The notes under the pieces are model-generated. The model was not told where the DNA came from, searched no databases, and worked only from the letters and a program-made list of their open reading frames with translations. A stretch of 36,432 nucleotides of DNA from Candidatus Woesearchaeota archaeon. Lineage in GTDB: Archaea; Nanobdellota; Nanobdellia; Pacearchaeales; GW2011-AR1. The position numbers were made by a program, and so were the translations under genes. The stretch is from positions 9,060 to 45,491 of the forward strand of contig CAYXNP010000008.1 in NCBI GenBank assembly GCA_964466575.1. Reading direction: 5' to 3'. Of this stretch, positions 1 to 36,432 are shown one piece after another; the first letter of the stretch is position 1, and every line of letters begins with the position of its first letter.

Positions 1-2061
1 GAGCCAATCCGGTCCCGGTTTATCACATCGCCTCCGCAAACACCACCGGCATCGTCGCCGAGTAGTGGTTTCGTCAGGCAACCACCTGAACGGGCGTATA
101 ACCCGGAGCGAGGATAGTAATGAAACCATAAATACTGCCTCCTTATGGAAATAGTTATTGTCCTCGCTCAATTTTTTGTTTTGAAAATAATGCTCGCTCG
201 TAAACTCGCGAGATTTAATCTGGCTCAACATCCTGTTTCACTCGGATGTTTCGCTTAGAAAATATTTAACACATTAACTTATTCTCAGCGAGGAGATTCA
301 AATGAAATGGAATCTTCGAGCTATTAAGGATACGAGCGACTTTGGAGTGAGCCAAATTGAAACGAAGTCGAGCATGAAATTGAAACTAACTTCTCCGTCG
401 ATGAAAACAGAGACGTTGAGAGTTTTAAATAAATAAGAAATGAGGAGAGGCGAGTTAATCTTCTGACTAACTCTAAGAAAGGAGAAGTGTACAGCCATGC
501 ACTTACTTGTCTCTCCTCTTCAGTTTTTCCCCGTCGACGCTGTCACTTGCTTATCTTCCTGCTATTCAGCGTCGGCAGTTTTTCTAAAGCCACTTGCGGG
601 AACCCACGCCATTTCAATATGGCATCGCCCGCACTTTTTCAAACAAACACGTCGAGGAATCGATGTGATTAGAATAGATTGGAGGGGAGTTCGCACTCAC
701 CCAAAGCCCCACTTTCTCTGAGTGTAGTTAAGCGAGCCCATCGTCTTGACAGAACTCCTCTCCTTCACTTCGAGAAAAGGAAAGGAAGGAGGTGATGCCG
801 ATTAAGCATCTTCAGAACAAAGCAGTATAATTCATGTCGACGGAGCTTTCATCAATACGCGCTTCGTAAAAGGTGGAAGCTCCGCCCTTTTTAAAAACAC
901 CCGCTTCGCTCGTGTTATCATTGGTTCGAAGATTCTGTTTCATTTGAATCTTCTCACTGACGACGGAAAGGATAACACAAAAACTCTTTGAAGTCTTTGT
1001 GCTTCAAAAAAAGAGTTATCTAAATAAATAATCTCACGAACTTGTGAGTGAGAAATTCTAACAAGAAGGAGGTTTTCATGAAGGAGAAAGTGAATTGTGA
1101 AGCGAGTTTTGGTACTATACACGTCGCATCGTCGACGCCGACTAGAGAAATCTGGCCGAATTTAATAAAAAGAAAGGAGAAGAAGAAAGAAGAACAGCCC
1201 GGCTGGAAGAAAAAACTTTCTGCCGTCGGGAAGTAGGCTCGCATCAGCGAGGTCCAGTTTTGATCAAGGAGCTGTTATGAAAAGGGGAACAAGTTTCACA
1301 TTCTTCGGTTTAAAATGCAAGTCATATGATTACACCCGGAAGTTGATGCAGAAAGGAGGAAAGAAAACAAAGAACAAGAAGTAATAATAAGTAAACTCGC
1401 AATGCGAGGCTCAACTTTGAAAAGAGGTTGTCATGATGGAAAAAAAGAGTGGTAAAGAAGTATTTCGGGGAAGGAGAGGAGAAGAACTTCCTAAACCAAA
1501 GAAACAAAATGTCGGCACGAAACCGATACTTCTGGCTTCATATAAAGAACCAGAAGCTGTCGGTTTTCAAGATTGTGATCCGGTCTATTCTCCAATGAGT
1601 ATAAGTCACGGAGATACCGGACGGGGGCCACTTGAAACTCAGCGTCGTTAAAACTTCGCGAAGAACGACGAGAGTTTTGAGAAAGGAAGGAGGTGATTGT
1701 TTTCATCAAAAGAAGAAGGGCCACCTTAAGGAAGGGGTTCAAAAGCCCAGAAATCGCAATGGTCTGAATTAGACCCTGAGGAAGTAAGAAGGAGTACAGA
1801 TCATGAAGAAAATCGAAAGTCGCATTCGCGGAAGCACTGGTTTTGTTTTCGGACAAGGCCACGCCGTCAAACAGTCCATCTGCACCGACGTGATTTCCTC
1901 CAAAGCGTAACGAAGAAACGCCAGGAAAGAAACGTCGTAGGTAAGTGACGTATGGGAGGGGGCTCGGCCGCAATAAAGACTAAATGTCCTAAGCACGAAA
2001 AGCCGAGCTCCTCCTCGCAATCATACAATTCATATTAGATTCACACCCACCACCTCGCTTT

Positions 2062-2110
2062 GGAGACCAGCCTGTAGATAACAAATTATGGGCTGGTCTC
2101 CCCTTTTTTT
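2062..2110 (+). terminator. Perfect 11-bp inverted repeat (GGAGACCAGCC...GGCTGGTCTCC) followed by a T7 run; terminator-like hairpin
   Basis: Seen directly in the sequence; the orientation (T-run 3-prime of the hairpin) fits a + strand transcript ending here. Confidence 0.5.
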
Positions 2111-2288
2111 GAAACTAAGAAACAGGCTGTCTAAAGTCCCAGCCACAGACAGTCCTGGGGCGTCCTTCATCCCGGTTTTCCCTCGTGGAGATGCCCCATT
2201 TTGAAATTAGCAGAGAGAGTTGTATGATTATAATTCTCTCTTTCAATATATTTTTTTATTCAAGATAGAATTACTTTTTTAAAGTAGT

Positions 2289-2346
2289 AACGTAATATTC
2301 CGCGATAGCTTAATGTAGAGCAGGTAGATGGAGTTCAAATCCTTCT
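2289..2346 (+). other. tRNA-like minihelix: 7-bp acceptor-like stem (TCCGCGA/TCGCGGA), D-arm-like hairpin, T-arm-like GTTCAAATCC, no anticodon arm; possible tRNA pseudogene or att remnant
   Basis: Manual folding; the GTTCAAATCC T-loop motif and complementary ends are visible; not a complete tRNA. Confidence 0.3.
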
Positions 2347-2420
2347 CGCGGAATCAACTTGAAAACAAACACGCTTTGTGTGTGAAGTAATAAGTAGACT
2401 TGATAGGAAAGGAGACAATC

Positions 2421-2579
2421 ATGAAGATTGTTCTTTGGGCGTTTTTTGTAGTAGTATCAATCATAGGGGCAATCGGATTATTAATTAGCTGGTTGTCTCG
2501 ATTAGTAAGATCTCAAGAGCCGATAACTCGAAAGAATTCAGTTCCGGTTCTGAAACACGACGATGAAGAAGGAGATTAA
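2421..2579 (+). CDS. Small membrane protein (52 aa) with strong SD (GGAAAGGAGA) upstream; first of a run of SD-led small ORFs (2421-3114)
   Basis: ATG 9 nt after a GGAGA SD; hydrophobic helix MKIVLWAFFVVVSIIGAIGLLISWL; below the 60-aa cutoff of the ORF track. Confidence 0.35.
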   Translation: MKIVLWAFFVVVSIIGAIGLLISWLSRLVRSQEPITRKNSVPVLKHDDEEGD

Positions 2580-2580
2580 A

Positions 2581-2697
2581 ATGAAAAACCAAAATAAAGG
2601 TGAGTTAGGAGAAGGACGTTTCGAGAAAGTTGTGATAGGTGTTATTGTAACTATCGCAGCGATTTATTTCTTAGGTAAATTGTTTGGATTGTTTTAA
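2581..2697 (+). CDS. Small membrane peptide (38 aa), SD GAAGGAGA upstream
   Basis: The ATG directly follows the previous stop; hydrophobic C-terminal half VVIGVIVTIAAIYFLGKLFGLF. Confidence 0.3.
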   Translation: MKNQNKGELGEGRFEKVVIGVIVTIAAIYFLGKLFGLF

Positions 2698-2883
2698 AAC
2701 GCGCTTGTCGCGTTCGAAGAAATTTAGATAGGGGAATAACCATGCAGACCAATAGCCACATTAAGAAAATCGCTAGCAAGAGAAAACGACCAAGAAGGGG
2801 GAAGCTAAAACGCCAACAGAAGAACCAAAGAAAAGAAGCTGAAAAAGAGCATCAAGATTGAATCTTGAAGAAAGGAGTCTGAG

Positions 2884-3114
2884 ATGACTATTCTAGGTGC
2901 TTCAAAAAAGAAAATGTCTTTCGAGGAGTTTAAGTTTATTTCTCCTGGAGACATCGTCGTCTTTGTTAATTTAGATTCGTCCCTGGATTTTTTTACCCTC
3001 GGACAAAGATACGAAGTCCTTTGCACTAGTGGCAATATGATTATAGTCAAAGACGACAGGGGTATGGAAAGGAGATCCCACTTCAATAACTTTACGATTC
3101 ACTGCGGGAGATAG
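2884..3114 (+). CDS. Hypothetical small protein (76 aa), SD GAAAGGAG upstream
   Basis: ORF track plus a strong SD at -10. Confidence 0.35.
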   Translation: MTILGASKKKMSFEEFKFISPGDIVVFVNLDSSLDFFTLGQRYEVLCTSGNMIIVKDDRGMERRSHFNNFTIHCGR

Positions 3115-3256
3115 GGAGAAGCGGAAGTTTTAGTTAAGGGGAGTGTGGGAAAAAGTTTAAGAAAAAATATTGGAGGTGACTTCGGAAAATACCAGAATAA
3201 GTAAAACTTAGTGTGTTGTTGCATGGCGACGATATACTATGTGCAGGTAAGTAGAA

Positions 3257-3805
3257 TTGATGGAGGAAAGTGAGATGTTTATCACGTTTACGGTGATCGC
3301 TTTCTCCGGGTTCGGCATTTTATGCTTCTCTCTTGTTTTCGGAGGGGATCATGAATTCGATACCAGTGCGGATATTCATGTCGATGGAGATATCGATGGA
3401 CACGGATTTGGCCGTTTTATGAGCATAAAACTCATTGCATCGTTTGCGACAGCTTTCGGTGCCGGCGGTGCAACGGCCAGTGGTTATGGTCTTCCGGGTT
3501 GGGTTTGTGTTCTGACAGGATTGGTTTGTGGTATTTTGCTGGTGATGGTTTCTGGCTATATCATAAACCTTTTCAAGAAGAACCAGTCCAACTCAGCGTA
3601 TACGATTTCGAGTTTAAAGAATTCATTTGGAATCGTTACGCTTAGAATACCCGAAGATGGAACAGGAGAAATCCAGGTTTCATGCGGTGGGTTTTATCGT
3701 TCTTTGTCTGCACGAAGTGAGAACCGAACTGCGATAAAACAAGGGACTCATGTAGTTATCGTGGAGACAACCGACCCTGTTCTCGTTCGAGTGAAAGGTT
3801 CCTGA
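3257..3805 (+). CDS. NfeD-like membrane protein (N-terminal TM helices plus C-terminal OB/beta-barrel); likely true start is ATG 3275 (SD GGAGGAAAG)
   Basis: TM-rich N-terminus and a C-terminal segment typical of short NfeD; it sits immediately upstream of an SPFH/flotillin gene, the canonical NfeD-SPFH operon arrangement. Confidence 0.6.
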   Translation: MMEESEMFITFTVIAFSGFGILCFSLVFGGDHEFDTSADIHVDGDIDGHGFGRFMSIKLIASFATAFGAGGATASGYGLPGWVCVLTGLVCGILLVMVSGYIINLFKKNQSNSAYTISSLKNSFGIVTLRIPEDGTGEIQVSCGGFYRSLSARSENRTAIKQGTHVVIVETTDPVLVRVKGS

Positions 3806-3834
3806 GTGTTCAGGGGCTAAGCTAGAAAGAATAA

Positions 3835-5724
3835 TTGGAGATTGAAATGTTTAATACAATCCTCGGGAATCTGGTACTACCAGGAAGCATTTTGATGGTG
3901 ATTGTTACCTTGGTGATCATCGTCAAAATCATGTCGCGGTATTACATCAAGGTGCCACCCAACAGAGTGTTGGTCATCTACGGTCGCCAGTACAGCATCA
4001 AGGTTGGCGCCGGGGGAAAGGAAGATGTTGTCAAGAGGGGTTTCAAAACAGTGACAGGTGGTGCGTCGCTCGTTATTCCCTTTTTGGAAGAGAAGATGGC
4101 GCTTTCCCTCGAGGCCTTTCAGGTGAAGGTCGGTGTAATCAATGTTCCGAACGAAGATGGTGTTCCTGTAACCGTGAATTCGGTTGCCACCCTCAAGGTT
4201 GGAACAGATCAAGAAATGTTGTCTGCCGCCGCCAACCGGTTTCTTGATGGTGGAATCGAGGCAGTGAAGAGATTCGTCCAAGAGGTTTTGGAGGGCGGGC
4301 TCCGCAACATCGTCGCTACGATGTCAATCGAATCCTTGATTAAGAATCGGGAAGATTTTGGTAACAAAGTTCAAGAGCAGGTTACTATCGACCTGAAAAA
4401 GCTTGGACTCGTTGTTGACAACTTTCTGATTCAGGACATCAGCGATCCGAATGGTTACATCGAGGCATTGGGTTGGGCAAAGACGGCACAGGTTAAGCGC
4501 GACGCCGAAATTGCCCGGGCTGATGCTCAACGCGATCAGACCATTAAGGTGGCAGAAGCTCAACGCGAGGCGGACGAGAAATCCAGTGTGGCTTTGCGAA
4601 TCGGTGAAACTGCCAAGGCCAAGGCTCAAGAGGAAATCTCGACGGCAGAGATGAATCGAGATACTGTCAAGGCCCAGAACCAAGCGAAGGTTGAAGCGGA
4701 AACGGCCAAGATTGCAATCGCGGCTAAAATCGCAGAGGCCGAGAAGGATAAGGAGCTGCGTGTTGCCAAGATTGCTGCTCAAGAAGCAGAGACGATTTCG
4801 CTAACTAAACTTCAGGCCGAAGAGAAGAAGCGTAACGATGCTGAACTCGAGGCCACCATCATCGTGAAGGCTCAACGCGAAAAAGAAGCGGCAATTACCA
4901 ATGCCGAGGCTGTAAGAGAGTCAGCTATCATCACCGCAGAAGGTGTGAAGCAGGCCGAGATTCTCAAGGCAGAAGGTGATCGCCAAAGCGCAATCGAGAA
5001 GGCTGGGGGTGATCTTGTCAAAGCCCAGAAGGAAGCCGAAGGACGCAAGGCCGAAGCTGCAGCTGAACAGGCCGAGTTGGAAGCCAAGGCTGTTGGTAAT
5101 CAGGCGACACTGGAAGCCGCAGCTGCTGGTGACAAAGCCAAACGTTTGGCCGAAGCAGATGGTACCAAAGCTCTGCTTAACGCGGAGGCAGAAGGCACCA
5201 AGAACAAGCTTCTCGCTGAGGCAGAAGGCGTCGAGAAGAAGGCCATTGCCTATCAGAAACTCGACGCTGCCGGTAAACTTCTCCTTATCTTGGATGCGAC
5301 TCCAGGTATCGTGGATGAACTTGGCAAGGCTATCAAAAACGCCGGCGAAGGAACATTCACACCGATGGCAGCCGCAATCGGACAAGGCCTTGGTAATGTC
5401 GGAGAAATTCGCATTATCGACTTTGGTTCGAATGGATCCGACGGCCACTCATCACTCAGCCGTTTCACAGAAGTTGTTCCTCGTTCGATTTTCGAAATCA
5501 TCGAGAAGACAACTGGACTGGGTTTTGACGCTGCCATCTCCAAGCTGTCTCAGTTGATTGGAGTGGATGTTCCGACCATGTCCAAGGGTATCGGCGATCT
5601 TTTCGCGGATTCCGGCGCTCCATCAGATCGCGGTGAACCTGTGCTGACTCCGGTTGGTGGGGTAGAGGAAGGAGGAAAAAGTGATGTCGCAGAAGGCCGA
5701 GGTTCCCGTCGACACAATTCATAA
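3835..5724 (+). CDS. Flotillin-like SPFH/band-7 domain protein (629 aa) with N-terminal TM, SPFH domain, long Ala/Glu/Lys-rich coiled-coil and extended C-terminal tail
   Basis: N-terminal hydrophobic helix, SPFH-like region, and AEAQREAD/KAEAE heptad-like repeats typical of flotillins; GC-rich codon usage. Confidence 0.75.
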   Translation: MEIEMFNTILGNLVLPGSILMVIVTLVIIVKIMSRYYIKVPPNRVLVIYGRQYSIKVGAGGKEDVVKRGFKTVTGGASLVIPFLEEKMALSLEAFQVKVGVINVPNEDGVPVTVNSVATLKVGTDQEMLSAAANRFLDGGIEAVKRFVQEVLEGGLRNIVATMSIESLIKNREDFGNKVQEQVTIDLKKLGLVVDNFLIQDISDPNGYIEALGWAKTAQVKRDAEIARADAQRDQTIKVAEAQREADEKSSVALRIGETAKAKAQEEISTAEMNRDTVKAQNQAKVEAETAKIAIAAKIAEAEKDKELRVAKIAAQEAETISLTKLQAEEKKRNDAELEATIIVKAQREKEAAITNAEAVRESAIITAEGVKQAEILKAEGDRQSAIEKAGGDLVKAQKEAEGRKAEAAAEQAELEAKAVGNQATLEAAAAGDKAKRLAEADGTKALLNAEAEGTKNKLLAEAEGVEKKAIAYQKLDAAGKLLLILDATPGIVDELGKAIKNAGEGTFTPMAAAIGQGLGNVGEIRIIDFGSNGSDGHSSLSRFTEVVPRSIFEIIEKTTGLGFDAAISKLSQLIGVDVPTMSKGIGDLFADSGAPSDRGEPVLTPVGGVEEGGKSDVAEGRGSRRHNS

Positions 5725-6184
5725 ACGGATACCGTACAGACTCTTGAGTCCAAACGATATCGACGGGCTTGTTGTCTGTGCGGCAGATCCGCGGTATCAA
5801 AAGGCGTTTCGTAATTTTATCGAGCAGGATCTCGGAATGCAGAATCCAGTTGTGCTCGCTATACCTGGAGGGATTGGAGAGTTGGTTTCTCCAGGAGCTG
5901 TTAAAAACGCGAGGCGCCTTGCTGATCAACTCAAGTTATTGGTGAAAGACGCGAGAGTGAATCGAATCATTCTTATCAACCACGCTGACAATCAGGCTTT
6001 GCATAAGCTTTTGGGAATGTGGACATCTGTGCTTCGGATTCCTGTTGATAAGGACCTGAGCATCCATGTTCTCGAGCTCGCAGAGAAACTGGTTGAGAAG
6101 TATCTTGGCGTGAGTGTCGAGTGTTATCTCGCGAAAGCTGAGGAAGATGGAACAATTCAATTCTTCCGACTGGATCACCAATAG
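5681..6184 (+). CDS. Hypothetical protein (166 aa), overlaps the flotillin 3-prime end and shares the operon; SD GGAGG before ATG 5684
   Basis: ORF track; GGAGG is 8 nt upstream of the second ATG; no family recognised. Confidence 0.45.
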   Translation: MMSQKAEVPVDTIHKRIPYRLLSPNDIDGLVVCAADPRYQKAFRNFIEQDLGMQNPVVLAIPGGIGELVSPGAVKNARRLADQLKLLVKDARVNRIILINHADNQALHKLLGMWTSVLRIPVDKDLSIHVLELAEKLVEKYLGVSVECYLAKAEEDGTIQFFRLDHQ

Positions 6185-6538
6185 CAAGAATGAATGGAGA
6201 AGCGTCGCTTTCACAGCCAGTGCGAGTTGGCGCTTCTCCTTTTTAGGGGAAGTGGGAAAGAGTTTGAAAAACAAAACGAAAGGAGTCTCCGACTAAATCG
6301 GATTAGTCATCCAAGGTGAGGGGAGAAAAGTTTTTAGTAAATGAAATCGCTTTGCGATTTCGAAGAATTACCACTCACTTCGTTCGTGTTATAACGTAGC
6401 TCGAAGTCTGTTTTACAGGACTTCTCGCTGAAAAGGGTTAATCCAAAAGTTTCTGATACATCATTGTGTCTGGAAAAAAGGTTATATCCTAATGAAATGC
6501 GAACAGAGCGAGTTAATCTCAGGTTGAAAGGATGTATC

Positions 6539-6910
6539 ATGAAACACAAAAGCTTCATCTTCGTTGTTACGATGTTTTTCGTTACGCTGTTCTCGACGTC
6601 GTCGCCGGCAGTCGCGGGTTGTTTCGATTTCGATATCTGCTTGCCGAACCTGTGCAACATTTGCGCGCCGTGTTTCGATCCGTGCGAATCGGTCGCCTGT
6701 GCCGGCGAGGGACTCTGCGACATTCTCGGCGGAGGAGTCAAGGTCGTCGGTGGAATCGGTTCCGGAGTGGCCGGTAGCGTGGGATGTTTGCTCGGAGCCG
6801 GTTCGGAATTATTTTGCGGAGTGTCTCAAGGCATTTCCGAAATCGCTTGCGAACCGTGTTACGTCCCTCGCCTGTCGTGTTGTCGTCAAGACGATAGTTA
6901 CTTGCGATAA
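6539..6910 (+). CDS. Secreted cysteine-rich, glycine-rich small protein (about 123 aa; 16 Cys) with N-terminal signal peptide
   Basis: Signal-like MKHKSFIFVVTMFFVTLFSTSSPAVAG, then CxxC, CxxxC, CC-rich and GGG-rich segments; the ORF-track start at 6464 is probably too early. Confidence 0.5.
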   Translation: MKHKSFIFVVTMFFVTLFSTSSPAVAGCFDFDICLPNLCNICAPCFDPCESVACAGEGLCDILGGGVKVVGGIGSGVAGSVGCLLGAGSELFCGVSQGISEIACEPCYVPRLSCCRQDDSYLR

Positions 6911-6953
6911 CGAACAACTTCCACCATGGTCATCGAAGTTTAAGCAAGTTCAA

Positions 6954-7026
6954 CGCGAGTTCATAAGTCCCAACCTCCGTCCCCCGACCACCCACCCGGA
7001 CGAAGTGCGGAATAAATGAACTCGCG
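6954..7026. repeat. Stem-loop repeat family copy A: 11-bp perfect stem CGCGAGTTCAT/ATGAACTCGCG enclosing the pyrimidine-rich core CCCAACCTCCGTCCCCCGACCACCCACCCGGA
   Basis: Direct reading; the same architecture with co-varying stems occurs at 7852, 16353 and 34141. Confidence 0.6.
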
Positions 7027-7192
7027 ATTATTTGAATTTGCTAGAATCAAATTGAATTGAGGGAGCGCGGATTCTTCAAAAGAGATGAAGCGCTCCCTTC
7101 GCTGTTTTTGTGGGAAGTGGGGAAAGAATTTAGTTGTAGAAAAAGTTGCTGTGTGCAGCGACGGAAGAAGCTGTTTTGGAAAAGAGGAAGAA

Positions 7193-7525
7193 ATGAAAAA
7201 AAACACTGCTTTAGGTTTTGTTCTTGGCGTAATTGTGGGTATTTTAGTAGATTGTTTTATTACAATGGTGGTTAGTAATGTGAGAGAAGTTGTTTTGTAT
7301 GAAAAAGAGGATTTACCGAATGTGATAAGAGTTCAGGAGTTCGGAGTAGATTCAATCTTTGTTTATGATTTTGGCGAAGTTTCCGTGCCAGACATAGACG
7401 GAGTGACGATGACAAAAACTCTTTTCATTTCACTTTCGGATTGGATGGACAAAATAGAGTCCGAATCTTTACGGGCTCTTAGGACGGTCGAGATAAACAC
7501 ACTCGTTGAGATATACGATAATTAA
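7193..7525 (+). CDS. Membrane-anchored hypothetical protein (110 aa); the ORF-track 5-prime extension (7085) is unlikely
   Basis: ATG 7193 is preceded by an AGAGGAAGAA SD-like stretch; N-terminal TM helix. Confidence 0.4.
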   Translation: MKKNTALGFVLGVIVGILVDCFITMVVSNVREVVLYEKEDLPNVIRVQEFGVDSIFVYDFGEVSVPDIDGVTMTKTLFISLSDWMDKIESESLRALRTVEINTLVEIYDN

Positions 7526-7563
7526 CGTCGAACTATGAGAGCGACGGAAAGGAAGTAAGAGAA

Positions 7564-7743
7564 ATGGAATTAGAGAAAAAAAGAACAGAACTCGAAATGA
7601 GGTTAGCAAAAGATCAAGAGCCCGCCTTGTACTCTCTCGGAAGCTGTCTTGTCATAGTTCTTGGATTGCCAATTTTGTGTTTTCTTGTGAAGGCTTTTGA
7701 GAGGATGTATTATGGGTATGGTTTTTGGCCGTGGAATTGGTAA
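7564..7743 (+). CDS. Small TM protein (59 aa), SD GGAAGGAAG upstream
   Basis: Manual ORF; one hydrophobic helix; below the ORF-track cutoff. Confidence 0.3.
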   Translation: MELEKKRTELEMRLAKDQEPALYSLGSCLVIVLGLPILCFLVKAFERMYYGYGFWPWNW

Positions 7744-7805
7744 TTAAAAATAGCAAGGCTGAATTAATCATCCTTAACAAATCATATTCCGATTTGGCAT
7801 TGCTA

Positions 7806-8104
7806 TTTTTTTTGCAAAATTTCTGAAATGAAAATTTTGTTTATTTCACTCACGATTTCATAATCCCACCACCGTCTCCCCTACCACCCACCCGAGGCGA
7901 TACTGCGTTAATGAAATCGTTCGTTATCTTCTTTCAAACTTATTTTTTTTGCAAAATTTCCGAGATATTGCGCTCACTCTGTTCGCGTTAGTGTTTGTTT
8001 TTAACTAGATTCAAAATTGTTAATGTGATAAAGATAAATCTTAGTTAACATAATTCATCGAGCGAGTGGAACGCTTCAAAATTATATCTTTTTTGCAAAA
8101 TTTC
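7806..8104. promoter_or_regulatory. Three copies of the palindromic motif TTTTTTGCAAAATTTC (about 7806-7823, 7944-7960, 8089-8104) in the intergenic region upstream of the DsbA-like gene; candidate operator or promoter array
   Basis: Exact repeated palindrome TTTTGCAAAA seen three times within 300 bp. Confidence 0.4.
7852..7920. repeat. Stem-loop repeat family copy B: stem ACGATTTCAT/ATGAAATCGT around the core CCCACCACCGTCTCCCCTACCACCCACCCGAG
   Basis: Same architecture as copies A, C and D, with compensatory stem changes. Confidence 0.6.
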
Positions 8105-8178
8105 TTCTAAAACATCTTCATTTCAATCGTATTTGAATTCACCAAAATGTTTTTAAACGACTTTTTCATGGAAATAAA

Positions 8179-9153
8179 ATGGAAGAAGAAAAATATGATT
8201 CTGAAAATACTGGACTAAAACCAGTTCATTCTACTCATGAGAAGTCTGATACTATTTCAATTAAGGTGCCGCCGATTACTAAAAAGATGCGGGAAAATCC
8301 CTGGATGGTTGCTACTATTGTTTTAGCAATTGTTATAATATTTATGGGATTTATGTTTTATAGAGGCGGTGGTTTGACTAGTGGTGTGATTACTGGGAAA
8401 ACAATTTCAGAAGATGATGCTTCAAAGAACCTTGTTGAATTCTTAAATCAAGATGCGCCTGGACAATTTACTGCTGGAGATGTAGAAACAGAATATGGTA
8501 TGTATAAAGTTAATATTAATTTTCAAGGAAGAGAAATTCCAATTTATGTTACTAAAGATGGAAAGCTTGCTGGTTCATTCCAGCCATTGGTTTTAGGTGA
8601 TGGAGCTGGTGGAACTGGAAGTAAAGTTGATGTTTCTGAAGATGATGATGCTGTTGAAGGTTCTCCAGACGCGCCAGTTACAATTATTGAATTTAGTGAT
8701 TACGAATGTCCTTTTTGCGGAAGATATTTTTCTGATACTTATCCCCAGATAAAAAAAGATTATATTGATACTGGAAAGGTCAGACTTGTTTTCAGAGACT
8801 TTCCTTTGAGTTTCCATCCAACTGCAATGCCGGCTGCTCAAGCTGCTGAATGTGTTAGAGAGGTTGCAGGAAAAGATGAAGCATATTTCAAATATCATGA
8901 TAAACTTTTTAGCAATCAAGAAAGTTTGACTAATGAGAATTTGAAGAAGTGGGCTAAGGAAATGGGATATGATATAGGTGCATGTTTTGATTCAGGAAAG
9001 TATGAAGACGAGATTAATGCTGACTTGGCTGATGGACAAGCTGCTGGAGTTTCTGGCACACCAGCGTTTTTTATTAACGGACAGTTAATTGAAGGCGCGC
9101 AGCCTTACACGAATTTCAAGAAAGTTATTGACGAAGAGTTGGCGAAGGCTTGA
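8179..9153 (+). CDS. DsbA-like thiol:disulfide oxidoreductase (thioredoxin fold, CPFC active site) with N-terminal membrane anchor
   Basis: Motif SDYECPFCGRYF; TM helix near the N-terminus; a DsbA-family-like C-terminal region. Confidence 0.7.
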   Translation: MEEEKYDSENTGLKPVHSTHEKSDTISIKVPPITKKMRENPWMVATIVLAIVIIFMGFMFYRGGGLTSGVITGKTISEDDASKNLVEFLNQDAPGQFTAGDVETEYGMYKVNINFQGREIPIYVTKDGKLAGSFQPLVLGDGAGGTGSKVDVSEDDDAVEGSPDAPVTIIEFSDYECPFCGRYFSDTYPQIKKDYIDTGKVRLVFRDFPLSFHPTAMPAAQAAECVREVAGKDEAYFKYHDKLFSNQESLTNENLKKWAKEMGYDIGACFDSGKYEDEINADLADGQAAGVSGTPAFFINGQLIEGAQPYTNFKKVIDEELAKA

Positions 9154-9609
9154 TTGTTATTAATCGCTTGTTAAGTAAACCCTATCTTAATCTGAAAAAC
9201 CCAATAAACCCAAAATTGTGCTCACTTTGTTCGCATATCTTTATAGTTAATATTATCCGACGAAGTCGCAAATTTTATAATTAAATATCTTAGATAATTT
9301 AAATAATATGTTTGTTTGATTCAAGAAATGTTAAGTTAGCAACTTGACTTAACATCACCATAATATTTTTAAATTCTGATGATTAGATTTTTTTATGGAT
9401 AGGAATGTGGATAATGATCGTGAAAGATTAGAGAGAGAATTATTGGTAGAATATGATTCTTTAAACCAAAGAAATCCAAAACATCCTTTACTTGGACTTA
9501 TTTAGGGAAGAGATGATGGATTTGTTTTTACTTCTTTATTTGATAAACATTATTGTGGCGGAACGATTAAAAGAAAATATGAAAAGTATGTTGAAGAATT
9601 AAAGGCAGC

Positions 9610-9882
9610 TTAAAGATTTCTCCAAAATTTATCTAACTTATCACATTCAGTTTCTTTCATTTTTTCAGTGATTAAATAAATAAAAGAATATACTGCTTCT
9701 AATAATTGACCTGGCCGGGAATTTTTTTGCGCATAACTAAGAAGAAGGCTATGCAAGTATGGATTTTTTGCTGCTAAATGCGCGCTAATTTCGCTTGTTA
9801 TTTCTGTTCTTTTTTCTGCGAACTCCTCCATTTTTCTTAAGTAGAATTCTTCGTCTATTTCTGGCAAATCATCAAGCGCCAT
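9610..9882 (-). CDS. Hypothetical small protein (90 aa), overlaps the RFC-L stop by 11 nt (co-transcribed)
   Basis: ORF track; no family recognised. Confidence 0.35.
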   Translation of the reverse strand: MALDDLPEIDEEFYLRKMEEFAEKRTEITSEISAHLAAKNPYLHSLLLSYAQKNSRPGQLLEAVYSFIYLITEKMKETECDKLDKFWRNL

Positions 9883-11095
9883 TTTCCAAATAAGTTATTT
9901 CTTCTTCGCTTAACTTTAATTCTTTTTGCACATCTGGGTTTTGTAGAATTGGTTTGAGAGTGTTGAATTCAGACATTGCGCGTTTTGAACCGATGTGAAC
10001 GTATTTTGCATATTTGACTGCGATGGTCTTTTTTTGGGCGTTTTTTTGATTTGACATCCAGATTTTTAAAATTCGTGTTGGTTTTTTGTACGACGTGAAA
10101 CCTGTGTTAGGAGTTTTTGTTGAAAGTTTTGACGATGAAATTCCGTAGCTTAAGAAAATGTTTTCGTAAATTAAGAAACGCCAGTATTGTTGTTTGTAAA
10201 TTCTTCCTTTGAATAAATCTGCTTTTGATAAATAATCGAACGCAGTGTACAATTCTTTGTTTTTATATTCTGATGGAATATTTTCTTCGAGCCATAATAA
10301 AATTTGGTCGAGGGGCATATTGACCTCGTCGAATATTCTGAGTGTTTCAGGAGTTGGTTTTCCTTTGAAAATTAATTTTAACGCGTTGAAGATATCCTTT
10401 TCTTTGTTTCTTTCATCGAGCATTTCTGAAGTTATATTTTTTGAATCTGTTTTTGATAATGTTTGTATGTCGTTTATTGCTGCTCTTATATCTCCTTTTG
10501 CTTTTATTGAGATGCTTGTTAAGATGTTGTTGTCAATGAACAGGCCTTCTTTTTTGAGAATATTTATTAAAATGTCTTTTGTTACTCTGTATTCAATTTC
10601 TTTTAATTGGACGAGCTCTGATTTTTGCCTTAGTTGGGAGAATTTTTTGTCCCAGATGTTGTTGGCTGTTACGATAACCGGATATGTTGTTGTGGAAATT
10701 AAATCGAGTAGTTCCTGCAAGCCTCCGCGGTCAACTGCTGAAATGCCGTCGACTTCGTCTACTAAAATTATTTTTTGTTTGTTAGAAGAAAATAATGATT
10801 GCTGTTCAATTGCTGGTTTTAAGACTTCGTCGAGTTTTTTTCTGTCTCTAAAATCAGATGCGTTTAATTCGAATATTTCTGAGTTTGTGTCGAGCGCAGC
10901 GACGTGAGCGAGTGTTGTTTTTCCTGTGCCCGGCGGGCCATGTAAAATTAAAACATTTTTTTTGCGGGCTTTTGTTAATGCTGCAAGAAAGAAACTGTTA
11001 ACGAAATTTTTTATTTTTTTTATAGCTTCGTCTTGACCTTTTACTTCTGGGAATGATTTCGGACGGTATTTTTCAACCCATGTTTGTGTTTGCAT
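9872..11095 (-). CDS. rfcL: Replication factor C large subunit (short, 407 aa)
   Basis: N-terminus WVEKYRPKSF, Walker A LILHGPPGTGKTTLAH, Walker B ILVDEVDGI; the AAA+ clamp-loader pattern. Confidence 0.85.
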   Translation of the reverse strand: MQTQTWVEKYRPKSFPEVKGQDEAIKKIKNFVNSFFLAALTKARKKNVLILHGPPGTGKTTLAHVAALDTNSEIFELNASDFRDRKKLDEVLKPAIEQQSLFSSNKQKIILVDEVDGISAVDRGGLQELLDLISTTTYPVIVTANNIWDKKFSQLRQKSELVQLKEIEYRVTKDILINILKKEGLFIDNNILTSISIKAKGDIRAAINDIQTLSKTDSKNITSEMLDERNKEKDIFNALKLIFKGKPTPETLRIFDEVNMPLDQILLWLEENIPSEYKNKELYTAFDYLSKADLFKGRIYKQQYWRFLIYENIFLSYGISSSKLSTKTPNTGFTSYKKPTRILKIWMSNQKNAQKKTIAVKYAKYVHIGSKRAMSEFNTLKPILQNPDVQKELKLSEEEITYLENGA

Positions 11096-11405
11096 TTTTT
11101 GTTAAAGAGGTTTGATTTTATAAAGATTTATTTGATGATTGATTAGTTTTAAAAATAGCTCACTCGCAAGCTCGTGAGTATCATAGCTTCGAACTGGCTT
11201 CTCGCACAGTTCTACGCAGAAGGGAAAGGTTAATCTAAAAAAGTTTTGATGTAGTTATTTTAATTGATATGACTTATAGATATTATTAATATTAAATTCA
11301 AGTTAATATAAATGGGGTTGAATGACGCGAGTTTGCGAATGCTTGATGCCCTCCAATTTGAATCCCTTATTATGTGGAGTCTAGTTCGTGATTTTTTCAG
11401 ACATC

Positions 11406-12365
11406 TTATTTCCCTATCCCAGCGAGGACAAAACTTGCTAAGAGGGATTGCAATTGGATAAATGTGTCTGAGCCTTCTGTGATTCTGAATTCTGTTTCGC
11501 CTGTTTTTTCAATGAGTTTCATTTTCAGCTCCGGCTCGACGGGAAGATTCCAAATTTCTTTTTGAATTGATTTTATGATGTCTTGTCCTGAGACAGATTC
11601 TTTCAACATTATGTCTAGGAGTTTTTCTCTGGCCTCGACGAAGTTTCCTGATAATGCGTAATCTAAAACTATTCTGACGTCTTTTGGTTTTGAGCCTGCA
11701 AGAATTGTTGAAATTAAATTAGCAGTTATTGTCGGAGAAATTACTGCGGTTGACTGCAAAAGGTTTATACTTCTACGACAGTCGCCCTCGCTTCCGTCAT
11801 AGAGTATTTCTATTGCTTCCTCGTCGATGGTTAGGTTTTCATTTTCAGAAATTTTTTGAATTACTTTTTCAATGTCTTTTTTTTCGAGAAGTTTGAATCT
11901 GAAAATTGCGCAACGTGATTGTATTGGGTCAATGATTTTTGATGAGTAGTTGCATGATAAAATGAAGCGGCAGGTTCCAGAGTAGTTTTCCATTGTTCGT
12001 CTTAGTGCTTGCTGGGCTTCTTGAGTTAGCGCGTCTGCTTCGTCGAGGAAGATTACTTTGAATGGCACGTTGCCGAGTGCTTTTGTTCGCGCGAAGTTTT
12101 TTACTTTTTCCCGGACGATTTGGATTCCTCTTTCATCTGAAGCGTTTAGTTCTAGGTAGTTTTCTTTCCATGTGTCTTTGTAAAGTTGTTTGACGACGAC
12201 TAATGCCAATGTGGATTTTCCTGTGCCGGCAGGACCGGCGAACAATAAATGCGGTATGTTGAATGATTGTGTGAATGATTCAACTCTTTTTACAATGTCG
12301 TTTTGTCCGAGGACTTCTTGAAATGTTGAAGGACGGTATTTTTCTGTCCAAATTTCGCTTGTCAT
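11406..12365 (-). CDS. rfcS: Replication factor C small subunit
   Basis: WTEKYRP, Walker A GPAGTGKST, DEAD-like FLDEADAL, and the SRC motif (IQSRCAIFRF). Confidence 0.9.
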   Translation of the reverse strand: MTSEIWTEKYRPSTFQEVLGQNDIVKRVESFTQSFNIPHLLFAGPAGTGKSTLALVVVKQLYKDTWKENYLELNASDERGIQIVREKVKNFARTKALGNVPFKVIFLDEADALTQEAQQALRRTMENYSGTCRFILSCNYSSKIIDPIQSRCAIFRFKLLEKKDIEKVIQKISENENLTIDEEAIEILYDGSEGDCRRSINLLQSTAVISPTITANLISTILAGSKPKDVRIVLDYALSGNFVEAREKLLDIMLKESVSGQDIIKSIQKEIWNLPVEPELKMKLIEKTGETEFRITEGSDTFIQLQSLLASFVLAGIGK

Positions 12366-12423
12366 AAAAAGTTAAAACTGAAAGGACTTTTAAAGATTGT
12401 TGTGAAGAAGAAGCGTTTAAGTT

Positions 12424-12783
12424 TCATTTCACAAACTCGACGTTTTTGAATTCTTCAAATTCTTTGTCTCCTGTTAGAAAGACAAGGTTATTCTTTATTG
12501 CAGTTATATATCCAATACAATCTGCGTAAGATAATTTTCTTTCTTTGTTCTTATAACGAAATATTGCAGATTCTATTGCTATGTTTTCGTTAATTTCTAT
12601 AAGGACAAAATTTAGTTTGTTTAATATCTTTTTAATTTCTTTTTCATGAATTTCTCTTAAAAGAAAATATGTTACTTCAGAAAGATTTAAGGAATTTGTT
12701 AAAAAAGTTTCTTCTTTATACTTTTCATAATTTGGACTGCCTTTTATGATTTCTATTATCGCATAAGAATCAAAGAACTTCAT
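12424..12783 (-). CDS. PIN-domain protein (VapC-like toxin)
   Basis: N-terminal MKFFDSYAIIE with a conserved Asp, a later acidic LTGDKEFEEF; 4-bp overlap with the upstream antitoxin gene. Confidence 0.6.
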   Translation of the reverse strand: MKFFDSYAIIEIIKGSPNYEKYKEETFLTNSLNLSEVTYFLLREIHEKEIKKILNKLNFVLIEINENIAIESAIFRYKNKERKLSYADCIGYITAIKNNLVFLTGDKEFEEFKNVEFVK

Positions 12784-13025
12784 CTTTTAATTCCCCAAAG
12801 CTCCTCGTCAATTTCATTCATTATTTCTTGTGTAGATTTTTCTGGTCTTTTTAATTTTCCTTTGAGGATTCCAAATACATCTTTTACTTTTGTTTTGTTT
12901 TTTGTTTCAACTATTATTTCAATTTCCATTCCGTCTTTAATGTCTTGTTTATCGACAATGCTTTTTGGAAGTATTACGCCGAATGAGTTTCCCCATTTCC
13001 TTACTTTGACATTTGTTTTTTCCAT
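12780..13025 (-). CDS. AbrB/SpoVT/MazE-family antitoxin (VapB-like)
   Basis: Swapped-hairpin signature VKVRKWGNSFGVILPKSIV; translationally coupled to the PIN gene. Confidence 0.65.
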   Translation of the reverse strand: MEKTNVKVRKWGNSFGVILPKSIVDKQDIKDGMEIEIIVETKNKTKVKDVFGILKGKLKRPEKSTQEIMNEIDEELWGIKR

Positions 13026-13322
13026 AAGTTATACATGTATAATTTGTATTTAAGGTTTTCGGAGAAGGACTTTTAAAGATTGTTGTGAAGAAGATTAATC
13101 TAGATTTATTTTTTATCACTATTATTATCATTATTATCAAGTTGAATTCCGTTAGCTATGATTCTTATTCTCGCGAAGAATGCGCGAACAAATTGAATTT
13201 TATTTAGAACGAGCTCGTCTTAATTTACGTTTGCGCTTTTCTTTCCTAAGACGTTTTCGCTGCCATTTCCAGCGCATTTGTCTTTTCTTTTTCCATCGTC
13301 TGCTTGATCGCTTCATAAAAAA

Positions 13323-13976
13323 TTGGAGAAGAATTTAGTTTTTAAAGGTTATTGTTTTATTAAAAATATGAATATTCAAGAACTTAAAATCCATCATGAA
13401 CGGAATAAATTTCTTATTAGAAAAAGATTGGATGAATTTCGTAAAATAATTAAAAGTAAAGATAAAAAGGAATATTTTAGGGAGTTGTGTTTTTGTTTGT
13501 TGACGGCTGGAACGTCAGCAGAGCTGGGAATAAAAACAATAAATCATCTTGGAGGGGTTATTTTTTATGGGAATGAAGAAGATATTCTTGAAAGTTTGAA
13601 AGAAGTTTATCGGTTTTATAATGTTCGCAGCAGATTTATATTTTTAGCTAGAGATAAATTTAAGTTAATAGATTTTACTAAGGGGGGAAATGAATTGAGA
13701 GATGAAATTGTTAAGAATATTTTGGGTATTGGATATAAGGAGGCTTCGCATTTTTTGAGGAATATTGGATATAAAGGATATGCTATTTTAGATAAGCATA
13801 TTATTAATTGTTTGTTTGAGTTGGGAGTTATAGAAGAGAGTAATCCTCCCAAAAATAAAAATGAATATTTAGAAATTGAAGAAAAGATGCGGCAGTTTGC
13901 GAAAAAAATAGAAATTGATTTCGATGAATTGGATTTAGTTTTGTGGAGCTGGAAGACGGGGAAGATTTTGAAATAA
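13323..13976 (+). CDS. ogg: Archaeal Ogg2-family 8-oxoguanine DNA glycosylase/AP lyase (HhH-GPD); alternative start ATG 13368
   Basis: HhH motif with the catalytic Lys and Asp: LGIGYKEASHFLRNIGYKGYAILDKHI; size about 200 aa as for Ogg2. Confidence 0.7.
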   Translation: MEKNLVFKGYCFIKNMNIQELKIHHERNKFLIRKRLDEFRKIIKSKDKKEYFRELCFCLLTAGTSAELGIKTINHLGGVIFYGNEEDILESLKEVYRFYNVRSRFIFLARDKFKLIDFTKGGNELRDEIVKNILGIGYKEASHFLRNIGYKGYAILDKHIINCLFELGVIEESNPPKNKNEYLEIEEKMRQFAKKIEIDFDELDLVLWSWKTGKILK

Positions 13977-14019
13977 AGGTAACAATTAATTTTATAAATG
14001 GATTATTTGATGTTCTTTT

Positions 14020-14544
14020 ATGGATGAAAGGTATTCATTGAAAGATGTTGCGAGGCTTGCTTTTGAAGATTGGGAAGATTTTGTTGATATGGTGAAAATA
14101 AAAGGAATTCCCATAGATTTTTCTCTTAATTTAGCTGGAAATGATTATAGAAATATTTTTTTAGAAACAGACATTGAAAAACTTAGCAAATTAGTTGTGA
14201 GTGAACTTGTTTTTAATTCAATGAAATCTACTTTGGCGATAAGTGCATTAACAGATATTCTGAGGGAGAATTTTAATAAATCTCGTTTTTTAGAGAGACT
14301 TCCAAAAGTTGAAGTTGGATTGTATTCTAGAGATAGAGAGGATGTTTTGTATGTTGAAGATAATGGAAAGGGAATTTCTCCAGAAATAAGAAGTAAGATT
14401 TGGGAATATGGTTTTTCTACTTTTGGGACTACGGGTATTGGACTTGTGGGAGTTAAAAAGACCGTGAGTGAATATCGTGGAAGAATTGAGGTTGAAAGTG
14501 AAGAAAATGTGAGAACTCGATTTTCTGTTTATTTTCCAAGATGA
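14020..14544 (+). CDS. Standalone GHKL/HATPase_c domain protein (174 aa) with no HisKA or sensor domain
   Basis: N-, G1- and G2-box-like motifs: YVEDNGKGISPEIRSKI and GFSTFGTTGIGL. Confidence 0.55.
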   Translation: MDERYSLKDVARLAFEDWEDFVDMVKIKGIPIDFSLNLAGNDYRNIFLETDIEKLSKLVVSELVFNSMKSTLAISALTDILRENFNKSRFLERLPKVEVGLYSRDREDVLYVEDNGKGISPEIRSKIWEYGFSTFGTTGIGLVGVKKTVSEYRGRIEVESEENVRTRFSVYFPR

Positions 14545-14597
14545 TTAATTTGTTTCGCTTGACGAGGATAAATGTAAAATACTTTTAACATAATTGT

Positions 14598-14939
14598 TCA
14601 TGAAAAATCTTTTTTTATTGCAGATATTTCTTTTTTAAGATAAGGAATGTCTTCGTGAACTGTTTTCCATACTGTCTCTAAATTTACTCCAAAATAATGA
14701 TGCATTAGTTTGTCTCTCATTCCTGTAATTTTTATCCAAGGCACATTATTATATTTCTTTCTAAAACTTAAAGGCAGATTTTTGACAGCTTCGCCGATTA
14801 TTTCTATTTCCCGGATTACTGCGCTTTGTTTCTCTCTATTTTCAAAGAACTTTTCTTTTGAGACATTCATCATAAACAATTCTATATTTTTTATATTATC
14901 AAGTATATGGTTTATAAAAATAAGAGCGTTCTTTTTCAT
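14598..14939 (-). CDS. hepT: HepT-like (DUF86) toxin of the HepT/MNT module
   Basis: Rx4HxY motif (RDKLMHHY) near the C-terminus; 4-bp overlap with the upstream MNT gene. Confidence 0.7.
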   Translation of the reverse strand: MKKNALIFINHILDNIKNIELFMMNVSKEKFFENREKQSAVIREIEIIGEAVKNLPLSFRKKYNNVPWIKITGMRDKLMHHYFGVNLETVWKTVHEDIPYLKKEISAIKKDFS

Positions 14940-15223
14940 ATTATTCTTACCTCTTCAGAGAGAATTTTATCTTTAAGATAAGGGCTGATTCCGCCATAAG
15001 TCAGTAAATCAACTCTTTTTTTTAGGGCTTTCTTTAATTCTAATTCTATTCCAACTAATGTCATTAAACTTTCATCACAATCAATTAGTATGTCAATATC
15101 ACTATTTTTTTTGTTATCTCCTCTTGCATAGCTTCCAAATAATCCTGCTTTTGCTATATTATGTTCTTTTAGAACTTTAATTATTTTTGTTATAATTGAC
15201 TTATTATTTTTCATTATATGCAA
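14936..15223 (-). CDS. mntA: MNT-family nucleotidyltransferase antitoxin
   Basis: GSxARG...DxD motif: GLFGSYARGDNKKNSDIDILID. Confidence 0.75.
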   Translation of the reverse strand: MHIMKNNKSIITKIIKVLKEHNIAKAGLFGSYARGDNKKNSDIDILIDCDESLMTLVGIELELKKALKKRVDLLTYGGISPYLKDKILSEEVRII

Positions 15224-15304
15224 AAGCTCATGAAGTTTTTAAATATTGAGTTTTATTTTGGCTTTAGATTTTCTTGTATTTTTCTAAACAAATAGATGGA
15301 TTAA

Positions 15305-15907
15305 TTATCTTCTCATATTTCTTGTGATTAGTTTAGAAACTATTTTGTAGATTAGATAAAGAATTACTAATGAAATTATTATCAGGATGAAAGCGTATTT
15401 TCCGATTTCGAGATATTTTATAATTTCGTTTAGCGTGCTTCCGAAAAAGAAACCGAGCGAGGTGTAGAGAATTGTTAATGGAAGAGTTGTTATTATTGAG
15501 ACGATTAAAAATTTTCTAAGAGGAACTCTTAATGCGCCGGACATAAGCAGAGTGATTGTTGAGAGCGGTGCAGTTGGTTTTCCGATAATCATTGCCGCGA
15601 GAAAGTTTTTGTTAAGTTTATTTTCTAATTGTTTTATTTTTGATTTTTTTATTCCCCATTTTGCTCCGTATTTTTCAACGAGGGATTTTCTTAAATAGAA
15701 TCCAACGCTGTAATGAATTAAGTCACCAATTACATCGCCTAAGAAAGCTATTACAAAAATTATCCAGATGTTGAAATAACCAAGAGAGGCAGCGAAGGAC
15801 GCGAACATTGTTGTCAAAGGACCTTCGGCGATCATTAAGAATAAAATTGCGACATATCCAAATATTTGGAATTCTGAAAATCTTGAAATTAGTTCTGGAT
15901 AATTCAT
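15305..15907 (-). CDS. DedA/SNARE-associated (VTT domain) family membrane protein
   Basis: Multi-pass TM with DedA-like motifs (GDVIGDLIHYSVGF, PLRKFL). Confidence 0.6.
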   Translation of the reverse strand: MNYPELISRFSEFQIFGYVAILFLMIAEGPLTTMFASFAASLGYFNIWIIFVIAFLGDVIGDLIHYSVGFYLRKSLVEKYGAKWGIKKSKIKQLENKLNKNFLAAMIIGKPTAPLSTITLLMSGALRVPLRKFLIVSIITTLPLTILYTSLGFFFGSTLNEIIKYLEIGKYAFILIIISLVILYLIYKIVSKLITRNMRR

Positions 15908-15908
15908 T

Positions 15909-16271
15909 TTACTCTTTTTCTGATGATAATATTGAAGTTATGATTAGGATTCCTAAAACAGAAATAATTGTAATTGTAATTGCTTCAATTAGTTTTCCCT
16001 GGATTGGACTAATACCTGCGGTTATGTTTACCCATTCTGTTATGACCTCTTTCCATGTTAAGGCTATTAAAAAACCAAATGCAGCGACGATTGCAGTGTT
16101 AATTGATTTCTTGAATTCGGTTTTGAATGCTTTTGCAGAAGATTTTGCTTTTGAATGAAGGTGTTTTAGTCTTGAAACTTCTTGTTTGAGTTCTTTAACT
16201 TCTTGTTTTTTTTTGAGTTTTTCTTTTAGTTTATTAGTCTTTTTGTTTTGTTGTTTTTCTTTTTCTGGCAT
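15909..16271 (-). CDS. Small membrane protein with Lys-rich coiled-coil N-terminus and two TM helices
   Basis: ORF track; tightly linked to dedA (1-nt spacing). Confidence 0.4.
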   Translation of the reverse strand: MPEKEKQQNKKTNKLKEKLKKKQEVKELKQEVSRLKHLHSKAKSSAKAFKTEFKKSINTAIVAAFGFLIALTWKEVITEWVNITAGISPIQGKLIEAITITIISVLGILIITSILSSEKE

Positions 16272-16352
16272 GAATTTATGAAGAAAGGTTGATTTTTAAG
16301 TTTTTGTTAATTTGGAGCGTGTCTAAAAAATAGTTTTTTCTAATGGTTTATT

Positions 16353-16431
16353 CCGACGCAATTTCATAGTCCCACCATCCACTCCCCTACCACCCGCCCG
16401 AGTAGTTAGTGAATTAATGAAATTCCGTCGG
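16353..16431. repeat. Stem-loop repeat family copy C: stem CCGACGCAATTTCAT/ATGAAATTCCGTCGG enclosing CCCACCATCCACTCCCCTACCACCCGCCCGAG; flanking sequence GTCTAAAAAATAGTTTTTTCTAATG is shared with copy D
   Basis: Direct comparison with 34098-34340. Confidence 0.6.
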
Positions 16432-16593
16432 TAAATAATATTATATTGAATGAATTATTCGACACGCCCGTTAATTTGCTTCGCCTGACGGCTCAGTTAT
16501 TAAAGAGAGTTAATCTAGATTCATTCATTCATAAGTTGAGTTACTTGCTTTTGCTTTGTTTCACCCCCTCAACCAAGCCAGTATTTTTGGTAT

Positions 16594-16639
16594 TCTAAAA
16601 ACTTATAAATGATTAAATTATAGAAATTTAATCATTAAA
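16594..16639 (+). promoter_or_regulatory. tRNA promoter module (TTCTAAAAACTTATAAATGATTAAATTATAGAAATTTAATCATTAAA) with a TATA-like element about -26; duplicated at 16978..17037
   Basis: Exact duplication of about 46 bp immediately upstream of two tRNA-Glu 5-prime modules. Confidence 0.5.
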
Positions 16640-16858
16640 GCCCCTGTAGTATATGGAGGCCAAGTATGTCTATTCGCAACCCCACTCGAAATTCGGGCGA
16701 TTTGAAAGTCTCGCGAAGTTGCTTTACTCGCGACCCCGCTCCACCACCATCGCCCAAAGAACCTAAACGCGAAGTCGTTCGCCCTCTCAGCCGATCTAGC
16801 ATACTTGGATTTATTATTTGCAGAGGAATAAATAATTAAATCATGCAAACATGATTTA
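16640..16858 (+). pseudogene. Degenerate tRNA-Glu-like module 1: intact-looking 5-prime part (GCCCCTGTAGTATATGGAGGCCAAGTATG) followed by about 180 nt of unrelated structured sequence; no T-arm or acceptor 3-prime strand
   Basis: The 5-prime 30 nt is nearly identical to the functional tRNA-Glu at 17038; CCAAGTATG pairs with a downstream CATACTTGG, and there is an anticodon-loop-like CCCTCTCA. Confidence 0.4.
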
Positions 16859-16863
16859 AAGAA

Positions 16864-16977
16864 GCCCCTGTAGTATAGAGGCCAAGTATGCCTATTCGAG
16901 CCCACGACTTGCTATTAGTATCATTAGATTGTTCAAGTCGTAAACTCTCACCCTCTCAACCGAGTTCGGCATACTTA
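16864..16977 (+). pseudogene. Degenerate tRNA-Glu-like module 2: 5-prime part identical to tRNA-Glu through position about 30, then a hairpin unit (CCCACGACTTG...CAAGTCGTAAACTCTCACCCTCTCAACCGAGTTC) and a complementary GGCATACTT; no acceptor 3-prime strand
   Basis: Direct reading; fused fragments of an anticodon loop (CCCTCTCA) and the T-arm start (CCGAGTTC). Confidence 0.4.
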
Positions 16978-17037
16978 ATTCTAAAAACTTATAAATGATT
17001 AAATTATAGAAATTTAATCATTAAAGCCCCTGTAGTA

Positions 17038-17193
17038 TAGAGGCCAAGTATGCCGCCCTCTCATTACCGAAGTTTAGTCGATGAGATGGTAACTTCAGTC
17101 CCCTTAGGACAGGTATCCTTGTTATATCCTCTGATTTTTTCAAGGATATTTCAGAGAACGGCGGTGACCCGAGTTCAAATCTCGGCGGGGGCA
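17038..17193 (+). tRNA. tRNA-Glu(CUC) with an 83-nt intron at the canonical 37/38 position (exon 1 17038..17075, exon 2 17159..17193 including discriminator A; CCA not encoded)
   Basis: Manual fold: acceptor GCCCCTG/CGGGGGC, D-arm GTAT/GTAT, anticodon stem CCGCC/GGCGG, loop CUCUCA with anticodon CUC, T-arm CCGAG-TTCAAAT-CTCGG. Intron ends were inferred from stem complementarity; the BHB was not verified. Confidence 0.7.
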
Positions 17194-17246
17194 TTAGAAC
17201 TAATAGGGCGAAATATTTATAAAGTAGGGCTTTATTATATTTCTTA

Positions 17247-18119
17247 ATGAAAACACCATTTGGAAAAGTTAATATAGAGCGTATTGAAATAATTAAGCGT
17301 GCGTATGAAATAGAGGGGAGAATGACTTTAAGGCGTTGCTTTTATGTTTTATATGGAAAGGGAAAAATAAAAAATTCAAAAAGCGCATACCAAAGTTTAT
17401 CACAAATATTTCTTAAAGCGAGAGAGTTGGGTTATTTAGATTGGAATATTATAGAGGATAGGCACAGACAAATTTTAAGAAGAACTACTTATAGTGATTT
17501 TGATAGTGCGTTTGATATTTTGTGTAAATATTATAGAAAAGATAGTATGTTATCACAAGATAATTATGTTGAAGTTTGGATAGAGAAAGACGCAGTTGCA
17601 GGAATTGTTTATGATTTAACGTATGATTTAGATGTGTTGCTACTAGTAGGGAAAGGATTTGTTAGCGGAACACATTTAAAAAAAGCGAGCGATAGATTTA
17701 AAGAAATTGATAAACCAATTACTATTTTATATATTAGTGATTATGATTGTGAGGGTGAATTTTTTAAAAGAAAAGCAGAAGAGAAATTAAAAGAGTATGG
17801 TTGTGAAAACGTTAGTATTAAAAAAATTCTTTTAACTAAACCACAAATAAAGAAATATAAGTTATTAATTAATTTTGTTGAATTTAAAAAAGAACAATTA
17901 AGAAAAAATTATGTTCAAGAATTTAAGAAAAATAATAAAGATTTAGGGAATGACGGAGAAATACAAGTTGAGTTAGACGCGCTTTCTAACATAGAATTAA
18001 AAGTGATTTTACAAAAAGAATTAGATGATTTGGTTGATAGCAAAATAGCAGAATTATCAGATACGGAAAGTTTGAAAGAGGTTGAAAAATGGAAAAAGAA
18101 AAATTTAAAAATAAAATGA
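17247..18119 (+). CDS. Standalone Top6A/Spo11-like protein (5Y-CAP with RxxFY plus a Toprim domain), Mini-A-like; first gene of the integrated element
   Basis: MTLRRCFYVLYG (a candidate catalytic Tyr with Arg at -4 as in Spo11 RDIFY), Toprim glutamate motif VWIEKDAVAGIV (compare Top6A/Spo11 VEKDAVF) and DxD motif YISDYDCEGE about 50 aa later. Confidence 0.55.
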   Translation: MKTPFGKVNIERIEIIKRAYEIEGRMTLRRCFYVLYGKGKIKNSKSAYQSLSQIFLKARELGYLDWNIIEDRHRQILRRTTYSDFDSAFDILCKYYRKDSMLSQDNYVEVWIEKDAVAGIVYDLTYDLDVLLLVGKGFVSGTHLKKASDRFKEIDKPITILYISDYDCEGEFFKRKAEEKLKEYGCENVSIKKILLTKPQIKKYKLLINFVEFKKEQLRKNYVQEFKKNNKDLGNDGEIQVELDALSNIELKVILQKELDDLVDSKIAELSDTESLKEVEKWKKKNLKIK

Positions 18120-19453
18120 AAGAACAAAGTTTAGTATTAAAGATAAAGAATGTTAGCGAGGCAGATAAGAGCTATAATTTTAAACACCTTATAGAACAGC
18201 AATTAAAGAATATTCTAGAAAATAAGAAAATTAGTAATAAGAATAAACAATTAATTATTTCATTTTTACAGAATTGCATTAATGAAAGTTTAAGTAATGC
18301 AAGAGTGAGTTTTTATATTTCAAAATTTAAGATTATTACTAGGATAATTAAAAAAGATTTTGATAAATGTGAAAAAGGAGATATTGAAAAATTTATTAGT
18401 GAAATTTCTAGTAGGTATGATAAAGCAGAAACAAGAAGAGCTTTTATAGTTACCATAAAAAAGTTTTATAGATATTTAACGGGTGAAGATAACCCGAAAG
18501 TTATTAGTTGGATTAAAGGAAAAAATTATAATAAAACTGCAAAACGCCAAAGTGAGAAAATAAAAATTGAGAATATTTTAACAGCGCAAGAAGTAGAATT
18601 AATGATAGAAAAGGCGAGTAATCCACGAGATAGAGCATTAATGGGTTTATTGTATTATAGTGCGGGGCGTATTGGTGAGGTTATTATTTTAAGAATTAAA
18701 GATATTGAGTTTAATGATTATAGAACTATTGTAGGTTTGAATGGAAAAACGGGTTATAGAAAAGTGCCTGTTATTGAATGTAGTAAGATGTTAAAGGATT
18801 GGTTAGAATATCATCCAGATAAAAATAATAAAGAAGCGTATGTTTGGGTTAGTTTTGCAGATGTTAATAGAATTAAAAATTTAAATAAAGGCGGAAAAAA
18901 TAAGCAAGAATTACGAGAGCCAAAAATTAATTCTAGCCAACATATCGGGGTTAGATATGTAGCTAAACTTTTAGGAGAGTTAGGTGATTTAGCGGGAATT
19001 GATAAAAAAGTTAATCCACATAATTTTAGACATTCTAGATTAACAGCTTTGGGAATAATGGGTATTGATGAAGATATGATAAAACTTTATGCGGGGCATA
19101 GTAAAACTTCTAATGTTACTAGTATGTATAAACATTATAGTTATGATAACTTAAATAATGAATTTGATAAATTATACGGGATTAAAACAGAAGAAAAAAA
19201 TAATGAATTGATTAATTGTTTTAGGTGTGGGCATTTAAATAGAAATACGCTAGAAGTGTGTGAGAACTGCGGTTTAGCTTTAAATGTGAAAGAGGCGGGA
19301 AATTTAGATAAAATAAAAAAGAAACAAGCGAGCGTAAATAAAATTATGAAGGTATTGTTAGAAGATGATGTATTTAAGAAATTTCTAGCGCGTTATTTAA
19401 TTGATAAAAATATGGTTGATTATGCTAAACAATTAGCCGAAGAGGAAAATTAA
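18089..19453 (+). CDS. int: Tyrosine recombinase/integrase (454 aa) with a C-terminal Zn-ribbon
   Basis: Catalytic R (YYSAGRIGEV), HxxR (NPHNFRHSRLT) and Y (MYKHYSY); CxxC...CxxC (CFRCGH...CENCG); tRNA-proximal position typical of integrases. Confidence 0.8.
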   Translation: MEKEKFKNKMKEQSLVLKIKNVSEADKSYNFKHLIEQQLKNILENKKISNKNKQLIISFLQNCINESLSNARVSFYISKFKIITRIIKKDFDKCEKGDIEKFISEISSRYDKAETRRAFIVTIKKFYRYLTGEDNPKVISWIKGKNYNKTAKRQSEKIKIENILTAQEVELMIEKASNPRDRALMGLLYYSAGRIGEVIILRIKDIEFNDYRTIVGLNGKTGYRKVPVIECSKMLKDWLEYHPDKNNKEAYVWVSFADVNRIKNLNKGGKNKQELREPKINSSQHIGVRYVAKLLGELGDLAGIDKKVNPHNFRHSRLTALGIMGIDEDMIKLYAGHSKTSNVTSMYKHYSYDNLNNEFDKLYGIKTEEKNNELINCFRCGHLNRNTLEVCENCGLALNVKEAGNLDKIKKKQASVNKIMKVLLEDDVFKKFLARYLIDKNMVDYAKQLAEEEN

Positions 19454-19507
19454 AATATAAAATAATAATATTTAAAAAAGATATAAACCTTAATAGTATA
19501 TTAAAAA

Positions 19508-20038
19508 ATGAGAAAAGAAAAAATAGAAAAACGAAAACGTGGAGTACCTTATTTAGGTAGTATTGATTTAGAAATTTTGGAATTTTTAGATACGCCGAAT
19601 TATATAGCAAATAAAAACGGGTGGGCGGTTTTGGATGTTGTTGAAAAAATGGGAATACAACATAATAACCTTAAACCGCATATTGATAAATTATTAAAAT
19701 TAAAATTAATAGTTGTAGTTGATTTAAGCGATTATAAACATAAAGGAAAAAGGATTATTGAAAATAAAAAAGTTGGTTTAACTTCTATTAAAGCTAGAAA
19801 TAATTTTTGGCTTGAAAATTATGCGGATTTTGATGGGGATGAGAAATATAAAGAAGAGGCAAAGAAAGAGAATGAATATTTTGATTTTATTATTTCATTC
19901 TTTAGAGATATAAAAAAATATTTTTATGATAAAGAGAATGAAGAATTTTTAAAATTAGATTTGCGAAGTAAAGAAACGCAAGAAAACTTTAAACAAAATT
20001 ATTCAAGAAAAAATGAAAAGACAACTACTAAAAAGTAA
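19508..20038 (+). CDS. Putative winged-helix DNA-binding protein with a Lys/Glu-rich C-terminal tail
   Basis: An HTH-like N-terminal region (LEILEFLDTPNYIANKNGWAVLDVVEKMGIQHNNLKPHIDKLLKLKLIVVV) resembling MarR/ArsR wHTH; inference only. Confidence 0.35.
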   Translation: MRKEKIEKRKRGVPYLGSIDLEILEFLDTPNYIANKNGWAVLDVVEKMGIQHNNLKPHIDKLLKLKLIVVVDLSDYKHKGKRIIENKKVGLTSIKARNNFWLENYADFDGDEKYKEEAKKENEYFDFIISFFRDIKKYFYDKENEEFLKLDLRSKETQENFKQNYSRKNEKTTTKK

Positions 20039-20117
20039 CTAATGTATTCTTTTAGTTTATATCTTATTAAAGTATATTAGCACAACATTTAAATAGTTTT
20101 AATAAGATATTATTAAA

Positions 20118-20351
20118 ATGGTGCAGACAACAAAAACGATTTCATTTACAGAGGAACTAGATAGGCAATTAGGTGAGGCGGTTGATGATTTAAATAAAAC
20201 GCAGATTACGGGCGCTATTTCTAAAAGTAAAATAATTCGTGTCGCTGTGTCGGAATATCTGGAAAAGTTAAATAAAATAAAAAAAATTCGTAAAGATTAC
20301 GCAGACGTAACTAAAACCGCCGAAGATATTTTAAAAGAAAATGGATATTGA
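20118..20351 (+). CDS. Ribbon-helix-helix (CopG/Arc-like) DNA-binding protein
   Basis: An N-terminal beta-strand plus two helices (KTISFTEELDRQLGEAVDDLNKTQ...IIRVAVSEYLEKL). Confidence 0.45.
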   Translation: MVQTTKTISFTEELDRQLGEAVDDLNKTQITGAISKSKIIRVAVSEYLEKLNKIKKIRKDYADVTKTAEDILKENGY

Positions 20352-20440
20352 TTTTTGTGTAACAGACGCTAAATATTGGAAACCCATAATTGAGGAAATT
20401 AAAAAAATTCAGGAACATCGCGAAATTTTGAAAGCTAGTT

Positions 20441-20671
20441 TTGAGGGAATTAAATAAATTTTTTGAGGTAATAAAAATGTGTTGTGATAAGTATAAAAAA
20501 GTAAGAGTAATTTTTGAGGATTTAAACGCTATTAATAAAAGCCGTTCTAAAGTTGGTTATATTCTTTCTAAAGATAATGAATTTGTAGAAATTAAAACAG
20601 ATAATCGCACGGAGTTTATACCGATTTGTAAAATAATCAGAATTGAGGTTTTAGAAAATGGATATAAATAA
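20441..20671 (+). CDS. Hypothetical small protein; likely start ATG 20477 (SD GAGGTAA)
   Basis: ORF track; a small beta-rich protein. Confidence 0.3.
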   Translation: MRELNKFFEVIKMCCDKYKKVRVIFEDLNAINKSRSKVGYILSKDNEFVEIKTDNRTEFIPICKIIRIEVLENGYK

Positions 20672-20915
20672 TTTAACAAACGCTGTAAAAGAAATAGAAA
20701 AAAATATTAAGATATTGGAAAATTCTAAATTTGAAAAAATAAAATATCTTGTTAAGAATGGGCGACAAGTTAAGCTAACTTTATGTAATGATGATTTAAA
20801 AAATTTGTTTGATGTTGAAGAAATTAAAAGTGTTGAGAAATTTGTAAATACTTCTAAATTTTCTAAACAAGTTAGGATGTATGAATTTAAAAGTGGATTT
20901 ATAATTTTAAAATGA
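20658..20915 (+). CDS. Hypothetical protein (85 aa), overlaps the previous gene (operonic)
   Basis: ORF track; 14-nt overlap. Confidence 0.3.
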   Translation: MDINNLTNAVKEIEKNIKILENSKFEKIKYLVKNGRQVKLTLCNDDLKNLFDVEEIKSVEKFVNTSKFSKQVRMYEFKSGFIILK

Positions 20916-21044
20916 AACAGAAAAAAGATTATGAAAATACAAACGGGTTAAGCGATAGCAAGTTAAAAGAATTATTTGATAGAAAGTTTAGAGAAGTTTT
21001 AAGATTAAGAAATTGTGATAAAATAAAAATTAGGTTGGTGAAAA

Positions 21045-21383
21045 ATGGAAAATAATGATAAGATAATAGAACGGGGAAAACAAACTTTTAAAGAAAAGGA
21101 GAAATTTGAAAAAATGAAATTAAAGAAAGACGATATTGTTCAAATTATATGGAGAGACGCTACTTCTTCAGAAGATTTTCCAATTCATAAAATTAAAAAC
21201 CCCACTGAAATGTTATCTGTTTGTAAAAATGTTGGTTTTTTTGTTGGTAGGGATAAAGGGGCGATTTGTGTTGCAACACAAATTAGCGATGATTTGAAAA
21301 TGGATTTATTAGTAATCCCTTTAAGTTGGACTATTAAAATTATAAAATTAAAAGGTAAATTAGAAAATGGAAACCCAAAATAA
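21045..21383 (+). CDS. Hypothetical protein (112 aa)
   Basis: ORF track. Confidence 0.35.
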   Translation: MENNDKIIERGKQTFKEKEKFEKMKLKKDDIVQIIWRDATSSEDFPIHKIKNPTEMLSVCKNVGFFVGRDKGAICVATQISDDLKMDLLVIPLSWTIKIIKLKGKLENGNPK

Positions 21384-21867
21384 TTATAATGTTGATAAGC
21401 TAGAATTTAGGCAGATTGTTCTAGGGCATATTAAAAGGATTTTAGAAATAGGTAGCCACGAGTTACGGGATACCACGCGACAGATTGATACAGCTAACCA
21501 CACGCAGATTATAGAACAAGAGGATACAAGATATAGTTATATACAAGCGATAGAAAATTTAGCTTATGTTTTAATACCTTATTTTGATGATGAGATATTA
21601 CAAGTTTATGAAAGATGTGAGAGAATTATAAATGGGTTTGGTTATGAGGTTAGAAATATTTTAAATAAAACATTTGAACGAATAAAAAAGGAAACAGGGA
21701 AAGAAAATTTAGAAAATGTTTTTGTTTTAGAGATGAGGTTAAGATATTCAAAGAAATTATTTATTGCATTAAATATGCTGTTAAAGAGAAATGATTATTT
21801 GAAGAGTGCTATTTATGGAGAGGAGAAAGATGAAGTTGCGCAAGATAATGAAGAGAGTGAGGAATAA
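21367..21867 (+). CDS. Hypothetical protein (166 aa) with an acidic C-terminus
   Basis: ORF track; the stop overlaps the start of the ATPase gene (TAATG). Confidence 0.35.
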   Translation: METQNNYNVDKLEFRQIVLGHIKRILEIGSHELRDTTRQIDTANHTQIIEQEDTRYSYIQAIENLAYVLIPYFDDEILQVYERCERIINGFGYEVRNILNKTFERIKKETGKENLENVFVLEMRLRYSKKLFIALNMLLKRNDYLKSAIYGEEKDEVAQDNEESEE

Positions 21868-22817
21868 TGGCGAACGCAATAGTAATTTATCGCGGGAAAG
21901 CAAAAAATAATAGTTGGGCGCGTTGGATGGTTAGCAGAACTATGAAACAGAATAAAAATAATCTTATTTCTGTGGTAGGAAAAACGGGCAGTGGAAAAAC
22001 CCTAAGTGCTATTTCTATATGTGAGATAATGAGTAAAATGGATGGTGTTCCTTTTGATGTTAAGATACACGTAGTTTTTACTTTAAAAGAATTAATGGAT
22101 TTAATTAATAGCGGAAAGTTAAGGCGAGGTAGTAAAATAGTTTGTGACGAATTTCAGTGTAGCGTATCCGCGCGTGAATTTCAAACTAAAGCAAACAAAA
22201 TTTTTAATTATGTATTAAGCACGTTTAGGCATTTGAATTTAACTTTATTCTTTTGCACACCATTTGAAACCTTGTTAGATAAGAACACTAGAAAGTTATT
22301 TCACGCACGTATTGAAACTATGAACATTAATAAGAATAATCAAACGTGCAGATTAAAACCGCGCTATATTGAGTATGCAGATTTTAAAGCCGAGCCATAT
22401 AGAAAACAAATGATTGTTTGCTATAAAGATGATAGTGGTAATAATAAATCGCGCCCGTTATTTTATTGGGATGTTCCGCGCCCGAGTAAAGAGAATGAAG
22501 ATAGTTATGAGAAAATGAAGTTTGATTTTACTAGAAGATTGAATAAAAATATTTCATTAGAGTTAAAGAGTGATAGAAGTTTAACAGATGAGTATAAAGA
22601 AGAGATAGTAATTAGAAAGCCACTAACACAAACGCAAGAGCGGGTTATGAAAGTGCTAGCAAACATAAAAGAGAGTAATAAGTTTGAGCGTGCAAGTGAG
22701 ATATTAAAGATTAGTTTAAATGCAATACATCAAAACAAGACATTAGCAGAAAAGAAAGGTTATAGTGTTGGGGAGTTTAAAGAAAATGTTGAAGATAAGA
22801 ATACAGAACAGCAATAA
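21867..22817 (+). CDS. P-loop NTPase (Walker A GKTGSGKT, Walker B IVCDEF); possible DNA-packaging or translocase-type ATPase of the element
   Basis: Motifs ISVVGKTGSGKTLSAI and SKIVCDEFQCS; family assignment uncertain. Confidence 0.55.
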   Translation: MANAIVIYRGKAKNNSWARWMVSRTMKQNKNNLISVVGKTGSGKTLSAISICEIMSKMDGVPFDVKIHVVFTLKELMDLINSGKLRRGSKIVCDEFQCSVSAREFQTKANKIFNYVLSTFRHLNLTLFFCTPFETLLDKNTRKLFHARIETMNINKNNQTCRLKPRYIEYADFKAEPYRKQMIVCYKDDSGNNKSRPLFYWDVPRPSKENEDSYEKMKFDFTRRLNKNISLELKSDRSLTDEYKEEIVIRKPLTQTQERVMKVLANIKESNKFERASEILKISLNAIHQNKTLAEKKGYSVGEFKENVEDKNTEQQ

Positions 22818-23148
22818 GTTTATTGATGTGGCGGTTGAACATCCCTATTTATTAGGTAGCCCTGAAGTGTATGAGCGAGAACTTAAACCAAAGCTACAAG
22901 AGATTATTAATAGGGATAACTTAAAGTGTAGCGGTTGCGGTAAGCCCTTAATTAATAGGGGTTGGAAATGTGTTAATCACCGCCCTATGAGTGCGGGCGG
23001 GTTTAAAGAAAAGTTAAGGGTTGAAAATAAAGATACAGCAATTCATTATATAGATTATGAATTAAAAGATATGTGGGCTATGTTCTTATTTTGTTTTGAT
23101 ACCCGCGCAGATTGTATAAGTAAATGGAAAGACAAGCGCCCAAAATGA
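22765..23148 (+). CDS. Zn-finger protein (CxxC...CxxH), possibly HNH-like
   Basis: CSGCGKPLINRGWKCVNHRP; start uncertain (overlaps the upstream gene by 53 nt). Confidence 0.3.
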   Translation: MLGSLKKMLKIRIQNSNKFIDVAVEHPYLLGSPEVYERELKPKLQEIINRDNLKCSGCGKPLINRGWKCVNHRPMSAGGFKEKLRVENKDTAIHYIDYELKDMWAMFLFCFDTRADCISKWKDKRPK

Positions 23149-23393
23149 ATAAAGATATTGATAGTATGAGCCGAGAAGAGTTAGTTAGATTAATTAATAA
23201 TATGATAAATGAAAAGGAGTTTGGATTAAACCCAATTAATAAAGTTAGTGTTTGTGATGTTGAAGTAGCTAGTAGTATGGAGAGTTTAGATAGTTGTAAG
23301 AAAGCTGTTAATGATTTGATTAAACAAAATAAAAAGTTTATTACATTAAGACAAAATAAAATTAAAGCTGATAGTTTAGGTTATTTTGGGTGA
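23124..23393 (+). CDS. Hypothetical protein (89 aa)
   Basis: ORF track; followed immediately by the GTGAATGTA palindromic element. Confidence 0.3.
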   Translation: MERQAPKMNKDIDSMSREELVRLINNMINEKEFGLNPINKVSVCDVEVASSMESLDSCKKAVNDLIKQNKKFITLRQNKIKADSLGYFG

Positions 23394-23441
23394 AGTGAAT
23401 GTATTACTACAAAAGTGAATGTAGTAATATGTAGTAATTCA
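23392..23441. repeat. Palindromic element family (AAGTGAATGTATTACTACA / GTGAATGTAGTAAT...ATGTAGTAATTCAC), related to the elements at 29394..29476
   Basis: Direct reading; it sits at a gene end inside the element. Confidence 0.5.
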
Positions 23442-23690
23442 CGATTTATAAATAAAGATAATTCTGTTTTCTTGATGTTAAAACTAATAGCTTGTTTAAT
23501 CGCGATTAGAATTTCTAAACAGATTAGAGAGAACTATATTAAAAGATGTGTTGGGTGTGGCGCGGAGTTAGATATAGAAGATTATTTTTTTAATAATTGC
23601 TGTGAGTATTGCGGTAGCACACAAGGTTATGATAAAGAGTATTGTGGAAATTCTGAATTAAATAATTGTGTGGTGTTAGAAAATGTTTAA
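23415..23690 (+). CDS. Zn-ribbon protein (CVGCG...CCEYCG)
   Basis: Two CxxC pairs; immediately upstream of, and overlapping, the PrimPol gene. Confidence 0.35.
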   Translation: MNVVICSNSRFINKDNSVFLMLKLIACLIAIRISKQIRENYIKRCVGCGAELDIEDYFFNNCCEYCGSTQGYDKEYCGNSELNNCVVLENV

Positions 23691-24237
23691 AGATATTGAA
23701 TTATTTAACCCGAAGTTTGTAAGAACAGAAAGAGAAACTACTAACTATGAAACAGGCGCGGATTATAATGAGAATATTTATTTTGATTTTGTTAATGGTG
23801 ATTATGTTGCGCGGGATAAAGAAAGATACTGCGATTTAACTTTAAAACAATATTTAGAAAATGTTGAGAGAGAGAAAGGGTTTGTTAGCTATCATATATC
23901 TTTAAGGAGTTCGGACAACAAGAAAGCGTTATTAGTTTTTGAAAGTGATAAGAAAGGTGATGATGTTATTAAAAAATTGACTAGGTTAGTTAGAGAGAAG
24001 GGCGTTAAATTTATTCTTAAAACAAGTGGAAATAGAAGTTTGCATTTAGTAATACCTATTATTGCAGAAACCGAAGAGGAGTATAATAGGCAGTGGCTAG
24101 GGATATTTTATTTATTAGACGCAAGAGATAGAGAGTTTATTGATGAACAATTAAATAAATTTTCGGGGCAGGTTAGGGGTTTTGAAAGTTTGCATTTAAA
24201 AACTTATGATAAAAGCGAGGTTTTAGAATATGATTAA
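23683..24237 (+). CDS. Small archaeo-eukaryotic primase (AEP) / primase-polymerase-like protein (184 aa)
   Basis: AEP-like motif I (LLVFESD), motif II (LKTSGNRSLHLVIP) and motif III-like (EFIDEQ); 8-nt overlap (ATGATTAA) with the PolB gene. Not searched against profiles. Confidence 0.5.
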   Translation: MFKDIELFNPKFVRTERETTNYETGADYNENIYFDFVNGDYVARDKERYCDLTLKQYLENVEREKGFVSYHISLRSSDNKKALLVFESDKKGDDVIKKLTRLVREKGVKFILKTSGNRSLHLVIPIIAETEEEYNRQWLGIFYLLDARDREFIDEQLNKFSGQVRGFESLHLKTYDKSEVLEYD

Positions 24238-27200
24238 TTTAGAATTAGAAGATTTTGAGAATAATAAAAGAATAGTTAATAGCTTTTGTTTAGAAAATAA
24301 ATCTAATAAAAATTCTAGCGCGGGTGTTACTTCGGTTATGGGTAGAAGTAAAAACACCCGTTCTAGTTTTTTATTTGATACTATTGAACTAAATAGACAA
24401 GAACAGCTTTTAGAGGTTGCTAGGAATTTAAAAAAAGGTGAGCGTGGTGTTTGCTTAACTTACATAGCTAGCAAGTTAAAAAAGAATGATGAGAATAAAA
24501 AGTTTTTTGAAAAGGTTGTTAAAACTATTAAAGATAAGCGTGAGTTTGATATTAGTGAGGAGTTGAAAAAAGGTTATAATGTTTTTGAGAAAGGTTATAG
24601 TAAAAAGCTAGTTGATAAAACAGAACACGGGCGAGAGATTGTTAAGGCGTTGTATGGATATGAAAGAGAACTTATTATTAAGCGCGGGATAAATGAGGTT
24701 TGGGATGACTATAAAGCAAGAGTTAGTTTAATTGAAGATAAAGAAAAGCGAGAGAGAAAATTTAAGGAATGTGAAGAGGCGAAAGCATTTTTAGAAGCGA
24801 GAGGATTTTTAGAGTTTATACCTGACGCACGTAACGGAATACAAATTTATCATAGTTTAAGATTAATGGAAAATAGCGGGGGCTTGAAAATTACAAGAGA
24901 GGATTATAATGTTTTGGATTTAGGATTTAAAGAAGATATGATTAAAGGAACGCTAGCAGAGAGCGGGCTTAATGAACTTAATGAAGAATTGAAAGAAGTT
25001 AATGAGCTTGTTAAGAAAGAGTTGGAAAGTAAGAATATGGTTGTTGAGTTTAAGCCCGAGATACCAAAGCCCGCTAAAAATGATTATGGCGATTTTGGTT
25101 TAATGAATAAAGGGAATAAAAAATTTACAAAAATATATTATGATATTGAAACAGATTATAAACAAGAGGCGTGTTTAATTGGTGTTTATAATAAAGATTT
25201 AAAGAGGATTGTGTTAGCGCAGATTGTTAAAGAGATTAGATTAAAAGAGGGTGAGCAAAAGATTAACCCGAGATTTGAAAAAAGTTATAAGGATGGTTTT
25301 GAAATTATTAAGTGCGAGGTTGTTAATGGATATGAGGCGGTATTTTTAGCTGATTGTGAAAGTTATTTAGCTTGTGTTTGTAATTCTTTAATGAGGCAAG
25401 GCGATAAAACACCTAGCATATTAAAAGAAATGATTAAAGGAGTTGATATAAACTTTAATTATTTTTCAGAAATTTACAACAATAAAAGGCGTAGCTTGTG
25501 GATAGCGCATAATTCTAATTTTGATATTAATAAATTAAATCTAACTGCGAGAAATGGATTAAAACATATTGATAGTAGCGGGGTTAAGGTTGAAGATATT
25601 ATTATTAATACTTTTGGGAATAAGAAAAGATATTTAGGTTATTTATTTAATCCCGATAAAAATTTAAATGAGCGCGAGAAGTGGGGCGTTAGCTATAAGC
25701 TAGGGAATAGAAATATAGGAGTTTATTTTAAAGCTAGCACGCAGAAATACGGGTTATGGGAAAAGCCCGAGATTGAATTAAAACCTATTCAGAAAGAAAG
25801 CGATAATTATGTTTATGCGCTTGATAGTGTTTTAGTTGCTAGGGCGTTGCAGAAAAAGAGCGCTAGCTTAAAGAATTTAGGTGATGAGTATGATTTAGAA
25901 GTTAAGAAAGCAGAAAGCGAATATAATTTTAAGGGCGGTGAGTTGTGGAGTAGCGCAGAAAAAGATATTAAAGAAGTTGAGTATTTGATTAAAGATTTAT
26001 TTGTTACTGATTATGTTTTTAGAGAGCTAACGAAAGAGCTTGATGTTATTGAGAATTTACTAGGGTTAGTTAAGATTGATAAAGATAGAATTAAAAAACA
26101 CGCGTCTGAAATGCCTTATTTGTATAGGGTTTATTCTACTGCGAGTTTATCAAAGCTGTTTTATCAAATAAAGTATAGTGAGGATTATGATGATTGGAAA
26201 GTTAAACACGGCAATTCTAAATTTTATGAAAATATAAACGAGCTGTTTAAAGAGGTTTATAGCGGTGGTAGAGTTGAGATATTTAGGCACGGGATTATAA
26301 AAGATAAGAAAATAGTTTATTCTGATTTTGCTAGCTTATACCCGCACACTTCTTATTTAACAAATGTAGAGCCGTTAATGAATGATATTTTAAACAAGAA
26401 ATTAAAATTTACTTCGGATATTGAAGAGATTGAATATAGCTTTTGGGTTATGATACATAAGCTAGCAAAGAAGATTAAGAATAAAGAGCCGTTGGTTAAA
26501 GAGGATTTTTGTGATAGCGCGGTTTTAAATGTTAAAATTAATAATATTAATTTAAGGTTAAGCAGAAAGGCGAACATATTTAGAGGGAAAGTTAAAACAG
26601 ACGCTAATAAAAGAAATCGTTGCGATTTAATTATAAATAAAGGTAGCGTTGTTAATGTTAGCTGTTATGATTTATGTTATAGTGTTCTTGAACAGCATTT
26701 AATTAATAATATTAATTTAGAGGATTTACAGAAAGATATTATTTTTAATAAAGGTTTAATGGTTGTGCCGAGTTATAGAACTTCTAAAAATGAAGATATG
26801 CACACGTTACTTTATGAAAGAAGAGGTAGTATTAAAAATGAGATTAAGGGGATTGAAAAGATTAAAGAGAATGAAGAAAAAATAAAACATTTGAAAAGCC
26901 AAAGTGAATTTATTAAAATTATTCTAAATGCGGGTTATGGAATTACTGCGGAATTTAATAACGATAGAGCGGGGCAATTTTATAACCCTATTTTAGCGAG
27001 CAGTATAACGGGAATGGCTAGGTTAATGAATAACATAACAGAAATAAGCACGAGGTTTTATGGTTTTGATGTTTATTATTCTGATACTGATAGTTGTCTA
27101 ATGGATAGCGGGGGTTATGATATTGTTAGTAATTTGTTTAAGGATGTTTGCGAATTAAAAAACGAATTAAGTGAGAATGTTTTTGTTAATAATATGCTTA

Positions 27201-29341
27201 TTGTAGGCGCGAAAGAATACGCATATTTTACAAATAATAAAGAGGAGTATGGGGTTAAAACTCACGGAGTAGGTTTTAGAGCTAGCGGTTATAAAAGTGT
27301 TCTTGATAAATTATTTAGAAGTTTGATTAATGGAGTTGATAAAGATACAGCAATTAAAGAGGCGGTTGGTGTTGCGCCTATGTTAAGAGGTTTTAATTTT
27401 TCACACGTATATGGTAGAACTAGCACGCTATACACGGGATTAGCAGATATTATTAATAAAAAGAAAGAAAGTTTAGGCGAGTATAAAATAGATGATAGTG
27501 TGTTTAAATGTTATCAATATGGAAAAACGGGTTTGTTTATTTCTGATTGTGAGAATATAACAAAAGGCACGTTCGGGTTAATGTTTAGATTGAGTGAGCC
27601 GAAGATTTATTTTTTTAGTGTTAAGTATGGTTTTAATGATAAGATGTTAAAAGAAGTTTTAGAAAATATTGAGGGTATATCTGAAAACGATAGAAAGATT
27701 ATTTTAGAAAGATTAGATAGTAAGTATAGCGAGATTTTATTTTTAGATAAATATTTAGGGAAAAACGAAGATAATGTTAAACGTAGAATTTTAGAGGGTG
27801 TTGTTGGTGAGGGTAATGTTTGCGTGCCTTTTGATTGTGAAGTGAAAGAAGATATTAATATAAGTTTTAATGAGAAAAAGTTAGAGCTTGATGGTGTTGA
27901 ATACTGCGGTATGGTTGAATTACCTAAATTTGATTTTGCTAGTAAAATGCAAGCGGATTTAACAACATTTTACAGCAAGGCGATAACTTCTATAAGCAAG
28001 AGTTTAAGCTATTGGTTTGTTAAAAGGCAAAATCCCGATAATGCAGAAGAGGTTTTTAATAAAAGAAATAGCGAGTTGTTGATACCACAGAAGAAAAACG
28101 AGATATTAGTGCCGTTAAATATGGTTGAAGTGCCTGAAAGTGAGGCACAGATTAAGCTAGCCCTAGAAGAGAGAGAAAAGAAGAAAGTTTTAGATAAATA
28201 TTTTATGAAAACAGAAACGGGCGGTTATTATGGATTAAAAAAGAAAGTTGATTTTAGTGAGATTAAAGATGAACTTTTAACAATATTAAAACCTAGAAAC
28301 ACAATAATAACAGAAGAGTTTAATAAAAAGAAATATTGGTTTGAGGTTACTAGCTATAAAGCAAATAACTTTAATGCAGTTTTAAGGATTAATGTAGTTG
28401 TTGGAAATCCGCCAATACTAAAATATTATTTATGGATTAATCCAAGACATTTTAACTCTTTTTTTAATGTTGATTTGTGGAACGCGAGCTATACGGATTT
28501 AATGTTTAGTAGTGAGGGGTTAAGTAATGTTGTGAATAAGGTGTTTGAAATTGCTTATAATAATTCAGAACATTCGCACGGAGTTGTTTATAATTCTATT
28601 TTAAGCGGGTTTAGTAGAGGCGCGAGTTATAGCTTAAATGATTTGAAAAAGAATAATAAATATTTTTTAGATATTTGTTATAGCGTTGCGTGTTCGTTTA
28701 TTGTTATGAATAGTGTTAAGCATAGCAGTTTAAAGATAGGGCGTTTAGATTTGAGTAAAAATATTAATATGAATGTTGGAAAGGATAGGCAAGATTTAGT
28801 TATATCTTTTTTACAAACGCAAATGAATAAAGAAGTTGGTGATTTTTTAGATTTTAAGAGTAATAATAATTTTGTTGATAGGGTTAGATTGAGTGAAAAA
28901 ATTTATACGGCTAGTAGCGGGCATTATAGCGGGCTTGTGAATAAACGAACAAAAATAAGCCAAGTAATTTATAACAAGAGCCAACAGCTAGATTATAAAT
29001 TATTAAAGAGTTGTAGAAAGAAAAGTTTTAATTCTAGACAAATAACTAAATTTTATGAACAGAAATTAGAGATAGAGCGAAAAAATAAAGATACTAATGT
29101 GTGGCGTTTAGAAGTTCAAGCATACGGATATAAAGCAATTCAGAAAGCCGTTAATAGCTATGATAAGATTATGAAGAAAATGGAAAATTTGCTTTTGATT
29201 GTGATTAGATTAATTAATAAGATTGATATGAGTGATTTTGTTTTATTAACACAATTAGGTGAAGAGAGTAAAGCGTTTAGTTTTTGGTTTAATGATATTG
29301 TGAAAGAGAGATATAAACCGCCGTTGCTTTTGGTTACGTGA
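24230..29341 (+). CDS. polB: Giant family B DNA polymerase (1703 aa) with an intact 3-prime-5-prime exonuclease, an about 290-aa N-terminal extension and an about 700-aa C-terminal extension of unknown function
   Basis: Ordered motifs: Exo I YYDIETDY, Exo II IAHNSNFDI, Exo III YLIKDLFVTD, Pol A DFASLYPH, Pol B KIILNAGYG, Pol C YYSDTDS, KxY GAKEYAY. Confidence 0.85.
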   Translation: MINLELEDFENNKRIVNSFCLENKSNKNSSAGVTSVMGRSKNTRSSFLFDTIELNRQEQLLEVARNLKKGERGVCLTYIASKLKKNDENKKFFEKVVKTIKDKREFDISEELKKGYNVFEKGYSKKLVDKTEHGREIVKALYGYERELIIKRGINEVWDDYKARVSLIEDKEKRERKFKECEEAKAFLEARGFLEFIPDARNGIQIYHSLRLMENSGGLKITREDYNVLDLGFKEDMIKGTLAESGLNELNEELKEVNELVKKELESKNMVVEFKPEIPKPAKNDYGDFGLMNKGNKKFTKIYYDIETDYKQEACLIGVYNKDLKRIVLAQIVKEIRLKEGEQKINPRFEKSYKDGFEIIKCEVVNGYEAVFLADCESYLACVCNSLMRQGDKTPSILKEMIKGVDINFNYFSEIYNNKRRSLWIAHNSNFDINKLNLTARNGLKHIDSSGVKVEDIIINTFGNKKRYLGYLFNPDKNLNEREKWGVSYKLGNRNIGVYFKASTQKYGLWEKPEIELKPIQKESDNYVYALDSVLVARALQKKSASLKNLGDEYDLEVKKAESEYNFKGGELWSSAEKDIKEVEYLIKDLFVTDYVFRELTKELDVIENLLGLVKIDKDRIKKHASEMPYLYRVYSTASLSKLFYQIKYSEDYDDWKVKHGNSKFYENINELFKEVYSGGRVEIFRHGIIKDKKIVYSDFASLYPHTSYLTNVEPLMNDILNKKLKFTSDIEEIEYSFWVMIHKLAKKIKNKEPLVKEDFCDSAVLNVKINNINLRLSRKANIFRGKVKTDANKRNRCDLIINKGSVVNVSCYDLCYSVLEQHLINNINLEDLQKDIIFNKGLMVVPSYRTSKNEDMHTLLYERRGSIKNEIKGIEKIKENEEKIKHLKSQSEFIKIILNAGYGITAEFNNDRAGQFYNPILASSITGMARLMNNITEISTRFYGFDVYYSDTDSCLMDSGGYDIVSNLFKDVCELKNELSENVFVNNMLIVGAKEYAYFTNNKEEYGVKTHGVGFRASGYKSVLDKLFRSLINGVDKDTAIKEAVGVAPMLRGFNFSHVYGRTSTLYTGLADIINKKKESLGEYKIDDSVFKCYQYGKTGLFISDCENITKGTFGLMFRLSEPKIYFFSVKYGFNDKMLKEVLENIEGISENDRKIILERLDSKYSEILFLDKYLGKNEDNVKRRILEGVVGEGNVCVPFDCEVKEDINISFNEKKLELDGVEYCGMVELPKFDFASKMQADLTTFYSKAITSISKSLSYWFVKRQNPDNAEEVFNKRNSELLIPQKKNEILVPLNMVEVPESEAQIKLALEEREKKKVLDKYFMKTETGGYYGLKKKVDFSEIKDELLTILKPRNTIITEEFNKKKYWFEVTSYKANNFNAVLRINVVVGNPPILKYYLWINPRHFNSFFNVDLWNASYTDLMFSSEGLSNVVNKVFEIAYNNSEHSHGVVYNSILSGFSRGASYSLNDLKKNNKYFLDICYSVACSFIVMNSVKHSSLKIGRLDLSKNINMNVGKDRQDLVISFLQTQMNKEVGDFLDFKSNNNFVDRVRLSEKIYTASSGHYSGLVNKRTKISQVIYNKSQQLDYKLLKSCRKKSFNSRQITKFYEQKLEIERKNKDTNVWRLEVQAYGYKAIQKAVNSYDKIMKKMENLLLIVIRLINKIDMSDFVLLTQLGEESKAFSFWFNDIVKERYKPPLLLVT

Positions 29342-29393
29342 GATTTTTTATTTTTATTATTAATAATTTTGGTTAGCTTTTGCTTTAATTTCT

Positions 29394-29476
29394 CTATTAA
29401 GTGAATGTATTACTACATATTACTACATTCACTTACTTTTGTGTTTTGAAGTGAATGTATTACTACATTCACTTAC
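29394..29476. repeat. Two tandem copies of the palindrome AAGTGAATGTA-TTAC-TACATTCACTT, each followed by ACTTTTGTG and a T-rich tract; terminator- or origin-like hairpins downstream of polB
   Basis: A perfect 11-bp inverted repeat in copy B (29447-29472); copy A carries a 10-nt internal duplication. Confidence 0.55.
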
Positions 29477-29949
29477 TTTTGTGGTATTTTTTAAGTAGGA
29501 TATTTACACGAACGAATATGTCGCCTTTATTATTACTATAAGTTAAGCTATTCTCCGAACGATTAGAGTTTGAAATAAGGTTATGATTGTTGTGTTGATG
29601 AATATATTAGTTTTTTTATTATTCTTTTAGTATTTTTCAGTGTTTTACAGCATATAACCGCCATCACGCGCGTATTAAATTAACTTATAAGGTGAGAATT
29701 TTTAGGTATTATTCTATTGAAAGGGGTTGTTGTGGCTAGAATGAAGATGAAAGGATATAAGTAAAGAATTTCAGCAAGGGATTAGCAATAGGTTTTAATA
29801 TTGTTTCTCTAACATTAATCTTGTGTGATGTCCCATAATTACTTTACACTTTAGATTTATCTAAGGTGGTATTTTATAGATAATAATTGGGAACCAAAAG
29901 TATTTTAATAATTGAATATATAGAAATTCATAATAGGAGGACTATTAAA

Positions 29950-30072
29950 ATGAATGACAATGAATTTATCGACGACATTTTAGGACATCACCGAATAGGA
30001 AACAAAGCCATTACTGAAATGGAATTAAGTAAAGAGATTAATGAACTCTTTGATGTGAATAGAGAAATGTGA
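29950..30072 (+). CDS. Small hypothetical protein (40 aa from ATG 29950, SD AGGAGG)
   Basis: A strong SD, AATAGGAGGACT, is 8 nt upstream. Confidence 0.3.
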   Translation: MNDNEFIDDILGHHRIGNKAITEMELSKEINELFDVNREM

Positions 30073-30400
30073 ATTTTATTTTTTCTTTTTTATTAATGAA
30101 GTTGCGATTAGGAAGCAGTTAAAGATTTTCTATTTGCAAGAAGGGAAAGAGAATTAAAATGGTTTGGAATAAAGTTATAAAACCAGATTTAAAAAATGAG
30201 CAAGAAAAGGTAGCTTTATGCGTTTAAACGCTATTCTAGGGAAAGGATAAAGAAAGATATTTATAGTAGCGGTGTGTTATAAAAATACAAAGGTTTATTT
30301 TTCACGTCGGAATTTTGAAACAAAAACAATACTTCTTATTTAATTACTACTATTTTATACATAACCAATATACTTAAAAGTGTATAGGGTTAAGTGTCTT

Positions 30401-30503
30401 TTCGGCGGGGGCGTTCCTCAATTTGAACAGTTCAAATCTCTGCTCGCGAGCTCACTCACATCAAGCGATTTGGTAAGTTCGTGAACGTCGCTCGGCGGGG
30501 GCG
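30401..30503 (+). mobile_element. Right-end attachment-site remnants: two copies of the tRNA-Glu 3-prime terminus (TTCGGCGGGGGCG at 30401-30413; CTCGGCGGGGGCG at 30491-30503) with a decayed T-loop copy (CAGTTCAAATCTCTG) between them
   Basis: Identical to the T-stem 3-prime strand plus acceptor 3-prime strand of the tRNA at 17181-17192; direct repeats bracket the element 17194-30503. Confidence 0.6.
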
Positions 30504-30517
30504 TATATTTTAAAAAC

Positions 30518-31486
30518 TTGTTTTTCTTTTCTTGTTTTATGGAAAAGAGGTTGAAGAAGTTTGTTAAATCAGTATGGAATTTGCGTTGGTATACAAAAAC
30601 TCTTCTCATTATTTTAATTTTATTTGTCATTTGGTTTTTGATTTTAACTTTTAAAACAGGATTGATTTTTAAAGGCGAGATTGATAAAAGGGATTTTGGT
30701 TATTGGAATTATGAAAATGGAATTATTGCTGGTGCAGAAGAATTTGAATTACCAGGGAATAAAGAAACTTGTTGGTTATTGATCCATAGTTATTCTTCGA
30801 CGCCGATGGAGATGAAAGAAGTTTCTGAAAGAATTAATAATGAATTTGGAGATTATGTTTTTGTTCCGCGTTTGAAAGGGCATGGTGAAGTTCCAAGTCA
30901 AATAAAAGATTTATCTTTAGATGATTGGTATGAACAAGTTGAAGAAGATTTTGATTTGTTGAAAAGTGGGTGTGAAAATGTTAATGTTGTTGGAAGTAGT
31001 TTTGGAGGGGCATTGACTTTAAGATTGGCTGAACAAAAAGATTTGAAAAATGTTTATCTTGCGAATGCTTATTTGACGACGACAAATCGTTGGTATTATG
31101 GGTTCCCTGTTGATTTTTATTTAGATTATTTTTCAGATTATTTGATTTATACAGAGAAAGTAGAAATTGGACAGATTAATGATCCTGAAGGATTGAAGAT
31201 GCATGTTGCATATAGGAATTTTCCAATACAGCCTGTTAAAAATTCTTTTGGATTTTTGGAAACAACAAAAAATGAATCTTGGAAAGTTGAAGAGCCTGTT
31301 TTAATTTTACATTCGCCAAACGATGTTACTGCTGATTTTGATACGATGAAAAAAATTTTTGAAGATGTTTCTAGTGAAGTAAAGGGGTTTAAGGAATTTC
31401 CAAAATCTAATCATATTTTGTTTTTAGATTATGATAATGAAGAAGTAATAAAAAGTATTTTAGATTTTGAAAAGGAGAACAGATGA
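30518..31486 (+). CDS. Alpha/beta-hydrolase fold protein (esterase/lipase-like) with an N-terminal TM
   Basis: Nucleophile elbow GSSFGG (VVGSSFGGALTL); TM helix LLIILILFVIWFLILTF. Confidence 0.6.
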   Translation: MFFFSCFMEKRLKKFVKSVWNLRWYTKTLLIILILFVIWFLILTFKTGLIFKGEIDKRDFGYWNYENGIIAGAEEFELPGNKETCWLLIHSYSSTPMEMKEVSERINNEFGDYVFVPRLKGHGEVPSQIKDLSLDDWYEQVEEDFDLLKSGCENVNVVGSSFGGALTLRLAEQKDLKNVYLANAYLTTTNRWYYGFPVDFYLDYFSDYLIYTEKVEIGQINDPEGLKMHVAYRNFPIQPVKNSFGFLETTKNESWKVEEPVLILHSPNDVTADFDTMKKIFEDVSSEVKGFKEFPKSNHILFLDYDNEEVIKSILDFEKENR

Positions 31487-32961
31487 AGAAAATAGTTAAA
31501 AAAAATGGGAAGTTAAGTAAAAAGAAGATTGTAATTTATATTTTGTTGGCGATTTTTTGTTTTTATGGAATTATGTTTTTGTACCATTCTTCGAAGCCAT
31601 TGCCTGACGGAGTTAGTTTTGAAGGAGAAATTTACGAAGTTGATGCGAACAATGTTGAATTTATTTATGATATAACTTATAGAGATGAGTATGATAATGA
31701 AATTATTGAGCAGAAAATTTTTGATAAAGTGTTAGAGACAATTGATAATGCTGAGGAATTTATTCTTCTTGATTTTTTCTTGTGGGATGCTGGCGAGGAT
31801 GTTCATAGGGATTTATCTACGGAGTTAGTTAATCATTTAATTGAAAAGAAAAAAGAAAATCCCGAGATAAAGATTAATTTTATGACAGACAGTTATAATA
31901 CTTTTTATGGTTCGAAAAGACATGAAGGTTTTGATAAATTAGAAGAGAATGGGATTGAAGTTGGTTTTACTGATTTAGATAAATTGCGAGATAGTAATCC
32001 TATTTATTCGGCGGCTTGGAGGATTTTTTTTAAGCCATTTGGAGTTCCTGAAAAATGTGAAAAGAGTTTGATTAAATTAGGAGGTGAGAAACGATGCATT
32101 CGGTCTGCGTTGAAAGCTTTGAATTTTAAAGCAAATCATAGAAAAGTTCTTGTTGCTGATAATTATATTAATGGTTCTAAAAAAGTTGTTTCGATTGTGA
32201 CTTCTGCGAATCCAAGTTCGCATGGAAGCAAATATTCTAATGTGGCGTTGTATATTGAAGACGAGATTTGGAAAGATATTTATTATTCTGAAAAAGCTGT
32301 TGCTGATTTTTCTAAGGAAAATTTTGTCGAGCACGATTTTGATATAGATAATGTTAATATTGAAGATTCGGCAACTGTTCAGTTTTTGACAGAGGGTAAA
32401 ATAAAAAAGAATTTTGTCGACGAGATTGATAAAACTGTTGGGGGCGAGAGTATTGATATTGCGCAGTTTTTGTTGACAGAGAGGGAGGTTATAGATTCTT
32501 TGATTAAGGCGTCTAAGAGAGGAGTTGAAGTAAGATTAGTTTTGGATCCGAGTTATTATTTATTTGGAAAAGATTCTAAGGGAATTCCTAATCGTTTGGC
32601 AGCGAGGGATTTAGTTAATGAAGGTAAGGGGGATATTAATGTCAGATGGTATGATACTCATGGCGAGGAATTTCACAGCAAGATTATGGTTATTAAAAAG
32701 AAAAATGGCAGGACAATTGTTTTTTTAGGGAGCGCAAATCTTACGCGAAGAAATATTGATGATTATAATTTGGAAGCTGATGTGAAGTTAGTTGCGCAGA
32801 ACGATTCGAAGGTTGTTCAAGATATTTATGCTTTTTTTGAAAGAATTTATAATAATGAAAATGGGCATTATACTTTGGATTATGAAGAAAAGAAAGATAA
32901 TTCTAAATGGAAATATTTTAAGTATAGATTTCAAGAAGCAACGGGAATTTCTGTTTGGTGA
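31483..32961 (+). CDS. Phospholipase D-like (two HKD motifs) membrane-anchored protein; cardiolipin-synthase or PLD-nuclease superfamily
   Basis: HKD-1 NHRKVLVADN...GSKKVVSIVTSANPS; HKD-2 FHSKIMVIKK...FLGSANLTRRN; an N-terminal TM. Confidence 0.65.
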   Translation: MKKIVKKNGKLSKKKIVIYILLAIFCFYGIMFLYHSSKPLPDGVSFEGEIYEVDANNVEFIYDITYRDEYDNEIIEQKIFDKVLETIDNAEEFILLDFFLWDAGEDVHRDLSTELVNHLIEKKKENPEIKINFMTDSYNTFYGSKRHEGFDKLEENGIEVGFTDLDKLRDSNPIYSAAWRIFFKPFGVPEKCEKSLIKLGGEKRCIRSALKALNFKANHRKVLVADNYINGSKKVVSIVTSANPSSHGSKYSNVALYIEDEIWKDIYYSEKAVADFSKENFVEHDFDIDNVNIEDSATVQFLTEGKIKKNFVDEIDKTVGGESIDIAQFLLTEREVIDSLIKASKRGVEVRLVLDPSYYLFGKDSKGIPNRLAARDLVNEGKGDINVRWYDTHGEEFHSKIMVIKKKNGRTIVFLGSANLTRRNIDDYNLEADVKLVAQNDSKVVQDIYAFFERIYNNENGHYTLDYEEKKDNSKWKYFKYRFQEATGISVW

Positions 32962-32966
32962 AATAT

Positions 32967-33458
32967 TTATATAAAAAGATTAAGATATTTTTTCATGTTT
33001 GGTAAAAATTCATTAGGATTTTTATTTAGTTCTTTTAATAATTCTTCTTTTGAAAACCATTTCACTTCCTCAACTTCTTCCCTTTGAATTTTAAAATCAT
33101 CAGTGTTTTTATCAAGAATCAATATGAACCATTGAGTGAAATAGTTGTATTCATTTTGGGTTCTTGTTTTTGGTCCTAGTTTAGGTTTAATATTTTTTAT
33201 GCCTAATTCTTCTTCTGCTTCTTTAATAATGTTTAATTTATATGTTTCCCCTTTTTCAACTGTTCCTGCAACAGCGGGTCCCCATTTTCTTGGATGATGC
33301 AATTTATTGCGATGGCGTTTTGCTAACAATATATCTTCCTTTGAATTGATTAACCATAATGCTGAAACTCTGTATATATCTTTTTTCTTTAGAGAATTTC
33401 TTTTTTTAAATCCAATGAGATTATCTTTTTCGTCAACAATAATTATTTCTGATACCAT
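32967..33458 (-). CDS. Nudix hydrolase
   Basis: Nudix box GTVEKGETYKLNIIKEAEEELGI (Gx5Ex7[RK]EAxEELG). Confidence 0.7.
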   Translation of the reverse strand: MVSEIIIVDEKDNLIGFKKRNSLKKKDIYRVSALWLINSKEDILLAKRHRNKLHHPRKWGPAVAGTVEKGETYKLNIIKEAEEELGIKNIKPKLGPKTRTQNEYNYFTQWFILILDKNTDDFKIQREEVEEVKWFSKEELLKELNKNPNEFLPNMKKYLNLFI

Positions 33459-33534
33459 ATTATAATTTGATAATAATAGTTGATAAATTTGGATTAATTA
33501 GTTTATTATTCGCGAACGTAAGTGGGTGCTATTT

Positions 33535-33786
33535 TTATTTAACCAATAAAACAGCGTCGTTAGGGCGGACTTTGTCTGGAACTTTTATTCCGATGTGGTT
33601 GCCTTTCTTTGCTGATTTAACTGATTTATGTTCAATTTGGATTTCTTTGACATTTGTTTCAAAGTCAGTTGTTGAACCTTTAATATGGATTTTATCTCCG
33701 ACATTTAAAGCACCTGAAAGTTTTATTGCAGCCACTTTTACATGACTGAAATAACTTGAAACTCTGCCAATTTCTTTTTCTGTCAT
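33535..33786 (-). CDS. Small beta-barrel protein (83 aa), possibly an EF-Tu domain-2-like fold
   Basis: ORF track; a beta-rich pattern (VKVAAIKLSGALNVGDKIHIKG); family uncertain. Confidence 0.3.
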   Translation of the reverse strand: MTEKEIGRVSSYFSHVKVAAIKLSGALNVGDKIHIKGSTTDFETNVKEIQIEHKSVKSAKKGNHIGIKVPDKVRPNDAVLLVK

Positions 33787-34140
33787 AGTTTATTGAAGAA
33801 GAAGGGATATTTAAATTTTGCTAATAGGAAATAATGGCGAAATTGCTCTGCTCGCAACCCTGCTCAGTAATTTATTATTTAATTTCTCCTTCGCAAAATT
33901 GCTCACTCATAACCCCGCTCGGTTATTATTTAATAAATTTGTCCTTCACAAATTTGCTTGCTTACACGTTCGCGAGGATAAATTAAAAGCCATAAATTGA
34001 ATTTGATTCAACATTGATAATAATATTGATAAATCTGGGTTAATATAATTTTTGGGCTTTGGATTGGGGTTATTATATCACGAGCTTGCGAGTGCTAATT
34101 CAGAGCGTGTCTAAAAAATAGTTTTTTCTAATGACTTATT

Positions 34141-34325
34141 CCGACGCAATTTCATAGTCCAAATTCACGCCCACGTTTTGTTATTAATAAGAATTTACAT
34201 CAAAACGTAAACGCTCACCATCCACTCCCCTAACTCGAGCCCACGATTTGTTATTATTTTCTAATTTGTCAAATCGTAAACTCTCGCCACCCCCGAGTAG
34301 TTAGTGAATTAATGAAATGCGTCGG
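34141..34325. repeat. Stem-loop repeat family copy D (expanded): the same closing stem as copy C, but the loop carries two inserted hairpin modules (CCCACGTTTTG...CAAAACGTAAACGCTC and CCCACGATTTG...CAAATCGTAAACTCTC)
   Basis: Alignment by eye with 16345-16440; the modules are bounded by CGAG/CCGAG. Confidence 0.55.
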
Positions 34326-34408
34326 TAAATAATTTTATATTTAATGAATTATTAGACATGCTCGTTAATTCAAAACATTTTAAAACTCTCGAGATAAAAT
34401 TATTGTAA

Positions 34409-34540
34409 AGCCCTGTCGTATAGTGGTCAAGTATACAGCCCTCTGGTCGAGCTAGTTCACGTTTGAATAAGAATATAAACAAGGAAAGTAGTGGACTAAG
34501 GAGAAAGGCTGTGACCCAGGTTCGAATCCTGGCAGGGCTA
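34409..34540 (+). tRNA. tRNA-Gln(CUG) with a 59-nt intron at 37/38 (exon 1 34409..34446, exon 2 34506..34540), an A1-U72 pair, and an oligo-T terminator downstream
   Basis: Manual fold: acceptor AGCCCTG/CAGGGCT, anticodon stem CAGCC/GGCTG, loop CUCUGG|A, T-arm CCAGG-TTCGAAT-CCTGG; TTTTTCTTT follows. Confidence 0.65.
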
Positions 34541-34815
34541 TTTTTCTTTAGGCTTTATTGAAAATCTTCTTTATTTGGAATTTTTTGAGTTAGTAATCGC
34601 CCACTAAATTTCGTCTCCATTTTATTCCGACGAAAACTCGTAACTTCGCCCACCTTCCCACACTTACACCCTTATCACGAAATTACTCGCCCACCCTTAT
34701 TTAATATTTTGAATTGCCCAAATTTTACCTAACTCAAAAAATTCATATCTTTTCAACAGAGCCTTTTCTTTAGAAACATTTTTATATTCTGTTTTTTTTA
34801 TTTTATTGAAAAAAG

Positions 34816-35136
34816 ATGGCATGGAATATAGCACTTATAATTACGGCGGTTGTTATTATTGCGATTTGGGTTTTAATTGAGATGAAAAGGATGAGGCACA
34901 AGTTTTTTGCTGTATTTTTGATAGTTTTGATATTATTCTTTTATGTTAGTGCTTATTATGTTTTTAAAGACAGAGAAGTAGATTTGAAAAGTTATTCAGG
35001 GATAAAAGAAGCATCGGGAATTTATTTTACTTATTTAGGAGGTGTTTTTGGAAATATGAAATCTATAACAACTAATGCAATAAAAATGAATTGGGGCGGA
35101 AGTAATTCTAGTCTTGATCCTAATCTAAGAGATTGA
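34816..35136 (+). CDS. Small membrane protein, paralog A of a tandem pair
   Basis: An N-terminal TM; shared motif YLGGVFGNxK...NAIKMNWG with the downstream ORF. Confidence 0.45.
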   Translation: MAWNIALIITAVVIIAIWVLIEMKRMRHKFFAVFLIVLILFFYVSAYYVFKDREVDLKSYSGIKEASGIYFTYLGGVFGNMKSITTNAIKMNWGGSNSSLDPNLRD

Positions 35137-35137
35137 A

Positions 35138-35356
35138 ATGAGAATTTTTTTACTTTTTTTTATGTTTTTTATTATTGGAGGTTTGCTTTTGATAAGTAAT
35201 AATAATCTTGCATTTTATAAAGGAGAAAATATTTCAAATTTTAGTGCAATGTATTCTGAATGGTTGGGGCAGCTTTTTGGTAATTCTCAAAAGCTTGCCG
35301 GCAATGTTGTTAAGCTGAAATGGCTTCCAACTAATATTTCTGCGAGCGATAATTAA
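35138..35356 (+). CDS. Small membrane protein, paralog B of the tandem pair
   Basis: A TM; motif WLGQLFGNSQKLAGNVVKLKWL parallels paralog A; 1-nt spacing. Confidence 0.45.
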   Translation: MRIFLLFFMFFIIGGLLLISNNNLAFYKGENISNFSAMYSEWLGQLFGNSQKLAGNVVKLKWLPTNISASDN

Positions 35357-35411
35357 TTGTTATCATTTTCAATATTGAATCTAGTTCATCTAATTATCTT
35401 TTTGTGTGTGC

Positions 35412-35436
35412 AGGTGACATTTGTTACCTTTTTTTA
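35412..35436 (+). terminator. Hairpin AGGTGAC-ATTT-GTTACCT followed by T7; terminator of the membrane-protein pair
   Basis: Direct reading. Confidence 0.45.
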
Positions 35437-35702
35437 TGTGTAAATTTTCTTGCTTCGCAAAGATTAATGGCTCCGAGCCAACTCGTGACCTCGTTCGGTT
35501 ATTATTAAATCAAGTTAGTCCTTCGTGAAATCACTCGGACCAAGCTCAAGGCTCTCCGCTAAGAAATTGTTAACCCATAATTTTGAGATAGGTTGTTATC
35601 ATTTTTCTCGACGGAAAATCCTGACTTAGTCGGATTTGAAGTCGCAATAAATTTTCGAACGAAGTGAGAACTAATTTTCGGTAGCCCTTTGATATATGTC
35701 AG

Positions 35703-36077
35703 TTGCTTATACAAAATTACAGAAGAGTAAGTTTTAAAAACTATATTCTATTATATATATTGAAGATGGTGAAAAAAAAAGTGGCGAAGAAGTCTAAGAA
35801 GGTTAAATCAGTTAGACGGGGTTCTCGGTCAAAGAGTCGATTGCCTTCGGTTAATACAAAGACAGTTCGCGCTTCAAAAAGGAAAATAAAAATTATTACT
35901 GTTAATTTATTTATATCTGCAGTTATCGCATTAATATTTTTCGCACTGTGGTATAATACTGAAACAATTTGGCTGTATCAAACTTTCGGCGTTTTAGCAA
36001 TTATTTCCGGAGTTTTTGCCGCAACATTTTTAATTGTTTTATTGATTTTTTTTACTTTGAGATTGGTTGAGAAGTAA
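35703..36077 (+). CDS. Membrane protein with a highly basic N-terminus (likely start ATG 35767, MVKKKVAKK...) and two TM helices
   Basis: ORF track. Confidence 0.35.
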   Translation: MLIQNYRRVSFKNYILLYILKMVKKKVAKKSKKVKSVRRGSRSKSRLPSVNTKTVRASKRKIKIITVNLFISAVIALIFFALWYNTETIWLYQTFGVLAIISGVFAATFLIVLLIFFTLRLVEK

Positions 36078-36127
36078 AGTTTCGACGATTTGGGAAGATT
36101 TATTAATACATTATCCTTCTAGATTTT

Positions 36128-36409
36128 ATGAGAAAAGCGGTGTTTATTTTATCCCTAATTTTAATCATACTTCCTATTTATTTTAATATAATCTCTGCTG
36201 AATCTATAAATCAATCTGTTAATGAATCATACTTAACGATTAATTTAATATCTTGGCCAGAAGATGGAGGTGAGTTATATTATAATTATACTTATGAAGA
36301 AAATGAAACTGAAGATGAACTTCCATATCTATATAATTTTACTAATTCTTCAGATGTAGATACTTGTATATTATATATTGATAAATTAAAAGATATCCCC
36401 ATCTTTTAA
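36128..36409 (+). CDS. Small secreted or membrane-anchored protein with a signal/TM N-terminus and N-x-S/T rich region
   Basis: ORF track; hydrophobic MRKAVFILSLILIILPIYF. Confidence 0.35.
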   Translation: MRKAVFILSLILIILPIYFNIISAESINQSVNESYLTINLISWPEDGGELYYNYTYEENETEDELPYLYNFTNSSDVDTCILYIDKLKDIPIF

Positions 36410-36432
36410 GATGGGGCGTTGCTCCCCGCAAA

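Follow-up and report, generated by a model that had tools for sequence, protein, structure and literature searches.

Two nested families of hairpin repeats

The window analyzed here, a 36,432-nt stretch of DNA from a groundwater Pacearchaeota (DPANN) archaeon, contains four copies of a C-rich/G-rich hairpin and copies of a second, shorter hairpin module (Table 1), which belong to two families of short, mobile, hairpin-forming repeats, one nesting within the other. The hairpin core CCCCKACCACCCRCCCG has 3 matches in the window versus 0.00 expected, and the module pattern has 3 versus about 0.3 expected. Hairpins of the first family (family 1) are about 70 nt long, with a 10- to 15-bp closing stem, a 3x3 internal loop, a G.U-rich inner stem, and, on the G-rich strand, a 15-nt loop (GGGYGGGUGGUAGGG). 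They form GC-rich islands in a 30% GC genome, and all four window copies fold far better than shuffled sequence (z of -3.7 to -7.4). In copy 1, an extra outer stem is formed by GCAAGTTCAA (6944-6953) and TTGAATTTGC (7032-7041); copy 2 lies 259 nt upstream of a DsbA-like gene; and copy 4 corresponds to copy 3 with two interruptions, both of them module insertions. Family 1 occurs solo and also as the center of a 155-bp MITE, and the solo loci examined showed no TIR, no target-site duplication, and no conserved flank.

The module constitutes a separate hairpin family (family 2) of 53 to 56 nt that nests in other repeats and noncoding loci, with the layout CGAG(C)G-UUU-8-bp stem-loop ending UAAUAAC-stem-GGG-C(G)CGAG on its G-rich strand. 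A different module subtype occupies the same hairpin-loop position as insertion 2 in contig L131 (2792-2914), and another subtype sits at the equivalent position of a unit in L131 (3880-4060) homologous to that at 35430-35570. No TIR, target-site duplication, or conserved flank was found at the module loci examined. Nesting reaches three levels, with module within hairpin within MITE, and copy 4, with its loop-breaking insertion, is retained in all contigs seen.

A sequence-only reading of this DNA had described the four hairpins and three of the modules; all are present as described, with slightly shifted module coordinates, and the wider copy search that it proposed recovered at least 13 further hairpin loci, and module loci as well, in related contigs. 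The hairpin family has at least 14 distinct loci in about 164 kb, with a density of roughly one copy per 9 kb and five copies within about 46 kb, while the module family has at least 20 loci in 176 kb of related contigs. A Pacearchaeota with 71% identity in RFC-large carries both families as well.

Table 1. Hairpin, MITE, and module features of the window (positions counted from its first nucleotide)
Feature	Position	Strand	Details
Hairpin copy 1 (solo)	6954..7026	-	71.4 bits; closing stem CGCGAGTTCAT/ATGAACTCGCG, 11 bp
Hairpin copy 2 (solo)	7852..7920	-	85.6 bits; closing stem 10 bp
MITE with hairpin copy 3	16315..16469	-	155 bp; TIR left GAGCGTGTCTAA, right GGGCGTGTCGAA (reverse complement)
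Target-site duplication, copy-3 MITE	left 16306..16314, right 16470-16478	.	GTTAATTTG; 9 bp
Hairpin copy 3	16353-16431	-	Within MITE; closing stem 15 bp, one mismatch
Module copy	16895..16950	-	70.7 bits; inside degenerate 5' tRNA-Glu fragment (unit X2, 16864-16975)
MITE with hairpin copy 4	34103..34363	-	Enlarged by two module insertions
Target-site duplication, copy-4 MITE	34094-34102, 34364-34372		GCTAATTCA, GTTAATTCA; flanks of MITE
Hairpin copy 4	34141-34325	-	Within MITE; stem 14 bp, 1-nt deletion; weak, split family-model match
Module insertion 1 in copy 4	34161..34216	-	72.7 bits; about 55 nt; hairpin interrupted between GTCC and CACCATCC
Module insertion 2 in copy 4	34233..34286	-	76.3 bits; 54 nt; in hairpin loop, CCCCTA^CCACCC
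Diverged module copy	35482..35537	-	18.9 bits, weak; inside repeated small-RNA-like unit 35430-35570

A 155-bp MITE carries copies 3 and 4

The MITE has a 12-bp TIR (GAGCGTGTCTAA/TTAGACACGCTC) that is perfect in contigs L133, L134, L136, and L139 and has one to two mismatches at the right end in the two window MITEs. Duplications of 9 bp flank it at five independent sites, namely, window copies 3 and 4, L131, L133/134, and L136 (GTTAATTTG; GCTAATTCA/GTTAATTCA; AATTTTCCT/AATTGTCCT; CGTAGCAAC/CGCAGCAAC; CAAACAACA). Strain L006 provides a precise empty site for the copy-3 MITE (...gtttttGTTAATTTGcttcgcc...) in which GTTAATTTG occurs once, with flanks 100% and 99.8% identical to those in the window. 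Given the 12-bp TIR and the 9-bp duplications, the MITE would move by cut-and-paste with a DDE-type transposase supplied in trans. No autonomous partner with this TIR was found in the contigs searched, where TIR pairs occur only 155 bp apart, and the one DDE IS seen (in L142) has ends that differ from the MITE TIR.

TIR, fixed-length duplications, and presence/absence polymorphism, the hallmarks of a MITE, are found for copies 3 and 4 only. The sequence-only reading had attributed the stems to selection on secondary structure rather than to transposon inverted repeats, an opposition that is not supported for these two copies, which lie in a 155-bp unit with TIR, target-site duplication, and an empty site; what stands is that the covarying stem is internal to the MITE and distinct from its TIR. 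Target-site duplications, one half of the outcome it had named as contradicting its view, flank copies 3 and 4 and are absent at solo copies 1 and 2. The other half does not apply, as the copies are not the identical units of a classic MITE. The longer unit with TIR and target-site duplication had escaped that reading, as had the facts that the inner half of the hairpin forms a stem too and that the G-rich strand pairs better.

Stem covariation, folding strand, and a putative quadruplex loop

Across 11 distinct hairpins, 94% of stem cells are paired and both sides have changed in 14 of 28 pairs; 0 of 500 shuffles were as good, and slid controls reached 37 to 50% pairing. For 26 distinct modules the corresponding values are 94.6% and 12 of 15 pairs, both of which lean toward the structure since the module alignment was fitted to the model. 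The compensatory stem changes first noticed in the window are thus genuine in a larger sample, and the hairpin copies form one family, as proposed, in which the fold and not the stem sequence is kept.

Nearly every cell of the outer stem is Watson-Crick (122 of 125), and the two strands pair equally well there. In the inner stem, G.U cells number 36 on the G-rich strand versus 3 on the C-rich strand, an asymmetry that rests largely on three conserved positions, and pairing of this stem is 90% versus 67%. The folding energy of the modules is -19 to -23 kcal/mol for the minus strand, which forms a continuous 17-bp stem with tandem G.A, and -7 to -14 kcal/mol for the plus strand, where CCC faces AAA in a 3x3 internal loop; module stem positions switch among UG, UA, and CG. 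The G.U pairs identify the G-rich strand (minus in the window) as the folding strand, and the compensatory changes presumably arise because the element must fold as one G-rich strand for its propagation or tolerance.

All 11 G positions of the hairpin loop are invariant, and all 4 non-G positions vary. Such invariant G positions with free spacers constitute a G-quadruplex signature, and quadruplex-aware folding predicts a 2-tetrad quadruplex in the loop of 11 of 11 copies, lowering the minimum free energy by 7 to 15 kcal/mol. Among the G4 motif matches listed in 178 kb (overlapping contigs included), 20 of 23 lie in these hairpins. In L151, the loops differ in sequence (GGGAGGGAGGGGGGG; GGGUGGGACUCAAUUUGGGUGGG) while the architecture of stem plus G4 motif and its orientation are the same, and one of these stem-closed G4-motif hairpins, different from copy 2, is located upstream of the DsbA orthologue, comparable to the position of copy 2.

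Orientation and gene context

The C-rich strand is sense to both neighboring genes in nine of nine informative tandem-gene contexts and lies on the strand of positive GC skew at 15 of 16 loci; none of the copies examined lies in a convergent region. The hairpins stop 50 to 110 nt short of the next start codon, immediately before the TATA-like box of that gene. We infer that the orientation bias reflects the purging of insertions that would place the G-rich structure on the sense strand or in the mRNA. The left arm of the MITE itself contains a TATA-like box (CTAAAAATAG) 29 nt before the hairpin base that resembles, in form and spacing, the TATA-like boxes ~30 nt before neighboring start codons, and the solo copies show no T-tract and no TATA-like box at a consistent position.

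Mobility and alternative readings

The best reading, which we consider somewhat probable, is that these are lineage-specific, structure-dependent, selfish nonautonomous hairpin repeats, comprising a MITE together with REP-like hairpins, whose fold may act in RNA or in single-stranded DNA. The enzyme that would mobilize the solo hairpins and modules has only a candidate, an IS200-type Y1 (HUH) transposase gene (Y1_Tnp) about 100 nt beyond the window end, which is present on 33 contigs and named IS200/IS605 at NCBI. The ends of this gene have no match to the hairpin or module model, and the end hairpins of the IS200 itself match neither. No GTAG-type guide was found at the solo hairpins or modules, where solo flanks share nothing, and GTAG occurs in the hairpins only inside the loop, where it is variable. 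By analogy with IS200/IS605 elements, the active strand would be expected on the lagging-strand template, which GC skew here assigns to the C-rich strand and not to the G-rich strand that folds better, a point against this reading.

A smaller but appreciable probability attaches to a host cis-element, like bacterial REP/BIME and spread by the MITE, that serves as a roadblock to transcription or replication, an insulator, or a protein-binding site; a stem-clamped G-quadruplex hairpin would then act on the template strand between genes, with selection keeping the fold, the G-tracts, and the orientation. The nine concordant orientations, the absence of convergent placements, the position 50 to 110 nt before start codons, and the invariant G-tracts with variable spacers all agree with such a role, and the strict orientation, the persistence of the architecture across species, and a DsbA-upstream hairpin in two species (including L151) mean that host function fits these observations equally well. 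Against it, copy 1 is not present at the syntenic site of the sister species L132, copy 3 is polymorphic within the population, copy 4 is retained despite its insertion-broken loop, the quadruplex is a prediction, and the shared DsbA location carries little weight at a density of roughly one copy per 9 kb. More specific versions, in which the stem-clamped quadruplex is a MITE-dispersed, strand-specific intergenic roadblock or protein-binding site that Pacearchaeota maintain upstream of their genes, or else the substrate of an undescribed single-strand (HUH-type) mobilization system in DPANN archaea, are speculative and seem to us unlikely. We find it improbable that the hairpins are small structured RNA genes, with the hairpin as the mature sRNA and the MITE as a vehicle carrying its promoter: hairpin covariation, high GC content, and the TATA-like CTAAAAATAG would suit such genes, but this promoter would transcribe the worse-pairing C-rich strand, the solo copies lack a consistent TATA-like box or T-tract, copy 1 is not syntenic, a housekeeping sRNA would not be expected in five copies within about 46 kb, and the hairpin copies have no Rfam family match at E<=1.

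Complementary stems could also be maintained without selection, by arm-to-arm template switching or DNA hairpin repair, in which case the compensatory changes would be functionally uninformative, and the outer stem, Watson-Crick in nearly all cells and equal on both strands, is what such a process would leave. The inner stem and modules, in contrast, keep G.U pairs and mismatches that have not been homogenized, the loop G positions are clearly constrained, and the architecture persists across species despite different sequences, all of which make palindrome maintenance very improbable. Least credible are the options raised by the sequence-only reading, that the repeats are tRNA-derived, a mobile bulge-helix-bulge intron, or att fragments of an integrated element, and these are largely refuted. 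In their favor, the modules are inserted at defined positions in a tRNA-Glu-like fragment and in other RNA-like loci, and an integrase-bearing segment adjoining tRNA-Glu and tRNA-Gln lies between copies 3 and 4. Yet only the 7-mer CCCGAGT is shared with tRNA-Glu, about 0.8 such matches being expected by chance (an estimate), and copy 1 does not keep it; at Rfam E<=1, tRNA similarity in the window is confined to positions 2299-2353 (a tRNA-like match) and 34409-34540 (a tRNA), neither of which is a copy. Relative to the tRNA-like fragment, the module folds on the antisense strand; a bulge-helix-bulge (two 3-nt bulges 4 bp apart) is absent from both strands; the intron of tRNA-Gln shows no homology; and in strain L006 the integrase element is present but copy 3 is missing.

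DPANN genomes are tiny and gene dense, yet here there is roughly one structured repeat per 5 to 10 kb, which offers a clean natural collection of covarying hairpins in which G.U pairs reveal the strand that folds. A fold used for mobilization would suggest that archaea have a transposition route dependent on hairpins. A fold used by the host would instead mean REP-like regulation in a lineage for which hardly any regulation is known, with a quadruplex loop at the heart of an archaeal equivalent of REP/BIME. In practical terms, such repeats break or misjoin metagenome assemblies; contig L001 ends within copy 3, and contig L005 appears to have been joined across the repeat.

Comparison with known systems

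The 155-bp unit is similar to other prokaryotic MITEs (Sulfolobus SM and bacterial Correia/ERIC-type elements) in being small, intergenic, multicopy, polymorphic, and without an ORF, with TIR and target-site duplications. It differs in that the covarying hairpin is internal cargo rather than the TIR, in that the hairpin also occurs solo, with other closing stems and no TIR or target-site duplication, and in that no partner transposase was found.

RAYT systems have, to our knowledge, been described from bacteria only. The solo hairpins share with REP/REPIN-RAYT systems short intergenic hairpins, compensatory stems, strand-specific folding, a Y1/HUH gene nearby, and a strong orientation bias, but REPINs combine a conserved stem with a variable spacer, whereas the hairpins here combine a conserved loop with a variable stem (PMC3116915, PMC8266576). 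The hairpins also differ in having no 5' GTAG guide and no inverted doublets, and the Y1 gene here is an ordinary multicopy IS200 that is not flanked by hairpins.

The PATEs of haloarchaea are palindrome-associated transposable elements derived from IS200/IS605 that are archaeal, nonautonomous, and hairpin bearing, with no target-site duplication, and the solo hairpins and modules resemble them in all these respects. PATEs carry left-end and right-end hairpins, while here there is a single hairpin with no similarity to the resident IS200 ends and no conserved target tetranucleotide.

Integron attC sites offer a further parallel, in that structure is kept while sequence varies, one strand folds, and unpaired features mark that strand. 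Here there are no R''/R' core sites (RYYYAAC/GTTRRRY), the closing stems being of GC(R)A(N)TTCAT types without AAC...GTT cores; there is no cassette array, the copies being scattered; and the tyrosine recombinase of the window belongs to the integrated element adjoining tRNA-Glu. In these hairpins, unlike attC, the conserved part is the sequence of the loop.

Hairpin fold and copy number

The four hairpin copies and three modules (a second, ~54-nt hairpin family) described in the sequence-only reading were confirmed in the window at a frequency far above chance, and the set was extended. Copy 4 amounts to copy 3 with two insertions of ~55 nt, and on both strands all copies fold considerably better than shuffled controls. 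A specific-pattern scan of metagenomes returned ten loci, all on JGI metagenome contigs, while R1, a covariance model of 11 distinct hairpins (alignment A3), found at least 14 distinct loci in ~164 kb. One extra R1 match (41 bits) lies on L151, a Pacearchaeota contig with a 71% identical RFC large subunit. A second stem-closed G4-motif hairpin on L151, upstream of the DsbA orthologue, scored only 14.6 bits with R1 (E 0.21), and we count it by architecture, not as an R1 match. The module model (R2, alignment A6) found at least 20 distinct copies in 176 kb, with copies also in L150 and L151. A 17-nt C-rich pattern had only chance matches among genome contigs, in high-GC bacteria; viral contigs scanned for the hairpin core and the MITE end gave no match, and we found nothing specific in the literature on DPANN MITEs, hairpin repeats, or BHB introns.

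All closing stems follow variants of GC(R)A(N)TTCAT, and their partner strands match; for example, GATTTC/GAAATC is swapped for GAGTTC/GAACTC, GCGA/TCGC for GCAA/TTGC, and TTCAT/ATGAA for TTCGT/ACGAA. In A3, 94% of cells are paired and 14 of 28 pairs show both-sided changes; none of 500 shuffles was as good, and slid registers were 37-50% paired. The inner half is a helix too, but only on the G-rich strand (the window minus strand), with 90% pairing and 36 G.U cells versus 67% and 3 on the other, an asymmetry that depends largely on three conserved U.G positions. Independent support for this structure and its strand asymmetry comes from the modules, whose UUU/GGG positions alternate among UG, UA, and CG, with 12 of 15 pairs covarying and the minus strand folding better by ~10 kcal/mol. 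Stem covariation thus bears out the earlier proposal that the hairpin fold is under constraint.

Across 11 copies of the 15-nt loop GGGYGGGUGGUAGGG, all 11 G positions are invariant and all 4 non-G positions vary; were the roughly six observed changes placed at random over 15 positions, the probability that all would fall on the four non-G sites is ~4e-4. G-quadruplex-aware folding predicts a loop quadruplex of two tetrads in all copies. Both L151 hairpins retain this design of stem plus G-tracts but have other loop sequences. G4 motifs (G3+ x4) are concentrated in these hairpins, which contain 20 of the 23 listed matches (178 kb, overlapping contigs included).

Modules and related units

On the G-rich strand, the module consensus reads CGAG(C)G-UUU-8-bp variable stem-loop ending UAAUAAC-stem-GGG-C(G)CGAG, then T, with tandem G.A at the base. 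Modules occupy several kinds of site (see table), and the same loop position, A^CCACCC, holds two distinct subtypes in two hairpins. A BHB intron was rejected, the motif being absent from both strands, as was homology to the tRNA-Gln intron, which has only CACGTTT in common with the modules. Neither inspection by eye nor Rfam supported a C/D box, H/ACA, K-turn, ribozyme, retron, or coding reading. The intergenic regions of L150 and the window, compared for dating a module insertion, are not alignable.

The repeated RNA-like unit, which has a TATA-like TTTTTTATG together with a leader (CTTGCTTCGCAAAGATTAATGGCT) and a tail (CTAAGAAATTGTTAA) that are both conserved, carries differing module subtypes at one internal position; it resembles a family of small-RNA genes or a third family of repeats. 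Two further module-like units, diverged and arranged in tandem, are relatives of the module at 35482-35537; R2 detects only 33922-33943 in them, and very weakly.

Coordinates of hairpins, modules, and neighboring features
Feature	Contig	Position	Detail
Hairpin copies 1, 2	window	6954-7026; 7852-7920	solo
Hairpin copy 3	window	16353-16431	MITE 16315-16469
Hairpin copy 4	window	34141-34325	MITE 34103-34363
Module site, copy 4 insertions	window	34161-34216; 34233-34286	two
Module site, tRNA-Glu 5' pseudo-fragment			
Module site, another hairpin	L131	2792-2914	
Module site, repeated RNA-like unit	window; L131	35430-35570; 3880-4060	
Other loci of repeated unit	L142; L150; L136	8090-8360; 3280-3530; 879-1125	
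Tandem module-like units	window	33850-33960	CTCGCAACCCTGCTCAG..., CTCATAACCCCGCTCGG...
Extra R1 match	L151	10670-10737	
MITE flank junction	L005	5880-6070	
Conserved hairpin	window	7061-7105	GAGGGAGCGCGG...GAAGCGCTCCCT
26-mer, direct copies	window	7804-7829; 7941-7966; 8085-8110	TATTTTTTTTGCAAAATTTC(T/C)GA
tRNA-Glu tandem array	window	16592-17194	partial copies start 16640, 16864
Intact tRNA-Glu(CUC)	window	17026-17194	intron ~97 nt
tRNA-Gln (CUG)	window	34409-34540	intron 62 nt
Small-ORF block	window	34551-36432	starts GGCTTTATTGAAAATC
Tiny-ORF region	window	1-3200	39-44% GC
tRNA-like match, 55 nt	window	2299-2353	without anticodon arm
Internal repeats	window	285-339; 906-960	
IS200-like element	L140	9880-10560	left end within the window's final ~45 nt (roughly 36390-36432)

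A MITE and solo hairpins

The hairpins fall into two classes. In class A, the hairpin sits at the center of a 155-bp unit with perfect 12-bp terminal inverted repeats (GAGCGTGTCTAA...TTAGACACGCTC), flanked by 9-bp target-site duplications (TSDs) at five unrelated sites, including copies 3 and 4. The related contig L006 is without the copy-3 unit and retains one GTTAATTTG, its two flanks being 100% and 99.8% identical. The 155-bp unit is a MITE that is, or recently was, active. L006 still carries the tRNA-Glu and integrase region, and copies 3 and 4 are therefore not att sites of the integrase element. A DDE transposase on L142 was ruled out as partner of the MITE, as its terminal inverted repeat differs. 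L005 was discarded as an "empty site" of the integrase element: it has the left flank of copy 3 but the right flank of the L131 MITE, so it must be either a true recombinant between MITE copies or a chimeric assembly join across the 155-bp repeat.

Class B (window copies 1 and 2 and L130, L132, L135, L137, L133b, L134b, L138b, L005b, and L131b) has the hairpin alone in common; flanks are unrelated, and comparing them revealed no TSD. L132, from a sister species (~84% nucleotide identity), lacks copy 1 between the same two genes. Downstream of copy 1, a different hairpin conserved in L132 overlaps an ATG at 7085; the neighboring gene therefore probably starts at 7193 instead. Two direct copies of a 26-mer bracket copy 2, and a third precedes the DsbA-like gene (spacing 137 and 144 nt).

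Orientation and placement

The C-rich strand is sense in all nine contexts in which both neighboring genes have the same direction. The remaining copies with two neighbors lie in divergent regions, uninformative on orientation because of their geometry; none is in a convergent region. As a rule, hairpins end 50-110 nt ahead of the next start codon, just upstream of the TATA-like box of that gene. At 15 of 16 loci the C-rich strand is also the strand of positive GC skew, and biases relative to transcription and to replication are confounded in these data. The module bias is weaker (low-skew strand 16/20; 6 antisense versus 4 sense). A sigma-70 and intrinsic-terminator scan was uninformative, the host being an archaeon.

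Host and neighboring loci

The window encodes small and large RFC subunits, a DsbA-like protein, an SPFH protein, and a tyrosine integrase, and its GC content is ~30% along most of its length. Its proteins occur on contigs from ENA, JGI, and Logan assemblies, several of them labelled groundwater metagenome under PRJNA268031, the Rifle aquifer project. The closest named homologues of the large RFC subunit (64-71% identical) are from "Candidatus Pacearchaeota" or "Nanoarchaeota" MAGs; the "CG10_big_fil_rev" sample tag in the NCBI record name of the L151 organism's protein denotes Crystal Geyser.

The window closes on itself. Beyond the right end, L140 runs through an IS200 and into a 1.7-kb stretch matching the far end of L130 at 100% identity; the opposite end of L130 corresponds to window 4062-1. 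Joined, these sequences make a ~46.1-kb circle (contigs of 45,395 and 45,491 nt in independent assemblies), either a circular replicon with the RFC genes or a segment between two IS200 copies. The small-ORF block ending at IS200 is mobile or recombination-prone, with at least three different left neighbors across contigs: tRNA-Gln (Rfam 47.4 bits, missed by ARAGORN) in the window, an RsmB-type methyltransferase in L142/144/146/149, and another gene in L147.

In the tRNA-Glu array, two partial copies of the promoter and tRNA 5' part are each followed by inserted repeats and a stem pairing with the D-arm strand (AAGTATGCC/GGCATACTT). ARAGORN and Rfam missed the intron of the intact gene, and the integrase operon lies directly downstream of the array. 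Unannotated RNA genes may be clustered in the ~3-kb region at the window start, which has tiny ORFs only and is 80-89% conserved in sister contig L132.

Candidate enzyme and overall reading

A complete IS200-type element follows just past the window end. Its Y1_Tnp gene (Pfam E 7.7e-25) encodes a 157-aa transposase, a protein found on 33 contigs. The Y1 enzyme is a natural candidate for single-strand mobilization of the hairpins. Upstream, the element carries hairpins of its own (CCCCATCTT..AAGATGGGG and GTGGGCT..AGCCCAC), and downstream a branched structure (CCCCAC..GTGGGG); these gave no R1 or R2 match and were rejected as relatives of either family, and the 7-mer GTGGGCT, all they have in common with the modules, was treated as chance. 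Under the IS608 paradigm, the strand expected to be active here is the C-rich one. Because of this and the mismatch of its ends with both families, we rate IS200 involvement as possible, not supported.

The earlier interpretation holds for the constrained fold, but two of the copies belong to a textbook MITE and the proposed tRNA, intron, or att link fell away. We consider the hairpins and modules most likely to be selfish, structure-dependent repeats, the main live alternative being a REP-like host function built on the quadruplex-capped hairpin.

Follow-up and report, generated by a model that had tools for sequence, protein, structure and literature searches.

The stretch of DNA analyzed here, 36,432 nucleotides in length and hereafter called the window, derives from a groundwater DPANN archaeon with a GC content of approximately 30%, and RFC subunits are encoded near the locus described below. 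The Rfam scan of positions 16400-17400 at E <= 10 detected a tRNA-Glu(CUC) gene and no second tRNA-like match beside it (Table 1). The gene bears a canonical intron of 95 nt at position 37/38 (A37 and C38 correspond to 17063 and 17159, respectively), and its folding yielded a cloverleaf plus an intron domain (z -3.5). The BHB scan found an hBH motif at this intron, ugccgccCUCU[CAU]...AGAG[AAC]ggcggug, which is of the relaxed type: its outer pairs number seven, its 4-bp central helix is CUCU/AGAG, and CAU and AAC form its bulges. ARAGORN reported zero tRNAs over the window because of the long introns. A full T-arm and acceptor 3' strand was found in a single copy in the entire window, inside this gene, which, as judged from the sequence, appears to be the only working gene at the locus. 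The locus was assembled independently from several groundwater samples: three contigs (L006, L008, and L009) are identical, and another (L013) is 99.7% identical over 726 nt. Thus, the array of modules upstream of the gene is not an artifact of assembly.

Table 1. Positions of the features identified at the tRNA-Glu(CUC) locus.
Feature	Positions	Strand	Basis or remark
Tail0, decayed remnant of an older module (CACCCCCTCAACC...)	16561-16591	+	self-BLAST
Putative promoter P_A, copy 1	16592-16639	+	62-nt identity with 16978-17039
Module 1, nt 1-27 of tRNA-Glu; 2 nt inserted in the D-loop, U at nt 27	16640-16668	+	
Insert 1, one clear U-unit (16668-16725) and a second, degenerate one	16669-16779	+	nhmmer, E 1e-8
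Module 1 remainder, CGCCCTCTCA (tRNA nt 28-37), then tail1 with CATACTTGG	16780-16809	+	
Putative promoter P_B (AATAAATAATTAAAT; palindrome AAATCATG/CATGATTT)	16810-16863	+	
Module 2, tRNA-Glu nt 1-28	16864-16892	+	100% repeat match
Insert 2, one U-unit hairpin repeat	16893-16949	+	nhmmer, E 1e-13
Module 2 remainder, ACC CTCTCA (nt 29-37), then tail2	16950-16977	+	
Putative promoter P_A, copy 2	16978-17025	+	repeat scan
tRNA-Glu(CUC), predicted functional gene	17026-17193	+	Rfam tRNA, 42.8 bits, E 1.5e-7
Exon 1 of tRNA-Glu(CUC)	17026-17063	+	
Intron of tRNA-Glu(CUC)	17064-17158	+	
Exon 2 of tRNA-Glu(CUC)	17159-17193	+	
13-kb integrated element abutting the tRNA 3' end	17194-30401	+	direct repeats TCGGCGGGGGC at 17182-17192 and 30402-30412
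Older tRNA-Glu 3' relic: AGTTCAAATCTC, U-unit (30441-30493), GGCGGGGGCG	30429-30503	+	

The 5' part of the tRNA gene, GCCCCTGTAGTATAGAGGCCAAGTATGCC, recurs in direct repeats of 27-31 nt that start at 16640, 16864, and 17026, the rightmost of which is the intact gene. The copies in module 2 and in the intact gene (17026-17054) are identical over 31 nt when the preceding AA is counted, and the copy in module 1 is a variant with the D-loop insertion and one substitution given in Table 1. The parts of modules 1 and 2 are arranged in the same order, namely nt 1-26/28 of the tRNA, an insert (of 110 nt in the first module and 57 nt in the second), the equivalent of tRNA nt 28/29-37, which reads (C)GCC or ACC and then CTCTCA, a tail, and the next promoter. 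The 10-nt CGCCCTCTCA of module 1 matches the intact gene exactly. The tails are approximately 20 nt in length, and each contains a 9-10-nt inverted copy of tRNA nt 19-28; CATACTTGG in tail1 is an inverted copy of nt 19-27, and GAGTTCGGCATACTT in the remainder of module 2 is a 13/15 inverted copy of nt 20-34. The stretches between the 5' repeats (133 and 193 nt) contain zero called genes and no integrase. A remnant further upstream was recovered by self-BLAST, in which 16561-16668 matched 16948-17052 with 88% identity, albeit the tail portion is only approximately 70% identical to tail2. A 95-aa open reading frame on the minus strand (16618-16905) was dropped as a gene, as it is called in no contig and the region is arranged differently in a close relative (L021; see below).

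The earlier note, which was made from the same DNA, had recognized three copies of the 5' part and the completion of only the third into a tRNA. Both points hold, except that the third copy starts at 17026 instead of 17038. It had also stated that modules 1 and 2 lack a T-arm and an acceptor 3' strand, and neither Rfam at E <= 10 nor the sequence search found these parts after or before either module. The proposed 9-bp helix is present as claimed in module 1 (CCAAGTATG at 16660-16668 pairs with CATACTTGG at 16800-16808) but in a shifted register in module 2 (AAGTATGCC at 16884-16892 with GGCATACTT at 16968-16976). As for the tRNA-like fragments, the anticodon-loop-like CCCTCTCA is indeed in both modules (16782-16789 and 16951-16958), while the supposed T-arm start CCGAGTTC was found in module 2 only (16960-16967), and its origin is regarded as ambiguous because it overlaps the inverted copy of nt 20-34. 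The idea that the tails represent the start of the canonical intron was dropped, as tail2 fits the T-arm start equally well and overlaps the same inverted copy. C/D-box sRNA genes were rejected for the inserts, in which neither C nor D boxes are present.

The two copies of P_A belong to a 62-nt block of 100% identity (16592-16653 and 16978-17039), comprising 48 nt upstream of the tRNA and tRNA nt 1-14, so that an identical promoter does precede two of the three 5' parts as noted earlier, albeit with a different size from the approximately 46 bp given then. P_A bears a BRE/TATA motif, AAAAACTTATAAAT, approximately 30 nt before +1, and copy 1 additionally contains a perfect 12-bp palindrome (16608-16619/16625-16636); by motif and position only, P_A is promoter-like. 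The AT-rich P_B upstream of module 2 differs from P_A and precedes the intact tRNA gene in L021. P_A is 100% conserved across both copies in the window and L021.

Both inserts were found, by alignment and nhmmer, to be members of a dispersed hairpin repeat of approximately 55-60 nt, which we name the U-unit (consensus: YCTAYTCGCGnCCCACG, stem, loop, stem, CGTAAACGCTC). At least eight U-units are present in the window (16668, 16891, 30439, 33848, 33911, 34163, 34232, and 35478), all on the + strand, and insert 2 is 81% identical to 34235-34288. U-units unlinked to tRNA genes were also found in L021 and a second contig (L007). The hairpin is conserved by compensatory changes, with double changes in eight out of the eight predicted pairs. 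Within tRNA-Glu fragments, U-units occupy two sites, nt 26-28/29 and nt 63/64, and one of them (30441-30493) lies inside the old tRNA-Glu 3' relic between the T-loop CTC and GGCGGGGGCG. The canonical intron of tRNA-Gln(CUG) in L004, located at 37/38, is a U-unit in the reverse orientation (local alignment score of 33 vs. a maximum of 23 in 500 shuffles). The intron of tRNA-Gln in the window resembles that of L004, and its match to U-units is marginal; an inverted U-unit probably forms the tRNA-Gln intron in the window as well. A degenerate U-unit pattern gave 22 matches in viral contigs, none of which was confirmed by the HMM.

Relatives were located by DNA pattern among the metagenome-assembled genomes of Woesearchaeota and Nanoarchaeota and metagenome contigs. 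The tRNA-Glu exons are kept in the relatives, the 37/38 intron ranges from 0 to approximately 155 nt, and GAG at intron positions -5 to -3 is common to the relatives with an intron. Thirteen other distinct lineages possess a single clean tRNA-Glu(CUC), an outcome of the comparison of orthologous loci suggested in the earlier note that favors decay relics, and modules were found in L021 and L015. L021 is a metagenome contig whose flanking genes share 96-97% identity with the window. With M and M' standing for copies of the 5' part, the order in L021 is P_C - M' - [U, ACC TTCTCA, tail2, P_A] - M - [U U', GCC CTCTCA, tail1, P_B] - intact tRNA, and that in the window is (tail0, P_A) - M - [.. P_B] - M - [.. 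P_A] - intact tRNA. In cassette shorthand, P_C-M'-beta-M-alpha-M-tRNA of L021 is to be compared with P_A-M-alpha-M-beta-M-tRNA of the window. Thus, P_B precedes the intact gene of L021 and P_A that of the window, and the P_B-M unit of the latter would be a dead stub. The stubs are 96.9-97.3% identical between the two, and the surrounding genome is 96-98% identical.

Changes at conserved positions were found in addition to truncation, as in tRNA pseudogenes: C5T and G7A in the acceptor of M' of L021, a D-loop indel that separates module 1 of the window from its L021 counterpart, and U33C in the module of L015. The relic 5' parts hold changes that a tRNA would not tolerate. L015 belongs to an unrelated lineage with a different intron type, and yet it carries one similar module with a U-unit after nt 26-28; this U-unit and the first one in insert 1 are homologues, and the 9-bp helix was not found in the L015 module. 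P_A resembles the promoter of this module, and P_C of L021 resembles that of the intact gene of L015. The module type may be old, horizontally spread, or favored by a site preference. When the orthologous locus was sought through homologues of the neighboring VTT-domain protein, synteny was lost at 67% and 45% identity, and neither tRNA-Glu nor a U-unit was found there.

On the 3' side, the 13-kb element that abuts the tRNA gene encodes a tyrosine integrase (18089-19453; Pfam 7e-21), topoisomerase-like and DnaA-like ATPase proteins (phrog matches), and a 1703-aa protein with a YSDTDS motif. L013 possesses all three modules without the 13-kb element after the same tRNA, the end of which (GGGGGCG TTC) matches the sequence at 30403-30416. 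The window, L021, and L003 contain tRNA-Glu 3' relics, and L027 may contain another. A 156-nt MITE (16314-16469), located 170 nt upstream, is present or absent depending on the strain. No empty site for the right end of the 13-kb element was found, as all the contigs with the right flank (a PLD-like gene) share one junction. In viral contigs, the tRNA-Glu 5' part and P_A plus the 5' part each gave 0 matches, and a 15-nt junction pattern gave chance matches only. Among the hallmarks of att relics, direct repeats of tRNA segments with a rebuilt intact gene occur on both the 5' and 3' sides, and occupancy differs between close genomes (the order and promoter in L021; the lack of the 13-kb element in L013). 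An integrase-bearing body lies between the repeats on the 3' side but not on the 5' side. With the 13-kb integrase element, the 3' relics, and the strain-variable flanks, the locus is a recombination hot spot.

We consider it probable that the locus holds one working gene, and that its promoter-proximal part has given rise to non-functional pseudo-copies, modules 1 and 2 and the decayed module 0, which are recombination relics reshuffled by unequal crossing-over. This proposal builds on what was observed, namely the anatomy of the modules, their incompleteness as tRNAs, the inserts being members of a repeat family, the difference in order and promoter in L021, and the hot-spot behavior of the 3' side. 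The 5' 26-28 nt of the gene would serve as a recombination site. A crossover within nt 1-28 would join a new promoter and 5' half to the rest of the gene and displace the older pair upstream, leaving it as a dead stub; such stubs would retain nt 1-37, each broken after nt 26-28 by a U-unit. The direct repeats of 27-31 nt would then drive unequal homologous crossing-over, by which short cassettes could be added, deleted, and reordered. Unequal crossing-over between the M repeats would be enough to interconvert the arrays of L021 and the window. The first duplications may have stemmed from the integration of elements targeting the 5' half (cf. pTN3-like integrases) rather than from plain tandem duplication, and the stubs presumably have no function beyond that of read-through leader DNA.

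The earlier note had offered as one of its two readings that the modules are relics at a tRNA hot spot, with the promoter and the 5' part supplied anew. This reading fits because the arrays differ between genomes of 96-97% identity, the promoters differ, positions needed in a tRNA have decayed, and most relatives are clean. Serial integration and excision of an element, which were part of the same reading, fit less well, as the repeats are only 133-193 nt apart and gene-free. Against relics in general speak the lack of a gene between the 5' repeats, the size of the cassettes (just 133 and 193 nt), and the fact that no free element of a promoter plus 5' half was found among the viral contigs. 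Pure neutrality moreover leaves two facts unexplained, the perfect conservation of P_A near diverged tails and the like module in L015. The identity of the P_A copies over 62 nt, as compared with approximately 70% for the adjoining tails, would require recent conversion or crossover, or selection. The module in L015 would imply long persistence, horizontal spread, or a site preference, none of which is expected of neutral junk in a small genome.

Two alternatives grant the modules more than the status of debris. The cassettes, each made up of a U-unit, nt 29-37, a tail, and a promoter, might still be mobile as miniature non-autonomous integrative elements, with tRNA nt 1-28 serving as the att core for an integrase, encoded elsewhere, that would excise and re-insert them, in a manner comparable to integron cassettes or the remnants of cis-mobilisable elements. 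Their order is swapped between L021 and the window, identical 27-31-nt repeats lie on both sides of each, L015 has the same junction after nt 26-28, and the likeness of P_A and P_C to the module and intact-gene promoters of L015, respectively, points in the same direction, as do the integrases that appear active at the locus and the 5'-half attB sites on record (PMC8371274). We nevertheless regard this idea as unlikely: circles of 160-220 bp would be very small substrates, no integrase is known to recognize this site specifically and the 13-kb element at the locus uses the 3' end instead, the swap can be obtained by unequal homologous crossing-over without any enzyme specificity, and the viral contigs yielded no free copies. 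It seems quite unlikely that the modules are expressed small-RNA genes, producing RNAs like 5' tRNA halves closed by the 9-10-bp helix, or that they are functional extra promoters boosting tRNA-Glu via read-through and RNase P processing. A well-placed TATA/BRE motif in every module, the full conservation of P_A, predicted RNA folds that beat shuffles (z -2.1 and -3.8), and the persistence of one module in the second lineage (L015) are what such functions would lead us to expect. On the other hand, the L015 module is devoid of the 9-bp helix, modules differ in number and order among near-identical genomes and are missing from most relatives, the divergence of the stubs from their L021 counterparts is similar to that of the surrounding genome, and no Rfam match was obtained.

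The remaining alternatives, in which the modules are parts of a non-canonical tRNA gene, constitute the second reading of the earlier note. For a split tRNA, the leaders have to be complementary and a BHB has to lie where leader and exon meet (PMC4033280). In the 36-kb window, we found neither a separate 3' half completing the 5' halves nor a complementary leader for the trailers of the modules, and the trailers found their best reverse-complement matches in the tRNA D-arm itself or in AT-rich 10-11-mers of coding sequence. In a scan of all pairs of cut sites, no credible BHB, strict or relaxed, bracketed insert 1 or 2. The single candidate with a 4/4 central helix around a whole insert leaves a 2-nt anticodon stem, and approximately three chance matches are expected; as a control, the canonical intron was recovered in the same scan with h=7. 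With cuts after 16789 (5' site) and 17158 (3' site), CGCCCUCUCA of module 1 is able to fold with the canonical 3' splice site into the same hBH, because its sequence is identical to the real exon, and in the predicted joined product the 110-nt insert stays in the anticodon stem without a BHB to remove it. Several promoter-bearing 5' halves of tRNA-Glu adjoining one 3' half do recall Nanoarchaeum equitans, in which, according to the summary of Randau et al. (2005) in PMC4033280, two 5' halves of tRNA-Glu share one 3' half; the amino-acid family and the affiliation to DPANN are common to the two cases as well. The N. equitans halves described in that summary have different anticodons and complementary leaders and are trans-spliced, whereas here a complete gene is present in cis, U-units at nt 26-29 interrupt the anticodon stems, and all the modules share the anticodon CUC and therefore add nothing to decoding. 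Considering also the mutations in the acceptor and at U33 of the relics, we find it very improbable that the modules serve as 5' halves of a split tRNA, or as alternative 5' exons, to be spliced by the endonuclease to a single 3' half.

The least probable possibility, to which we give almost no credence, is that tRNA finders overlooked multi-intron or permuted tRNA genes in modules 1 and 2, albeit the same repeat family forms the canonical tRNA-Gln intron in L004 and a broad substrate specificity has been reported for some DPANN splicing endonucleases (PMC3239211). Upstream of each 5' part lie a TATA/BRE promoter and a tail without a T-arm or acceptor 3' strand, contrary to a permuted arrangement. 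A colinear set of exons is missing, as the short tail that closes each module gives way to a promoter and a further 5' half, and the insert borders are free of BHB. The ARAGORN and BHB searches that the earlier note had suggested returned no tRNA and a relaxed hBH at the canonical intron, respectively. The split, permuted, and multi-intron readings failed every test applied and are not supported.

The preferred reading, recombination relics of a single working gene, appears to match the logic of two published cases. In a population of Caldiarchaeum subterraneum, a 5' fragment of tRNA-Thr(GGU) (nt 1-27, termed tRNA-Thr-F) is found upstream of the gene; the authors attributed it to recombination at the gene's 5' part and linked it to intron gain (Sugahara et al., 2012; PMC3293823). 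As in our case, the first ~27 nt are repeated directly upstream of an intact, intron-containing gene, and the locus varies among the strains of a natural population. At the Caldiarchaeum locus, an insertion of 1.8 kb with a recombinase gene lies between the tRNA gene and its one fragment, in contrast to the two to three tandem fragments here, 133-193 nt apart and gene-free, each with its own promoter and hairpin-repeat insertion. The second case is that of the pTN3-like integrases of Thermococcales, the attB of which is the 5' half of a tRNA gene and the elements of which supply the promoter (PMC8371274). With these integrases, crossover takes place within the 5' half, expression of the rebuilt gene relies on a newly supplied promoter, and the old promoter and 5' part are left as a repeat. 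However, neither a pTN3-like element nor a suicidal integrase is present here, the sole nearby integrase belongs to the 3'-end element, and we do not claim membership.

The gain of introns and the splitting of tRNA genes in archaea are debated almost entirely on data from hyperthermophiles, and the present locus adds a view at the population level from a DPANN archaeon of groundwater, a mesophile. Here, the half of a tRNA gene nearest the promoter appears to have been repeatedly duplicated or replaced, the dead copies have been invaded by a repeat that serves elsewhere as a tRNA intron, and the array has been reshuffled among genomes that are otherwise 96-97% identical. These features support the idea that the fragmentation of tRNA genes is driven by mobile DNA and recombination at tRNA genes. 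They also carry a warning for annotation, as such stubs are to be treated as pseudogenes and not as split tRNAs.

A side lead is the hairpin repeat that doubles as a tRNA intron. REP/REPIN elements and hairpin-ended miniature derivatives of IS200/IS605, described mainly in bacteria, are mobilised by Y1 transposases. The U-unit is like them in being a short, dispersed hairpin conserved with compensatory changes, in the location of all eight copies in the window on the same strand, and in showing no obvious terminal inverted repeat or target duplication. Similar short sequences in different tRNA genes and positions are also known from the intron transposition of Thermoproteales, as far as Fujishima et al. 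(2010) is summarized in PMC4033280. Unlike those introns, most U-units are intergenic and the tRNA-Glu copies are devoid of BHB and unspliceable, the tRNA-Gln copy being the only real intron. We put forward tentatively, as a rather doubtful possibility, that in DPANN archaea of the Woesearchaeota type the U-unit acts as a mobile hairpin element, making tRNA introns as well as breaking tRNA genes, and that the tRNA-Glu array would be a living intermediate between an intron-containing gene and promoter-bearing split 5' halves of the N. equitans kind, sustained by recombination at nt 1-28. As a separate observation, a Y1_Tnp gene sits just past the end of the window.

The window holds eight copies of the U-unit, a dispersed hairpin repeat family of approximately 55-60 nt, two of which are inserted in the dead modules 1 and 2 of tRNA-Glu. 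All of the copies share the plus strand, with compensatory changes preserving the hairpin. The U-unit found no match in Rfam, and none was found in viral contigs. A Y1 transposase gene located beyond the right end of the window is a candidate for the mobiliser of the hairpin repeats.

The second tRNA gene of the window, tRNA-Gln(CUG), was detected by Rfam although ARAGORN missed it, and contains an intron of approximately 62 nt (34446-34507). In the relative L004 (5228-5357, minus strand), an inverted U-unit forms the canonical intron of tRNA-Gln(CUG), the alignment of this intron to the U-unit scoring 33 against at most 23 in 500 shuffles. The introns in the window and L004 share the first ~15 nt, and the former matches the U-units only marginally.

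The MITE lying upstream of tRNA-Glu is carried by the window, L006, and L008, and is precisely missing from L009, L013, and L021. Its right end is the exact point at which L007 and the window part. Two U-units lie within the MITE copy upstream of tRNA-Gln and account for its greater length.

The integrated element attached to the 3' end of tRNA-Glu codes for a topoisomerase-like protein (phrog_6247), a tyrosine integrase, and a DnaA-like ATPase, together with a weak primase-polymerase match. It also encodes a 1703-aa protein bearing a YSDTDS motif, for which no match was found in Pfam or PHROG. In several contigs, the motif TAAAATGTGCTATGCCCCATTGGAGCATAAA comes after the 3' end of tRNA-Glu, one tRNA-Glu(UUC) included, and this motif probably represents the terminus of a second family of elements targeting tRNA-Glu genes. 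Both types of promoter preceding the 5' parts of tRNA-Glu, P_A and P_B, possess perfect palindromes in the stretch that separates the TATA box from the start of the tRNA; these palindromes might be operator-like or leader hairpins.

Positions 1-7000 of the window have a GC content of 0.44-0.52, whereas that of the remaining window is ~0.30, and L008, a contig from the same population, stops at about window position 6825. This GC-rich portion may have a foreign origin or constitute another island. A tRNA-like sequence near the left end has the acceptor, D, and T arms, with only 3 nt in place of the anticodon arm.

Coordinates of the features (window positions unless a contig is named)
Feature	Position	Strand	Details
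U-unit copies 1-4	16668-16725, 16891-16957, 30439-30497, 33848-33906	+	
U-unit copies 5-8	33911-33960, 34163-34223, 34232-34293, 35478-35538	+	
Y1 transposase gene (PF01797)	L151:10019-10492		few hundred bases beyond right end of window
tRNA-Gln(CUG)	34409-34540		second intron-containing tRNA; Rfam 47.4 bits
MITE, 156 nt	16314-16469		terminal inverted repeats GGRGCGTGTC; 8-bp target duplication GTTAATTT
Further MITE locations	34093-34370; 7839-7917		
Integrated element, ~13 kb	17194-30401	all +	strong GC skew
TAAAATGTGCTATGCCCCATTGGAGCATAAA motif	L013:1-170	reverse	
TAAAATGTGCTATGCCCCATTGGAGCATAAA motif	L021:13456-13530		
TAAAATGTGCTATGCCCCATTGGAGCATAAA motif	L019 and L023		after tRNA-Glu(UUC)
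P_A palindrome	16608-16636 and 16994-17022		AATGATTAAATT/AATTTAATCATT
P_B palindrome	16830-16858		AAATCATG/CATGATTT
SPFH/Band 7 protein	within 1-7000		629 aa
tRNA-like sequence, 55 nt	2299-2353		Rfam tRNA 32.6 bits

Follow-up and report, generated by a model that had tools for sequence, protein, structure and literature searches.

We consider it likely that the window, the whole stretch of 36,432 nucleotides analysed here, holds, in integrated form, a plasmid-like DPANN element that is small (11-14 kb), circular and self-replicating. A preliminary description of this DNA had proposed a self-replicating integrative plasmid-like element, or else a highly divergent virus, in a DPANN-like host. 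The plasmid-like element is supported by the att duplication, by circular and attP forms among relatives and by their insertion at other tRNA genes; as to the host, its RFC small subunit shares 80-85% identity with proteins of Pacearchaeota/Nanoarchaeota and, by this measure, the host is a Pacearchaeota-like DPANN archaeon. No description of the element was met in the literature searched.

The integration site and the bounds of the element comprise the following features.

17026..17193, + strand: tRNA-Glu(CUC), integration target (Rfam tRNA model, 42.8 bits, E=1.5e-7)
17181..17192, + strand: attL core CTCGGCGGGGGC, 3'-terminal 12 nt of the tRNA acceptor stem
17193..17246, + strand: left arm with promoter, TAGGGCG ... 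TTTATAAAGTAGGGC, from core-adjoining conservation in relatives
30336..30400, + strand: right arm, including AAAAGTGTATAGGG at 30376-30389, colinear with relatives
30401..30412, + strand: attR core TTCGGCGGGGGC, true right end from the junctions of relatives, 11/12 identical to attL
30413..30502, + strand: older att scar outside the present element, read directly in the sequence

The tRNA-Glu gene matches the Rfam model over its full length (1-71), with anticodon CUC and an insertion (intron) of ~95-97 nt in the anticodon loop (17063-17159); ARAGORN and the Rfam gathering scan both missed it. The three copies of its 3' terminus noticed earlier were recovered, the 12-mer CTCGGCGGGGGC being exact at 17181 and 30491 and carrying one mismatch at 30401, with no match in 100 shuffles and none expected by chance. 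The right boundary, previously set at 30503, has to be moved. Junctions of the attP type (right end, core and left end joined) were found in three metagenome contigs (L006, L002 and L024), colinear with window positions 30330-30412 plus 17193-17250. Because these junctions fuse sequence left of 30401 to sequence right of 17193, the 30401-30412 copy is, on the evidence of the relatives, the live right end, and the element therefore spans 17193-30412 (13,220 bp). The left arm aligns with the junctions of L006 and L002 and with the region 3' of the tRNA-Asp of L030, and the right arm is colinear with what precedes the core in L006, L002 and L024. The sequence beyond consists of AGTTCAAATCTC (12 nt, tRNA T-loop), ~50 nt and then CTCGGCGGGGGC at 30491-30502; the right-arm motif conserved elsewhere is missing from it, and nothing comparable lies 3' of the core in relatives. 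By these signs the 30491 copy is an older scar.

As judged from related metagenome contigs, the element is a member of a mobile family. One relative, L023, has a terminal overlap of 127 nt and is therefore a closed circle of 12.9 kb; in L024 and L020 the gene order is circularly permuted, and tandem arrays also occur. In two relatives (L003 and L030) the element adjoins tRNA-Asp, with a 13-nt repeat, CGGTTTGGGCGTA, at the L003 insertion. The backbone conserved by tblastn across loci comprises the integrase, RHH, orf85, orf166, ATPase, Zn71, AEP and PolB genes. As to the excision and empty-site check suggested earlier, attP and circular forms exist in relatives, and neither an empty site nor a circular junction was recovered for exactly this copy.

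All 17 ORFs of the element are intact and lie on the + strand. Those outside the replicase are:

17247..18119, + strand: Mini-A protein (Top6A/Spo11-like 5Y-CAP + Toprim), 290 aa; phrog_6247 'DNA topoisomerase', 5.3e-41
18089..19453, + strand: tyrosine integrase, 454 aa, C-terminal Cys4 Zn-ribbon; PF00589, 7e-21; phrog_1 'integrase', 1.6e-29
19508-20038, + strand: putative wHTH-like regulator, 176 aa; weak Pfam match HTH_20, E=0.026
20118-20351, + strand: putative RHH/CopG-like regulator, 77 aa; RHH_1, 6.8e-4, under the Pfam cut-off
20341..21867, + strand: small ORFs of 38, 64, 85, 47, 112 and 166 aa; tblastn conservation across loci
21867..22817, + strand: P-loop ATPase, 316 aa, Walker A GKTGSGKT, family core gene; phrog_5484 'DnaA-like replication initiation protein', 1.3e-10
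22786..23393, + strand: putative Zn-ribbon protein of 120 aa and conserved 82-aa ORF; weak ZZ zinc-finger match
23475..23690, + strand: Cys-rich (putative Zn-ribbon) 71-aa protein Zn71, opening the replicase operon and part of the family core

These matches bear out the Top6A-like Toprim/5Y-CAP gene at the start of the block, the tyrosine integrase near the tRNA and the P-loop ATPase of the preliminary description; its wHTH and RHH regulators were both matched, weakly, and the Zn-ribbon calls are by-eye readings only. The integrase gene, adjoining attL, is intact after integration, and homologues of 43-80% identity lie 3' of the att core in L002, L003, L006, L024 and L026. The RHH gene is kept in L002, L006, L024 and L026, the ATPase (29-86% identity) in all relatives, the 120-aa/82-aa region in L006 and L021-L024, and Zn71 (44-76% identity) in L002, L006, L021-L024 and L026. 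The small ORFs at 20341-21867, among them the core genes orf85 and orf166, have no Pfam or PHROG assignment and no hydrophobic segment. In the Mini-A protein, the motifs RRCFY, E...DYDCEG and QVELDAL agree with published Mini-A signatures (PMC7671362). Like known Mini-A proteins, it has ~300 aa, 5Y-CAP and Toprim parts without the N-terminal B-binding part, the motifs RxxFY, E + DxDxxG and (W)ELDAL, and a mobile-element location with no B subunit close by (PMC7671362); unlike them, it reads VELDAL rather than WELDAL, and its carrier is plasmid-like and capsid-less where theirs are recognisable (pro)viruses. The conservation search across loci did not find it in L002, L003, L006 or L019-L026, and by this distribution Mini-A counts as an accessory gene confined to this copy.

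The remainder of the operon encodes the replicase.

23683..24237, + strand: AEP-fold primase-polymerase domain protein, 184 aa
24230..29341, + strand: giant replicase, 1703 aa, with N-terminal region, PolB exonuclease and polymerase, and conserved C-terminal domain
25097..27619, + strand: PolB core, aa ~290-1130, from motifs and PDB profile matches
27866..29257, + strand: C-terminal TBP-like-fold domain, aa ~1213-1676, from a structural model; putative Rep_trans/Rep-Arvir-like origin nickase

The translationally coupled AEP-primase/PolB module described earlier stands in its AEP fold, its intact PolB motifs and its overlapping ORFs (8 nt at the PolB start), and is to be qualified in that most relatives have primase and PolB fused as one protein. 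This fusion, the C-terminal TBP-fold domain and the iteron/hairpin origin are additions to the preliminary description. A primase is found in every close-family member, although the motif II His of the AEP domain is replaced by Gln in P0018 and P0019, a point against the reading preferred below, and an RNase H domain (PF13456) is fused to the replicase in P0002, P0019 and P0020. The giant replicase has 20 close homologues of 1650-2050 aa, and a search of 1.84 billion representative proteins gave 47 matches at E<=1e-3, including ~15 giants of 27-31% identity. The 1703-aa PolB has no Pfam match; its family profile matched, in the PDB, Thermococcus-type (archaeal) PolB at 2.9e-7 and E. coli Pol II at 2.7e-6, and its closest matches are primer-dependent PolBs. 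The residues of Exo I (D305/E307), Exo II (N428-D432), Exo III (Y585/D589), motif A (D699-P705), motif B (K896-G904), motif C (Y950-S955) and KxY (K995-Y997) are all invariant in 15 sequences with identity down to 21%.

The C-terminal domain, ~480 aa conserved throughout the giant-PolB family, is modelled with a TBP-like fold, and its structural matches include RepDE and inovirus Rep, the latter being the best viral ones. Rep_trans proteins have a TBP fold with residues Y191, D46, D142 and E214 (PMC13107129). Candidate active-site residues of the domain are D1221, Y1581, K1583, R1626 and E1628; Tyr-x-Lys and Arg-x-Glu are invariant over 20-100% identity, and the segments LWINP, GRLDLS, VIYNKS and WRLEVQ follow the order of RIEFNPNK, RLDLAFD, RIYNKK and WRVEIE in RepC. 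The domain matched no Pfam, PHROG or PDB profile, and the Rep_trans link carries no sequence statistic: hhalign gave P=0.06 to 0.12 and aligned the WRxE motif alone, and 5% of shuffled RepC controls attained the observed HMM score. On the structural model and motif order, the C-terminal domain is probably a replication-starting nickase.

Repeats and hairpins flank the replicase operon on both sides.

23391..23441, + strand: repeat pair AGTGAATGTA(T/G)TA, 5' of the replicase operon; candidate operator or second element of the origin
29369..29563, + strand: putative replication origin, from repeats, hairpins and a five-element alignment
29369-29387, + strand: conserved box TTGGTTAGCTTTTGCTTTA of the origin
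29397-29475, + strand: element-specific iterons/palindromes
29480-29563, + strand: conserved block of ~85 nt

The five-element alignment shows conserved flanks with variable iterons between them, and the origin hairpins have z=-6.8. A pattern search for AGTGAATGTA(T/G)TA gave 8 matches against 0.29 expected, specific to the element, and the hairpin at the upstream pair has z=-5.2. The origin iterons recur as an inverted pair upstream of the replicase operon in four elements, each relative having its own iteron; in L006 seven direct-repeat copies lie downstream of the replicase gene. Direct-repeat iterons at the origin with an inverted pair at the promoter are the classic layout of iteron (theta) plasmids, which need no nickase.

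The element had earlier been set apart from casposons and pipolins, and both distinctions hold. Pipolins, the integrative elements of bacteria and mitochondria that encode piPolB, share self-replication, PolB, usually a tyrosine recombinase, tRNA integration with direct repeats and the lack of capsid genes (PMC5695915, PMC11551731). In contrast, the present PolB retains KxY (K995-E-Y997) and has its matches among primer-dependent PolBs, priming would be by a separate or fused AEP primase, PolB has a C-terminal TBP-fold domain, and the host is archaeal. Casposons are likewise archaeal and integrated with their own PolB, some at tRNA genes (PMC6563490), whereas Pfam profile searches found no Cas1 in the element, its recombinase is a tyrosine integrase, and an att duplication and circular form take the place of terminal inverted repeats and target-site duplication. 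Archaeal integrative plasmids/CIE (pNOB8-type; pT26-2/TKV-like; thaumarchaeal) resemble it in passing from circular episome to tRNA-integrated form with a non-partitioning, intact integrase, in an att core formed by the tRNA 3' end, in tandem arrays and in small RHH/wHTH regulators (PMC8371274, PMC6563490). Their replication, in contrast, uses MCM, PrimPol-helicase, Cdc6 or HUH Rep. To our knowledge, no giant AEP-PolB-TBP-fold replicase has been reported among them. With Rep_trans (pT181 RepC/RepD, inovirus G2P) and Rep-Arvir (betapleolipovirus SNJ2 ORF19) the C-terminal domain shares the TBP-like fold (PMC13107129), the invariant Tyr in Y-x-K, a downstream R-x-E, an NP motif and a hairpin origin directly 3' of the gene. 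It differs in that it belongs to a DNA polymerase, where those initiators stand alone, and in its large insertions, its Tyr-to-Glu spacing of 39-47 residues against 23 and its lack of HMM-level similarity; no MarR-like wHTH, the defining feature of Rep-Arvir, was identified in it.

The locus could also be the provirus of an archaeal virus not yet described, with capsid proteins among the small ORFs and the 316-aa ATPase acting in morphogenesis or packaging. Profile searches miss many archaeal capsid proteins, and since no role has been assigned to the ATPase or to most of the small ORFs, a virion module could hide among them. Small 1-2-TM ORFs near att in L002 (3437-3598), L003 (15737-15955) and L006 (13207-13344) would fit such a module, as would the weaker Zot-like matches of the ATPase (PHROG; PDB 2r2a, E=0.11), which accompany DnaC-like PHROG matches, and Mini-A, so far reported in viruses and proviruses only (PMC7671362). 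We nevertheless judge this reading improbable: Pfam and PHROGs gave no capsid, terminase, portal, spike or other structural match, in line with the absence of a capsid-like gene remarked earlier; this copy encodes no membrane protein (hydrophobic segments 0, max KD19 1.6); Mini-A is missing from all relatives; the family is absent from IMG/VR; and replication and integration genes fill about half of the 13 kb. Still less credible is a fixed, domesticated island whose repeats are relics. The element is indeed present in all contigs of this population extending to the site (22/22 bearing the flanking PLD gene), attR and attL differ by one base, and the primase-PolB fusion is split here; but the same split occurs in L006, which bears an attP junction, every ORF is intact, both arms are shared with active-looking relatives, and other samples contain close copies (80-87% identity) in the form of circles or junction contigs.

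A more serious alternative, although we lean against it, concerns the same element replicating by a theta-type or nick-free strand-displacement mode, in which the C-terminal domain would be a non-catalytic iteron binder that melts the origin and AEP would make the leading-strand primer. The iteron layout, the primase in every close-family member, the RNase H fused in some and the lack of a significant sequence match to Rep_trans all suit this mode. A pure DNA binder is hard to square, however, with the invariance of Tyr-x-Lys and Arg-x-Glu, with their placement, which follows the RepC catalytic motifs in both order and context, and with rolling-circle initiators as top viral structural matches. 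Moreover, the C-terminal domain is retained in distant giant PolBs that have only ~150-210 aa N-terminal to the exonuclease domain, a span too small to hold an AEP domain.

For nick-primed initiation by the integrated plasmid-like element, the reading we prefer, we put the chances at about even. The integrase would excise the element as a circle, and the PolB C-terminal domain would bind its own iterons or hairpin and, on the model of Rep_trans and Rep-Arvir initiators, nick one strand through the invariant Tyr1581, with the metal held by Glu1628 and Asp1221. The freed 3'-OH would be extended by the PolB part with strand displacement, the displaced strand would be primed by the AEP part, and the upstream iteron pair may serve to autoregulate the operon.

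The 12-mer CTCGGCGGGGGC has exact copies at 17181 and 30491; a further copy, at 30401, differs at one position. By chance, none would be expected. ARAGORN and a gathering-threshold Rfam scan did not detect a tRNA beside the left repeat; a permissive Rfam scan of 16300-17300 returned a full-length tRNA at 17026-17193 (42.8 bits) with anticodon CUC and a 97-nt insertion within the anticodon loop. The repeat is therefore the 3' end of an intron-containing tRNA-Glu, in agreement with the preliminary description, which had read these repeats as copies of the tRNA-Glu 3' terminus. All ORFs between the repeats are on the + strand, and GC content is 0.289 in the element versus 0.31-0.33 in the flanks.

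The preliminary description bounded the element at 17194 and 30503; the left end and the repeats hold, and the right end is moved by the junctions of related metagenome contigs. In L006, L002 (two junctions), and L024, non-coding DNA 3' of the PolB gene leads into the motif AAAAGTGTATAGGG, followed by the core TTTCGG(N4-5)GGGCG, by TA.GAA.TA.TAGGGCG...TATAAAG.AGGGC, and by the start of the integrase gene, which places attP in these relatives between PolB and integrase. When aligned, a composite of 30330-30412 and 17193-17250 is colinear with these junctions, and the element is thus assigned to 17193-30412 (13,220 bp). The copy at 30491 was rejected as the live right end, being without the conserved right arm. 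The segment 3' of attR that contains it reads as follows.

30413-30502, region 3' of attR, read from sequence: AGTTCAAATCTC (12 nt of the tRNA T-loop), ~50 nt of other sequence, and the second CTCGGCGGGGGC

This segment, with no right-arm motif, is an older att scar, and its composite make-up suggests earlier integrations at the same tRNA. Upstream of the real gene, the tRNA-Glu 5' part is present twice more (16640-16670 and 16862-16892). Ahead of the first of these additional copies, 62 nt of the tRNA promoter region are exactly duplicated (16592-16653, identical to 16978-17039). Downstream of each copy come an insert and an anticodon-arm-like 'CCCTCTCA..CCGA..GCATACTT' segment able to pair with the D-arm, and both are without T-arm and 3' acceptor; they could be decayed att/tRNA remnants or 5'-half tRNA-like RNAs.

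Several relatives attest to the mobility of the family. Contig L023 has an exact 127-nt overlap of its termini and is therefore a closed circle of ~12.9 kb, gene order in L024 and L020 is circularly permuted (PolB, integrase ... ATPase, then wrapping round), and L002 is a tandem array. Other relatives occupy a different target: L003 adjoins tRNA-Asp(GTC), with CGGTTTGGGCGTA repeated 13.1 kb downstream, and in L030, which also opens with tRNA-Asp, the conserved left arm and then the integrase come next. The circular junction proposed as a check at the outset was found among relatives, as the L023 circle and the L006, L002, and L024 junctions, and not for the copy described here, whose own attP was not found. 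The proposed look-up of an empty site yielded none among contigs encoding the flanking PLD protein, as 22 of 22 carry the element; contigs starting at 30052 in this search are still element sequence. The integrase gene is intact after integration, a full 454-aa ORF with PF00589 lying 900 nt from attL, and the att core is the tRNA 3' end, outside that gene, as in the non-partitioning pNOB8 type. The element behaves like non-partitioning, tyrosine-integrase archaeal integrative plasmids. The element is real, and the first reading of it, as a self-replicating, integrative plasmid-like element, is supported. A 68-nt repeat (16305-16372 and 34093-34160, 92.6% identity) brackets a larger, 17.8-kb region, with a third, partial copy at L011 11109-11167, just past the right end of the window; candidate identities for this repeat are a MITE, a small RNA, and a promoter repeat.

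Genes common to the elements are those for the integrase, an RHH protein, orf85, orf166, an ATPase, orf82, a 71-aa Cys-rich protein, the AEP primase, and PolB. The Toprim/5Y-CAP gene and tyrosine integrase reported at the start of the block were both recovered, the former as phrog_6247 'DNA topoisomerase' (5e-41) and the latter as PF00589 (7e-21). Mini-A proteins are defined by a length of ~300 aa, 5Y-CAP (RxxY/FY), Toprim (E, DxDxxG), an xWELDAL box, and no B subunit (PMC7671362). The product of the first gene has 290 aa and contains RRCFY, IEKD...DYDCEG, and QVELDAL, and ORF scans revealed no GHKL protein (B subunit) in the element. Since this gene is missing from every relative, Mini-A is regarded as cargo. 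The 316-aa ATPase matches phrog_5484 (1e-10), with weak Zot-like matches; neither it nor Mini-A gave anything useful against PDB sequences. As the preliminary description had it, no capsid-like gene is recognisable: no ORF matches capsid, portal, terminase, or spike families in Pfam/PHROGs, and the ORFs of the element contain no hydrophobic segment. Capsid proteins too divergent for these searches may be encoded. Small ORFs with one or two transmembrane helices lie between origin block and att core in relatives (L002 3437-3598 and 15835-15999, L003 15737-15955, L006 13207-13344), and the copy in the window has a soluble 40-aa ORF (29950-30072) at the corresponding place.

The replication module had been described as a coupled primase and PolB, and this assignment is upheld by invariant PolB motifs, PDB profile matches, and the AEP fold. 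The giant replicase, a 1703-aa ORF at 24230-29341, has 20 close homologues of 1650-2050 aa. The 184-aa domain that forms the N-terminal start of most of them is here a separate ORF (23683-24237) with an 8-nt overlap, and three homologues have an added N-terminal RNase H domain (PF13456). The 1703-aa ORF gave no match in Pfam, PF00136 included, while some relatives do match PF00136. Searched against the PDB, the family profile matched PolB of the Thermococcus type at 2.9e-7 and Pol II of E. coli at 2.7e-6. Residues D305/E307, D432, Y585/D589, D699/Y704, K896/N900/Y903/G904, D952-S955, and K995 are invariant in all 15 sequences compared, the most distant at 21% identity, and the B-family signature is complete: Exo I-III, motif A (DxxSLYP), motif B (KxxxNSxYG), motif C (YxDTDS), and KxY, the last as K995-E-Y997 with K995 invariant and Y997 present in at least 90%. 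The catalytic motifs of the AEP superfamily are I (DxD), II (sxH), and III (hD). The 184-aa ORF has the AEP catalytic fold, with E87-S-D89 (an ExD variant) and D154 invariant and SGNRSLH present, its His replaced by Gln in homologues P0018 and P0019; in sequence-profile searches it matched LigD only (E=0.0037 in Pfam, 1.5 in PDB).

The replicase architecture is very rare. Of 1.84 billion representative proteins scanned exhaustively with HMMER, only 47 matched at E<=1e-3, ~15 of them giants of 1600-2000 aa with 27-31% identity. In GTDB species genomes (185,579 species representatives), neither the conserved block of the origin nor peptide patterns from PolB had a match, and IMG/VR had none to the PolB patterns, the origin block, or two distant giant PolBs.

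Residues ~1190-1703 of the replicase are kept across the entire giant family, with D1221, G1222, N1404, P1405, Y1581, K1583, K1590, R1626, and E1628 invariant. This C-terminal domain, missed by the preliminary description along with the element-specific origin repeats, models with the TBP-like fold of the Rep_trans/Rep-Arvir catalytic domain. A Foldseek search of viral models ranked Inoviridae replication proteins top (E 2e-3 to 3e-2), and the top matches include A0A345MNV4, the Rep_trans protein that serves as reference (PMC13107129). Rep_trans proteins have a TBP fold with active-site residues Y191, D46, D142, and E214, and their archaeal Rep-Arvir relatives are unrecognisable by sequence (PMC13107129). 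The motifs of pT181 RepC (SFDAMTIVG / RIEFNPNK / TRLDLAFD / RIYNKK / WRVEIE) are paralleled in the same order by LDGVEY / LWINP / GRLDLS / VIYNKS / WRLEVQ; Y1581-N-K1583, R1626-L-E1628, and D1221 are invariant and in RepC order, and D1507, the counterpart of D142, is not conserved in distant members. Neither Pfam/PHROGs searches of 10 C-terminal domains nor the PDB profile gave a match to Rep_trans or Rep-Arvir (PF02486 or PF25227). A search for RepC homologues was of limited use, every sequence it returned being at least 86% identical. Alignment by hhalign was non-significant against RepC alone and against Rep_trans proteins of pT181-type and Enterococcus plasmids aligned as a set of 11 sequences (P=0.06), and in hmmsearch with a shuffle control the observed HMM score was equalled by 5% of shuffles. 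Because all of these sequence statistics are non-significant, we infer nickase function from fold and motifs. The domain is probably a nickase or an origin-binding domain, and we favour, with modest confidence, a putative Rep_trans-like nickase.

Directly 3' of the replicase gene lies a putative origin, to which a different recombinase is joined in some relatives.

Directly 3' of the replicase gene, putative origin: conserved 19-nt box, ~90 nt of variable repeats, ~85-nt conserved block
L007 6490-7554, opposite strand: SHOCT-domain recombinase, joined directly after the conserved origin block
L023 11622-12521, opposite strand: SHOCT-domain recombinase, joined directly after the conserved origin block

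The ~90-nt repeats are wholly different between elements (AGTGAATGTA.. in the window, CGTATGATTT seven times in L006, CTATTAGAGTT.. in L003, ACACCTGTTAT.. in L002), whereas the ~85-nt block is strongly conserved, its last ~45 nt nearly identical, between elements with PolBs only 50% identical. The repeats fold into strong hairpins (z -2.7 to -7.2), and in four elements a pair of the element's own repeat unit also lies just upstream of the replicase operon. This co-variation downstream and upstream of the operon links the repeats with a specificity factor that the element itself encodes, and their layout fits both a nickase hairpin origin and theta-plasmid iteron/operator logic. The replacement enzyme, of 295-299 aa, is a tyrosine recombinase that carries a SHOCT domain; L007 and L006 PolBs are 100% identical, yet a different recombinase follows the origin block, which suggests modular exchange at this block.

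More tentatively, the giant protein may constitute a one-polypeptide replisome of Rep_trans-like nickase, PolB, and AEP primase. The nickase part would open the element's own origin hairpin, the PolB part would extend the nick, and the primase, with RNase H in some relatives, would take care of the displaced strand. Protein-primed replication was rejected, since members of the family are circles that enter the chromosome by site-specific recombination.

The preliminary description saw no obvious fit to casposons or pipolins, and the element belongs to neither. Casposons integrate by a Cas1 casposase and carry terminal inverted repeats with a target-site duplication, whereas here the integrase is a PF00589 tyrosine integrase, Cas1 is absent from all ORFs in Pfam and PHROGs searches, direct repeats of the tRNA 3' terminus form both ends, and long inverted repeats are confined to internal iterons. 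Pipolins share the integrative lifestyle, the tyrosine recombinase, and the direct repeats at a tRNA gene; they encode a primer-independent PolB with KTRG in place of KxY. In contrast, the giant PolB keeps KxY and finds its best PDB matches among primer-dependent PolBs, and the element has a primase and an archaeal host. An SF1-helicase-pPolB fusion from a 'Woesearchaeota' MAG also differs in architecture (PMC12721341), and no description of the giant replicase architecture was found in the literature searched.

The host, sampled from Rifle aquifer groundwater, is a DPANN archaeon, as first proposed. Among the flanking genes are those for both RFC subunits (large and small), Ogg, and PIN and HepT/MNT toxin-antitoxin pairs; proteins bearing the names Candidatus Pacearchaeota or Nanoarchaeota share 80-85% identity with the small RFC subunit. 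The toxin-antitoxin pairs occupy 12424-13025 and 14598-15223 (PIN with an 81-aa partner; HepT with an MNT nucleotidyltransferase). An NCBI giant-PolB fragment, P0016 (3.4-kb contig, 84% identical), is labelled 'Candidatus Odinarchaeia archaeon', probably through mis-binning of a short contig, the host signal here being Pacearchaeota-like. A second long-insertion tRNA at 34409-34540 (132 nt for a 71-position model, 47.4 bits) was also observed, and intron-rich tRNAs appear typical of this genome. Positions 1-7500, with a GC content of 0.455 (up to 0.53) versus ~0.30 in the remainder of the window, contain a 629-aa Band_7/SPFH ORF (3835-5724) and an odd 55-nt tRNA-model match (2299-2353). An island of foreign DNA or a chimeric assembly could account for this region.

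The debate on how the PolBs of mobile elements originated gains a deep, unclassified lineage with the giant PolBs. Should the C-terminal domain prove to be a nickase of the Rep_trans type, this fold would reach a new archaeal context soon after the description of Rep-Arvir. The one-polypeptide replisome, if true, would be the first rolling-circle initiator fused to a replicative polymerase, found in the poorly known DPANN mobilome, and the elements encoding it would stand as a new class of self-synthesizing integrative element next to casposons, pipolins, and polintons. With initiator, polymerase, and primase in one chain, it would offer a minimal replication system for biochemistry and for DPANN/archaeal vectors. 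DPANN mobile elements are almost unknown; for this family, att sites, a circular form, core genes, and a candidate origin are now defined.

Follow-up and report, generated by a model that had tools for sequence, protein, structure and literature searches.

The 1703-aa open reading frame at positions 24230..29341 of the window (the whole 36,432-nt stretch of DNA analyzed here) probably codes for the replicase of an integrative, plasmid-like element (~13.2 kb) from an uncultured archaeon, in which a divergent family B DNA polymerase (PolB) is linked to an AEP primase in a small-replisome build. The parts of this replicase would follow one another as AEP, all-alpha domain (aa ~50-250), DEDDy exonuclease, PolB and a C-terminal module of ~500 aa, with an RNase H added at the N-terminus in some relatives. 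Every gene, domain and attachment site described below lies on the + strand; the repeat array and the conserved non-coding block are given without strand.

The gene starts with ATG and is preceded by a 184-aa ORF (23683..24237) that overlaps it by 8 nt (ATGATTAA), and both the pair and its overlap, as noted in the first-pass annotation, are present in the sequence. In an alignment of relatives, mean column identity is 66% over the full length of the 1703-aa protein, and dN/dS is 0.03-0.38 in each replicase domain against 0.3-0.87 in the linkers. Conservation over the full length and purifying selection in each domain indicate that the ORF is neither low-complexity in its extensions nor two genes joined together, the two ways in which the annotation had supposed that its description might fail. 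The gene is real, conserved and under purifying selection in every domain.

All canonical PolB motifs that had been claimed for this protein were located in the right order, between aa 303 and 999. The polymerase domain (aa ~621-1190; 26090..27799) contains motif A (DFASLYP, aa 699-705), motif B (KIILNAGYG, aa 896-904), motif C (YSDTDS, aa 950-955) and the KxY motif (GAKEYAY, aa 993-999), followed by what is probably the thumb (aa ~1000-1190); the spacing between motifs A and B, previously put at ~195 aa, measures 197 aa. The catalytic residues are invariant in 17 relatives and are also retained in P0072, a distant relative with 24% identity. The ease of recognition implied earlier did not hold, with no Pfam match to the window protein even at E<=1 and statistical (profile) support confined to motifs A, B, C and KxY. 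This support includes a match to a Thermococcales PolB in a PDB profile search (E=2.5e-7), with an alignment reaching the start of the thumb, an hhalign comparison to E. coli Pol II (95.5%, E=1.4e-8), and an NCBIfam Pol II match over motifs B-C (E=2.5e-6); searches of Pfam, PHROGs and NCBIfam with the whole protein gave nothing usable beyond Pol II across motifs B-C. Three relatives with 51-71% identity (P0018, P0019 and P0012) clear the Pfam DNA_pol_B (PF00136) cut-off. The four motifs (consensus DxxSLYP for A, KxxxNSxYG for B and YxDTDS for C, with KxY) and the profile similarity place the protein among the family B DNA polymerases and establish its palm and fingers, and the enzyme is, as judged from its sequence, a very divergent member of the RNA/DNA-primed type.

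Upstream of the polymerase domain, aa ~290-620 (25097..26089) form a putative DEDDy 3'-5' exonuclease domain, an assignment made from motifs alone: ExoI (YYDIETD, aa 303-309), ExoII (AHNSNFD, aa 426-432) and ExoIII (YLIKDLFVTD, aa 585-594). The residue pairs D305/E307, N428/D432 and Y585/D589 are invariant, stand in canonical order and are retained in P0072, and dN/dS in the domain is 0.05-0.13. Neither the PDB profile search nor hhalign gave a profile-level alignment of this region to any PolB exonuclease.

The protein of the upstream ORF, previously described as AEP-like, is confirmed by its fold as a member of the AEP superfamily, which is defined by a catalytic fold with motifs I (DxD-like), II (SGxGxH-like) and III (hD ... 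R/K); its 184 aa are a primase catalytic domain of the Prim-Pol type, with E-x-D at motif I instead of the usual D-x-D. The proposal that primase and polymerase work as a pair is supported, and by stronger evidence than the overlap of their genes, as the two form one fused polypeptide in 13 of 20 relatives (10/13 loci with a readable junction). The split AEP/polB form is common to three independent assemblies (the window, L011 and L014), and relatives P0002 and P0019 additionally carry an RNase H at the N-terminus (RVT_3, E~4e-15). In P0072, no AEP of this type was detected at the N-terminus or among the neighbor genes, and the link to a primase therefore does not extend to every member of the wider family.

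Large extensions around the polymerase core had also been described, and they exist, but the N-terminal one measures ~250 aa and the C-terminal one ~500 aa instead of the ~290 and ~700 aa first given, and a further ~115 aa are inserted between motifs A and B. The N-terminal extension consists of a linker and a ~200-aa helical domain; this all-alpha N-domain (aa ~50-250; 24377..24979) directly follows the AEP and is proposed to be a primase helper. It matches no known primase helper domain, and PDB sequence/profile searches with the AEP and the N-domain were empty. The insertion suspected between motifs A and B is conserved among relatives and appears as a profile gap of ~115-145 aa from motif A to the fingers (aa ~715-860; 26372..26809), with 147 profile positions between the two aligned blocks vs 37 residues in Thermococcus PolB. 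The C-terminal module (aa ~1200-1703; 27827..29338) is family-specific and comprises three sub-blocks (aa 1200-1300, 1351-1500 and 1501-1703) with the invariant motifs GRxD, Y.G...YNK..Q and WRxEvQAYG. PDB sequence/profile searches with this module found nothing, a profile homology search returned family fragments only, and an exhaustive search of 1.84e9 representative proteins recovered only the replicase family and P0072. The likeliest function of the module is the binding of DNA or of a partner protein, and a 500-aa tail that is strongly constrained and has no other relative among those 1.84 billion proteins is a good target in which to look for a new DNA-replication activity or partner interface.

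The first-pass annotation overlooked the genomic context of the gene, which lies in an integrated, plasmid-like element of 13.2 kb (~17193-30412). The target is a tRNA gene with a 95-nt intron (17026..17193), whose 3' end contains the left attachment core; it was recognized by ARAGORN with introns allowed and by reading the sequence, escaped both Rfam and ARAGORN in its default mode, and has an uncertain anticodon call. Counting of exact copies found the 11-bp att core TCGGCGGGGGC three times in the window vs 0 expected, as attL (17182..17192), as attR (30402..30412) and as a further copy (30492..30502), which is preceded by a tRNA T-arm-like piece (30429-30439) and is possibly the scar of an earlier integration. 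The flank at 17196-17242 matches sequence on the attP side of L002, an episomal relative, and that at 30372-30401 matches the opposite side of the L002 attP region. Close relatives are circles of 12.5-13 kb: L007 has a 127-bp terminal overlap, which makes it circular, and L002 is circularly permuted, with its breakpoint inside the polymerase gene. Together with the 454-aa tyrosine integrase (18089..19453; Pfam Phage_integrase, E=7e-21; phrog_1 integrase, E=1.6e-29), the att cores, the tRNA gene, the L002 attP and the circular L007 establish that the integrase inserted the element at the 3' end of a tRNA gene that contains an intron, and that circular forms exist.

Gene order is conserved among the elements, and no capsid-like or membrane proteins were found in them. 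A 316-aa P-loop ATPase with a C-terminal HTH-like tail (21867..22817) has a visible Walker A motif (GKTGSGKT), matches phrog_5484 'DnaA-like replication initiation protein' (E=1.3e-10) and keeps its place in the gene order across the family; it is a candidate initiator, helicase loader or helicase, and no helicase was assigned with confidence in the element. A 290-aa topoisomerase-like cargo protein, probably Topo mini-A-like (17247..18119; phrog_6247 'DNA topoisomerase', E=5e-41; no Pfam or PDB sequence match), is unique to the window copy among close relatives, being absent from L002-L017, and has a counterpart near the distant polymerase P0072 in L037 (E=1.6e-15). Elsewhere in the window, rRNA was considered as the cause of a high-GC block at 1-7000 and was rejected.

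In every element, the polymerase gene is followed on its 3' side by a repeat array and by a non-coding block of high conservation. In the window, the array (29398..29483) directly follows the polB stop and consists of two ~26-nt direct copies with palindromic arms (GTGAATGTATTACTACATTCAC); the arrays of relatives occupy the same position with differing sequences that fall into three classes. The adjoining block (29484..29567; GGTATTTTTT...CGAACGAATAT...TTATTACTATAAGT.A..CTATTCTCCGAACGATTAG) is a candidate for the origin core or main promoter, with 54 of 125 columns invariant in 7 elements, even with L002 among them, the polymerase of which is only ~48% identical. An origin-binding role had been suggested for the extensions of the polymerase and is not supported, at least as far as the repeat arrays are concerned: no polymerase segment co-varies with repeat class, and the C-terminal domain was therefore rejected as a determinant of origin specificity. 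The sole element protein that does track repeat class is an 85-aa protein (20658..20915), a candidate binder of these repeats, with identities of 87/71/73% in class I vs 46/53/58% in classes II and III, a correlation drawn from six loci only.

We propose that the AEP and the adjacent helical domain would synthesize a primer on the element DNA. The probable place for this is the repeat array and conserved block immediately 3' of the gene, or their vicinity. In the window, the split AEP would be coupled translationally to polB through the ATGATTAA overlap. The active site of PolB may then receive the primer in cis, or inside a tight complex, and extend it with proofreading, and RNA primers would be removed by an RNase H that is part of the enzyme or comes from the host. 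The P-loop ATPase and the 85-aa repeat-linked protein would probably provide origin recognition or unwinding. What we infer in this scheme is that primers are handed over, that the N-domain acts as a helper, where the origin lies and what, if anything, the C-terminal module does.

A different role for the C-terminal module, which we consider rather unlikely, is that of a Rep_trans/G2P-like rolling-circle nickase, with PolB extending the nicked 3'-OH and the AEP priming only the complementary strand. The likeness to Rep_trans and inovirus G2P (PF02486; PMC4797284) is motif-like and lies in the last 200 aa, where GRLD resembles TRLDLAxD, Y.G...IYNK..Q resembles T.Y.G.R.S...RIYNKK.E and WRLEVQ resembles WRLELQ by eye. 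There are also fold-level hints (a TBP-like sheet), with Foldseek against viral models giving an unnamed top match at probability 1.00 (E=5.6e-4) and inovirus G2P at probability 0.91, although the structure model of the module is only moderately confident (pLDDT 62). In an ordered PSSM test the module scored 15.6 bits, a value attained in 6 of 2000 shuffles and in none of 93 real ORFs, but the scores were 79-114 bits for genuine Rep_trans proteins, 7-11 for other members of the family and about -2 for P0072, and blocks 1 and 2a fail to score. Against profiles built from hand-collected, diverse Rep_trans sequences (n=13 and n=15), hhalign gave 3-9% and aligned WRLE only, against a single RepD it gave 0.5%, and Pfam was empty in all 13 members searched. 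With residue roles taken from PMC4797284, the module lacks several residues that are essential in Rep_trans: block 1 has an invariant Asn in place of its second Asp, no Arg stands two residues ahead of the putative catalytic Tyr, and the full Rep_trans set (TRxDxAxD, TxYxGxRxS, RxYNKxxE and WxRxE, with three acidic metal ligands besides the catalytic Tyr) was not found. The hypothesis, moreover, was framed only after the sequence was seen. Were a very remote Rep_trans/G2P-like nickase nonetheless the C-terminal part of an "all-in-one" replicase (RNase H - primase - helper - exonuclease - PolB - nickase), for which we see a similarly small chance, one polypeptide would nick, prime, copy, proofread and process primers. 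We know of no protein in any domain of life that unites a rolling-circle initiator with a replicative polymerase.

It is quite unlikely that the enzyme is repair, translesion or defense-related primase-polymerase cargo and not the replicase of its element. The AEP structures nearest to that of the window are NHEJ/LigD-type and CRISPR-associated Prim-Pols, which would suit such a role, but structural likeness among AEPs does not separate functions. The polymerase gene is the sole large gene common to all elements of the family; it adjoins the putative origin and accounts for ~40% of an element of 13 kb in which there is no other polymerase.

Protein-primed replication, with an extension acting as a terminal-protein-like primer of the phi29, PRD1 or casposon type, is highly improbable and already largely refuted. 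Protein-primed PolBs such as that of phi29 carry TPR1 between motifs A and B, the place of the insertion in the window protein, and the extensions suggested a terminal-protein-like region in the first-pass annotation. However, the elements are circular or tyrosine-recombinase-integrated and are without terminal inverted repeats, whereas protein-primed PolBs belong to linear genomes with such repeats and a terminal protein and carry TPR1/TPR2 insertions; the enzyme matches Pol II, Thermococcales PolB and Pfam DNA_pol_B and not a protein-primed model, with no DNA_pol_B_2-type Pfam match in the window protein or its relatives; and a primase, in some relatives with an RNase H, is fused to it. That the ORF is an assembly or frameshift artefact merging genes, or the AEP/polB split a sequencing error, has practically no chance of being true, its unusual length and the 8-nt overlap being all that suggests it against an identical architecture on ~20 independent contigs from several sources, dN/dS far under 1 along the whole ORF, a common ...SEVLE[YS][DG]* ending of the split form in the window, L011 and L014, and an identical 1703-aa protein called in at least five assemblies.

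The replicase reading can be set against several known systems. With the RNA/DNA-primed PolBs (E. coli Pol II, Thermococcales PolB) the window enzyme shares motifs A, B, C and KxY and DEDDy motifs in canonical order, and it is 40% identical to Pol II across motifs B-C, whereas it is about twice as long, has the ~115-aa A-B insertion, adds N- and C-terminal modules and a linked primase, and is too divergent in sequence for detection by Pfam. Among Prim-Pol AEPs (LigD PolDom, pRN1 ORF904-type, CAPP), that of the window is minimal at 184 aa, has E-x-D at motif I, and precedes an unrelated helical domain and a full PolB instead of a helicase or ligase. Pipolins (PMC5695915) likewise carry their own PolB and a tyrosine recombinase and integrate at a tRNA gene, but their piPolB, distinguished here by description only, is self-priming and has no primase partner; the dedicated AEP, fused or coupled, argues against a need for piPolB-type priming in the window enzyme.

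A scan of 185,579 GTDB species representatives and of IMG/VR recovered no relatives, tblastn against a plasmid collection gave no match, and this polymerase is not described in published work on Atabeyarchaeia MGEs and Asgard viruses. The sole taxon label among the relatives is that of a 3.4-kb MAG contig, 'Candidatus Odinarchaeia'. If the hosts are Asgard archaea, as that label suggests, the mobile elements of this still poorly known sphere would gain a plasmid replication system with the family.

To our knowledge, fused primase-PolB replicases have so far been characterized only in bacteriophages, where they come with a helicase. In HelPrimPolB (Lactococcus phage 1706 GP55; PMC12205980, PMC7544198), as in the window family, an AEP is followed by an alpha-helical domain and a PolB with a proofreading exonuclease, the last of these putative in the window family, and experiments with this one-polypeptide replicase demonstrated de novo priming and hand-off to PolB, with the helical helper domain required for priming (PMC12205980). 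A relationship to GP55 was considered and set aside, as hhalign gave 0.5% (a weak test, against a single GP55 sequence), tblastn against 50,697 phage records gave no match, and the window protein does not qualify as a HelPrimPolB. The occurrence of fused, split and RNase H-bearing forms in nature makes primase-to-polymerase hand-off and the role of a non-homologous helical "helper" directly testable, and a compact, self-priming and proofreading polymerase could serve DNA amplification. HelPrimPolB belongs to bacterial tailed phages, includes an N-terminal SF3 helicase and is one polypeptide, whereas the window family belongs to archaeal integrative plasmids, has no helicase domain in any member, adds a ~500-aa C-terminal module and sometimes an RNase H, and in the window itself has its primase as a separate ORF. 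In this family, archaea appear to have arrived independently at a coupling of primase and PolB.

The AEP and the polymerase are both present in the window, as ORFs of 184 aa (23683..24237, +) and 1703 aa (24230..29341, +) that overlap by 8 nt (ATGATTAA). A search of 5.8 billion proteins recovered 20 relatives of the polymerase with 49-100% identity, and an alignment of 17 relatives shows conservation over its full length, averaging 66% column identity, with residues still invariant as far as P1698; indel-rich, poorly conserved linkers are found at aa 1-50, 251-275, 1301-1350 and 1601-1625. In pairwise comparisons of the window gene with six full-length loci, dN/dS is 0.03-0.38 in every folded segment vs 0.3-0.87 in the linkers, and the constraint on blocks 1200-1300 and 1351-1500 equals that on the exonuclease. 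Moreover, the 1703-aa product is called identically in several independent assemblies. Given the low dN/dS and the conservation throughout the alignment, the large extensions noted in the first-pass annotation are genuine protein domains; the same data rule out a low-complexity artefact or genes joined by error.

The polymerase is far from easily recognised as a PolB. Pfam returned no match to it even at E<=1, the sole phmmer match among PDB sequences was E. coli Pol II (aa 882-958, E=6e-4), and the NCBIfam Pol II model matched the same residues at 2.5e-6. The family profile matched Thermococcales PolB structures at E=2.5e-7 from motifs B, C and KxY to the start of the thumb, with an additional weak match at motif A, while hhalign related the family to E. 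coli Pol II with a probability of 95.5% (40% identity across 70 columns) and three relatives passed the Pfam DNA_pol_B gathering score. All profile and sequence matches are to RNA/DNA-primed PolBs. The catalytic motifs sit where they had been placed by eye, namely ExoI (aa 303-309), ExoII (426-432), ExoIII (585-594), motif A (699-705), motif B (896-904), motif C (950-955) and KxY (993-999). The suspected insertion between motifs A and B, which are spaced 197 aa apart, is also borne out: the motif A block to the fingers spans 147 profile positions vs 37 residues in Thermococcus PolB, with ~115 aa extra between the two motifs relative to that enzyme. The exonuclease half gave no profile-level alignment in the PDB profile search or in hhalign against E. 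coli Pol II, and the putative exonuclease is assigned from three DEDDy motifs that are invariant and correctly ordered, and are kept even in a relative with 24% identity.

The proposed pairing of the AEP with the polymerase holds, as the AEP forms the N-terminal part of one fused polypeptide in 13 of the 20 relatives; at the DNA level, the junction is fused in 10 of the 13 loci where it is readable. The split form is common to the window and two related loci (L011 and L014), and its ending is identical in all three (...SEVLE[YS][DG]*), showing that the fission within the inter-domain linker was inherited and did not arise from a sequencing error. Following the linker, an N-domain of ~200 residues (aa ~50-250) is confidently all-alpha, has no PDB match by sequence or by fold, and contains no invariant cysteines in the alignment of 17 relatives. 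As a rule, AEP primases depend on an accessory domain of helical fold; examples are PriL-CTD, the ORF904 HBD and the aHD of GP55, the replicase of Lactococcus phage 1706, and the non-homologous aHD proved essential for priming (PMC12205980). From this general need and the position of the N-domain, we infer that it may serve as a primase helper. An extra N-terminal RNase H domain is present in the relatives P0002 and P0019 (RVT_3, E~4e-15) and, by precomputed annotation, in P0020, consistent with RNA-primed synthesis and primer removal.

The C-terminal module (aa ~1200-1703) is an orphan. When 1.84 billion representatives were scanned exhaustively with HMMER using a profile of aa 1300-1703, the matches were solely family members and P0072, a distant 1889-aa protein with the tail region at its own C-terminus; the profile had no match in PDB sequences, and Pfam had none for the C-terminal region of any of 13 members. 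The AF2 model of this region is mediocre (pLDDT 62, reaching ~80 for aa 1504-1690 only), and structural work on the tail offers only hints. We consider it improbable that the tail is a Rep_trans-like rolling-circle nickase akin to RepC/RepD and inovirus G2P: three invariant tail motifs resemble Rep_trans blocks by inspection, and Foldseek against viral models yielded an unnamed top match (probability 1.00, E=5.6e-4) and inovirus G2P at probability 0.91, yet the hhalign probabilities against genuine Rep_trans sequences (one, 13 or 15 of them) were 0.5-9%, with 'WRLE' alone aligned. Likewise, an ordered test with PSSMs built from Rep_trans blocks only gave 15.6 bits vs 79-114 for true members, a score that 6 of 2000 shuffles also attained; blocks 1 and 2a scored nothing, other family members scored lower and P0072 did not score at all. 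The hhalign and PSSM outcomes therefore do not support membership of the orphan tail in Rep_trans. Near its C-terminus, KAFSFWF (aa 1680-1687, nt ~29267-29290), with a conserved h-x-x-W-[FL] and an invariant W1686, resembles a non-canonical PCNA-interacting (PIP-like) motif by pattern recognition alone; the window also contains host RFC genes.

An origin-binding role had also been suggested for the extensions. A repeat array lies directly behind the polB stop in each element (29398-29483 in the window) and falls into three sequence classes. Across six loci, no polymerase segment diverges in step with repeat class, and repeat class is tracked by a single element protein, of 85 aa and without family assignment (20658-20915, +), with identities of 87/71/73% inside the class vs 46/53/58% outside. 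This pattern argues against the tail as the determinant of repeat specificity, albeit from six loci only, and is suggestive, not proof, of the 85-aa protein as a candidate repeat (iteron)-binding protein. After the repeats, a non-coding block of ~85 bp (29484-29567; 1340-1410 in the related contig L002) is nearly invariant, even in L002 with its ~48% identical polymerase; 54 of 125 columns are invariant among seven elements that include L002, a conservation far beyond that of the family's coding sequences. It contains repeated CGAACGA(A/T)T and a TATA-like stretch (TTTATTATTA), and in the circular form immediately precedes attP and the integrase gene. This block is a cis-acting site, a candidate origin core or main promoter.

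The polymerase gene resides in a 13.2-kb element bounded by 11-bp direct repeats (TCGGCGGGGGC), located at 17182-17192, in the 3' end of an intron-containing (95 nt) tRNA, and at 30402-30412. Three copies of this att core are observed vs zero expected. The third, exact copy (30492-30502) lies beyond attR, where 30413-30502 comprises a tRNA T-arm-like piece (GTTCAAATCTC), 52 nt and the core, and may have been left behind by an earlier integration or by a tandem element that has since decayed. The intergenic region of L002 joins the right flank of the window to its left flank, as would be expected of an attP site; L002 (12.6 kb) is circularly permuted with its break inside the polymerase gene, the related contig L007 has a terminal overlap of 127 bp, and several further contigs are 12-14 kb long. 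The genes of the element, conserved in order, code for a tyrosine integrase, a CopG-like protein, a P-loop ATPase (DnaA-like PHROG, 1e-10), zinc-finger proteins, the AEP and the polymerase. As no capsid-like or membrane proteins are found among the element's products, it is more likely to be a plasmid than a virus. The flanking genes include archaeal RFC subunits, and within the polymerase family a single taxonomic label exists, 'Candidatus Odinarchaeia', attached to a MAG contig of 3.4 kb. Two tRNA genes in the window have long introns (17026-17193, 95 nt; 34409-34540, ~59 nt); the former was missed by default ARAGORN and by Rfam, and the ARAGORN anticodon calls for both (Ser-aga; 'Pyl'-cta) look unreliable.

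A probable stand-alone protein of Topo mini-A-like type, 290 aa long (17247-18119, +), is encoded between the tRNA and the integrase and matches a PHROG 'DNA topoisomerase' family (E=5e-41); none of the element's close relatives has it. A role for Topo mini-A as replication initiator in Asgard viruses has been hypothesised (10.1101/2021.07.29.453957). A homologue (6844-7791, E=1.6e-15) is encoded a few genes upstream of P0072 on L037 (JGI 3300033153, contig Ga0366824_1001900, at least 35.7 kb). The ORFans that make up this contig are arranged as two opposed modules, nearly all ORFs lack a Pfam match, and the products include proteins of 747, 619 and 359 aa; the contig probably represents an archaeal virus or large MGE not yet characterised. 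Separately, positions 1-7000 of the window have 44-52% GC against ~30% in the window, and Rfam detects no rRNA there with either of its thresholds. The block contains a 629-aa SPFH/Band-7 ORF (3835-5724) along with numerous overlapping spurious ORFs, and may be a foreign island.

Taken together, the observations of the first-pass annotation stand and its interpretation is supported in part: the primase-polymerase pair is retained, and origin binding by the tail, at least at the repeat arrays, is disfavoured. The polymerase is a predicted self-priming PolB replicase of a kind already known, to which a structurally novel putative helper domain and an orphan module have been added; no description of this family was found in the literature searched. 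Phages are known to encode helicase-PrimPol-PolB fusions, termed HelPrimPolB (PMC7544198), and GP55 of phage 1706 experimentally primes, polymerises, proofreads and unwinds (PMC12205980). The archaeal family is predicted from sequence to operate along the same lines, although it has no detectable sequence relationship to GP55, does not include a helicase, carries the orphan 500-aa tail and sometimes an RNase H, and resides in archaeal integrative plasmids rather than phages. With its own PolB, tyrosine recombinase and tRNA target, the element has a pipolin-like lifestyle (PMC5695915), but in contrast to pipolins it employs a dedicated primase.
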